This document shows positions 1-64,000 of a stretch of 64,000 nt of DNA, in pieces. This DNA is from Eukaryota sp. TZLM1-RC (lineage: Eukaryota > Protista > Metamonada: BaSk clade). Both the position numbers and the translations under genes were made by a program. Location: assembly GCA_040285825.1 (NCBI GenBank), contig JAUPSS010000003.1, positions 2,046,001 to 2,110,000 on the forward strand, written 5' to 3'. The notes below the pieces were generated by a model, which was given only the letters and a program-made list of their open reading frames with translations, did not search any database and was not told the origin of the DNA. Every line of letters begins with the position of its first letter. Position 1 is the first letter of the stretch.

Positions 1-3000
1 CCCACTCTCCCCACAATACAAGCTATGCTCGAAATTCATTTCAAAAAAATTTTCATTCAAAAACTGATCATTGTACCAGAAAAAACACAGAAAAACCACC
101 ATTACGTTCCTTGCGTTCTGTTGCGCGTTCTATTAACAACTCCGTTTCTCGAAATTTGTTTTCTCCAGCTGAAACTGCAAAAAGTCAAAAGTCTATTTCT
201 ACTTTTAACTCAAAAATTGACAAAATTGAAAGAACTGAAAAAATGAAACCACTGCCATTAAAAAGGTTCTAAAAATGTTCGATTTGTGGTATCAGTGGTC
301 ATAATTCGAGAACGTGCCCTGAGAAACAAAAAAGAGAATTTGAATTAAAATCTGCTCAACAAATTCTCAAATGTTCTGTTCCAGCTGTTGCCGTTGTGAA
401 AGGTGTTGAAAATAATGTTTCTGACGATCAACAGTTAAATGCTTCTAGTGTTCCCTCTTCTTCCCCTTCTGAAAACAGTAATTTTTGTTGTCCATTTTGC
501 AAAAAAAGATGTTGCAGATTCACGAAATGGTCGAAAACTTCTGTTTTGTACGAATTGTAAAGCCGTTGATACCGTAAGACCCCCGATCCGGATCCCAGTA
601 GAAATAAGTCCCGCCAGCACAATCCCCTTCTCAATGGAAATGAGAAATTTTACTTCTGAATTGAAAAATAATAAGTGGAATATTTCATCCTTCTGGAAAT
701 ATTTTGCTAGAAAAAACAAAAATTGTTTTAAGAAAAATTTGGAAATAGAAAAATTGTAAAATCAAAAATTTGCCGAAAATTGTGCTTACGTGGTCGTTAT
801 GGTGCCGCAAAGCAGTCTTTGTTTTCCTCTTCTTTGGCTGATGTAAACTCTGATACTCTTGAAAAACTCCAAAAGTTGCATCCTCAAGAAAATTTCAAGT
901 GCAGCAAGCCTGAAGTGTGTCCTTTTGGATTGAAAATCCTATTACTGCAATTGAGGTTCTTAAAGCTATTCAAAAATTACCTAAGGGGAAAGCAGCAGGC
1001 CCATCTGGAATTTCTTTTGATCTCTTAAAAATAGCGTGTTCCAGTGCTCCCGAAATTGCTGATGATCTAGCCCACTATTTTCAACAATTAATTGTTTTGA
1101 AAATAAATCCTCCATTTGAATTGCTCGCAGCACGTCTGATTGCTTTAGTAAAGCCTGGAAACGGAATCAAACCTGATGGAATACGCCCAATTGCTGTTGG
1201 TGAATCTCTTTCTCGTTTGCAGGCATCAATTGTCTTCGATCGTGTCAAAGACAAAGCCTCTACATTTTTGAATCCTCATCAATTTGGAATCAAAACAATT
1301 GATGGTGCTTCTGTTGCTGCTATTCCCTCTGATACCTTTTTTAATGCAGAGGAAAATAATTTTATTTTTAATCTCGACTTTAAAAATGCTTTTAATTCTG
1401 TAAAGCGAGAAGCAATTTTTGAAGTTATTAAATCTGATTTTCCTGAGCTATCGAGTTTTTTCTACCATTTTTATGGTAAAGAATCAGATTTGATTTTTAA
1501 TTCATTTGCTCTTAAATCATCTTCTGGTGTGAAGCAAGGTGACCCTTTAGGTCCATTATTGTTTTGTTTGGCTATTCACAAAACTTTAAATATCATTAAG
1601 CAAAAATACCCTTCTATAAAAATAGTTGCTTATATGGATGATATATCCTTGATTGGTTCATTTGATTTACTAGAATTGGTTGCTCAAGAAATTGCCGATT
1701 CATATGAAAATATTGGGCTTCATCTTAATGCCAGCAAATGCCTTCTGATTGGCTCTTCTGCTCAAGACCTCGTGATAAACGATTCTATTGTCCCTTTTAC
1801 TAATTATAGTAGTGATGCTTTTTAAGTTCCTTGGTTGTTGGTTAGAAATGTGCCTCAAATTCAGAATGAATTGCAAGTTATTTTGGAAAAAATGAAAATT
1901 GAACTTGATTCAATTTCTTCTTTAGATATAGAAAAGCATATTAAATTTTTTATGCTTAAAATTTGCTACACTGGGAGAATAACCCACATTTTGAGATCTT
2001 GTGCTCCTTCCATAGCATTAGATTTTTGTCGTTCTTTTTAATTCATTGAGAACAGAATTTTTGCTGATTTATTGGATGTAGAACCAGGAATGTTGAAAAG
2101 CCATTTATTTTCTTCAGCAAATTTGGGGGTATTGGATTTACTAAATCTTCAATTTTGTGTCAATCAGCATTCTTGGGTGGTGGCAAAAATTTTATTTATG
2201 AATTTTCTCGTAGATTTCCTGATGATTCTCATCTGTTAGTCCCCAATTGTAGTCCCTATTTGTATGAGTTATCTTGTGAACTTGAAAAATTACCGCCACA
2301 AATTTGGACCAAATGTTTTCCTCAATCAATTCAAGAAATTCCAAACCGATCTCTATTTAATTTACAGTTTTGCTGTAAAAAGCTTCAACAAAATTGTCAA
2401 AGATTTTTGAAAGCTTGGATTTTGATGTTAGACTTGGCTTGGCCAAGAAAAAGAATCCCGCTTTTGCAAATCTTTTACAAGATATGTGTGACAGTACTTC
2501 TTCTGCCTTAGTAACAACAATTCCACAAGTTTATGGTACTCTCTTATCCGATTCTGCTTGGACTCTGAATATGAGATTTCGTTCCTTTATCTGGCCTGAT
2601 AATTTACCTCATAATTTAATTTGTAAATGTTCTCGAGAAATTACAACTACTCATTTGTTAAATTGTAAACATTTTATTACTTTTAGAAGCAAGGTTCATG
2701 ATGCTGTAAGAGACCAGTTATATTGTATGTGTAAATCTCATAGAATTGAATCCTTCTTGGAACCTTTGTTGTCAAATCTGTTTGATGCTGAAAATGATTT
2801 TCATAAGAATAATAGAGGTGTTGTCATATTACCTGGATTAGATGGAAGCTTCATTTTATTGGATGTAATGTCTGTTGATCCTTGTAATGTCTCAAATGAA
2901 AGGCTTGTTAATTCTGAAATTCATAATCCCCTTTCAAATGCTGAAAATTTTAAATTCAAAAAATACAATGAACCTTTGTCCAAATTGGCCAGTCTACAGC

Positions 3001-3307
3001 ATGCAAAATACAATTTGTATCCATTTGTATTTTCCCTTTTTGGTTCACTTGCACCAACTGCTTTACGTTTTTTGGATGATTTTGAAATGATTGTAAAGAG
3101 AAGAACTGGCAGAAATTTCAACAGATTGTTTTGGCAAAATAGAATTGTGTTTTCTATTTTTAAGGGGATGTTGAAGATGGTTTCTGATGCTTTGCTTTCT
3201 CTTGGATCTCACTATGAGAGAGTTGCATCTAGTGTTTTTGTTTTGGGAGAGATGGATTTTTTAGATGTTGATTTATAGGTTTAGAATAAAATTAAATTTA
3301 AAAAAAA
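1..3307 (+). mobile_element. Family A copy, near full length, 5' end outside window, homopolymer frameshifts
   Basis: ORF pieces 439-3278 match the 1056-aa protein; 3' AATAAA and A-tail at 3286-3307. Confidence 0.9.
3286..3291 (+). promoter_or_regulatory. AATAAA polyadenylation signal in the very short family A 3' UTR (representative; present in all six families)
   Basis: tag gtttag AATAAA attaaattt followed by an A-run. Confidence 0.7.
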
Positions 3308-5188
3308 GAACTCGAAACCTTTTTTTATAGGTTTTATGGTAATTCATCTGATTTAATTTTTAATTCTTTTAATCTGGATTCTTTATCAGGAGTTAAACAA
3401 GGAGACCCTTTAGGTCCTTTCTTTTTTTGTTTTGCAATTCACCCAATTTTGAAAAAATTAAAAGAAGAAAATTCTGACCTTCAAGTGGTAGCTTACATGG
3501 ATGACATTTCTTGTATTGGTCCAGAGAGTACAATTAATAGGGTTGCTAATGAAGCTGCTACATTATACCAATCCATAGGTCTTGATTTGAATGTTCAAAA
3601 ATGTTTTTGTATTTCTAGGAAAAATGTTAAGTTAATAATTAATTCCCTCGAAGTTCCATATATTGATTATACTTCAACTAGTTTCTGCTTTCTGGGTTGC
3701 TATTTAGGTTCCGCCGAAAAGACACTTGACAGCCTTGAAAATTATTTAAATTCAATTAAAAAAGAGCTAGAAGTCATAAAGACTCTTGAATTGGAAAAAC
3801 ATCTTAAGTTTTTTCTTTTGAAAATTTGTTATGCTGGAAAAATTACTCATTTACTGCGATCATTACCTCCATCCCTAACTTACAATTTTTGTAGACAATT
3901 TAACAAAATACGTACCCAATTTTTGGCTTATTTAATGTCTGTTGATCCATCAATTTTGAAAAATCATATTTTTTCTGATGTTCAACTTGGCGGTGTTGGA
4001 TTCAATTCATCAAAATATTTGACCAAAGCTGCATTTATTGGTGGTGGAAAAAATTTTGTATTTGAATTCTCTAGAAGATATCCTTTGCCGAAAATCTTCT
4101 TGAAAATACAAATAGCATATTCCTGGATAACTTAAGAGAAGAAATATCCAGTTTATCTCCCGACTTATGGCAATCATGTTTCCCCATATCCATTCAAGAA
4201 ATTCCAGACAGAAGTTTATATTCATTAAAATTTGCGTTGAAAAGCTCCAACGACATCTTTTGAAAAATTTTGAAAACAAGGATTTTATTGTTCGACTTAG
4301 CACGGCTAAGAAAGAAAATCCTGCTTTTGCCAATTTTTTGATTGATTTGAAGGACAGTTCATCGGCAGTTTTGATAAATCAAATTCCCCAGATTTATGGT
4401 CTATTTTTGAATGACGACCAATGGACCACTGCTATGAGAATGCGTTGTTATTTATGGCCTTGTAATTTGCCCAATGATTTGTTTTGTAAATGTGGAGCTG
4501 GTTTGACATTATCACATTTATTTAATTGTAATAGATATATTTCCTATCGTTCTACGTTGCATGATGCAGTCAGAGATCAAATCCATGCAATGTGTAATTC
4601 CTATCATATTGAATCTTTTGTAGAACCTTTGTTGAGGTCTCTTGATATAAATGAAAGCGTAAGAGATTCAGAATATGGACAACGACGTGCTGATGTTGTT
4701 GTGCCCTCGTTTGATGATGTCATGAATGTTGTTGATGTCGTAACAGTGGATGTTTGCAAGAAAAATGCCTTGAAAAATGCTCAATCCGAAGTATCCCCCC
4801 TTGATGACTCCGAATTGTACAAACGGAAAAAGTATGCAAATCCTTTAAAAGAATTGAAACATGTTCGCCATGTAGATTACCAAATTTGCCCATTTGCTAT
4901 ATCGTTGCATGGTCGTCTTGGAAAAACTGCTTTGAATTTTATTGATGATTTTGAAAATCTTGTGAAAAAAAGAATGAATAAGCGTTTTGATCGTCGCTTG
5001 TGGCTAAATCGTATTGTTTTTACTATTTTCAAATCAATTCCTAAAATGATTTCGAAAGCTTTAATGTCTGTCAGTGCACATTATGAAAACATTGCTGCTG
5101 TAAGGTTTGATGGTGTGGAAGCTTGTTTTGAAGATATTGACTTTTAGACTGTGGTTTTGAAAATAAATTAAAAGTATGTTAAAAAAAA
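3308..5188 (+). mobile_element. Family B copy, 5'-truncated (RT C-terminal half + RLE)
   Basis: GVKQGDPLGP and AYMDD; ORFs 3449-4135 and 4167-5147 ending CFEDIDF; AATAAA and A-tail. Confidence 0.88.
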
Positions 5189-5905
5189 TGTGGTAAACCT
5201 CTTTTGTTTACTCATCTTTTGAACTGCAAACATTTCATTACGTTTAGATGCAAAGTGCATAATATCGTCAGGGACCAAATTTATGTAATGTGCAAATCAT
5301 ATCGAGTAGATTCCTTTTTAGAACCGCTGTTATCAAAATTAATTCTTGATGATCCCAATATTGATAGTACGCGTTACAACAGAGCTTCTATGGGTCTGAC
5401 TAGAGGTGATCTAGTTGTTCCTGGTTTAAATGGTAGTTTTACTATTTTAGACGCCATGTCTATTGACCCTTGTAATTCCTCTAACGAACATCTCATTAAC
5501 TCGGATGTAAATAATCCTCTTCTTGCAGGCGAAAAATATAAAATTGCTAAATATGCGAAACCCATTTCCTCGGTTAATGAAAATTCTCATGCCCAATATA
5601 ATTTATGTCCATTTGTTTTTTCTTTGCTTGGATCTCTAGGTAAGGCTGCTATGGCTTTCCTTGAGGATTTTGTTGTAGTTGTAAAGGAAAGAACTGGAAG
5701 AATTTTCAATCGTGTTTACTGGCAAAACAGGATTGTATTTTCTATTTTTAAGGGAATGGTAAAACTAATTTCTGATTCACTATCTTCTTTTGGGAAATTT
5801 TCTGAATCTTTAGCAATTAATTGTTTTGATGTAGGGGAGGCAGGTTTTGAGGATGTCGAGTTTTAATTGTGTATTTCATATTTGTTGTTGAATAAAAATT
5901 AGTAT
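5189..5905 (+). mobile_element. Family C 3' part
   Basis: ORF 5204-5866 ending GFEDVEF; UTR with AATAAA. Confidence 0.88.
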
Positions 5906-6262
5906 AAAAAAAATACAATGAACCTTTGTCCAAATTGGCCAGTCTACAGCATGCAAAATACAATTTGTATCCATTTGTATTTTCCCTTTTTGGTTCACTT
6001 GCACCATCTGCTTTACGTTTTTTGGATGATTTTGAAATGATTGTAAAGAGAAGAACTGGCAGAAATTTCAACAGATTGTTTTGGCAAAATAGAATTGTGT
6101 TTTCTATTTTTAAGGGGATGTTGAAGATGGTTTCTGATGCTTTGCTTTCTCTTGGATCTCACTATGAGAGAGTTGCATCTAGTGTTTTTGTTCTGGGAGA
6201 GATGGATTTTTTAGATGTTGATTTATAGGTTTTGAATAAAATTTAAATTTTGGTAAAAAAAA
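5906..6262 (+). mobile_element. Family A 3' fragment
   Basis: ORF 5926-6228; tail ttttggtaaaaaaaa. Confidence 0.85.
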
Positions 6263-6727
6263 AGAAGATAGTGAATCAGAAATTAGTTTTACCATTCCCT
6301 TAAAAATAGAAAATACAATCCTGTTTTGCCAGTAAACACGATTGAAAATTCTTCCAGTTCTTTCCTTTTCAACTACAACAAAATCCTCAAGGAAAGCCAT
6401 AGCAGCCTTACCTAGAGATCCAAGCAAAGAAAAAACAAATGGACATAAATGTTCGTTTTGATCATATTCCTTTAAATGAATCACATCCGTTATTAATTTC
6501 TCTTGAAAAAATGGTGCAAGAACTACCTGTTGATATTTGGAATAGGAGTTTTCCTTCAAGTTTGCCTGCTGTGCCTTCGAGATCTTTCACCAACCTTCAT
6601 CTTGCTGTTGTGAAATTACAGAAGTCTGTTCTTATTGGTTTTGAAGACCTGGACTTTTCTAAACGACTTAGTGTGACTAAGATTAATAATCCCGTCTTTG
6701 CTGCCTTTTTATCAGACATTCAGAACT

Positions 6728-9700
6728 TTTTTTTTTAAAATTTAATTTTATTCTAAACCTATAAATCAACATCTAAAAAATCCATCTCTCCCAAAACAAA
6801 AACACTAGATGCAACTCTCTCATAGTGAGATCCAAGAGAAAGCAAAGCATCAGAAACCATCTTCAACATCCCCTTAAAAATAGAAAACACAATTCTATTT
6901 TGCCAAAACAATCTGTTGAAATTTCTGCCAGTTCTTCTCTTTACAATCATTTCAAAATCATCCAAAAAACGTAAAGCAGTTGGTGCAAGTGAACCAAAAA
7001 GGGAAAATACAAATGGATACAAATTGTATTTTGCATGCTGTAGACTGGCCAATTTGGACAACGGTTCATTGTATTTTTTGAATTTAAAATTTTCAGCATT
7101 TGAAAGGGGATTATGAATTTCAGAATTAACAAGCCTTTCATTTGAGGCATTACAAGGATCAACAGACATTACATCCAATAAAATGTAGCTTCCATCTAAT
7201 CCAGGTAATATGACATCACCTCTATTATTCTTATGAAAATCATTTTCAGCATCAAACAGATTTGACAACAAAGGTTCCAAGAAGGATTCAATTCTATGAG
7301 ATTTACACATACAATATAACTGGTCTCTTACAGCATCATGAACCTTGCTTCTAAAAGTAATAAAATGTTTACAATTTAACAAATGAGTAGTTGTAATTTC
7401 TCGAGAACATTTACAAATTAAATTATGAGGTAAATTATCAGGCCAGATAAAGGAACGAAATCTCATATTCAGAGTCCAAGCAGAATCGGATAAGAGAGTA
7501 CCATAAACTTGTGGAATTGTTGTTACTAAGGCAGAAGAAGTACTGTCACACATATCTTGTAAAAGATTTGCAAAAGCGGGATTCTTTTTCTTGGCCAAGC
7601 CAAGTCTAACATCAAAATCCAAGCTTTCAAAAATCTTTGACAATTTTTGTTGAAGCTTTTTACAGCAAAACTGTAAATTAAATAGAGATCGGTTTGGAAT
7701 TTCTTGAATTGATTGAGGAAAACATTTGGTCCAAATTTGTGGCGGTAATTTTTCAAGTTCACAAGATAACTCATACAAATAGGGACTACAATTGGGGACT
7801 AACAGATGAGAATCATCAGGAAATCTACGAGAAAATTCATAAATAAAATTTTTGCCACCACCCAAGAATGCTGATTGACACAAAATTGAAGATTTAGTAA
7901 AACCAATACCACCCAAATTTGCTGAAGAAAATAAATGGCTTTTCAACATTCCTGGTTCTACATCCAATAAATCAGCAAAAAATTCTGTTCTCAATGAATT
8001 AAAAGAACGACAAAAATCTAATGCTATGGAAGGAGCACAAGATCTCAAAATGTGGGTTATTCTCCCAGTGTAGCAAATTTTAAGCATGAAAAATTTAATA
8101 TGCTTTTCTATATCTAAAGAAGAAATTGAATCAAGTTCAATTTTCATTTTTTCCAAAATTACTTGCAATTCATTCTGAATTTGAGGCACATTTCCTAACC
8201 AACAACCAAGGAACTTAAAAGCATCACTACTATAATTAGTAAAAGGGACAATAGAATCGTTTATCACGAGGTCTTGAGCAGAAGAGCCAATCAGAAGGCA
8301 TTTGCTGGCATTAAGATGAAGCCCAATATTTTCATATGAATCGGCAATTTCTTGAGCAACCAATTCTAGTAAATCAAATGAACCAATCAAGGATATATCA
8401 TCCATATAAGCAACTATTTTTATAGAAGGGTATTTTTGCTTAATGATATTTAAAGTTTTGTGAATAGCTAAACAAAACAATAATGGGCCTAAAGGATCTC
8501 CCTGCTTCACTCCAGAAGATGATTTAAGACCAAATGAATTAAAAATTAAATCTGATTCTTTCCCATAAAAATGGTAGAAAAAACTCGATAGCTCAGGAAA
8601 ATCAGATTTAATAACTTCAAAAATTACTTCTCGCTTTACTGAATTAAAAGCATTTTTAAAGTCGAGATTAAAAATAAAATTATTTTCCTCTGCATTAAAA
8701 AAGGTATCAGAGGCAATAGCAGCAACAGAAGCACCATCAATTGTTTTGATTCCAAATTGATGAGGATTCAAAAATGTAGAAGCTTTGTCTTTGACACGAT
8801 CGAAGACAATTGATGCTAGCAAACGAGAAAGAGATTCACCAACAGCAATTGGGCGTATTCCATCAGGTTTGATTCCGTTTCCAGGCTTTACTAAAGCAAT
8901 CAGGCGTGCTGCGAGTAATTCAAATGGAGGATTAATTTTCAAAACAATCAATTGTTGAAAATAGTGGGCTAGATCATCAGCAATTTCGGGAGCACTGGAA
9001 CACGCTATTTTTAACAGATCAAAAGAAATTCCAGATGGGCCTGCTGCTTTCCCCTTTGGCAATTTTTGAATAGCTTTAAGAACTTCAATTGCAGTAATAG
9101 GATTTTCAATCCAAAAAGGACACACTTCAGGCTTGCTGCACTTGAAATTTTCTTGAGGATGCAACTTTTGAAGTTTTTCAAGGGTATCAGAGTTTGCATC
9201 AGCCAAAGAAGAGGAAAACAAAGACTGCTTTGCGGCACCATAACGACCACGTAAGCACAATTTACGGCAAATTTTTGATTTTGCAATTTTTCTATTTCCA
9301 AATTTTTTCTTAAAACAATTTTTGTTTTTTCTAGCAAAATATTTCCAGAAGGATGAAATATTCCACTTATTATTTTTCAATTCAGAAGTAAAATTTCTCA
9401 TTTCCATTGAGAAGGGGATTGTGTTGGCGGGACTTATTTCTACAGGGATCCGGATCGGGGGTCTTACGGTATCAACGGCTTTACAATTCGTACAAAACAG
9501 AAGTTTTCGACCATTTCGTGAATCTGCAACATCTTTTTTGCAAAATGGACAACAAAAATTACTGTTTTCAGAAGGGGAAGAAGAGGGAACACTAGAAGCA
9601 TTTAACTGTTGATCGTCAGAAACATTATTTTCAGCACCTTTCACAACGGCAACAGCTGGAACAGAACATTTGAGAATTTGTTGAGCAGATTTTAATTCAA

Positions 9701-10005
9701 ATTCTCTTTTTTGTTTCTCAGGGCACGTTCTCGAATTATGACCACTGATACCACAAATCGAACATTTTTTTGAACCTTTTAATGGCAGTGGTTTCATTTT
9801 TTCAGTTCTTTCAATTTTGTCAATTTTTGAGTTGAAAGTAGAAATAGACTTTTGACTTTTTGCAGTTTCAGCTGGAGAAAACAAATTTCGAGAAACGGAG
9901 TTGTTAATAGAACGCGCAACAGAACGCAAGGAACGTAATGGTGGTTTTTCTGTGTTTTTTCTGGTACAATGATCAGTTTTTGAATGAAAATTTTTTTGAG
10001 ATGAA
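6728..10005 (-). mobile_element. Family A copy with uninterrupted ORF, inserted in D
   Basis: TSD acattcagaact (6716-6727 / 10012-10023); T-run tail at 6728; 5' filler aactgt copies the adjacent target. Confidence 0.92.
6759..9929 (-). CDS. Family A polyprotein (CCHC knuckle, C4 Zn motif, reverse transcriptase, Zn motif, restriction-like endonuclease); frame uninterrupted but 5'-truncated
   Basis: 1056-aa ORF with CSICGISGHNSRTC, CPFC..CTNC, IRPIAVGE, LDFKNAFNS, GVKQGDPLGP, AYMDD, CKC..HLLNC..H, RGD..D..K..KY. The listed start is a TTG. The true ATG (MPLADSDS, seen at 14291 in another copy) lies 66 codons upstream and is absent here; full protein is ~1122 aa. Confidence 0.93.
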   Translation of the reverse strand: MRSVARSINNSVSRNLFSPAETAKSQKSISTFNSKIDKIERTEKMKPLPLKGSKKCSICGISGHNSRTCPEKQKREFELKSAQQILKCSVPAVAVVKGAENNVSDDQQLNASSVPSSSPSENSNFCCPFCKKDVADSRNGRKLLFCTNCKAVDTVRPPIRIPVEISPANTIPFSMEMRNFTSELKNNKWNISSFWKYFARKNKNCFKKKFGNRKIAKSKICRKLCLRGRYGAAKQSLFSSSLADANSDTLEKLQKLHPQENFKCSKPEVCPFWIENPITAIEVLKAIQKLPKGKAAGPSGISFDLLKIACSSAPEIADDLAHYFQQLIVLKINPPFELLAARLIALVKPGNGIKPDGIRPIAVGESLSRLLASIVFDRVKDKASTFLNPHQFGIKTIDGASVAAIASDTFFNAEENNFIFNLDFKNAFNSVKREVIFEVIKSDFPELSSFFYHFYGKESDLIFNSFGLKSSSGVKQGDPLGPLLFCLAIHKTLNIIKQKYPSIKIVAYMDDISLIGSFDLLELVAQEIADSYENIGLHLNASKCLLIGSSAQDLVINDSIVPFTNYSSDAFKFLGCWLGNVPQIQNELQVILEKMKIELDSISSLDIEKHIKFFMLKICYTGRITHILRSCAPSIALDFCRSFNSLRTEFFADLLDVEPGMLKSHLFSSANLGGIGFTKSSILCQSAFLGGGKNFIYEFSRRFPDDSHLLVPNCSPYLYELSCELEKLPPQIWTKCFPQSIQEIPNRSLFNLQFCCKKLQQKLSKIFESLDFDVRLGLAKKKNPAFANLLQDMCDSTSSALVTTIPQVYGTLLSDSAWTLNMRFRSFIWPDNLPHNLICKCSREITTTHLLNCKHFITFRSKVHDAVRDQLYCMCKSHRIESFLEPLLSNLFDAENDFHKNNRGDVILPGLDGSYILLDVMSVDPCNASNERLVNSEIHNPLSNAENFKFKKYNEPLSKLASLQHAKYNLYPFVFSLFGSLAPTALRFLDDFEMIVKRRTGRNFNRLFWQNRIVFSIFKGMLKMVSDALLSLGSHYERVASSVFVLGEMDFLDVDL

Positions 10006-11356
10006 AACTGTACATTCAGAACTGTACTAGTTTAATATCTCAGCAACCAAGGCCATTTGGTCTTCACTTAACAAATGAAGCTTGGAAACAAAACATGCGG
10101 TTGAGATTAGGGATGTATCCAAGTGGTCTTTTGGATAATTCTTATTGTATTTGTAACAAAAAACCTACTGCCAATTTTCGTCATATTGTGAGCTGTAAGA
10201 AATTTCTCCAATATAGGTCAGTTCTTCATAATGCCGTTCGTGATGTGACATATGAGATGTTCAAGTGTTACAATTTTAGTTGCAAAGTAGAACCTTTGTT
10301 GAAGCATTATAGTGATGATAATCTTTTTAATTCACGTCGAGGTGATTTAATTGCTCCTTTTGTGGATTCCTCTCAAGTTGTTGTTGATTTCACTACAGTT
10401 GATCCCTTTGCTTTTGTTTATCGCGATGATGTTTTACTTAGTACTAATGGTCATTTAAACAAGGCTGAAGATCGTAAGAGAGATAAATATACTGAGATAT
10501 TAAATGATTTAAATAAGAACCTTTATTCGAAGTTTTCGTTTGTTCCTTTTGCCTTTTCGATTTTTGGCAACATTGGACAATCCGCCTTGAATTTCATCAA
10601 TGATTTTGGTAATTTATGTCGTTCAAGTGGTAAGAATTTTGCAGAGAATTTATGGAAAAATCGTATCATTTTCGCTTTGTACAGAAGTGTTCCCAAGTAC
10701 TTGAGTTTAATGATGTCTAAACTTTATAAGGATTCATCAAGAGTTGGCGTGGAGAATTTAGTTTCTTATGTGTTTTAGTTTGTTTTGTTTTTATTTGATT
10801 CTTTAAATAAATAAAATTATTTTAATGGACATAAATTATATTGGGCATGAGAATTTTCATTAACCGAGGAAATGGGTTTCGCATATTTAGCAATTTTATA
10901 TTTTTCGCCTGCAAGAAGAGGATTATTTACATCCGAGTTAATGAGATGTTCGTTAGAGGAATTACAAGGGTCAATAGACATGGCGTCCAAAATAGTAAAA
11001 CTACCATTTAAACCAGGAACATCTAGATCACCTCTAGTCAGACCCACAGAAGCTCTGTTGTAACGCGTACTATCAATATTGGGATTATCAAGAATTAATT
11101 TTGATAACAGCGGTTCTAAAAAGGAATCTACTCTATATGATTTGCACATTACATAAATTGGGTCCCTGACGTTATTATGCACTTTGCTTCTAAACGTAAT
11201 GAAATGTTTGCAGTTCAAAAGATGAGTAAACAAAAGAGGTTTACCACATTTACAAGTTAAATGATTGGGAAAATTGTTTGGCCACAGAAAACAACGAAAA
11301 CGCATGCTTAGAAGCCATTCATTGTTTTTTAACAAAAGTCCATAAACATTGGGAAC

Positions 11357-13560
11357 TTTAATTCATTGAGAACAGAATTTTTTGCTGATTTATTGGATGT
11401 AGAACCAGGAATGTTGAAAAGTCACTTATTTTCTTCAGCAAATTTGGGTGGTATTGGATTTACTAAATCTTCAATTCTGTGTCAATCAGCATTCTTGGGT
11501 GGTGGCAAAAATTTTATTTATGAATTTTCTCGTAGATTTCCTGATGATTCTCATCTGTTAGTTCCCAATTGCAGTCTTTATTTGTATGAGTTATCTTGTG
11601 AACTTGAAAAATTGCCGCCACAAATTTGGACCAAATGTTTTCCTCAATCAATTCAAGATGCAAATCTTTTACAAGATATGTGTGACAGTACTTCTTCTGC
11701 CTTAGTAACAAAAATTCCACAAGTTTATGGTACTCTCTTATCCGATTCTGCTTGGACTCTGAATATGAGATTTCGTTCCTTTATCTGGCCTGATAATTTA
11801 CCTCATAATTTAATTTGTAAATGTTCTCGAGAAATTACAACTACTCATTTGTTAAATTGTAAACATTTTATTACTTTTAGAAGCAAGGTTCATGATGCTG
11901 TAAGAGACCAGTTATATTGTATGTGTAAATCTCATAGAATTGAATCCTTCTTGGAACCTCTGTTGTCAAATCTGTTTGATGCTGAAAATGATTTTCATAA
12001 GAATAATAGAGGTGATGTCATATTACCTGGATTAGATGGAAGCTTCATTTTATTGGATGTAATGTCTGTTGATCCTTGTAATGCCTCAAATGAAAGGCTT
12101 GTTAATTCTGAAATTCATAATCCCCTTTCAAATGCTGAAAATTTTAAATTCAAAAAATACAATAATCCTTTGTCCAAATTGGCCAGTCTACAGCATGCAA
12201 AATACAATTTGTATCCATTTGTATTTTCCCTTTTTGGTTCACTTGCACCAACTGCTTTACGTTTTTTGGATGATTTTGAAATGATTGTAACATCTTTTGA
12301 AAAATTTTGAAAACAAGGATTTTATTGTTCGACTTAGCACGGCTAAGAAAGAAAATCCTCCTTTTGCCAATTTTTTGATTGATTTGAAGGACAGTTCATC
12401 TGCAGTTTTGATAAATCAAATTCCCCAGATTTATGGTCTATTTTTGAATGACGACCAATGGACCACTGCTATGAGAATGCGTTGTTATTTATGGCCTTGT
12501 AATTTGCCCAATGATTTGTTTTGTAAATGTGGAACTGGTTTGACATTATCACATTTATTTAATTTTTTTTTAAAAATTTAATTTTATTCTAAACCTATAA
12601 ATCAACATCTAAAAAATCCATCTCTCCCAAAACAAAAACACTAGATGCAACTCTCTCATACTCTCTCATTATTTAATTGTAATAGATATATTTCCTATCG
12701 TTCTACGTTGCATGATGCAGTCAGAGATCAAATCCATGCAATGTGTAATTCCTATCATATTGAATCTTTTGTAGAACCTTTGTTGAGGTCTCTTGATATA
12801 AATGAAAGCGTAAGAGATTCAGAATATGGAAAACGACGTGCTGATGTTGTTGTGCCCTCGTTTGATGATGTCATGAATGTTGTTGATGTCGTAACAGTGG
12901 ATGTTTGCAAGAAAAATGCCTTGAAAAATGCTCAATCCGAAGTATCCCCCCTTGATGACTCCGAATTGTACAAACCGAAAAAGTATGCAAATCCTTTAAA
13001 AGAATTGAAACATGTTCGCCATGTAGATTACCAAATTTGCCCATTTGCTATATCATTGTATGGTCGTCTTGGAAAAACTGCTTTGAATTTTATTGATGAT
13101 TTTGAAAATCTTGTGAAAAAAAGAATGAATAAGCGTTTTGATCGTCGCTTGTGGCTAAATCGTATTGTTTTTACTATTTTCAAATCAATTCCTAAAATGA
13201 TTTCGAAAGCTTTAATGTCTGTCAGTGCACATTATGAAAACATTGCTGCTGTAAGGTTTGATGGTGTGGAAGCTTGTTTTGAAGATATTGACTTTTAGAC
13301 TGTGGTTTTGAAAATAAACTAAAAAAATACAAAAAAAAATTGTAAAGAGAAGAACTGGCAGAAATTTCAACAGATTGTTTTGGCAAAATAGAATTGTGTT
13401 TTCTATTTTTAAGGGGATGTTGAAGATGGTTTCTGATGCTTTGCTTTCTCTTGGATCTCACTATGAGAGAGTTGCATCTAGTGTTTTTGTTCTGGGAGAG
13501 ATGGATTTTTTAGATGTTGATTTATAGGTTTTGAATAAAATTTAAATTTTGTAAAAAAAA
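11357..13560 (+). mobile_element. Family A 5'-truncated copy with 129-bp in-frame deletion, split by B
   Basis: ORF 11366 reads QSIQD-ANLLQ; A resumes at 13339. Confidence 0.85.
12291..13338 (+). mobile_element. Family B 5'-truncated copy containing a ~100-bp family A 3' end (12565-12668, minus)
   Basis: Short TSD attgtaa (12284-12290 / 13339-13345); inner TSD ttatttaatt (12555-12564 / 12669-12678). Confidence 0.83.
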
Positions 13561-13760
13561 TAGAGGTGAATTTGAATTAAAATCTGCTCAACAAATTCTC
13601 AAATGTTCTGTTCCAGCTGTTGCCGTTGTGAAAGGTGCTGAAAATAATGTTTCTGACGATCAACAGTTAAATGCTTCTAGTGTTTTCCTCTTCTTCCCCT
13701 TCTGAAAACAGTAATTTTTGTTGTCCATTTTGCAAAAAAGATGTTGCAGATTCACGAAAG
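13561..13760 (+). mobile_element. Orphan ~200-bp fragment of family A 5' coding region
   Basis: gaatttgaattaaaatctgc...gattcacgaaa; the same piece with the same left junction is at 52671-52870 and, inverted, at ~63170-63372. Confidence 0.8.
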
Positions 13761-16700
13761 ATTTTGAATTTTTCCAAAGGTTCCCTTTTGATGTTCATCT
13801 GATCAATGGTGAATCAAATTTTTATTTGAATCAACTTCAAATCGAATTAGATAATTTGCCTAGTGATATCTGGATTCAGTGTTTTCCTCAAAATGTTCAA
13901 GAAATTCCCACCCGATCACTTCCAAATTTACGTTTTTGCTTGGAAAAGCTTCAGCACCATCTGGTTAAATTATATGAAGGCTTGGATTATGAAGTAAGAC
14001 TTGGCTTGGCCAAAACTAAAAATCCCGCTTTCGGTAATTTTTTAAAGGATATTCGTGATAGTTCAGCTGCTGCTTTAGTAACTCAAGTTCCCTCTGTTTA
14101 TGGACTTTTGTTAAAAAACAATGAATGGCTTCTAAACATGCATTTTCGTTGTTTTCTGTGGCCAAACAATTTGCCCAATCATTTAACTTGTAAATGTGGT
14201 AATGTTTTTTTTTCTCCCTCCCTTAGTCAACCCTTTCATTTTTCACTTTCTGTCAAGGCGTCAAAGTCGTACTGTTTTTCTGTCAAAACGATGCCTTTGG
14301 CTGATAGTGACTCTGATACTGATTGGAACGCCCAAGCAAAGATTCTACCAGTCAGATCAAGCTCATCCACTCCACTTCCCCACTCTCCCCACAATACAAG
14401 CTATGCTCGAAATTCATCTCAAAAAAATTTTCATTCAAAAACTGATCATTGTACCAGAAAAAACACAGAAAAACCACCATTACGTTCCTTGCGTTCTGTT
14501 GCGCGTTCTATTAACAACCCCGTTTCTCGAAATTTGTTTTCTCCAGCTGAAACTGCAAAAAGTCAAAAGTCTATTTCTACTTTTAACTCAAAAATTGATA
14601 AAATTGAAAGAACTGAAAATATGAAACCACTGCCATTAAAAAGGTTCTAAAAAGTGTTCGATTTGTGGTATCAGTGGTCATAATTCGAGAACGTGCCCTG
14701 AGAAGCAAAAAAGAGAATTTGAATTAAAATCTGCTCAACAAATTCTCAAATGTTCTGTTCCAGCTGTTGCCGTTGTGAAAGGTGCTGAAAATGATGTTTC
14801 TGACGATCAACAGTTAAATGCTTCTAGTGTTTCCTCTTCTTCCTCTTCTGAAAACAGTAATTTTTGTTGTCCATTTTGCAAAAAGATGTTGCAGATTCAC
14901 GAAATGGTCGAAAACTTCTGTTTTGTACGCATTGTGAAGCCGTTGATACCGTAAGACCCCCGATCCGGATCCCAGTAGAAATAAGTCCCGCCAGCACAAT
15001 CCCCTTCTCAATGGAAATGAGAAATTTTACTTCTGAATTGAAGAATAATAAGTGGAATATTTCATCCTTCTGGAAATATTTTGCTAGAAAAAACAAAAAT
15101 TGTTTTAAGAAAAATTTGGAAATAGAAAAATTGTAAAATCAAAAATTTGCCGAAAATTGTGCTTACGTGGTCGTTATGGTGCCGCAAAGCAGTCTTTGTT
15201 TTCCTCTTCTTTGGCTGATGTAAACTCTGATACCCTTGAAAAACTCCAAAAGTTGCATCCTCAAGAAAATTTCAAGTGCAGCAAGCCTGAAGTGTGTCCT
15301 TTTTGGATTGAAAATCCTATTACTGCAATTGAGGTTCTTAAAGCTATTCAAAAATTACCTAAGGGGAAAGCAGCAGGCCCATCTGGAATTTCTTTTGATC
15401 TCTTAAAAATAGCGTGTTCCAGTGCTCCCGAAATTGCTGATGATCTAGCCCACTATTTTCAACAATTAATTGTTTTGAAAATAAATCCTCCATTTGAATT
15501 GCTCGCAGCACGTCTGATTGCTTTAGTAAAGCCTGGAAACGAAATCAAACCTGATGGAATACGCCCAATTGCTGTTGGTGAATCTCTTTCTCGTTTGCTG
15601 GCATCAATTGTCTTCGATCGTGTCAAAGACAAAGCTTCTACTTTTTTAAATCCTCATCAATTTGGAATCAAAACAATTGATGGTGCTTCTGTTGCTGCTA
15701 TTGCCTCTGATACCTTTTTTTAATGCAGAGGAAAATAATTTTATTTTTAATCTCGACTTTAAAAATGCTTTTAATTCTGTAAAGCGAGAAGCAATTTTTG
15801 AAGTTATTAAATCTGATTTTCCTGAGCTATCGAGTTTTTTTCTACCATTTTTATGGTAAAGAATCAGATTTAATTTTTAATTCATTTGCTCTTAAATCAT
15901 CTTCTGGTGTGAAGCAAGGTGACCCTTTAGGCCCATTATTGTTTTGTTTAGCTATTCACAAAACTTTAAATATCATTAAGCAAAAATACCCTTCTATAAA
16001 AATAGTTGCTTATATGGATGATATATCCTTGATTGGTTCATTTGATTTACTAGAATTGGTTGCTCAAGAAATTGCCGATTCATATGAAAATATTGGGCTT
16101 CATCTTAATGCCAGCAAATGCCTTCTGATTGGCTCTTCTGCTCAAGACCTCGTGATAAACGATTCTATTGTCCCTTTTACTAATTATAGTAGTGATGCTT
16201 TTAAGTTCCTTGGTTGTTGGTTAGGAAATGTGCCTCAAATTCAGAATGAATTGCAAGTTATTTTGGAAAAAATGAAAATTGAACTTGATTCAATTTCTTC
16301 TTTAGATATAGAAAAGCATATTAAATTTTTTATGCTTAAAATTTGCTACACTGGGAGAATAACCCACATTTTGAGATCTTGTGCTCCTTCCATAGCATTA
16401 GATTTTTGTCGTTCTTTTAATTCATTGAGAACAGAATTTTTTGCTGATTTATTGGATGTAGAACCAGGAATGTTGAAAAGCCATTTATTTTCTTCAGCAA
16501 ATTTGGGGGTATTGGATTTACTAAATCTTCAATTTTGTGTCAATCAGCATTCTTGGGTGGTGGCAAAATTTTATTTATGAATTTTCTCGTAGATTTCCTG
16601 ATGATTCCCATCTGTTAGTCCCCAATTGTAGTCCCTATTTGTATAAGTTATCTTGTGAACTTGAAAAATTACCGCCACAAATTTGGACCAAATGCTTTCC

Positions 16701-18429
16701 TCAATCAATTCAAGAAATTCCAAACCGATCTCTATTTAATTTACAGTTTTGCTGTAAAAAGCTTCAACAAAAATTGTCAAAGATTTTTGAAAGCTTGGAT
16801 TTTGATGTTAGACTTGGCTTGGCCAAGAAAAAGAATCCCGCTTTTGCAAATCTTTTTACAAGATATGTGTGACAGTACTTCTTCTGCCTTAGTAACAACA
16901 ATTCCGCAAGTATATGGTACTCTCTTATCCGATTCTGCTTGGACTCTGAATATGAGATTTCGTTCCTTTATCTGGCCTGATAATTTACCTCATAATTTAA
17001 TTTGTAAATGTTCTCGAGAAATTACAACTACTCATTTGTTAAATTGTAAACATTTTATTACTTTTTAGAAGCAAGGTTCATGATGCTGTAAGAGACCAGT
17101 TATATTGTATGTGTAAATCTCATAGAATTGAATCCTTCTTGGAACCTCTGTTGTCAAATCTGTTTGATGCTGAAAATGATTTTCATAAGAATAATAGAGG
17201 TGATGTCATATTACCTGGATTAGATGGAAGCTTTATTTTATTGGATGTAATGTCTGTTGATCCTTGTAATGCCTCAAATGAAAGGCTTGTTAATTCTGAA
17301 ATTCATAATCCCCTTTCAAATGCTGAAAATTTTAAATTCAAAAATACAATGAACCTTTGTCCAAATTGGCCAGTCTACAGCATGCAAAAATACAATTTGT
17401 ATCCATTTGTATTTTCCCTTTTTGGTTCACTTGCACCAACTGCTTTACGTTTTTGGATGATTTTGAAATGATTGTAAAGAGAAGAACTGGCAGAAATTTC
17501 AACAGATTGTTTTGGCAAAATAGAATTGTGTTTTCTATTTTTAAGGGGATGTTGATGATGGTTTCTGATGCTTTGCTTTCTCTTGGATCTCACTATGAGA
17601 GAGTTGCATCTAGTGTTTTTGTTTTGGGAGAGATGGATTTTTTAGATGTTGATTTATAGGTTTAGAATAAAATTAATTTTTTTTTAAAAAAAAATGTGGT
17701 AAACCTCTTTTGTTTACTCATCTTTTGAACTGTAAACATTTCATTACGTTTAGAAGCAAAGTGCATAATAACGTCAGGGACCAAATTTATGTAATGTGCA
17801 AATCATATAGAGTAGATTCCTTTTTAGAACCGCTGTTATCAAAATTAATTCTTGATGATCCCAATATTGATAGTACGCGTTACAACAGAGCTTCTATGGG
17901 TCTGACTAGAGGTGATCTAGTTGTTCCTGGTTTAAATGGTAGTTTTACTATTTTGGACGCCATGTCTATTGACCCTTGTAATTCCTCTAACGAACATTTC
18001 ATTAACTCGGATGTAAATAATCCTCTTCTTGCAGGCGAAAAATATAAAATTGCTAAATATGCGAAACCCATTTCCTCGGTTAATGAAAATTCTCATGCCC
18101 AATATAATTTATGTCCATTTGTTTTTTCTTTGCTTGGATCTCTAGGTAAGGCTGCTTTGGCTTTCCTTGAGGATTTTGTTGTAGTTGTAAAGGAAAGAAC
18201 TGGAAGAATTTTCAATCGCGTTTACTGGCAAAACAGGATTGTATTTTCTATTTTTAAGGGAATGGTAACACTAATTTCTGATTCACTATCTTCTTTTGGG
18301 AAATTTTCTGAATCTTTAGCAATTAATTGTTTTGATGTAGGGGAGGCAGGTTTTGAGGATGTGGAGTTTTAATTGTGTATTTCATATTTGTTGTTGAATA
18401 AAAATAAAAAGAAATTTAAACAAAAAAAA
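13761..18429 (+). mobile_element. Family C 5'-truncated copy split by full-length A
   Basis: C sequence 13761-14202 continues at 17692-18372 (GFEDVEF). Confidence 0.87.
14203..17691 (+). mobile_element. Family A full-length copy (~3.49 kb); ATG at 14291, stop at 17659
   Basis: TSD aaatgtggtaa (14192-14202 / 17692-17702); starts with T-run + ctccctccc; frameshifts in homopolymers. Confidence 0.92.
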
Positions 18430-20012
18430 TCCAGGTAATATAACATCAACTCTATTATTCTTATGAAAATCATCTTCAGCATCAAACTTTTTTTTTTTTT
18501 AAAATTTAATTTTATTCTAAACCTATAAATCAACATCTAAAAAAATCCATCTCTCCCAAAACAAAAACACTAGATGCAACTCTCTCATAGTGAGATCCAA
18601 GAGAAAGCAAAGCATCAGAAACCATCTTCAACATCCCCTTAAAAATAGAAAACACAATTCTATTTTGCCAAAACAATCTGTTGAAATTTCTGCCAGTTCT
18701 TCTCTTTACAATCATTTCAAAATCATCCAAAAACGTAAAGCAGTTGGTGCAAGTGAACCAAAAAGGGAAAATACAAATGGATACAAATTGTATTTTTGCA
18801 TGCTGTAGACTGGCCAATTTGGACAAAGGTTCATTGTATTTTTTTGAATTTAAAATTTTCAGCATTTGAAAGGGGATTATGAATTTCAGAATTAACAAGC
18901 CTTTCATTTGAGGCATTACAAGGATCAACAGACATTACATCCAATAAAATGAAGCTTCCATCTAATCCAGGTAATATGACATCACCTCTATTATTCTTAT
19001 GAAAATCATTTTCAGCATCAAACAGATTTGACAACAAAGGTTCCAAGAAGGATTCAATTCTATGAGATTTACACATACAATATAACTGGTCTCTTACAGC
19101 ATCATGAACCTTGCTTCTAAAAGTAATAAAATGTTTACAATTTAACAAATGAGTAGTTGTAATTTCTCGAGAACATTTACAAATTAAATTATGAGGTAAA
19201 TTATCAGGCCAGATAAAGGAACGAAATCTCATATTCAGAGTCCAAGCAGAATCGGATAAGAGAGTACCATAAACTTGTGGAATTGTTGTTACTAAGGCAG
19301 AAGAAGTACTGTCACACATATCTTGTAAAAGATTTGCAAAAGCGGGATTCTTTTTCTTGGCCAAGCCAAGTCTAACATCAAAATCCAAGCTTTCAAAAAT
19401 CTTTGACAATTTTTGTTGAAGCTTTTTACAGCAAAACTGTAAATTAAATAGAGATCGGTTTGGAATTTCTTGAATTGATTGAGGAAAACATTTGGTCCAA
19501 ATTTGTGGCGGTAATTTTTCAAGTTCACAAGATAACTCATACAAATAGGGACTACAATTGGGGACTAACAGATGAGAATCATCAGGAAATCTACGAGAAA
19601 ATTCATAAATAAAATTTTTGCCACCACCCAAGAATGCAGCATCAAACAGATTTGACAACAGAGGTTCCAAGAAGGATTCAATTCTATGAGATTTACACAT
19701 ACAATATAACTGGTCTCTTACAGCATCATGAACCTTGCTTCTAAAAGTAATAAAATGTTTACAATTTAACAAATGAGTAGTTGTAATTTCTCGAGAACAT
19801 TTACAAATTAAATTATGAGGTAAATTATTAGGCCAGATAAAGGAACGAAATCTCATATTGAGAGTCCAAGCAGAATCGGTTATGAGAGTACCATAAACTT
19901 GGGGAATTGTTGTTACTAAGGCAGAAGAAGCACTGTCACACATATCTTGTAAAAGATTTGTAAAAGCGGGATTCTTTTTCTTGGCCAAGCCAAGTCTAAC
20001 ATCAAAATCCAA
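18430..20012 (-). mobile_element. Family A internal fragment containing nested A copy 18488-19636 (minus)
   Basis: TSD cagcatcaaac (18477-18487 / 19637-19647); produces the chimeric 393-aa ORF 18831-20012. Confidence 0.85.
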
Positions 20013-20217
20013 GACAAAAACAAATCATTGGGCAAATTACAAGGCCATAAATAACAACGCATTCTCATAGCAGTGGTCCATTGGTCGTCATTCAAAAATA
20101 GACCATAAACCTGGGGAATTTGATTTATCAAAACTGCAGATGAACTGTCCTTCAAATCAATCAAAAAATTGGCAAAAGCAGGATTATCTTTCTTAGCCGT
20201 GCTAAGTCGAACAATAA
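20013..20217 (-). mobile_element. Family B internal fragment
   Basis: Encodes IVRLSTAKKDNP...NDLF. Confidence 0.8.
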
Positions 20218-21197
20218 ACAATAAGAATAATAGAGGTGATGTTATATTACCTGGATTAGATGGAAGTTTCATTTTATTGGATGTAATGTCTGTTGATCCT
20301 TGTAATGCCTCAAATGAAAGGCTTGTTAATTCTGAAATTCATAATCCCCTTTCAAATGCTGAAAATTTTAAATTCAAAAAATACAATGAACCTTTGTCCA
20401 AATTGGCCAGTCTACAGCATGCAAAATACAATTTGTATCCATTTGTATTTTCCCTTTTTGGTTCACTTGCACCAACTGCTTTACGTTTTTGGATGATTTT
20501 GAAATGATTGCAAAGAGAAGAAAAGGCAGAAATTTCAACAGATTGTTTTGGCAAAATAGAATTGTGTTTTCTATTTTTAAGGGGATGTTGAAGATGGTTT
20601 CTGATGCTTTGCTGTCTCTTGGTTCTCACTATGAGAGAGTTGCATCTAGTGTTTTTGTTTTGGGAGAGATGGATTTTTTAGATGTTGATTTATAGGTTTA
20701 GAGGTGATGTTATATTACCTGGATTAGATGGAAGTTTCATTTTATTGGATGTAATGTCTGTTGATCCTTGTAATGCCTCAAATGAGAGGTCAGTTAATTC
20801 TGAAATTCATAATCCCCTTTCAAATGCTGAAAATTTTAAATTCAAAAAATACAATGAACCTTTGTCCAAATTGGCCAGTCTACAGCATGCAAAATACAAT
20901 TTGTATCCATTTGTATTTTCCCTTTTTGGTTCACTTGCACCAACTGCTTTACGTTTTTTGGATGATTTTGAAATGATTGTAAAGAGAAGAACTGGCAGAA
21001 ATTTCAACAGATTGTTTTGGCAAAATAGAATTGTGTTTTCTATTTTTAAGGGGATGTTGAAGATGGTTTCTGATGCTTTGCTTTCTCTTGGATCTCACTA
21101 TGAGAGAGTTGCATCTAGTGTTTTTGTTCTGGGAGAGATGGATTTTTTAGATGTTGATTTATAGGTTTTGAATAAAATTTAAATTTTGGTAAAAAAA
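20218..21197 (+). mobile_element. Two head-to-tail family A 3' ends (~480 bp each)
   Basis: Junction tataggttta|gaggtgatg at 20700. Confidence 0.85.
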
Positions 21198-21906
21198 AGA
21201 AGATAGTGAATCAGAAATTAGTTTTACCATTCCCTTAAAAATAGAAAATACAATCCTGTTTTGCCAGTAAACACGATTGAAAATTCTTCCAGTTCTTTCC
21301 TTTACAACTACAACAAAATCCTCAAGGAAAGCCATAGCAGCCTTACCTAGAGATCCAAGCAAAGAAAAAACAAATGGACATAAATTATATTGGGCATGAG
21401 AATTTTCATTAACCGAGGAAATGGGTTTCGCATATTTAGCAATTTTATATTTTTCGCCTGCAAGAATAGGATTATTTACATCCGAGTTAATGAGATGTTC
21501 GTTAGAGGAATTACAAGGGTCAATAGACATGGCGTCCAAAATAGTAAAACTACCATTTAAACCAGGAACAACTAGATCACCTCTAGTCAGACCCATAGAA
21601 GCTCTGTTGTAACGCGTACTATCAATATTGGGATTATCAAGAATTAATTTTGATAACAGCGGTTCTAAAAAGGAATCTACTCTATATGATTTGCACATTA
21701 CATAAATTTGGTCCCTGACGTTATTATGCACTTTGCTTCTAAACGTAATGAAATGTTTGCAGTTCAAAAGATGAGTAAACAAAAGAGGTTTACCACATTT
21801 ACAAGTTAAATGATTGGGCAAATTGTTTGGCCACAGAAAACAACGAAAACGCATGTTTAGAAGCCATTCATTGTTTTTTAACAAAAGTCCATAAACATTG
21901 GGAACT
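21198..21906 (-). mobile_element. Family C internal fragment (uninterrupted equivalent of 6263-11356 and 45094-47468)
   Basis: ORF 21159-21884; both junctions identical to the other two copies. Confidence 0.87.
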
Positions 21907-24694
21907 TTAATTCATTGAGAACAGAATTTTTTGCTGATTTATTGGATGTAGAACCAGGAATGTTGAAAAGTCACTTATTTTCTTCAGCAAATTTGGGTGG
22001 TATTGGATTTACTAAGTCTTCAATTTTGTGTCAATCAGCATTCTTGGGTGGTGGCAAAAATTTTATTTATGAATTTTCTCGTAGATTTCCTGATGATTCT
22101 CATCTGTTAGTTCCCAATTGCAGTCCTTATTTGTATGAGTTATCTTGTGAACTTGAAAAATTGCCGCCACAAATTTGGACCAAATGTTTTCCTCAATCAA
22201 TTCAAGAAATTCCAAACCGATCATTTACAGTTTTGCTGTAAAAAGCTTCAACAAAAATTGTCAAAGATTTTTGAAAGCTTGGATTTTGATGTTAGACTTG
22301 GCTTGGCCAAGAAAAAGAATCCCGCTTTTGCAAATCTTTTACAAGATATGTGTGACAGTACTTCTTCTGCCTTAGTAACAACAATTCCACAAGTTTATGG
22401 CACTCTCTTAACCGATTCTGCTTGGACTCTGAATATGAGATTTCGTTCCTTTATCTGGCCTGATAATTTACCTCATAATTTAATTTGTAAATGTTCTCGA
22501 GAAATTACAACTACTCATTTGTTAAATTGTAAACATTTTATTACTTTTAGAAGCAAGGTTCATGATGCTGTAAGAGACCAGTTATATTGTATGTGTAAAT
22601 CTCATAGAATTGAATCCTTCTTGGAACCTCTGTTGTCAAATCTGTTTGATGCTGAAGATGATTTTTATAAGAATAATTTTTTTTTAAAAAAATTTAATTT
22701 TATTCTAAACCTATAAATCAACATAAAAAAAATGCATCTAAAAAATCCATCTCTCCCAAAACAAAAACACTAGATGCAACTCTCTCATAGTGAGATCCAA
22801 GAGAAAGCAAAGCATCAGAAACCATCTTCAACATCCCCTTAAAAATAGAAAACACAATTCTATTTTGCCAAAACAATCTGTTGAAATTTCTGCCAGTTCT
22901 TCTCTTTACAATCATTTCAAAAATCATCCAAAAAACGTAAAGCAGTTGGTGCAAGTGAACCAAAAAGGGAAAATACAAATGGATACAAATTGTATTTTGC
23001 ATGCTGTAGACTGGCCAATTTGGACAAAGGTTCATTGTATTTTTTTGAATTTAAAATTTTCAGCATTTGAAAGGGGATTATGAATTTCAGAATTAACAAG
23101 CCTTTCATTTGAGGCATTACAAGGATCAACAGACATTACATCCAATAAAATGAAGCTTCCATCTAATCCAGGTAATATGACATCACCTCTATTATTCTTA
23201 TGAAAATCATTTTCAGCATCAAACAGATTTGACAACAAAGGTTCCAAGAAGGATTCAATTCTATGAGATTTACACATACAATATAACTGGTCTCTTACAG
23301 CATCATGAACCTTGCTTCTAAAAGTAATAAAATGTTTACAATTTAACAAATGAGTAGTTGTAATTTCTCAAGAACATTTACAAATTAAATTATGAGGTAA
23401 ATTATCAGTCCAGATAAAGGAACGAAATCTCATATTCAGAGTCCAAGCAGAATCGGATAAGAGAGTACCATAAACTTGTGGAATTGTTGTTACTAAGGCA
23501 GAAGAAGTACTGTCACACATATCTTGTAAAAGATTTGCATCTTGAATTGATTGAGGAAAACATTTGGTCCAAATTTGTGGCGGCAATTTTTCAAGTTCAC
23601 AAGATAACTCATACAAATAGGGACTACAATTGGGGACTAACAGATGAGAATCATCAGGAAATCTACGAGAAAATTCATAAATAAAATTTTTGCCACCACC
23701 CAAGAATGCTGATTGACACAAAATTGAAGATTTAGTAAAATACATTAATTTATTGAATTTGCACACTTGATTAAATTAAATCATAACTAATGGGACGACT
23801 ATCATTAAACCAAGATTTCCTCTACAAAATCTTGATTTGCTTGCTGTCTAGCTAAAGCTTCTCTAATTCGATTGAAAAACCGCGGTAATCTATTAATAAT
23901 GGCAAATTGAATCCGTGAACGCCATAAAAAAATATCAAATCTTTTCATTGTTTTTTCTTTCACCATTTTTTGGAAGTCATCCAAAAAAGTTTCTGCTTCA
24001 ACTGATAATCTTCCATTTATCGAAAATGGAAAAGCAATAAAAACCAGCTGTGTATTTCTATCGATATTTGCATCTTCAATTTCTTTATCATATTTTCTAT
24101 GTTTTTCTTTTGCTTTAAAATCCAGAGCAGCCACAGGATTAAGTTTTTCTTCTGTGAACCAAAGTATTGTTTGCAACATTACATGAGACAAAGTCAACAA
24201 TAGCTTCAGAATTATCAATCCAATCACAGTATACATCACCTCTATCATCAGAACCAAAATTATTCAGAGAAAGTGTTTCTTTCAGCAGGGGCTCTTTGAT
24301 ACACGATATCCTTGCAGTTTGTGCCATATTGAAAACAGTGTCTCTAACAGCATCATGTAATGAAGAACGATAAGTTATCAATTTAGAGCAATTTAGAGCA
24401 TGGCGCAAAGTGAGTTGAGGTGAATTCGAACAAATACATTTTTCTTTTGATAATAATTGGTTAATGGGGATGTTCAAATATAATCTCATTTTTGTTACAA
24501 ATGCTTCATTAGTAGCACACAATCCAAATCTTCGTGGTACAATGGTTACAAAAAGTGAAGAATCTGACACCTTGTTTTCACAAACACCCTTTTCCAATAA
24601 CAATGAGTGAAGATCTTGATTTAAAACAGCCGAGCTGCAAATATTATTATAAAGATCTTTTTCATACATTCCAGTCAATCTTTTCTGTAATGTT

Positions 24695-26243
24695 TTTTTT
24701 TTAAAAAAAAAATTAATTTTATTCTAAACCTATAAATCAACATCTAAAAAAATCCATCTCTCCCAAAACAAAAACACTAGATGCAACTCTCTCATAGTGA
24801 GATCCAAGAGAAAGCAAAGCATCAGAAACCATCATCAACATCCCCTTAAAAATAGAAAACACAATTCTATTTTGCCAAAACAATCTGTTGAAATTTCTGC
24901 CAGTTCTTCTCTTTACAATCATTTCAAAATCATCCAAAAACGTAAAGCAGTTGGTGCAAGTGAACCAAAAAGGGAAAATACAAATGGATACAAATTGTAT
25001 TTTTGCATGCTGTAGACTGGCCAATTTGGACAAAGGTTCATTGTATTTTTGAATTTAAAATTTTCAGCATTTGAAAGGGGATTATGAATTTCAGAATTAA
25101 CAAGCCTTTCATTTGAGGCATTACAAGGATCAACAGACATTACATCCAATAAAAATAAAGCTTCCATCTAATCCAGGTAATATGACATCACCTCTATTAT
25201 TCTTATGAAAATCATTTTCAGCATCAAACAGATTTGACAACAGAGGTTCCAAGAAGGATTCAATTCTATGAGATTTACACATACAATATAACTGGTCTCT
25301 TACAGCATCATGAACCTTGCTTCTAAAAGTAATAAAATGTTTACAATTTAACAAATGAGTAGTTGTAATTTCTCGAGAACATTTACAAATTAAATTATGA
25401 GGTAAATTATCAGGCCAGATAAAGGAACGAAATCTCATATTCAGAGTCCAAGCAGAATCGGATAAGAGAGTACCATATACTTGCGGAATTGTTGTTACTA
25501 AGGCAGAAGAAGTACTGTCACACATATCTTGTAAAAGATTTGCAAAAGCGGGATTCTTTTTCTTGGCCAAGCCAAGTCTAACATCAAAATCCAAGCTTTC
25601 AAAAATCTTTGACAATTTTTGTTGAAGCTTTTTACAGCAAAACTGTAAATTAAATAGAGATCGGTTTGGAATTTCTTGAATTGATTGAGGAAAGCATTTG
25701 GTCCAAATTTGTGGCGGTAATTTTTCAAGTTCACAAGATAACTTATACAAATAGGGACTACAATTGGGGACTAACAGATGGGAATCATCAGGAAATCTAC
25801 GAGAAAATTCATAAATAAAATTTTTGCCACCACCCAAGAATGCTGATTGACACAAAATTGAAGATTTAGTAAATCCAATACCCCCCAAATTTGCTGAAGA
25901 AAATAAATGGCTTTTCAACATTCCTGGTTCTACATCCAATAAATCAGCAAAAAATTCTGTTCTCAATGAATTAAAAGAACGACAAAAATCTAATGCTATG
26001 GAAGGAGCACAAGATCTCAAAATGTGGGTTATTCTCCCAGTGTAGCAAATTTTAAGCATAAAAAATTTAATATGCTTTTCTATATCTAAAGAAGAAATTG
26101 AATCAAGTTCAATTTTCATTTTTTCCAAAATAACTTGCAATTCATTCTGAATTTGAGGCACATTTCCTAACCAACAACCAAGGAACTTAAAAGCATCACT
26201 ACTATAATTAGTAAAAGGGACAATAGAATCGTTTATCACGAGG
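24695..26243 (-). mobile_element. Family A 5'-truncated copy in E
   Basis: TSD tttctgtaatgtt (24682-24694 / 26244-26256). Confidence 0.9.
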
Positions 26244-27997
26244 TTTCTGTAATGTTCGAAGAGTGTACTTCAAATTTAAAACATTTTTTTCTGGAATATT
26301 GCCATTGAATGATTGGGGAAAACATCGACCCCATTTTTCTACATCAATTCTTGAAATTTCTTCATTTAATGCAAAAACAGTGGAACTTTGCGTTGTCATC
26401 AATAAATCTTCCCAATCTGCAAATCTTTCGGAGAACTCAAAGATTGCATTTCTGCATCCACCAACAAAAGCACACGAGGTAAGAATAGAAGCCTTCGTCC
26501 ACCCTAAACCACCATATTGTGGACTAAGGTAAGCATGATCTGGAATTTGAAACATTTTACATCCCAGTAATTGAGACAGATTTTGCACGTAACTCATTAA
26601 ACTTTTGAGCCAAAGGTCTAGTGACGAGAGGATTTGTAGATCGAAATATATGATTAAAATTGGAACTAAAACACAGTCTTATAATGGTAAATTTGATGTG
26701 TTTTTTTATATCTAAATTCATCATTCGGTCAATTTTGTCAGAAATTGAGTTCAACTTTTCAAACAATTTTTTGGTAATTTCATCATTATTTCCTAAAAAC
26801 GAACCCAAATGACGAATAGCATCAATTGAATATAATTTGGCTTGAATTTCAATATCATCAATTATTGTGGAAACTGGAGAATTCGATAACAAAACACATT
26901 TAAGTAAATTAAGTCGGAGACCAATTTTTGGTAAATAATTCTTTAAAACATACAGTTGCTTTTTTTCACAATATTTAATTCACCAATAAGCACAACATCA
27001 TCCATATATGCAATCATTTTTAGTGAAGGAAACATCTCTTGAATTTGCAGTAGAATAGGATGAATGGCCAAACAAAACAAAAAGAGGTCCTAACGGATCT
27101 CCTTGCTTTACGCCACTTGATGAAATCAAAATGTTGTTACCAAAATGTAAATTAGAATATGTGCAATATGTTGATTGAAAATATGGTTTTAATTCTGGCA
27201 TATATTGCAATAGAGCACCATGGATACTGCGACGACTTAGCGAATTGAAAGCATTACTAAAAATCCAATGACATGCAAACATTGGATTCATTTTGACGAA
27301 ATAAGACATCAGTAGCAAAAATCGCTGAAGAGACTCCATCTGTAGTATTTATACCATATTGAAAGGGTAATAAAATCTTTTTAGCTTTTTTCATTGAACC
27401 TACTTAAGCAACACGCAGAAAAAAATATTATGTAAGCTCTCAGAGACTGCAATAGGACGAACATCCATTTTTGAATTTTTGACAAGTGCAGTCAAACGAG
27501 AACTTCTTAATTCTTCTGGGTACTTGCGTTGACCAGATAATATTTGGTTGAAAAATTTGGTCAATAAACCAAGGCAATCTTCTGAAGAAATAATCGCGGC
27601 TTTTACATGATCAATAGTAATACCAGAAAGTCCGGCAGACTTACCACGAGGTCTCTTTTGATAACCGAAAAAAACTTCTGATGGCATCAATGGATAATTT
27701 TCCCAGTATGTGCCGTAAAAATTTTGATCCATAACAGGGTCTTCATAAGGATGAAGTATTTTCAGTTTATCTACTGTATTTCCATTGTTCGGTGCTTTGA
27801 CTCCGGGACTTAAAGCTGACAAAGCCTTGGACCATTTGTTGTCAAAGCATTTGTCTTCAAAAATTTTACTTAATTTCTCGGATGACTGATTTCTCGGTGC
27901 TATATTGGTTAAATCTTCGGAAATATTAACGAAATTTTGTTCAAAAGGAGGACAAAAAGAACCAAAAAATTCCCAAATAATATTGATAGCATACTTT

Positions 27998-30900
27998 TTT
28001 TTTTAAAAAAAAAATTAATTTTATTCTAAACCTATAAATCAACATCTAAAAAAATCCATCTCTCCCAAAACAAAAACACTAGATGCAACTCTCTCATAGT
28101 GAGATCCAAGAGAAAGCAAAGCATCAGAAACCATCATCAACATCCCCTTAAAAATAGAAAACACAATTCTATTTTGCCAAAACAATCTGTTGAAATTTCT
28201 GCCAGTTCTTCTCTTTACAATCATTTCAAAATCATCCAAAAACGTAAAGCAGTTGGTGCAAGTGAACCAAAAGGGAAAATACAAATGGATACAAATTGTA
28301 TTTTTGCATGCTGTAGACTGGCCATTTTGGACAAAGGTTCATTGTATTTTTGAATTTAAAATTTTCAGCATTTGAAAGGGGATTATGAATTTCAGAATTA
28401 ACAAGCCTTTCATTTGAGGCATTACAAGGATCAACAGACATTACATCCAATAAAATAAAGCTTCCATCTAATCCAGGTAATATGACATCACCTCTATTAT
28501 TCTTATGAAAATCATTTTCAGCATCAAACAGATTTGACAACAGAGGTTCCAAGAAGGATTCAATTCTATGAGATTTACACATACAATATAACTGGTCTCT
28601 TACAGCATCATGAACCTTGCTTCTAAAAGTAATAAAATGTTTACAATTTAACAAATGAGTAGTTGTAATTTCTCGAGAACATTTACAAATTAAATTATGA
28701 GGTAAATTATCAGGCCAGATAAAGGAATTTTTTTAATTCTGTAAAGCGAGAAGCAATTTTTGAAGTTATTAAATCTGATTTTCCTGAGCTATCGAGTTTT
28801 TTCTACCATTTTTATGGGAAAGAATCAGATTTAATTTTTAATTCATTTGGTCTTAAATCATCTTCTGGAGTGAAGCAGGGAGATCCTTTAGGCCCATTAT
28901 TGTTTTGTTTAGCTATTCACAAAACTTTAAATATCATTAAGCAAAAATACCCTTCTATAAAAATAGTTGCTTATATGGATGATATATCCTTGATTGGTTC
29001 ATTTGATTTACTAGAATTGGTTGCTCAAGAAATTGCCGATTCATATGAAAATGTTGGGCTTCATCTTAATGCCAGCAAATGCCTTCTGATTGGCCCTTCT
29101 GCTCAAGACCTCGTGATAAACGATTCTATTGTCCCTTTTACTAATTATAGTAGTGATGCTTTTAAGTTCCTTGGTTGTTGGTTAGGAAATGTGCCTCAAA
29201 TTCAGAATGAATTGCAAGTTATTTTGGAAAAAATGAAAATTGAACTTGATTCAATTTCTTCTTTAGATATAGAAAAGCATATTAAATTTTTCATGCTTAA
29301 AATTTGCTACACTGGGAGAATAACCCACATTTTGAGATCTTGTGCTCCTTCCATAGCATTAGATTTTTGTCGTTCTTTTAATTCATTGAGAACAGAATTT
29401 TTTGCTGATTTATTGGATGTAGAACCAGGAATGTTGAAAAGCCATTTATTTTCTTCAGCAAATTTGGGTGGTATTGGTTTTACTAAATCTTCAATTTTGT
29501 GTCAATCAGCATTCTTGGGTGGTGGCAAAATTTTATTTATGAATTTTCTCGTAGATTTCCTGATGATTCTCATCTGTTAGTCCCCAATTGTAGTCCCTAT
29601 TTGTATGAGTTATCTTGTGAACTTGAAGAATTACCGCCACAAATTTGGACCAAATGTTTTCCTCAATCAATTCAAGAAATTCCCAACCGATCTCTATTTA
29701 ATTTACAGTTTTGCTGTAAAAAGCTTCAACAAAAATTGTCAAAGATTTTTGAAAGCTTGGATTTTGATGTTAGACTTGGCTTGGCCAAGAAAAAGAATCC
29801 CGCTTTTGCAAATCTTTTACAAGATATGTGTGACAGTACTTCTTCTGCCTTAGTAACAACAATTCCACAAGTTTATGGTACTCTCTTATCCGATTCTGCT
29901 TGGACTCTGAATATGAGATTTCGTTCCTTTATCTGGCCTGATAATTTACCTCATAATTTAATTTGTAAATGTTCTCAAGAAATTACAACTACTCATTTGT
30001 TAAATTGTAAACATTTTATTACTTTTAGAAGCAAGGTTCATGATGCTGTAAGAGACCAGTTATATTGTATGTGTAAATCTCATAGAATTGAATCCTTCTT
30101 GGAACCTTTGTTGTCAAATCTGTTTGATGCTGAAAATGATTTTCATAAGAATAATAGAGGTGATGTCATATTACCTGGATTAGATGGAAGCTTCATTTTA
30201 TTGGATGTAATGTCTGTTGATCCTTGTAATGCCTCAAATGAAAGGCTTGTTAATTCTGAAATTCATAATCCCCTTTCAAATGCTGAAAATTTTAAATTCA
30301 AAAATACAATGAACCTTTGTCCAAATTGGCCAGTCTACAGCATGCATAATACAATTTGTATCCATTTGTATTTTCCCTTTTTGGTTCACTTGCACCAACT
30401 GCTTTACGTTTTTTGGATGATTTTGAAATGATTGTAAAGAGAAGAACTGGCAGAAATTTCAACAGATTGTTTTGGCAAAATAGAATTGTGTTTTCTATTT
30501 TTAAGGGGATGTTGAAGATGGTTTCTGATGCTTTGCTTTCTCTTGGATCTCACTATGAGAGAGTTGCATCTAGTGTTTTTGTTTTGGGAGAGATGGATTT
30601 TTTAGATGTTGATTTATAGGTTTAGAATAAAATTAAATTTTTTAAAAAAAAAGATAAAGGAACGAAATCTCATATTCAGAGTCCAAGCAGAATCGGATAA
30701 GAGAGTACCATATACTTGCGGAATTGTTGTTACTAAGGCAGAAGAAGTACTGTCACACATATCTTGTAAAAGATTTGCAAAAGCGGGATTCTTTTTCTTG
30801 GCCAAGCCAAGTCTAACATCAAAATCCAAGCTTTCAAAAATCTTTGACAATTTTTGTTGAAGCTTTTTACAGCAAAACTGTAAATTAAATAGAGATCGGT

Positions 30901-33419
30901 TTGGAATTTCTTGAATTGATTGAGGAAAGCATTTGGTCCAAATTTGTGGCGGTAATTTTTCAAGTTCACAAGATAACTTATACAAATAGGGACTACAATT
31001 GGGGACTAACAGATGGGAATCATCTGGAAATCTACGAGAAAATTCATAAATAAAATTTTGCCACCACCCAAGAATGCTGATTGACACAAAATTGAAGATT
31101 TAGTAAATCCAATACCCCCAAATTTGCTGAAGAAAATAAATGGCTTTTCAACATTCCTGGTTCTACATCCAATAAATCAGCAAAAAAATTCTGTTCTCAA
31201 TGAATTAAAAGAACGACAAAAATCTAATGCTATGGAAGGAGCACAAGATCTCAAAATGTGGGTTATTCTCCCAGTGTAGCAAATTTTAAGCATAAAAAAA
31301 TTTAATATGCTTTTCTATATCTAAAGAAGAAATTGAATCAAGTTCAATTTTCATTTTTTCCAAAATAACTTGCAATTCATTCTGAATTTGAGGCACATTT
31401 CCTAACCAACAACCAAGGAACTTAAAAGCATCACTACTATAATTAGTAAAAGGGACAATAGAATCGTTTATCACGAGGTCTTGAGCAGAAGAGCCAATCA
31501 GAAGGCATTTGCTGGCATTAAGATGAAGCCCAATATTTTCATATGAATCGGCAATTTCTTGAGCAACCAATTCTAGTAAATCAAATGAACCAATCAAGGA
31601 TATATCATCCATATAAGCAACTATTTTTATAGAAGGGTATTTTTGCTTAATGATATTTAAAGTTTTGTGAATAGCTAAACAAAACAATAATGGGCCTAAA
31701 GGGTCACCTTGCTTCACACCAGAAGATGATTTAAGAGCAAATGAATTAAAAATTAAATCTGATTCTTTACCATAAAAATGGTAGAAAAAACTCGATAGCT
31801 CAGGAAAATCAGATTTAATAACTTCAAAAATTGCTTCTCGCTTTACAGAATTAAAAGCATTTTTAAAGTCGAGATTAAAAATAAAATTATTTTCCTCTGC
31901 ATTAAAAAAGGTATCAGAGGCAATAGCAGCAACAGAAGCACCATCAATTGTTTTGATTCCAAATTGATGAGGATTTAAAAAAGTAGAAGCTTTGTCTTTG
32001 ACACGATCGAAGACAATTGATGCCAGCAAACGAGAAAGAGATTCACCAACAGCAATTGGGCGTATTCCATCAGGTTTGATTTCGTTTCCAGGCTTTACTA
32101 AAGCAATCAGACGTGCTGCGAGCAATTCAAATGGAGGATTTATTTTCAAAACAATTAATTGTTGAAAATAGTGGGCTAGATCATCAGCAATTTCGGGAGC
32201 ACTGGAACACGCTATTTTTAAGAGATCAAAAGAAATTCCAGATGGGCCTGCTGCTTTCCCCTTAGGTAATTTTTGAATAGCTTTAAGAACCTCAATTGCA
32301 GTAATAGGATTTTCAATCCAAAAGGACACACTTCAGGCTTGCTGCACTTGAAATTTTCTTGAGGATGCAACTTTTGGAGTTTTTCAAGGGTATCAGAGTT
32401 TACATCAGCCAAAGAAGAGGAAAACAAAGACTGCTTTGCGGCACCATAACGACCACGTAAGCACAATTTTCGGCAAATTTTTGATTTTACAATTTTTCTA
32501 TTTCCAAATTTTTTCTTAAAACAATTTTTGTTTTTTCTAGCAAAAATATTTCCAGAAGGATGAAATATTCCACTTATTATTCTTCAATTCAGAAGTAAAA
32601 TTTCTCATTTCCATTGAGAAGGGGATTGTGCTGGCGGGACTTATTTCTACTGGGATCCGGATCGGGGGTCTTACGGTATCAACGGCTTCACAATGCGTAC
32701 AAAACAGAAGTTTTCGACCATTTCGTGAATCTGCAACATCTTTTTGCAAAATGGACAACAAAAATTACTGTTTTCAGAAGGGGAAGAAGAGGAAACACTA
32801 GAAGCATTTAACTGTTGATCGTCAGAAACATCATTTTCAGCACCTTTCACAACGGCAACAGCTGGAACAGAACATTTGAGAATTTGTTGAGCAGATTTTA
32901 ATTCAAATTCTCTTTTTTGCTTCTCAGGGCACGTTCTCGAATTATGACCACTGATACCACAAATCGAACACTTTTTAGAACCTTTTAATGGCAGTGGTTT
33001 CATATTTTCAGTTCTTTCAATTTTATCAATTTTTGAGTTAAAAGTAGAAATAGACTTTTTGACTTTTTGCAGTTTCAGCTGGAGAAAACAAATTTCGAGA
33101 AACGGGGTTGTTAATAGAACGCGCAACAGAACGCAAGGAACGTAATGGTGGTTTTTCTGTGTTTTTTCTGGTACAATGATCAGTTTTTGAATGAAAATTT
33201 TTTTGAGATGAATTTCGAGCATAGCTTGTATTGTGGGGAGAGTGGGGAAGTGGAGTGGATGAGCTTGATCTGACTGGTAGAATCTTTGCTTGGGCGTTCC
33301 AATCAGTATCAGAGTCACTATCAGCCAAAGGCATCGTTTTGACAGAAAAACAGTACGACTTTGACGCCTTGACAGAAAGTGAAAAATGAAAGGGTTGACT
33401 AAGGGAGGGAGAAAAAAAA
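27998..33419 (-). mobile_element. Family A full-length copy in E, split by another A
   Basis: TSD atagcatacttt (27986-27997 / 33420-33431); same 5' end as 14203. Confidence 0.9.
28728..30651 (+). mobile_element. Family A 5'-truncated copy, innermost nest level
   Basis: TSD agataaaggaa (28717-28727 / 30652-30662). Confidence 0.9.
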
Positions 33420-35005
33420 ATAGCATACTTTCCTTTACATAATTGATCCAAAAATCTTTGAAAAACGAAAGCAAATTCATTGCATTTGGTCGGATGAATT
33501 TCTTGAGGTATTCTTATGGGAGGATGGTAGTTATCAACTATGCGGCATTTCAAGCAGCGATCAGAAGTTTTTCCTTTTGCATTTTTTCTAAAAGAAATAC
33601 CACAAGTGTTGCAAGTTTTGTGCTTCAATCGATTGCTAACTGGTTTTGCAACAACTTGTGGAGCATTTTTTATGGGTTCTACCTTAGACTCTTTCCTTCT
33701 AATAAATTTTCTTTTACATTTTGTTTCAGAATTTGCCGCATCATTTTTTCCAACATTGGGGCATGTTCGAGCATTATGTCCCTGTTGTCGACACTTTGAG
33801 CATCTGTAGGAGCGTGGCTTTGTTTTTGAACAAACTTTTTTTTCATCGTGATTGTCTAAAAATTCTTGATCAGAATTTTTTTTTGTCCAAAAATGAAGAG
33901 AGAAGAGGTTGAGGAGGAGAGGTGGAAAGGACGTCTTGAGCATCTTGTTGACTATCGTTCTTTCTTTTGACTCCATTAGAATCAGAAACTGATTCAGACA
34001 TCAACAAGAAAGAATAGAAGCAATGATCTCGGTTCAGCCAGGTTTTAAGTTAAACGGTTATATGTAGAGGAAGAAAAAAAAATTTAGTAAAACCAATACC
34101 ACCCAAATTTGCTGAAGAAAATAAATGGCTTTTCAACATTCCTGGTTCTACATCCAATAAATCAGCAAAAAATTCTGTTCTCAATGAATTAAAAGAACGA
34201 CAAAAATCTAATGCTATGGAAGGAGCACAAGATCTCAAAATGTGGGTTATTCTCCCAGTGTAGCAAATTTTAAGCATGAAAAATTTAATATGCTTTTCTA
34301 TATCTAAAGAAGAAATTGAATCAAGTTCAATTTTCATTTTTTCCAAAATAACTTGCAATTCATTCTGAATTTGAGGCACATTTCCTAACCAACAACCAAG
34401 GAACTTAAAAGCATCACTACTATAATTAGTAAAAGGGACAATAGAATCGTTTATCACGAGGTCTTGAGCAGAAGAGCCAATCAGAAGAATAATTTATAAG
34501 AATAATAGAGGTGATGTTATATTACCTGGATTAGATGGAAGCTTCATTTTATTGGATGTAATGTCTGTTGATCCTTGTAATGCCTCAAATGAAAGGCTTG
34601 TTAATTCTGAAATTCATAATCCCCTTTCAAATGCTGAAAATTTTAAATTCAAAAAATACAACGAACCTTTGCCCAAATTGGCCAGTCTACAGCATGCAAA
34701 ATACAATTTGTATCCATTTGTATTTTCCCTTTTTGGTTCACTTGCACCAACTGCTTTACGTTTTTTGGATGATTTTGAAATGATTGTAAAGAGAAGAACT
34801 GGCAGAAATTTCAACAGATTGTTTTGGCAAAATAGAATTGTGTTTTCTATTTTTAAGGGGATGTTGAAGATGGTTTCTGATGCTTTGCTTTCTCTTGGAT
34901 CTCACTATGAGAGAGTTGCATCTAGTGTTTTTGTTTTGGGAGAGATGGATTTTTTAGATGTTGATTTATAGGTTTAGAATAAAATTAAATTTTTTTTAAA
35001 AAAAA

Positions 35006-36100
35006 ACATGGCGAACATGTTTCAATTCTTTTAAAGGATTTGCATACTTTTTCCGTTTGTACAATTCGGAGTCATCAAGGGGGGATACTTCGGATTGAGC
35101 ATTTTTCAAGGCATTTTTCTTGCAAACATCCACTGTTACGACATCAACAACATTCATGACATCATCAAACGAGGGCACAACAACATCAGCACGTCGTTTT
35201 CCATATTCTGAATTAAAAAAGAGCTAGAAGTCATAAAGACTCTTGAATTGGAAAAACATCTTAAGTTTTTTCTTTTGAAAATTTGTTATGCTGGAAAAAT
35301 TACTCATTTACTGCGATCATTACCTCCATCCCAAACTTACAATTTTTGTAGACAATTTAACAAAATACGTACCCAATTTTTGGCTTATTTAATGTCTGTT
35401 GATCCATCAATTTTGAAAAATCATATTTTTTCTGATGTTCAACTTGGCGGTGTTTCATTCAATTCATCAAAATATTTGACCAAAGCTGCATTTATTGGTG
35501 GTGGAAAAAATTTTGTATTTGAATTCTCTAGAAGATATCCTTTTGCCGAAAATCTTCTTGAAAATACAAATAGCATATTCCTGGATAACTTAAGACAAGA
35601 AATATCCAGTTTATCTCCCGACTTATGGCAATCATGTTTCCCCATATCCATTCAAGAAATTCCAGACAGAAGTTTATATTCATTAAAATTTGCGTTGAAA
35701 AAGCTCCAACGACATCTTTTGAAAAATTTTGAAAGCAAGGATTTTATTGTTCGACTTAGCACGGCTAAGAAAGAAAATCCTGCTTTTGCCAATTTTTTGA
35801 TTGATTTGAAGGACAGTTCATCTGCAGTTTTGATAAATCAAATTCCCCAGATTTATGGTCTATTTTTGAATGACGACCAATGGACCACTGCTATGAGAAT
35901 GCGTTGTTATTTATGGCCTTGTAATTTGCCCAATGATTTGTTTTGTAAATGTGGAGCTGGTTTGACATTATCACATTTATTTAATTGTAATAGATATATT
36001 TCCTATCGTTCTACGTTGCATGATGCAGTTAGAGATCAAATCCATGCAATGTGTAATTCCTATCATATTGAATCTTTTGTAGAACCTTTGTTGAGATCTC
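35006..36100. mobile_element. Family B copy with 5' inversion (minus 35006-35212, plus 35213-36100)
   Basis: Two adjacent parts of B in opposite orientation, ~25 nt apart on the B consensus; duplicated at 39895-40988. Confidence 0.82.
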
Positions 36101-38580
36101 TTTTTAATTTACAGTTTTGGTAAAAAGCTTCAACAAAAATTGTCACAGATTTTTGAAAGCTTGGATTTTGATGTTAGACTTGGCTTGGCCAAGAAAAAGA
36201 ATCCCGCTTTTGCAAATTTTTTACAAGATATGTGTGACAGTACTTCTTCTGCCTTAGTAACAACAATTCCCCAAGTTTATGGTACTCTCTTAACCGATTC
36301 TGCTTGGACTCTCAATATGAGATTTCGTTCCTTTATCTGGCCTAATAATTTACCTCATAATTTAATTTGTAAATGTTCTCGAGAAATTACAACTACTCAT
36401 TTGTTAAATTGTAAACATTTTATTACTTTTAGAAGCAAGGTTCATGATGCTGTAAGAGACCAGTTATATTGTATGTGTAAATCTCATAGAATTGAATCCT
36501 TCTTGGAACCTCTGTTGTCAAATCTGTTTGATGCTGAAAATGATTTTCATAAGAATAATAGAGGTGATGTCATATTACCTGGATTAGATGGAAGCTTCAT
36601 TTTATTGGAGGTAATGTCTGTTGATCCTTGTAATGCCTCAAATGAAAGGCTAGTTAATTCTGAAATTCATAATCCCCTTTCAAATGCTGAAAATTTTAAA
36701 TTCAAAAAATACAATGAACCTATGTCCAAATTGGCCAGTCTACAGCATGCAAAATACAATTTGTATCCATTTGTATTTTCCCTTTTTGGTTCACTTGCAC
36801 CAACTGCTTTACGTTTTTTGGATGATTTTGAAATGATTGTAAAGAGAAGAACTTTTTTTTTTTTCTAAAACTTTTTATTCAACAACAAATATGAAATACA
36901 CAATTAAAACTCCACATCCTCAAAACCTGCCTCCCCTACATCAAAACAATTAATCGCTAAAGATTCAGAAAATTTCCCAAAAGAAGATAGTGAATCAGAA
37001 ATTAGTGTTACCATTCCCTTAAAAATAGAAAATACAATCCTGTTTTGCCAGTAAACACGATTGAAAATTCTTCCAGTTCTTTCCTTTACAACTACAACAA
37101 AATCCTCCAGGAAAGCCATAGCAGCCTTACCTAGAGATCCAAGCAAAGAATAAACAAATGGACATAAATTATATTGGGCATGAGAATTTTCATTAACCGA
37201 GGAAATGGGTTTCGCATATTTAGCAATTTTATATTTTTCGCCTGCAAGAAGAGGATTATTTACATCCGAGTTAATGAAATGTTCGTTAGAGGAATTACAA
37301 GGGTCAATAGACATGGCGTCCAAAATAGTAAAACTACCATTTAAACCAGGAACAACTAGATCACCTCTAGTCAGACCCATAGAAGCTCTGTTGTAACGCG
37401 TACTATCAATATTGGGATCATCAAGAATTAATTTTGATAACAGCGGTTCTAAAAAGGAATCTACACGATATGATTTGCACATTACATAAATTTGGTCCCT
37501 GACGTTATTATGCACTTTACTTCTAAACGTAATGAAATGTTTACAGTTCAAAAGATGAGTAAACAAAAGAGGTTTACCACATTTACAAGTTAAATGATTG
37601 GGCAAATTGTTTGGCCACAGAAAACAACGAAAACGCATGTTTAGAAGCCATTCATTGTCTTTTTAACAAAAGTCCATAAACAGAGGGAACTTGAGTTACT
37701 AAAGCAGCAGCTGAACTATGACGAATATCCTTTAAAAAATTACCGAAAGCGGGATTTTTAGTTTTGGCCAAGCCAAGTCTTACTTCATAATCCAAGCCTT
37801 CATATAATTTAACCAGATGGTGCTGAAGCTTTTTTCAAGCAAAAACGTAAATTTGGAAGTGATCGAGTGGGAATTTCTTGAACATTTTGAGGAAAACACT
37901 GAATCCAGATATCACTAGGCAAATTTTCTAATTCAAATTGCAGTTGATTCAAGTAAAAATTTGATTCACCATTGATCAGATGAACATCAAAAGGGAACCT
38001 TTGGAAAAATTCAAAAACAAAATTTTTACCACCTCCCAAAAATGCTGCTTTACACAGAATCGAAGATTTGGTGAATCCAATTCCACCCAAATCTGCTGAA
38101 CAAAATACATGACTTCGAATTAAAGATTCATTTACTTCTAATAAAGAAGAAAAAAATTTGACTCGAAGTTTGTTAAAAGATCTGCAAAAATTGAGAGATA
38201 CCGAAGGGGAGTTGACCTTAAAATATGAGTGAATTTTCCAGAATAACAAATTTTTAAAATAAAAAATTTGATGTGTTTCTCAATGTCACATTCAGCAATA
38301 AAACTAAGATCCTTGTCAAACTTCTCCAATAAATTGTTTAACTGGGAATAAATTTCATCCAAAAGAGAAGAACTGGCAGAAATTTCAACAGATTGTTTTT
38401 GGCAAAATAGAATTGTGTTTTCTATTTTTAAGGGGATGTTGAAGATGGTTTCTGATGCTTTGCTTTCTCTTGGATCTCACTATGAGAGAGTTGCATCTAG
38501 TGTTTTTGTTTTTGGGAGAGATGGATTTTTTAGATGTTGATTTATAGGTTTAGAATAAAATTAAATTTTTTTAAAAAAAA
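36101..38580 (+). mobile_element. Family A 3' part split by C
   Basis: ORF 36140-36868; resumes at 38362. Confidence 0.85.
36854..38361 (-). mobile_element. Family C 5'-truncated copy
   Basis: TSD aaagagaagaact (36841-36853 / 38362-38374). Confidence 0.9.
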
Positions 38581-38583
38581 CAT

Positions 38584-39886
38584 TTTAATTTATTGAATTT
38601 GCACACTTGATTAAATTAAATCATAACTAATGGGACGACTATCATTAAACCAAGATTTCCTCTACAAAATCTTGATTTGCTTGCTGTCTAGCTAAAGCTT
38701 CTCTAATTCGATTGAAAAACCGCGGTAATCTATTAATAATGGCAAATTGAATCCGTGAACGCCATAAAAAAATATCAAATCTTTTCATTGTTTTTTCTTT
38801 CACCATTTTTTGGAAGTCATCCAAAAAGTTTCTGCTTCAACTGATAATCTTCCATTTATCGAAAATGGAAAAGCAATAAAAACCAGCTGTGTATTTCTAT
38901 CGATATTTGCATCTTCAATTTCTTTATCATATTTTCTATGTTTTGCTTTTGCTTTAAAATCCAGAGCAGCCACAGGATTAAGTTTTCTTCTGTGAACCAA
39001 AGTATCGTTTGCAACATTACATGAGACAAAGTCAACAATAGCTTCAGAATTATCAATCCAATCACAGTATACATCACCTCTATCATCAGAACTAAAATTA
39101 TTCAGAGAAAGTGTTTCTTTCAGCAGGGGCTCTTTGATACACGATATCCTTGCAGTTTGTGCCATATTGAAAACAGTGTCTCTAACAGCATCATGTAATG
39201 AAGAACGATAAGTTATCAATTTAGAGCAATTTAGAGCATGGCGCAAAGTGAGTTGAGGTGAATTCGAACAAATACATTTTTCTTTTGATAATAATTGGTT
39301 AATGGGGATGTTCAAATATAATCTCATTTTTGTTACAAATGCTTCATTAGTAGCACACAATCCAAATCTTCGTGGTACAATGGTTACAAAAAGTGAAGAA
39401 TCTGACACCTTGTTTTCACAAACACCCTTTTCCAATAACAATGAGTGAAGATCTTGATTTAAAACAGCCGAGCTGCAAATATTATTATAAAGATCTTTTT
39501 CATACATTCCAGTCAATCTTTTCTGTAATGTTCGAAGAGTGTACTTCAAATTTAAAACATTTTTTTCTGGAATATTGCCATTGAATGATTGGGGAAAACA
39601 TCGACCCCATTTTTCTACATCAATTCTTGAAATTTCTTCATTTAATGCAAAAACAGTGGAACTTTGCGTTGTCATCAATAAATCTTCCCAATCTGCAAAT
39701 CTTTCGGAGAACTCAAAGATTGCATTTCTGCATCCACCAACAAAAGCACACGAGGTAAGAATAGAGGCCTTCGTCCACCCTAAACCACCATATTGTGGAC
39801 TAAGGTAAGCATGATCTGGAATTTGAAACATTTTACATCCCAGTAATTGAGACAGAACTTTTGCACGTAACTCATTAAACTTTTGA
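38584..39886 (-). mobile_element. Family E 5'-truncated copy inserted at an A-tail/B junction
   Basis: TSD aaaaaaaacat (38573-38583 / 39887-39897); ORF 38800-39906. Confidence 0.87.
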
Positions 39887-39894
39887 AAAAAAAA

Positions 39895-41926
39895 CATGGC
39901 GAACATGTTTCAATTCTTTTAAAGGATTTGCATACTTTTTCCGTTTGTACAATTCGGAGTCATCAAGGGGGGATACTTCGGATTGAGCATTTTTCAAGGC
40001 ATTTTTCTTGCAAACATCCACTGTTACGACATCAACAACATTCATGACATCATCAAACGAGGGCACAACAACATCAGCACGTCGTTTTCCATATTCTGAA
40101 TTAAAAAAGAGCTAGAAGTCATAAAGACTCTTGAATTGGAAAAACATCTTAAGTTTTTTCTTTTGAAAATTTGTTATGCTGGAAAAATTACTCATTTACT
40201 GCGATCATTACCTCCATCCCAAACTTACAATTTTTGTAGACAATTTAACAAAATACGTACCCAATTTTTGGCTTATTTAATGTCTGTTGATCCATCAATT
40301 TTGAAAAATCATATTTTTTCTGATGTTCAACTTGGCGGTGTTTCATTCAATTCATCAAAATATTTGACCAAAGCTGCATTTATTGGTGGTGGAAAAAATT
40401 TTGTATTTGAATTCTCTAGAAGATATCCTTTTGCCGAAAATCTTCTTGAAAATACAAATAGCATATTCCTGGATAACTTAAGACAAGAAATATCCAGTTT
40501 ATCTCCCGACTTATGGCAATCATGTTTCCCCATATCCATTCAAGAAATTCCAGACAGAAGTTTATATTCATTAAAATTTGCGTTGAAAAAGCTCCAACGA
40601 CATCTTTTGAAAATTTTGAAAGCAAGGATTTTATTGTTCGACTTAGCACGGCTAAGAAAGAAAATCCTGCTTTTGCCAATTTTTGATTGATTTGAAGGAC
40701 AGTTCATCTGCAGTTTTGATAAATCAAATTCCCCAGATTTATGGTCTATTTTTGAATGACGACCAATGGACCACTGCTATGAGAATGCGTTGTTATTTAT
40801 GGCCTTGTAATTTGCCCAATGATTTGTTTTTGTAAATGTGGAGCTGGTTTGACATTATCACATTTATTTAATTGTAATAGATATATTTCCTATCGTTCTA
40901 CGTTGCATGATGCAGTTAGAGATCAAATCCATGCAATGTGTAATTCCTATCATATTGAATCTTTTGTAGAACCTTTGTTGAGATCTCTTTTTAATTTACA
41001 GTTTTGGTAAAAGCTTCAACAAAAATTGTCACAGATTTTTGAAAGCTTGGATTTTGATGTTAGACTTGGCTTGGCCAAGAAAAAGAATCCCGCTTTTGCA
41101 AATTTTTTACAAGATATGTGTGACAGTACTTCTTCTGCCTTAGTAACAACAATTCCCCAAGTTTATGGTACTCTCTTAACCGATTCTGCTTGGACTCTCA
41201 ATATGAGATTTCGTTCCTTTATCTGGCCTAATAATTTACCTCATAATTTAATTTGTAAATGTTCTCGAGAAATTACAACTACTCATTTGTTAAATTGTAA
41301 ACATTTTATTACTTTTAGAAGCAAGGTTCATGATGCTGTAAGAGACCAGTTATATTGTATGTGTAAATCTCATAGAATTGAATCCTTCTTGGAACCTCTG
41401 TTGTCAAATCTGTTTGATGCTGAAAATGATTTTCATAAGAATAATAGAGGTGATGTCATATTACCTGGATTAGATGGAAGCTTCATTTTATTGGAGGTAA
41501 TGTCTGTTGATCCTTGTAATGCCTCAAATGAAAGGCTAGTTAATTCTGAAATTCATAATCCCCTTTCAAATGCTGAAAATTTTAAATTCAAAAATACAAT
41601 GAACCTATGTCCAAATTGGCCAGTCTACAGCATGCAAAATACAATTTGTATCCATTTGTATTTTCCTTTTTTAGTTCACTTGCACCAACTGCTTTACGTT
41701 TTTGGATGATTTTTGAAATGATTGTAAAGAGAAGAACTGGCAGAAATTTCAACAGATTGTTTTGGCAAAATAGAATTGTGTTTTCTATTTTTAAGGGGAT
41801 GTTGAAGATGGTTTCTGATGCTTTGCTTTCTCTTGGATCTCACTATGAGAGAGTTGCATCTAGTGTTTTTGTTCTGGGAGAAATGGATTTTTAGATGTTG
41901 ATTTATAGGTTTTGAATAAAATTTAA
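39895..41926. repeat. Second copy of tandem unit [inverted B + A 3' part]
   Basis: Near-identical to 35006-36853 + 38375-38580, including chimeric junctions; its A tail resumes at 45067. Confidence 0.87.
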
Positions 41927-44900
41927 TTTTTTTTTTTAAATTTAATTTTATTCAAAACCTATAAATCAACATCTAAAAATCCATCTCCCAAAAACAAAAA
42001 CTCTAGATGCAACTCTCATAGTGAGATCCAAGAGAAAGCAAAGCATCAGAAACCATCTTCAACATCCCCTTAAAAATAGAAAACACAATTCTATTTTGCC
42101 AAAACAATTTGTTGAAATTTCTCCCAGTTCTTCTCTTTACAATCATTTCAAAATCATCCAAAAAACGTAAAGCAGTTGGTGCAAGTGAACCAAAAAGGGA
42201 AAATACAAATGGATACAAATTGTATTTTGCATGCTGTAGACTGGCCAATTTGGACAAAGGTTCATTGTATTTTTTGAATTTAAAATTTTCAGTTTTTTTT
42301 TTCTTCCTCTACATATAACCGTTTAACTTAAAACCTGGCTGAACCGAGATCATTGCTTCTATTCTTTCTTGTTGATGTCTGAATCAGTTTCTGATTCTAA
42401 TGGAGTCAAAAGAAAGAACGATAGTCAACAAGATGCTCAAGACGTCCTTTCCACCTCTCCTCCTCAACCTCTTCTCTCTTCATTTTTGGACAAAAAAAAT
42501 TCTGATCAAGAATTTTTAGACAATCACGATGAAAAAAAAGTTTGTTCAAAAACAAAGCCACGCTCCTACAGATGCTCAAAGTGTCGACAACAGGGACATA
42601 ATGCTCGAACATGCCCCAATGTTGGAAAAAATGATGCGGCAAATTCTGAAACAAAATGTAAAAGAAAATTTATTAGAAGGAAAGAGTCTAAGGTAGAACC
42701 CATAAATAATGCTCCACAAGTTGTTGCAAAACCAGTTAGCAATCGATTGAAGCACAAAACGTGCAACACTTGTGGTATTTCTTTTAGAAAAAATGCAAAA
42801 GGAAAAACTTCTGATCGCTGCTTGAAATGCCGCATAGTTGATAACTACCATCCTCCTATAAGAATACCTCAAGAAATTCATCCGACCAAATGCAATGAAT
42901 TTGCTTTCGTTTTTCAAAGATTTTTGGATCAATTATGTAAAGGAAAGTATGCTATCAATATTATTTGGGAATTTTTTGGTTCTTTTTGTCCTCCTTTTGA
43001 ACAAAATTTCGTTAATATTTCCGAAGATTTAACCAATATAGCACCGAGAAATCAGTCATCCGAGAAATTAAGTAAAATTTTTGAAGACAAATGCTTTGAC
43101 AACAAATGGTCCAAGGCTTTGTCAGCTTTAAGTCCCGGAGTCAAAGCACCGAACAATGAAGATACAGTAGATAAACTGAAAATACTTCATCCTTATGAAG
43201 ACCCTGTTATGGATCAAAATTTTTACGGCACATACTGGGAAAATTATCCATTGATGCCATCAGAAGTTTTTTCGGTTATCAAAAAGAGACCTCGTGGTAA
43301 GTCTGCCGGACTTTCTGGTATTACTATTGATCATGTAAAAGCCGCGATTATTTCTTCAGAAGATTGCCTTGGTTTAATGACCAAATTTTTCAACCAAATA
43401 TTATCTGGTCAACGCAAGTACCCAGAAGAATTAAGAAGTTCTCGTTTGACTGCACTTGTCAAAAATTCAAAAATGGATGTTCTCTGAATAATTTTGGTTC
43501 TGATGATAGAGGTGATGTATACTGTGATTGGATTGATAATTCTGAAGCTATTGTTGACTTTGTCTCATGTAATGTTGCAAACGATACTTTGGTTCACAGA
43601 AGAAAACTTAATCCTGTGGCTGCTCTGGATTTTAAAGCAAAAGAAAAACATAGAAAATATGATAAAGAAATTGAAGATGCAAATATCGATAGAAATACAC
43701 AGCTGGTTTTTATTGCTTTTCCATTTTCGATAAATGGAAGATTATCAGTTGAAGCAGAAACTTTTTTGGATGACTTCCAAAAAATGGTGAAAGAAAAAAC
43801 AATGAAAAGATTTGATATTTTTTTATGGCGTTCACGGATTCAATTTGCCATTATTAATAGATTACCGCGGTTTTTCAATCGAATTAGAGAAGCTTTAGCT
43901 AGACAGCAAGCAAATCAAGATTTTGTAGAGGAAATCTTGGTTTAATGATAGTCGTCCCATTAGTTATGATTTAATTTAATCAAGTGTGCAAATTCAATAA
44001 ATAAATAAAAATTTTCAGCATTTGAAAGGGGATTATGAATTTCAGAATTAACAAGCCTTTCATTTGAGGCATTACAAGGATCAACAGACATTACATCCAA
44101 TAAAATGAAGCTTCCATCTAATCCAGGTAATATGACATCACCTCTATTATTCTTATGAAAATCATTTTCAGCATCAAACAGATTTGACAACAGAGGTTCC
44201 AAGAAGGATTCAATTCTATGAGATTTACACATACAATATAACTGGTCTCTTACAGCATCATGAACCTTGCTTCTAAAAGTAATAAAATGTTTACAATTTA
44301 ACAAATGAGTAGTTGTAATTTCTCGAGAACATTTACAAATTAAATTATGAGGTAAATTATCAGGCCAGATAAAGGAACGAAATCTCATATTCAGAGTCCA
44401 AGCAGAATCGGATAAGAGAGTACCATAAACTTGTGGAATTGTTGTTACTAAGGCAGAAGAAGTACTGTCACACATATCTTGTAAAAGATTTGCAAAAGCG
44501 GGATTCTTTTTCTTGGCCAAGCCAAGTCTAACATCAAAATCCAAGCTTTCAAAAATCTTTGACAATTTTTGTTGAAGCTTTTTACAGCAAAACTGTAAAT
44601 TATAAAGAGATCGGTTTGGAATTTCTTGAATTGATTGAGGAAAACATTTGGTCCAAATTTGTGGCGGTAATTTTTCAAGTTCACAAGATAACTCATACAA
44701 ATAGGGACTACAATTGGGGACTAACAGATGAGAATCATCAGGAAATCTACGAGAAAATTCATAAATAAAATTTTTGCCACCACCCAAGAATGCTGATTGA
44801 CACAAAATTGAAGATTTAGTAAAACCAATACCACCCAAATTTGCTGAAGAAAATAAATGGCTTTTCAACATTCCTGGTTCTACATCCAATAAATCAGCAA

Positions 44901-45066
44901 AAATTCTGTTCTCAATGAATTAAAAGAACGACAAAAATCTAATGCTATGGAAGGAGCACAAGATCTCAAAATGTGGGTTATTCTCCCAGTGTAGCAAATT
45001 TTAAGCATGAAAAATTTAATATGCTTTTCTATATCTAAAGAAGAAATTGAATCAAGTTCAATTTTC
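41927..45066 (-). mobile_element. Family A 5'-truncated copy inserted in the 3' UTR of another A, split by E
   Basis: TSD ataaaatttaa (41916-41926 / 45067-45077). Confidence 0.86.
42293..44007 (+). mobile_element. Family E internally deleted copy (both ends intact, ~1.6 kb including RT core missing)
   Basis: TSD aaaattttcag (42282-42292 / 44008-44018); ATG 42375; deletion junction ggatgttc|tctgaat at ~43482. Confidence 0.9.
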
Positions 45067-45093
45067 ATAAAATTTAAATTTTGGTAAAAAAAA

Positions 45094-47468
45094 AAGAAGA
45101 TAGTGAATCAGAAATTAGTTTTACCATTCCCTTAAAAATAGAAAATACAATCCTGTTTTGCCAGTAAACACGATTGAAAATTCTTCCAGTTCTTTCCTTT
45201 ACAACTACAACAAAATCCTCAAGGAAAGCCATAGCAGCCTTACCTAGAGATCCAAGCAAAGAAAAAACAAATGGACATAAATTATATTGGGCATGAGAAT
45301 TTTCATTAACCGAGGAAATGGGTTTCGCATATTTAGCAATTTTATATTTTTCGCCTGCAAGAAGAGGATTATTTACATCCGAGTTAATGAGATGTTCGTT
45401 AGAGGAATTACAAGGGTCAATAGACATGGCGTCCAAAATAGTAAAACTACCATTTAAACCAGGAACAACTAGATCACCTCTAGTCAGACCCATAGAAGCT
45501 CTGTTGTAACGCGTACTATCAATATTGGGATTATCAAGAATTAATTTTGATAACAGCGGTTCTAAAAAGGAATCTACTCTATATGATTTGCACATTACAT
45601 AAATTTGGTCCCTGACGTTATTATGCACTTTGCTTCTAAACGTAATGAAATGTTTGCCAGTCTACAGCATGCAAAATACAATTTGTATCCATTTGTATTT
45701 TCCCTTTTTGGTTCACTTGCACCAACTGCTTTTCGTTTTTTGGATGATTTTGAAATGATTGTAAAGAGAAGAACTGGCAGAAATTTCAACAGATTGTTTT
45801 GGCAAAATAGAATAGTGTTTTCTATTTTTAAGGGGATGTTGAAGATGGTTTCTGATGCTTTGCTTTCTCTTGGATCTCACTATGAGAGAGTTGCATCTAG
45901 TGTTTTTGTTTTGGGAGAGATGGATTTTTTGGATGTTGATTTATTTTTTTTTAAAATTTAATTTTATTCTAAACCTATAAATCAACATCTAAAAATCCAT
46001 CTCTCCCAAAACAAAAACACTAGATGCAACTCTCTCATAGTGAGATCCAAGAGAAAGCAAAGCATCAGAAACCATCTTCAACATCCCCTTAAAAATAGAA
46101 AACACAATTCTATTTTGCCAAAACAATCTGTTGAAATTTCTGCCAGTTCTTCTCTTTACAATCATTTCAAAATCATCCAAAAACGTAAAGCAGTTGGTGC
46201 AAGTGAACCAAAAGGGAAAATACAAATGGATACAAATTGTATTTTGCATGCTGTAGACTGGCCAATTTGGACAAAGGTTCATTGTATTTTTTGAATTTAA
46301 AATTTTCAGCATTTGAAAGGGGATTATGAATTTCAGAATTAACAAGCCTTTCATTTGAGGCATTACAAGGATCAACAGACATTACATCCAATAAAATGAA
46401 GCTTCCATCTAATCCAGGTAATATGACATCACCTCTATTATTCTTATGAAAATCATTTTCAGCATCAAACAGATTTGACAACAAAGGTTCCAAGAAGGAT
46501 TCAATTCTATGAGATTTACACATACAATATAACTGGTCTCTTACAGCATCATGAACCTTGCTTCTAAAAAGTAATAAAATGTTTACAATTTAACAAATGA
46601 GTAGTTGTAATTTCTCGAGAACATTTACAAATTAAATTATGAGGTAAATTATCAGGCCAGATAAAGGAACGAAATCTCATATTCAGAGTCCAAGCAGAAT
46701 CGGATAAGAAAGTACCATAAACTTGTGGAATTGTTGTTACTAAGGCAGAAGAAGTACTGTCACACATATCTTGTAAAAAGATTTGCAAAAGCGGGATTCT
46801 TTTTCTTGGCCAAGCCAAGTCTAACATCAAAATCCAAGCTTTCAAAAATCTTTGACAATTTTTGTTGAAGCTTTTTACAGCAAAACTGTAAATTAAATAG
46901 AGATCGGTTTGGAATTTCTTGAATTGATTGAGGAAAACATTTGGTCCAAATTTGTGGCGGTAATTTTTCAAGTTCACAAGATAACTCATACAAATAGGGA
47001 CTACAATTGGGGACTAACAGATGAGAATCATCAGGAAATCTACGAGAAAATTCATAAATAAAATTTTTGCCACCACCCAAGAATGCTGATTGACACAAAA
47101 TTGAAGATTTAGTAAATCCAATACCCCCCAAATTTGCTGAAGAAAATAAATGGCTTTTCAACATTCCTGGTTCTACATCCAATAAATCAGCAAAAAATTC
47201 TGTTCTCAATGAATTAAAAGAACGACAAAAATCTAATGCTATGGAAGGAGCACAAGATCTCAAAATGTGGATTTATATAAATGTTGATTTATAGGTTTAG
47301 AATAAAATTAAATTTAAAAAAAAAGTTCAAAAGATGAGTAAACAAAAGAGGTTTACCACATTTACAAGTTAAATGATTGGGCAAATTGTTTGGCCACAGA
47401 AAACAACGAAAACGCATGTTTAGAAGCCATTCATTGTTTTTTAACAAAAGTCCATAAACATTGGGAAC
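45094..47468 (-). mobile_element. Family C fragment split by A(+) 45657-47324, itself split by A(-) 45945-47280
   Basis: Inner TSD atgttgatttat (45933-45944 / 47281-47292); no clear TSD for the A(+) insertion. Confidence 0.82.
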
Positions 47469-48137
47469 TTTAATTCATTGAGAACAGAATTTTTTGCTGA
47501 TTTATTGGATGTAGAACCAGGAATGTTGAAAAGTCACTTATTTTCTTCAGCAAATTTGGGTGGTATTGGATTTACTAAATCTTCAATTCTGTGTCAATCA
47601 GCATTCTTGGGTGGTGGCAAAAATTTTATTTATGAATTTTCTCGTAGATTTCCTGATGATTCTCATCTGTTAGTTCCCAATTGCAGTCCTTATTTGTATG
47701 AGTTATCTTGTGAACTTGAAAAATTGCCGCCACAAATTTGGACCAAATGTTTTCCTCAATCAATTCAAGAAATTCCAAACCGATCTCTTTTTAATTTACA
47801 GTTTTGGTAAAAAGCTTCAACAAAAATTGTCACAGATTTTTGAAAGCTTGGATTTTGATGTTGGACTTGGCTTGGCCAAGAAAAAGAATCCCGCTTTTGC
47901 AAATTTTTTACAAGATATGTGTGACAGTACTTCTTCTGCCTTAGTAACAACAATTCCCCAAGTTTATGGTACTCTCTTAACCGATTCTGCTTGGACTCTC
48001 AATATGAGATTTCGTTCCTTTATCTGGCCTAATAATTTACCTCGTAATTTAATTTGTAAATGTTCTCGAGAAATTACAACTACTCATTTGTTAAATTGTA
48101 AACATTTTATTACTTTTAGAAAATTTTTTATAATAAA

Positions 48138-49029
48138 AATTTATTTAAAGAATCAAATAAAAACAAAACAAACTAAAACACATAAGAAACTAAATTCTCC
48201 ACGCCAACTCTTGATGAATCCTTATAAAGTTTAGACATCATTAAACTCAAGTACTTGGGAACACTTCTGTACAAAGCGAAAATGATACGATTTTTCCATA
48301 AATTCTCTGCAAAATTCTTACCACTTGAACGACATAAATTACCAAAATCATTGATGAAATTCAAGGCGGATTGTCCAATGTTGCCAAAAATCGAAAAGGC
48401 AAAAGGAACAAACGAAAACTTCGAATAAAGGTTCTTATTTAAATCATTTAATATCTCAGTATATTTATCTCTCTTACGATCTTCAGCCTTGTTTAAATGA
48501 CCATTAGTACTAAGTAAAACATCATCGCGATAAACAAAAGCAAAGGGATCAACTGTAGTGAAATCAACAACAACTTCAGAGGAATCCACAAAAGGAGCAA
48601 TTAAATCACCTCGACGTGAATTAAAAAGATTATCATCACTATAATGCTTCAACAAAGGTTCTACTTTGCAACTAAAATTGTAACACTTGAACATCTCATA
48701 TGTCACATCACGAACGGCATTATGAAGAACTGACCTATATTGGAGAAATTTCTTACAGCTCACAATATGACGAAAATTGGCAGTAGGTTTTTTGTTACAA
48801 ATACAATAAGAATTATCCAAAAGACCACTTGGATACATCCCTAATCTCAACCGCATGTTTTGTTTCCAAGCTTCATTTGTTAAGTGAAGACCAAATGGCC
48901 TTGGTTGCTGAGATATTAAACTAGTACAGTTCTGAATGTCTGATAAAAAGGCAGCAAAGACGGGATTATTAATCTTAGTCACACTAAGTCGTTTAGAAAA
49001 ATCCAGGTCTTCAAAACCAATAAGAACAG
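48138..49029 (-). mobile_element. Family D 5'-truncated copy
   Basis: ORF 48173-48982; flanked by ~26-bp duplication acttttagaaaatttttt(t)ataataaa. Confidence 0.87.
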
Positions 49030-49039
49030 ACTTTTAGAA

Positions 49040-52037
49040 AATTTTTTTATAATAAATATATATTTTTTTAAAAAAATTAATTTTAATCTAAACCTATAAA
49101 TCAACATCTAAAAAATCCATCTCTCCCAAAACAAAAACACTAGATGCAACTCTCTCATAGTGAGATCCAAGAGAAAGCAAAGCATCAGAAACCATCTTCA
49201 ACATCCCCTTAAAATTTTTTTTTTTAAAAACTGGAATATTTATTGAGATAAAAATAACCATCTAGAATTCAATATCCTCCAAACAAGCGTCACTATTACT
49301 GAACCTACTCACAGCATTACGTTCATATTCTACACCAATAGCTAAAAGTGCCTTTGAAATCATTGTTGGAATAGACTTGAAAATGCAAAAAACAATTCTA
49401 TTTAACCAGAAAGTGGAGTTCATTGTTTTACCAGACCTATTCAGTAACACTTTTTTAAAATTTTCCAAAAAGTGCAAGCCTGAAGGTCCAATATTGCCAA
49501 AAAGAGAAATTGCAAACGGCACAAACTGATATTTCACATGTTCCACTCTACCTAACTGTGCCAAAGGTTCTTCATATTTTTTTATCTTCTTTTTTTCGGC
49601 GTTAGATAACGGCGAGTCAGCGGAATACACTAAACGAGCAGCAGAATTTTTGCAAACATCCACTGAGACAACGTCTACAACATTGAGAACACCATCGATC
49701 CCTGGAGCTACTAAATCTGCCCTTCTTTTACCAAAGGAATCATCAGTTTGATCTGAAGACAGCTTACGTACTAGTGGCTCAATAAATGCCTCTATATTGA
49801 AACTTTTGCACATGGCATATAATTGATCACGAACTGAGTCATGAACAAGTGAGCGATAAGTTATGAAATACTTACAGTTTAAAATATGGGAAAGCGTAAC
49901 AACACTCTTGCAGCGACAAATTAAATCATTTGGCAATGAGCAAGGCCATAGAAAACATCTCAATCTCATTGCAGTGGTCCATTGGTGATCATTAAGTAGA
50001 AGGCCGTAAATGTTGGGAATTTGGGAGATTAAGCAACTTGAGCAACTGTCTTCAAGATCAATCAAAAAGTTTGCAAAAACGGGATTTTTTTCCTTAGCCA
50101 AGCTAAGACGTACAATATAATCCAAGTTTTCTAAAACTTTCAAAATTTTTTCTGCAATTTTGCAAAAGTCAATGGTAAGGAGAGCAAGCTTCTTGAAGGA
50201 AGTTCCACAATATCAGAGGGGAAACATTTAGCCCAAATATTGGGTGAAAGAGTTTCAATTTCCTGTTGCAAAGAAATAAGATAGGAGCTGCCACAATTTT
50301 CAATGAGATGAATTTTTTCAGGAAAACGATTCACAAATTCATAAATAAAATTCTTTCCACCTCCAATAAAGGCAGCTTTACAAAGGTAGCTTGACTTATG
50401 AAAATCAACACCACCAAAATTTGTACCACAAAAATGTGGCTTCGTAACTGAGATGCATCAATTTCCAATAATTTTGCTAAAAAATTAGTTCTTTGTTCAT
50501 TAAAAATGCGACAGAACTCCAAGGAAATTGATGGTGATGTTGATCTCAAAATATGAGTAAATTTTCCAGAATAACAGATTTTGAGGAAAAAGAATTTCAA
50601 ATGTTTCTCAATATTTAAATTTTCTATTGATTCTAATTCATTTCCAAATTGAGTCAACAGAGTCGAAAGTTGGCTTTTCACTTCATCAATATTTCCGAGA
50701 TAACAACCCAAAAAACGAAAACCAGACTGATCATAATTGATAAAGGGGACATTTACATCATTAATGAAAAAATCAATTGGTTCATGGCCTTAAAAATAGA
50801 ATACACAATTCTATTTTGCCAAAACAATCTGTTGAAATTTCTGCCAGTTCTTCTCTTTACAATCATTTCAAAATCATCCAAAAAACGTAAAGCAGTTGGT
50901 GCAAGTGAACCAAAAAGGGAAAATACAAATGGATACAAATTGTATTTTGCATGCTGTAGACTGGCCAATTTGGACAAAGGTTCATTGTATTTTTTGAATT
51001 TAAAATTTTCAGCATTTGAAAGGGGATTATGAATTTCAGAATTAACAAGCCTTTCATTTGAGGCATTACAAGGATCAACAGACATTACATCCAATAAAAT
51101 AAAGCTTCCATCTAATCCAGGTAATATGACATCACCTCTATTATTCTTATGAAAATCATTTTCAGCATCAAACAGATTTGACAACAGAGGTTCCAAGAAG
51201 GATTCAATTCTATGAGATTTACACATACAATATAACTGGTCTCTTACAGCATTATGAACCTTGCTTCTAAAAAGTAATAAAATGTTTACAATTTAACAAA
51301 TGAGTAGTTGTAATTTCTCGAGAACATTTACAAATTAAATTATGAGGTAAATTATCAGGCCAGATAAAGGAACGAAATCTCATATTCAGAGTCCAAGCAG
51401 AATCGGATAAGAGAGTACCATATACTTGCGGAATTGTTGTTACTAAGGCAGAAGAAGTACTGTCACACATATCTTGTAAAAGATTTGCAAAAGCGGGATT
51501 CTTTTTCTTGGCCAAGCCAAGTCTAACATCAAAATCCAAGCTTTCAAAAATCTTTGACAATTTTTGTTGAAGCTTTTTACAGCAAAACTGTAAATTAAAT
51601 AGAGATCGGTTTGGAATTTCTTGAATTGATTGAGGAAAGCATTTGGTCCAAATTTGTGGCGGTAAATTTTCAAGTTCACAAGATAACTCATACAAATAGG
51701 GACTACAATTGGGGACTAACAGATGGGAATCATCAGGAAATCTACGAGAAAATTCATAAATAAAATTTTTGCCACCACCCAAGAATGCTGATTGACACAA
51801 AATTGAAGATTTAGTAAATCCAATACCCCCCAAATTTGCTGAAGAAAATAAATGGCTTTTCAACATTCCTGGTTCTACATCCAATAAATCAGCAAAAAAT
51901 TCTGTTCTCAATGAATTAAAAGAAGGACAAAAATCTAATGCTATGGAAGGAGCACAAGATCTCAAAATGTGGGTTATTCTCCCAGTGTAGCAAATTTTAA
52001 GCATAAAAAATTTAATATGCTTTTCTATATCTAAAGA
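49040..52037 (-). mobile_element. Family A 5'-truncated copy split by F
   Basis: 3' end 49060-49214; resumes at 50788. Confidence 0.85.
49215..50787 (-). mobile_element. Family F 5'-truncated copy (only large F copy in window)
   Basis: ORFs 50331-50711, 50140-50334, 49262-50143 ending CLEDIEF; RRAD RLE motif; TSD ccttaaaa. Confidence 0.87.
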
Positions 52038-52870
52038 ACTTTTAGAAGCAAGGTTCATGATGCTGTAAGAGACCAGTTATATTGTATGTGTAAATCTCAT
52101 AGAATTGAATCCTTCTTGGAACCTCTGTTGTCAAATCTGTTTGATGCTGAAAATGATTTTCATAAGAATAATAGAGGTGATGTCATATTACCTGGATTAG
52201 ATGGAAGCTTCATTTTATTGGATGTAATGTCTGTTGATCCTTGTAATGCCTCAAATGAAAGGCTAGTTAATTCTGAAATTCATAATCCCCTTTCAAATGC
52301 TGAAAATTTTAAATTCAAAAAATACAATGAACCTATGTCCAAATTGGCCAGTCTACAGCATGCAAAATACAATTTGTATCCATTTGTATTTTCCCTTTTT
52401 GGTTCACTTGCACCAACTGCTTTACGTTTTTTGGATGATTTTGAAATGATTGTAAAGAGAAGAACTGGCAGAAATTTCAACAGATTGTTTTGGCAAAATA
52501 GAATTGTGTTTTCTATTTTTAAGGGGATGTTGAAGATGGTTTCTGATGCTTTGCTTTCTCTTGGATCTCACTATGAGAGAGTTGCATCTAGTGTTTTTGT
52601 TCTGGGAGAAATGGATTTTTTAGATGTTGATTTATAGGTTTTGAATAAAATTAAAATTTTGTAAAAAAAATAGAGGTGAATTTGAATTAAAATCTGCTCA
52701 ACAAATTCTCAAATGTTCTGTTCCAGCTGTTGCCGTTGTGAAAGGTGCTGAAAATAATGTTTCTGACGATCAACAGTTAAATGCTTCTAGTGTTCCCTCT
52801 TCTTCCCCTTCTGAAAACAGTAATTTTTGTTGTCCATTTTGCAAAAAAGATGTTGCAGATTCACGAAAGA

Positions 52871-54022
52871 TTTTGAATTTTTCCAAAGGTTCCCTTTTGA
52901 TGTTCATCTGATCAATGGTGAATCAAATTTTTATTTGAATCAACTTCAAATCGAATTAGATAATTTGCCTAGTGATATCTGGATTCAGTGTTTTCCTCAA
53001 AATGTTCAAGAAATTCCCACCCGATCACTTCCAAATTTACGTTTTTGCTTGAAAAAGCTTCAGCACCATCTGGTTAAATTATATGAAGGCTTGGATTATG
53101 AAGTAAGACTTGGCTTGGCCAAAACTAAAAATCCCGCTTTCGGTAATTTTTTAAAGGATATTCGTGATAGTTCAGCTGCTGCTTTAGTAACTCAAGTTCC
53201 CTCTGTTTATGGACTTTTGTTAAAAAACAATGAATGGCTTCTCAACATGCGTTTTCGTTGTTTTCTGTGGCCAAACAATTTGCCCAATCATTTAACTTGT
53301 AAATGTGGTAAACCTCTTTTGTTTACTCATCTTTTTGAACTGTAAACATTTCATTACGTTTAGAAGCAAAGTGCATAATAACGTCAGGGACCAAATTTAT
53401 GTAATGTGCAAATCATATCGAGTAGATTCCTTTTTAGAACCGCTGTTATCAAAATTAATTCTTGATGATCCCAATATTGATAGTACGCGTTACAACAGAG
53501 CTTCTATGGGTCTGACTAGAGGTGATCTAGTTGTTCCTGGTTTAAATGGTAGTTTTACTATTTTGGACGCCATGTCTATTGACCCTTGTAATTCCTCTAA
53601 CGAACATCTCATTAACTCGGATGTAAATAATCCTCTTCTTGCAGGCGAAAAATATAAAATTGCTAAATATGCGAAACCCATTTCCTCGGTTAATGAAAAT
53701 TCTCATGCCCAATATAATTTATGTCCATTTGTTTTTTCTTTGCTTGGATCTCTAGGTAAGGCTGCTATGGCTTTCCTTGAGGATTTTGTTGTAGTTGTAA
53801 AGGAAAGAACTGGAAGAATTTTCAATCGTGTTTACTGGCAAAACAGGATTGTATTTTCTATTTTTAAGGGAATGGTAAAACTAATTTCTGATTCACTATC
53901 TTCTTTTGGGAAATTTTCTGAATCTTTAGCAATTAATTGTTTTGATGTAGTGGAGGCAGGTTTTGAGGATGTGGAGTTTTAATTGTGAATTTTATATTTG
54001 TTGTTGAATAAAAATAAATTTA
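52871..54022 (+). mobile_element. Family C 5'-truncated copy; empty-site equivalent of 13761-18429
   Basis: Same 5' junction gattcacgaaagattttgaa; single aaatgtggtaa at ~53301. Confidence 0.88.
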
Positions 54023-54191
54023 ACCTATTTCTTCTTTAGATATAGAAAAACATATTAAATTTTTCATGCTTAAAAAAATTTGCTACACTGGGAGAATGAC
54101 CCACATTTTGAGATCTTGTGCTCCTTCCATAGCATTAGATTTTTGTCGTTCTTTTAATTCATTGAGAACAGAATTTTTTGCTGATTGATTT

Positions 54192-55047
54192 TTTTTTTAG
54201 TAACAACAATTTTATTCTAAACCTATAAATCAACATCTAAAAAATCCATCTCTCCCAAAACAAAAACACTAGATGCAACTCTCTCATAGTGAGATCCAAG
54301 AGAAAGCAAAGCATCAGAAACCATCTTCAACATCCCCTTAAAAATAGAAAACACAATTCTATTTTGCCAAAACAATCTGTTGAAATTTCTGCCAGTTCTT
54401 CTCTTTACAATCATTTCAAAATCATCCAAAAAACGTAAAGCAGTTGGTGCAAGTGAACCAAAAAGGGAAAATACAAATGGATACAAATTGTATTTTGCAT
54501 GCTGTAGACTGGCCAATTTGGACAAAGGTTCATTGTATTTTTTGAATTTAAAATTTTCAGCATTTGAAAGGGGATTATGAATTTCAGAGTTAACAAGCCT
54601 TTCATTTGAGGCATTACAAGGATCAACAGACATTACATCCAATAAAATAAAGCTTCCATCTAATCCAGGTAATATGACATCACCTCTATTATTCTTATGA
54701 AAATCATTTTCAGCATCAAACAGATTTGACAACAGAGGTTCCAAGAAGGATTCAATTCTATGAGATTTACACATACAATATAACTGGTCTCTTACAGCAT
54801 CATGAACCTTGCTTCTAAAAGTAATAAAATGTTTACAATTTAACAAATGAGTAGTTGTAATTTCTCGAGAACATTTACAAATTAAATTATGAGGTAAATT
54901 ATCAGGCCAGATAAAGGAACGAAATCTCATATTCAGAGTCCAAGCAGAATCGGATAAGAGAGTACCATATACTTGCGGAATTGTTGTTACTAAGGCAGAA
55001 GAAGTACTGTCACACATATCTTGTAAAAGATTTGCAAAAGCGGGAAA
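54192..55047 (-). mobile_element. Family A 5'-truncated copy flanked by a ~280-bp direct duplication
   Basis: ORF 54223-55017; 53911-54191 is repeated at ~55049-55329. Confidence 0.85.
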
Positions 55048-55321
55048 AAAATTTTCTGAATCTTTAGCAATTAATTGTTTTGATGTAGTGGAGGCAGGTT
55101 TTGAGGATGTGGAGTTTTAATTGTGAATTTTATATTTGTTGTTGAATAAAAATAAATTTAACCTATTTCTTCTTTAGATATAGAAAAACATATTAAATTT
55201 TTCATGCTTAAAAAAATTTGCTACACTGGGAGAATGACCCACATTTTGAGATCTTGTGCTCCTTCCATAGCATTAGATTTTTGTCGTTCTTTTAATTCAT
55301 TGAGAACAGAATTTTTTGCTG

Positions 55322-56168
55322 ATTGATTTGAAGGACAGTTCATCTGCAGTTTTGATAAATCAAATTCCCCAGATTTATGGTCTATTTTTGAATGACGACC
55401 AATGGACCACTGCTATGAGAATGCGTTGTTATTTATGGCCTTGTAATTTGCCCAATGATTTGTTTTGTAAATGTGGAGTTGGTTTGACATTATCACATTT
55501 ATTTAATTGTAATAGATATATTTCCTATCGTTCTACGTTACATGATGCAGTCAGAGATCAAATCCATGCAATGTGTAATTCCTATCATATTGAATCTTTT
55601 GTAGAACCTTTGTTGAGGTCTCTTGATGTAAATGAAAGCGTAAGAGATTCAGAATATGGAAAACGACGTGCTGATGTTGTTGTGCCCTCGTTTGATGATG
55701 TCATGAATGTTGTTGATGTCGTAACAGTGGATGTATGCAAGAAAAATGCCTTGAAAAATGCTCAATCCGAAGTATCCCCCCTTGATGACTCCGAATTGTA
55801 CAAACGGAAAAAGTATGCAAATCCTTTAAAAGAATTGAAACATGTTCGCCATGTAGATTACCAAATTTGCCCATTTGCTATATCGTTGTATGGTCGTCTT
55901 GGAAAAACTGCTTTGAATTTTATTGATGATTTTGAAAATCTTGTGAAAAAAAGAATGAATCAGCGTTTTGATCGTCGCTTGTGGCTAAATCGTATTGTTT
56001 TTACTATTTTCAAATCAATTCCTAAAATGATTTCGAAAGCTTTAATGTCTGTCAGTGCACATTATGAAAACATTGCTGCTGTAAGGTTTGATGGTGTGGA
56101 AGCTTGTTTTGAAGATATTGACTTTTAGACTGTGGTTTTGAAAATAAATTAAAATTAAATTAAAAAAC
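55322..56168 (+). mobile_element. Family B 3' part
   Basis: ORF 55316-56128 ending CFEDIDF. Confidence 0.87.
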
Positions 56169-57497
56169 AAAGATTTATTGGATGTAGAACCAGGGATGTT
56201 GAAAAGCCATTTATTTTCTTCAGCAAATTTGGGTGGTATTGGATTTACTAAGTCTTCAATTTTGTGTCAATCAGCATTCTTGGGTGGTGGCAAAAATTTT
56301 ATTTATGAATTTTCTCGTAGATTTCCTGATGATTCTCATCTGTTAGTTCCCAATTGCAGTTCTTATTTGTATGAGTTATCTTGTGAACTTGAAAAATTGC
56401 CGCCACAAATTTGGACCAAATGTTTTCCTCAATCAATTCAAGAAATTCCAAACCGATCTCTTTTTAATTTACAGTTTTGCTGTAAAAAGCTTCAACAAAA
56501 ATTGTCAAAGATTTTTGAAAGCTTGGATTTTGATGTTAGACTTGGCTTGGCCAAGAAAAAGAATCCCGCTTTTGCAAATCTTTTACAAGATATGCGTGAC
56601 AGTACTTCTTCTGCCTTAGTAACAACAATTCCACAAGTTTATGGTACTCTCTTATCCGATTCTGCTTGGACTCTGAATATGAGATTTCGTTCCTTTATCT
56701 GGCCTGATAATTTACCTCATAATTTAATTTGTAAATGTTCTCGAGAAATTACAACTACTGATTTGTTAAATTAATTTATTGAATTTGCACACTTGATTAA
56801 ATTAAATCATAACTAATGGGACGACTATCATTAAACCAAGGTTTGTCAAATTGTAAACATTTTATTACTTTTAGAAGCAAGGTTCATGATGCTGTGAGAG
56901 ACCAGTTATATTGTATGTGTAAATCTCATAGAATTGAATCCTTCTTGGAACCTCTGTTGTCAAATCTGTTTGATGCTGAAGATGATTTTCATAAGAATAA
57001 TGGAGGTGATGTTATATTACCTGGATTAGATGGAAGTTTCATTTTAGTGGATGTAATGTCTGTTGATCCTTGTAATGCCTCAAATGAAAGGCTAGTTAAT
57101 TCTGAAATTCATAATCCCCTTTCAAATGCTGAAAATCTTAAATTGAAAAAATACAATGAACCTTTGTCCAAATTGGCCAGTCTACAGCATGCAAAATACA
57201 ATTTGTATCCATTTGTATTTTCCCTTTTTGGTTCACTTGCACCAACTGCTTTACGTTTTTTGGATGATTTTGAAATGATTGTAAAGAGAAGAACTGGGAG
57301 AAATTTCAACAGATTGTTTTGGCAAAATAGAATTGTGTTTTCTATTTTTAAGGGGATGTTGAAGATGGTTTCTGATGCTTTGCTTTCTCTTGGATCTCAC
57401 TATGAGAGAGTTGCATCTAGTGTTTTTGTTCTGGGAGAGATGGATTTTTTAGATGTTGATTTATAGGTTTTGAATAAAATTAAAATTTTGTTAAAAA
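56169..57497 (+). mobile_element. Family A 3' part containing a ~70-bp family E tail (56773-56841, minus)
   Basis: TSD tttgt(t/c)aaatt (56762-56772 / 56842-56852). Confidence 0.84.
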
Positions 57498-57520
57498 ATC
57501 TGCAAATCTTTCGTGAATCT

Positions 57521-60020
57521 TTTTTTTTTAATTTATTTTTATTCAACAACAAATATGAAATACAATTAATTTATTGAATTTGCACACTTGATTAAATTAA
57601 ATCATAACTAATGGGACGACTATCATTAAACCAAGATTTCCTCTACAAAATCTTGATTTGCTTGCTGTCTAGCTAAAGCTTCTCTAATTCGATTGAAAAA
57701 CCGCGGTAATCTATTAATAATGGCAAATTGAATCCGTGAACGCCATAAAAAAATATCAAATCTTTTCATTGATTTTTCTTTCACCATTTTTTGGAAGTCA
57801 TCCAAAAAAGTTTCTGCTTCAACTGATAATCTTCCATTTATCGAAAATGGAAAAGCAATAAAAACCAGCTGTGTATTTCTATCGATATTTGCATCTTCAA
57901 TTTCTTTATCATATTTTCTATGTTTTTCTTTTGCTTTAAAATCCAGAGCAGCCACAGGATTAAGTTTTCTTCTGTGAACCAAAGTATTGTTTGCAACATT
58001 ACATGAGACAAAGTCAACAATAGCTTCAGAATTATCAATCCAATCACAGTATACATCACCTCTATCATCAGAACCAAAATTATTCAGAGAAAGTGTTTCT
58101 TTCAGCAGGGGCTCTTTGATACACGATATCCTTGCAGTTTGTGCCATATTGAAAACAGTGTCTCTAACAGCATCATGTAATGAAGAACGATAAGTTATCA
58201 ATTTAGAGCAATTTAGAGCATGGCGCAAAGTGAGTTGAGGTGAATTCGAACAAATACATTTTTCTTTTGATAATAATTGGTTAATGGGGATGTTCAAATA
58301 TAATCTCATTTTTGTTACAAATGCTTCATTAGTAGCACACAATCCAAATCTTCGTGGTACAATGGTTACAAAAAGTGAAGAATCTGACACCTTGTTTTCA
58401 CAAACACCCTTTTCCAATAACAATGAGTGAAGATCTTATATATGAAATACACAATTAAAACTCCACATCCTCAAAACCTGCCTCCCCTACATCAAAACAA
58501 TTAATTGCTAAAGATTCAGAAAATTTCCCAAAAGAAGATAGTGAATCAGAAATTAGTGTTACCATTCCCTTAAAAATAGAAAATACAATCCTGTTTTGCC
58601 AGTAAACACGATTGAAAATTCTTCCAGTTCTTTCCTTTACAACTACAACAAAATCCTCAAGGAAAGCCATAGCAGCCTTACCTAGAGATCCAAGCAAAGA
58701 AAAAACAAATGGACATAAATTATATTGGGCATGAGAATTTTCATTAACCGAGGAAATGGGTTTCGCATATTTAGCAATTTTATATTTTTCGCCTGCAAGA
58801 AGAGGATTATTTACATCCGAGTTAATGAAATGTTCGTTAGAGGAATTACAAGGGTCAATAGACATGGCGTCCAAAATAGTAAAACTACCATTTAAACCAG
58901 GAACAACTAGATCACCTCTAGTCAGACCCATAGAAGCTCTGTTGTAACGCGTACTATCAATATTGGGATCATCAAGAATTAATTTTGATAAAAGCGGTTC
59001 TAAAAAGGAATCTACTCGATATGATTTGCACATTACATAAATTTGGTCCCTGACGTTATTATGCACTTTGCTTCTAAACGTAATGAAATGTTTACAGTTC
59101 AAAAGATGAGTAAACAAAAGAGGTTTACCACATTTACAAGTTAAATGATTGGGCAAATTGTTTGGCCACAGAAAACAACGAAAACGCATGTTGAGAAGCC
59201 ATTCATTGTTTTTTAACAAAAGTCCATAAACAGAGGGAACTTGAGTTACTAAAGCAGCAGCTGAACTATCACGAATATCCTTTAAAAAATTACCAAAAGC
59301 GGGATTTTTAGTTTTGGCCAAGCCAAGTCTTACTTCATAATCCAAGCCTTCATATAATTTAACCAGATGGTGCTGAAGCTTTTTCAAGCAAAAACGTAAA
59401 TTTGGAAGTGATCGGGTGGGAATTTCTTGAACATTTTGAGGAAAACACTGAATCCAGATATCACTAGGCAAATTTTCTAATTCAAATTGCAGTTGATTCA
59501 AGTAAAAATTTGATTCACCATTGATCAGATGAACATCAAAAGGGAACCTTTGGAAAAATTCAAAAACAAAATTTTTACCACCTCCCAAAAATGCTGCTTT
59601 ACACAGAATCGAAGATTTGGTGAATCCAATGCCACCCAAATCTGCTGAACAAAATACATGACTTCGAATTAAAGATTCATTTACTTCTAATAAAGAAGAA
59701 AAAAATTTAACTCGAAGTTTGTTAAAAGATCTGCAAAAATTGAGAGATACCGATGGGGGTGTTGACCTTAAAGTATGAGTGAATTTTCCGGAATAACAAA
59801 TTTTTAAAATAAAAAAATTTGATGTGTTTCTCAATGTCACATTCAGCAATAAAACTAAGATCCTTGTCAAACTTCTCCAATAAATTGTTTAACTGGGAAT
59901 AAATTTCATCCAAATTGCCAAGCCAACATCCAAGAAACTTAAAAGCTTGTTGGTTATAATTGATAAAAAGGAATCTGAGCTCCACCAATTATCAAAGATT
60001 GTTTTTCTCTACCAATCAAG
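57521..60020 (-). mobile_element. Family C 5'-truncated copy with E (57565-58439, minus) in its 3' UTR
   Basis: ORFs 58455-59870 (C) and 57626-58423 (E); TSD atatgaaataca (57553-57564 / 58440-58451). Confidence 0.87.
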
Positions 60021-60856
60021 AAAGAAGAAATTGAATCAAGTTCAATTTTCATTTTTTCCAAAATAACTTGCAATTCATTCTGAATTTGAGGCACATTTCC
60101 TAACCAACAACCAAGGAACTTAAAAGCATCACTACTATAATTAGTAAAAGGGACAATAGAATCGTTTATCACGAGCTCTTGAGCAGAAGAGCCAATCAGA
60201 AGGCATTTGCTGGCATTAAGATGAAGCCCAATATTTTCATATGAATCGGCAATTTCTTGAGCAACCAATTCTAGTAAATCAAATGAACCAATCAAGGATA
60301 TATCATCCATATAAGCAACTATTTTTATAGAAGGGTATTTTTGCTTAATGATATTTAAAGTTTTGTGAATAGCTAAACAAAACAATAATGGGCCTAAAGG
60401 ATCTCCCTGCTTCACTCCAGAAGATGATTTAAGAGCAAATGAATTAAAAATTAAATCTGATTCTTTACCATAAAAATGGTAGAAAAAACTCGATAGCTCA
60501 GGAAAATCAGATTTAATAACTTCAAAAATTGCTTCTCGCTTTACAGAATTAAAAGCATTTTTAAAGTCTAGATTAAAAATAAAATTATTTTCCTCTGCAT
60601 TAAAAAAGGTATCAGAGGCAATAGCAGCAACAGAAGCACCATCAATTGTTTTGATTCCAAATTGATGAGGATTCAAAAATGTAGAAGCTTTGTCTTTGAC
60701 ACGATCGAAGACAATTGATGCCAGCAAACGAGAAAGAGATTCACCAACAGCAATTGGGCGTATTCCATCAGGTTTGATTCCGTTTCCAGGCTTTACTAAA
60801 GCAATCAGACGTGCTGCGAGTAATTCAAATGGAGGATTAATTTTCAAAACAATTAA

Positions 60857-60888
<32 letters not shown>

Positions 60889-61850
60889 ATTTTATTCTAA
60901 ACCTATAAATCAACATCTAAAAAATCCATCTCTCCCAAAACAAAAACACTAGATGCAACTCTCTCATAGTGAGATCCAAGAGAAAGCAAAGCATCAGAAA
61001 CCATCTTCAACATCCCCTTAAAAATAGAAAACACAATTCTATTTTGCCAAAACAATCTGTGGAAATTTCTGCCAGTTCTTCTCTTTACAATCATTTCAAA
61101 ATCATCCAAAAAACGTAAAGCAGTTGGTGCAAGTGAACCAAAAAGGGAAAATACAAATGGATACAAATTGTATTTTGCATGCTGTAGACTGGCCAATTTG
61201 GACAAAGTTATTCAATTTCAACAATTAATTGTTGAAAATTTTTTTTTAATTTATTTATTTTTAAAACTGGAATAATATGTTGAAAATAATGGGCTAGATC
61301 ATCAGCAATTTCGGGAGCACTGGAACACGCTATTTTTAAGAGATCAAAAGAAATTCCAGATGGGCCTGCTGCTTTCCCCTTAGGTAATTTTTGAATAGCT
61401 TTAAGAACTTCAATTGCAGCAATAGGATTTTCAATCCAAAAAGGACACACATCAGGCTTGCTGCACTTGAAATTTTCTTGAGGATGCAACTTTTGAAGTT
61501 TTTCAAGGGTATCAGAGTTTGCATCAGCCAAAGAAGAGGAAAACAAAGACTGCTTTGCGGCACCATAACGACCACGTAAGCACAATTTTCGGCAAATTTT
61601 TGATTTTACAATTTTTCTATTTCCAAATTTTTTCTTAAAACAATTTTTGTTTTTTCTAGCAAAATATTTCCAGAAGGATGAAATATTCCACTTATTATTT
61701 TTCAATTCAGAAGTAAAATTTCTCATTTCCATTGAGAAGGGGATTGTGCTGGCGGGACTTATTTCTACTGGGATCCGGATCGGGGGTCTTACGGTATCAA
61801 CGGCTTTACAATTCGCACAAAACAGAAGTTTTCGACCATTTCGTGAATCT
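60021..61850 (-). mobile_element. Family A RT-region fragment containing an A 3' end (60859-61219) and a ~38-bp F tail (61240-61277)
   Basis: TSDs aacaattaatt (60848-60858 / 61220-61230) and tgttgaaaat (61230-61239 / 61278-61287). Confidence 0.84.
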
Positions 61851-62526
61851 TTTTTTTATTTAAATTTAATTTTATTCAAAACCTATAAATCAACATCTAA
61901 AAAATCCATCTCTCCCAAAACAAAAACACTAGATGCAACTCTCTCATAGTGAGATCCAAGAGAAAGCAAAGCATCAGAAACCATCTTCAACATCCCCTTA
62001 AAAATAGAAAACACAATTCTATTTTGCCAAAACAATCTGTTGAAATTTCTCCCAGTTCTTCTCTTTACAATCAACTCAAAATCATCCAAAAAACGTAAAG
62101 CAGTTGGTGCAGGTGAACCAAAAAGGGAAAATACAAATGGATACAAATTGTATTTTGCATGTTGTAGACTGGCCAATTTGGACAAAGGTTCATTGTATTT
62201 TTTGAATTTAAAATTTTCAGCATTTGAAAGGGGATTATGAATTTCAGAATTAACAAGCCTTTCATTTGAGGCATTACAAGGATCAACAGACATTACATCC
62301 AATAAAATGAAGCTTCCATCTAATCCAGGTAATATGACATCACCTCTATTATTCTTATGAAAATCATTTTCAGCATCAAACAGATTTGACAACAGAGGTT
62401 CCAAGAAGGATTCAATTCTATGAGATTTACACATACAATATAACTGGTCTCTTACAGCATCATGAACCTTGCTTCTAAAAGTAATAAAATGTTTACAATT
62501 TAACAAATGAGTAATTGTAATTTCTC
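61851..62526 (-). mobile_element. Family A 3' copy
   Basis: ORF 61883-62506 and T-run tail. Confidence 0.86.
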
Positions 62527-62592
62527 ACCTCTATTGATTGAGGAAAACATTTGTATTTTTTGAATTAAAAATTTTCAGCATTTGAAAGGGGA

Positions 62593-64000
62593 TCTTTAGC
62601 AATTAATTGTTTTGATGTAGGGGAGGCAGGTTTTGAGGATGTGGAGTTTTAATTGTGTATTTCATATTTGTTGTTGAATAAAAATAAAAAGAAATTTAAA
62701 CAAAAAAATCCAGGTAATATAACATCACCTCTATTATTCTTATGAAAATCATCTTCAGCATCAAACAGATTTGACAACAGAGGTTCCAAGAAGGATTCAA
62801 TTCTATGAGATTTACACATACAATATAACTGGTCTCTTACAGCATCATGAACCTTGCTTCTAAAAGTAATAAAATGTTTACAATTTAACAAATGAGTAGT
62901 TGTAATTTTTCGAGAACATTTACAAATTAAATTATGAGGTAAATTATCAGGCCAGATAAAGGAACGAAATCTCATATTCAGAGTCCAAGCAGAATCGGAT
63001 AAGAGAGTACCATAAACTTGTGGAATTGTTGTTACTAAGGCAGAAGAAGTACTGTCACACATATCTTGTAAAAGATTTGCAAAAGCAGGATTCTTTTTCT
63101 TGGCCAAGCCAAGTCTAACATCAAAATCCAAGCTTTCAAAAATCTTTGACAATTTTTGTTGAATCTGCAAATCTTTCGTGAATCTGCAACATCTTTTTTG
63201 CAAAATGGACAACAAAAATTACTGTTTTCAGAAGGGGAAGAAGAGGGAACACTAGAAGCATTTAACTGTTGATCGTCAGAAACATTATTTTCAGCACCTT
63301 TCACAACGGCAACAGCTGGAACAGAACATTTGAGAATTTGTTGAGCAGATTTTAATTCAAATTCACCTCTATTTTTTTTTACAAAATTTTAATTTTATTC
63401 AAAACCTATAAATCAACATCTAAAAAATCCATCTCTCCCAAAACAAAAACACTAGATGCAACTCTCTCATAGTGAGATCCAAGAGAAAGCAAAGCATCAG
63501 AAACCATCTTCAACATCCCCTTAAAAATAGAAAACACAATTCTATTTTGCCAAAACAATCTGTTGAAATTTCTCCCAGTTCTTCTCTTTTAGATCAATTC
63601 AAAATCATCCAAAAAACGTAAAGCAGTTGGTGCAAGTGAACCAAAAAAGGAAAATACAAATGGATACAAATTGTATTTTGCATGTTGTAGACTGGCCAAT
63701 TTGGACAAAGGTTCATTGTATTTTTTGAATTTAAAATTTTCAGCATTTGAAAGGGGATTATGAATTTCAGAATTAACAAGCCTTTCATTTGAGGCATTAC
63801 AAGGATCAACAGACATTACATCCAATAAAATGAAGCTTCCATCTAATCCAGGTAATATGACATCACCTCTATTATTCTTATGAAAATCATTTTCAGCATC
63901 AAACAGATTTGACAACAGAGGTTCCAAGAAGGATTCAATTCTATGAGATTTACACATACAATATAACTGGTCTCTTACAGCATCATGAACCTTGCTTCTA
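62593..64000. mobile_element. Mosaic: C 3' end (+, 62593-62708), A fragments (-, 62709-63372), A 3' copy (-, 63372-64000)
   Basis: Junctions match those at ~18410-18440 (direct) and ~13550-13760 (inverted). Confidence 0.8.

Follow-up and report, generated by a model that had tools for sequence, protein, structure and literature searches.

Introduction

R2 and the other non-LTR retrotransposons with a restriction-like endonuclease (RLE), such as R4, NeSL, CRE, Hero and Genie, encode a single ORF with N-terminal zinc-binding motifs, a reverse transcriptase (RT) and a C-terminal CCHC motif combined with a PD-(D/E)xK-type endonuclease, and their copies carry poly(A) tails, 5′ truncations and target-site duplications (TSDs). 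R2 is site-specific and has N-terminal C2H2 and Myb domains, and a fixed target such as spliced-leader (SL) RNA genes is a trait of the CRE clade. The EhLINEs of the anaerobic protist Entamoeba, which has an AT-rich genome, are also of the RLE type and insert without targeting (PMC1635306); they are flanked by TSDs and lie dispersed near genes. Within metamonads, the Giardia elements GilM and GilT (Genie) form unidirectional head-to-tail arrays at telomeres (PMC10088271, PMC10999387).

A different group of described systems consists of gene-free islands of young, mutually nested retroelements located at centromeres. Clusters of ZeppL/L1 in green algae and of G2/Jockey-3 in Drosophila are retrotransposon-built centromeres of this kind, one per chromosome and occupied by CenH3. 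RLE-type LINEs are, to our knowledge, a class of retroelements not known to form centromeres. The DIRS-1 clusters of Dictyostelium likewise constitute retrotransposon-built centromeres, with one island per chromosome and demonstrated CenH3 occupancy (PMC2995078).

The genome of the metamonad Skoliomonas litria is 55.4% repetitive (PMC11316075). The genome paper gives the figure of 55% repeats without describing the elements, and the word 'retro' is absent from its text (PMC11316075). Here, we analyse a stretch of 64,000 bp from this genome (contig JAUPSS010000003.1, positions 2,046,001-2,110,000; hereafter the window, whose own coordinates are used below unless the contig is named), located at 55-57% of the 3,724,615-bp contig. 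A preliminary description, made from the letters of the window, had proposed that it is a candidate retrotransposon-built centromere, a subtelomere or a transposable element (TE) sink.

Results

The annotated Skoliomonas gene models run across nested fragments and are chimeric, and we therefore defined the element families from DNA. For the library we took six references from the window, namely A (3490 bp), B (1591 bp), C (1881 bp), D (3352 bp), F (1083 bp) and G (1573 bp), all of them natural copies or, for D and F, natural pieces joined at a TSD, with no consensus used. When annotated with this library, 63,451 of the 64,000 bp (99.1%) are covered by these six non-LTR retrotransposon families, in 83 fragments. 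Self-BLAST indicated that 95% of the bases have a second copy inside the window at 90% identity or more, and the single-copy rest still matches element protein by tblastn. Family A accounts for 38.2 kb in 49 fragments, 24 on the plus and 25 on the minus strand, followed by B (8.3 kb), D (7.4 kb), C (6.1 kb), F (2.0 kb) and G (1.6 kb); the families lie in both orientations. Fragments are 96-100% identical in DNA to their own family reference, and in some stretches of 800-1100 bp copies match each other at 100%; the amino-acid identity between the six families is 35-58%, in agreement with the preliminary description of six diverged families with nearly identical copies within each. No host gene was found in the 64-kb window, where a tRNA search returned none, an Rfam search matched no family, including no rDNA or SL gene, and telomere-type (TTAGGG-type) repeats were sought and not found; a 368-aa ORF at 38800-39906 gave no gene call on look-up. 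The initial impression of 64 kb devoid of host genes and unique spacers is thus borne out.

A stack parse of the window resolved 22 nested insertions, up to five levels deep. In 18 of them the TSD is exact, with a length of 7-14 bp and a median of 11 bp, and the description of the families as mutually inserting is borne out. Copies of A are found in F, B, C, D and A, F is inserted into B, and C, B, D and G are inserted into A. The five-level nest (21906..35006, plus strand) runs from outer to inner through A(+), A(-), D(-), A(-) and A(+), with a TSD bounding every level. Within these limits, a near full-length D copy (23735..34082, minus strand; D positions 2-3352), from which most of the D reference derives, is interrupted by two A insertions and is 30-34% identical to the A protein over residues 53-1017. 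A full-length A copy (27996..33420, minus strand) is inserted in D with the TSD ATAGCATACTTT and is itself split by an A(+) insertion at 28731-30652 (TSD AGATAAAGGAA). Another D copy (42293..44007, plus strand), which provided the D 5′ terminus of the reference (42293-43482), lies inside an A copy and is flanked by the 11-bp TSD AAAATTTTCAG; it has kept both termini around an internal deletion that joins D 1-1190 to 2816-3343, and it is without RT.

The A reference is a full-length copy of 3490 bp (14205..17694, plus strand) inserted in B with the TSD AAATGTGGTAA, whose 5′ end reads T9 then CTCCCTCC and whose ORF is broken by frameshifts. An intact ORF is present in the A copy at 6727..10005 (minus strand), from an ATG at 9797 to a stop at 6759-6761, encoding 1012 aa. 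Relative to the full element, this copy lacks 208 bp at its 5′ end; it has a poly(A) end and the TSD GTTCTGAATGT, and sits inside an F copy (6451..10823, plus strand, composed of 6451-6726 and 10017-10823) that was in turn inserted in B(-) with the TSD AATGGACATAAAT. The C reference (3308..5188, plus strand) continues upstream of an A insertion that occupies window positions -173 to 3307 within C (TSD GAACTCGAA). In the same part of the window, what appeared as a head-to-tail, telomere-like array at 1-6263 resolved into nested insertions when the upstream flank was read. The only G copy of the window (49215..50787, minus strand) is 5′-truncated and inserted in A(-) with the TSD CCTTAAAA; the longest B copy (58430..60020, minus strand), 5′-truncated as well, has a 477-aa open frame that covers the RT end, the CCHC motif and the RLE. 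The footprints of target-primed reverse transcription (TPRT) are thus all present, namely 3′ poly(A), 5′ truncation and target-site duplication, and among the A fragments the 3′ end is kept in ~25 but the true 5′ end in only 3.

The RT of the element matches Pfam RVT_1 at 3.9e-23, the only Pfam match of that search; PDB sequence matches are R2 and L1 ORF2p, and an Atlas feature search with the element recovered RVT_1 clusters only. The AF2 model of the intact 1012-aa A protein (pLDDT 84.6) has full-length R2Tg, R2Pm and R2Bm as best fold matches (E 1e-25 to 1e-24 over ~920-1020 columns), with L1 ORF2p ranking behind the R2 proteins and a sequence identity to R2 of 13-18% in these fold matches. 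The protein layout comprises an N-terminal zinc knuckle and zinc finger, the RT, and a C-terminal CCHC motif with the RLE, and has no N-terminal APE domain; the residues C..C..H..C, R-x-D, D and K..Y do not vary across the six families and two distant homologues. At the N-terminus, a gag-type CCHC knuckle and a C4-like motif (Pfam zf-CCHC matches on P0018) stand where R2 has its C2H2 and Myb domains. The six families, labelled CRE-like in the preliminary description, have the architecture of R2-like RLE-bearing non-LTR retrotransposons, as characterized by a LINE-type RT, a C-terminal CCHC motif with the RLE and TPRT footprints, and they share the single-ORF organization, poly(A) tails, 5′ truncation and TSDs with R2 and the other RLE elements. 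The site specificity of R2 is however missing: no motif is shared among the targets of the 18 TSDs, indicating that the elements, unlike CRE or R2, do not insert site-specifically, and the fixed target typical of the CRE clade was found neither in these TSDs nor as an Rfam RNA gene in the window. In this respect they resemble the EhLINEs, with which they have in common the RLE type, the anaerobic protist host with an AT-rich genome, the lack of a fixed target sequence and the TSDs. In contrast to the dispersed EhLINEs, several diverged families in S. litria form gene-free nests of at least 130 kb. Judging from the intact ORF and the 100%-identical stretches, the elements may be currently active.

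On the contig, the gene-free island around the window extends from 2,042,759 or less to ~2,172,400, i.e. over about 130-155 kb and at least 130 kb, and ends on the right at a GCN5-like gene. A gene-free block of this size is large for this genome, in which genes occur at a density of about one per 2 kb. The same families are found elsewhere in the genome. Contig 1 harbors pure nests of them at 1.72 Mb and around 3.49 Mb (3.44-3.52 Mb), hence in at least two places 1.7 Mb apart, with a nest edge at 3.43 Mb adjoining proteasome ATPase and MINDY genes, and smaller clusters lie beside GAPDH, kinesin, dynein and PRA1/RCC1 genes. An even dispersal of the families had been named at the outset as an argument against a centromere. 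The separate nests and smaller clusters show dispersal in part.

Discussion

The window is the interior of a gene-free transposon island of nested R2-like LINEs, and this island is probably a TE sink. Of the options raised by the preliminary description, this one fits everything that was observed, since the island lies mid-contig, its insertions have no common target sequence, the same families occur in other nests and beside ordinary genes, and TE-only stretches are expected in a genome with 55% repeats. Such an island would arise by repeated TPRT of the six diverged families. A single insertion duplicates 7-14 bp of an A/T-rich target and leaves a poly(A) end, in most cases together with a 5′ truncation; pieces that were already composite would then be recopied by duplication or re-transposition. 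Its persistence could be explained if, assuming selection, the host bears no cost when one element lands in another, while insertions in the dense genic parts are removed, so that elements would pile up in the island; a bias to A-rich sites and poly(A) tails or to silent chromatin may contribute. The selective character of this sink is inferred, and so is the convergence of RLE elements on one chromatin domain that was also proposed.

The six families, one of them with an intact ORF, represent undescribed R2-like LINEs without site specificity in a deep-branching metamonad, and they appear to be a main cause of the inflation of the S. litria genome. Their clean and dense nesting offers a natural record of RLE-type retrotransposition, from TSD lengths and 5′ truncation to chimeric copies, copies with internal deletions and the T-run 5′ terminus.

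It is conceivable, but rather doubtful, that the elements actively target their own kind, preferring resident copies via poly(A) tails and A-rich sites or via tethering to silent chromatin. The first base of the TSD is an A in 14 of the 18 cases (in the sense of the inserted element), a C insertion sits where the poly(A) of an A copy meets the TSD, A and C have a common 3′ junction at B position 886, and the A tail is joined three times to B(-) 1491 and three times to A 511; such same-nucleotide junctions could reflect a site preference instead of passive accumulation. However, the excess of A starts is marginal, with 0.78 observed against 0.56 expected from a rough estimate for the absorption of flanking A next to poly(A), and the recurrent junctions share private tail variants, for which the copying of a single event is the simpler explanation. 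On the basis of these tail variants and of the TSDs without common motif, we rejected sequence-specific targeting of sibling elements as the main explanation; copies that adjoin genes outside the nests also argue against self-targeting. We consider it unlikely that the island is, or contains, the centromere of the chromosome, which would then be a regional centromere of RLE-type LINEs. Its location at 55-58% of a gene-dense 3.72-Mb contig, the absence of genes over at least 130 kb, and a content made only of young nested retroelements in both orientations speak for such a reading, and a gene-free island of young nested retroelements is also what the DIRS-1, ZeppL/L1 and G2/Jockey-3 centromeres have. 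These known retrotransposon centromeres are, however, of DIRS or APE type with one island per chromosome, whereas the S. litria island is of RLE type, and on contig 1 at least, uniqueness appears to fail, given the two or more separate pure nests of the same families. Adjoining genes at many places and the 55% repeats of the genome, with the TE-only stretches they entail, weigh against a centromere as well. About as unlikely is the wider proposal that the ~130-155 kb island is the centromere and that a guild of RLE-type (R2-like) LINE families alone makes and renews the centromeres of Skoliomonas; if one such island per chromosome did prove to bind CenH3, RLE-type elements would for the first time be seen to build a centromere.

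Two further explanations concern the ends of the chromosome and the assembly itself, and both are very improbable. A subtelomeric or telomere-associated retrotransposon array, as formed by Giardia GilM/GilT, Cnl1 and MoTeR, was suggested by the RLE-type elements in a relative of Fornicata, clustering with their own kind as GilM/GilT do, and by some head-to-tail arrangements. The two contig ends are ~2.05 Mb and 1.6 Mb away from the window, which has no TTAGGG-type repeats, and the head-to-tail cases are nested insertions with TSDs. Moreover, GilM/GilT arrays are unidirectional and telomeric, while the island is internal, nested and bidirectional, as the nearly even strand distribution of family A illustrates. 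The subtelomere put forward in the preliminary description is therefore refuted, barring a contig misjoin of two chromosome ends at the island. That the Nanopore assembly collapsed or scrambled the repeats of this region is scarcely more credible. In its favor, the copies are 97-100% identical, and polishing errors could account for the frameshifts seen in most of them. Whole insertions are, however, bounded by exact TSDs in 18 cases, with continuity of the host sequence restored across them, which random misjoins would not produce. The published assembly has a Merqury completeness of 98.7% (PMC11316075), and the empty-site forms of two insertions are present in independent short-read contigs, which support the nest of the F copy at 6451..10823.

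Composition of the window

We annotated the window with six retrotransposon family references, all drawn from the window itself: A from 14205-17694, B from 58430-60020 (reverse complement), C from 3308-5188, D from three overlapping natural pieces that were joined, F from 6451-6726 plus 10017-10823, and G from 49215-50787 (reverse complement). These references cover 63,451 of the 64,000 bp in 83 fragments, the remainder being short tails, and family A alone makes up 60% of the window (49 fragments, 24 plus and 25 minus). By self-BLAST, 95% of the window has a second in-window copy at ≥90% identity, with most alignments at 96-99%. A 1056-codon open frame, at whose first in-frame ATG the 1012-aa ORF starts, matched the whole window by tblastn in distinct identity classes (~95-100%, 55%, 45-50% and 30-35%); between families, protein identity is 35-58%. 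GC content is flat, at 31-37% throughout, and searches of the window for tRNAs and Rfam families found none. The six families in two orientations, the near-identical copies and the lack of a host gene, all noted in the preliminary description, are thus confirmed by reference annotation, self-BLAST and tblastn, and the six-family observation is right and well supported.

Protein architecture and termini of the elements

The A ORF carries an N-terminal CX2CX4HX4C knuckle and a C4-like motif, followed by a reverse transcriptase (RT; Pfam RVT_1, 3.9e-23) and then by CKC..H..C and RGD...D...K..KY. The top Foldseek matches of its AlphaFold2 model (36 homologues; mean pLDDT 84.6, pTM 0.80) are the full-length R2 proteins 9nl3, 9dou, 9nl2 and 8gh6 (E 1e-25 to 1e-24 over ~920-1020 columns), with human L1 ORF2p ranking behind. 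A C-terminal alignment (A2) of the six families and two distant homologues shows invariant CCHC, R, H, E, R-x-D, D, K and Y. The R2 fold matches and the invariant CCHC and endonuclease residues thus identify the six families as R2-like non-LTR elements bearing a restriction-like endonuclease (RLE). The elements are new, and their kind (R2-like RLE non-LTR) is already known. The published assembly of Skoliomonas litria (Eukaryota sp. TZLM1-RC; GCA_040285825.1) comprises 16 contigs and 31.9 Mb, 55.4% of it repetitive, and the genome paper left its retrotransposons undescribed (PMC11316075).

Full-length A measures 3490 bp, from a nine-T run followed by CTCCCTCC to a T(n)A(n) tail that varies; the copy with the intact ORF is missing the first 208 bp. 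Full-length A and D copies open with 9-10 T and then a stretch of pyrimidines, which is CTCCCTCC for A and CTTCCTCT for D, as seen at 14205-14222, 33403-33420 and 42293-42310 and in the A copy starting at window position -173. This T-run mirrors the 3' A-run of the element.

Nested insertions and their footprints

We parsed the fragment map as a stack, counting an insertion if its removal restored the continuity of the host element. This recovered 22 insertions in the window; in 18 of them, perfectly matching direct repeats 7-14 bp long (median 11), the target-site duplication (TSD), lie on either side of the insert. Nearly all families serve as host as well as guest, and the deepest nest (21906-35006) has five levels, A(+) > A(-) > D(-) > A(-) > A(+) from outermost to innermost; mutual insertion of the families, as initially proposed, is borne out by these events. 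The 3' end is preserved in about 25 A fragments and the true 5' end in only three, the 5' truncation typical of target-primed reverse transcription (TPRT). The 18 targets share no common motif. The first base in the insert sense is A in 14 of the 18, an excess we estimate to be only marginal once flanking A's absorbed beside the poly(A) are allowed for. CRE elements are defined in their behaviour by a fixed target, whereas the targets here are varied; of the earlier label "CRE-like RLE", the RLE part stands, on the invariant residues and R2 folds, and the CRE-like part is not shown.

The segment 1-6263, which could be taken for a head-to-tail chain, resolves into nested events once the upstream flank is read, in which an A copy spanning -173 to 3307 lies inside C (TSD GAACTCGAA). 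A 1.7-kb D copy (42293-44007) lacks the RT and has both termini and an 11-bp TSD. At B position 886 (TSD AAATGTGGTAA), the 3' junctions of one C copy (5186) and one A copy (17692) coincide; it appears that the C copy inserted into an older A insertion, at its poly(A)/TSD boundary. In public read-set contigs from the same study, the F-in-B and A-in-F insertions are each represented by an empty-site form; such forms are expected from other B and F copies, and they confirm the 13-bp TSD. Of the 31-mers sampled from window 5900-11400, 70% also occur in a same-study run labelled as a different organism, whose contigs are ≥99% identical; this run is either the same strain under a second name or a very close strain sharing the families.

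Recurrent composites

Several junctions recur. One composite, joining an A tail to B(-) 1491 and B(-) 779 to A 2212, occurs three times (5909-6450 plus 10824-12290; 20699-22677; 45069-45655 plus 47324-48121). It begins with the 3' part of an A copy, whose tail has a private "GGT" variant, and continues through inverted B 1491-779 into A from 2212 onwards; the left ends differ among the three copies, and it was evidently copied once formed. A junction between an A tail, of a private "GT" variant, and A 511 is likewise found three times (13339-14202; 52040-53997; 62707-64000), and an A copy bearing a B(-) insert at 3272-3284 twice. Every recurrent junction has its own private tail variant, so the composites were copied after formation, through either duplication or re-transposition that truncated the 5' end anew. 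Copies are 100% identical over stretches of 800-1100 bp.

In two of the three A tail/A 511 copies, A 511-700 runs straight into B, starting at B position 456, a structure suggestive of a chimeric, RT-poor A/B derivative; the third continues into A 2559-3017, an internal deletion. A further unit, found at 35006-38580 and again at 39894-41935, is made up of inverted C 1359-1566, then C 447-1336, then A from 2523 through its 3' end. Its two copies are 100% identical over ~1.1 kb, and only the first carries a B(-) insertion, which shows that a C/A chimera with an inverted 5' part was duplicated very recently and one copy then received the insertion.

Extent of the island and dispersal of the families

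The island, the block of nested elements whose interior is the window, was delimited from loci around called genes on contig 3 (JAUPSS010000003.1; 3,724,615 bp). Gene calls on this contig include the intact ORF (6759-9797, minus strand), and matching its locus to the window placed window position 1 at record position 2,046,001, hence the window at 55-57% of the contig. Record positions 2,042,759-2,065,797, 2,111,818-2,134,404 and 2,140,940-2,164,307 are ~92-99% RLE sequence. To the right of 2,164,307 come more RLE fragments and a repeated HTH_33-type putative DNA transposon, up to a GCN5-like gene (Acetyltransf_1 plus Bromodomain) at ~2,172,400 that marks the right end. The gene-free block is therefore at least 130 kb long. 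Farther on, at 2,204-2,227 kb, RLE copies are scattered among kinesin and CCDC39-like genes.

The same families are found on at least 10 contigs. On contig 1 (4.04 Mb), nests at 1,722,227-1,745,323 and 3,492,795-3,516,690 are 98% and 98.5% RLE, a nest edge at ~3.436 Mb directly follows proteasome-ATPase and MINDY genes, a 19-kb cluster at 1.62-1.64 Mb adjoins GAPDH and WD40 genes, and, at 1.47-1.49 Mb, a 6.5-kb cluster lies amid PRA1, RCC1 and KBP genes. Diverged copies on contig 3 (3.68-3.70 Mb) adjoin dynein and prismane genes. With copies on other contigs and beside genes, the families are dispersed, in nests of many sizes.

The preliminary description had offered a centromere, a subtelomere or a TE sink. 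The position of the window along its contig, together with the absence of telomere-type repeats from the window, leads us to reject the subtelomere. Dispersal and the many nest sizes favour a sink over one specialised domain, and we consider a TE sink the best-fitting reading, and a probable one. That the island is a centromere is unlikely, though the largest island of each chromosome may be the candidate carrier of one. The sequence shows how the island grew: by non-site-specific TPRT of R2-like elements into each other, together with copying of composites.

The right part of the island (record ~2,156-2,168 kb) contains a repeated non-RLE element of ~1.2 kb (locus L006, 7048-8271; locus L011, 4797-5597 and 16452-17252) with a weak match to HTH_33, a transposase-type domain; it is probably a DNA transposon. 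A further RLE family adjoins the dynein and prismane genes at 3.69 Mb on contig 3 (locus L004, 9460-12522 and 14841-18402). It lies outside the six-family library, with ~60-63% identity to the A protein, so that the RLE guild exceeds six families.
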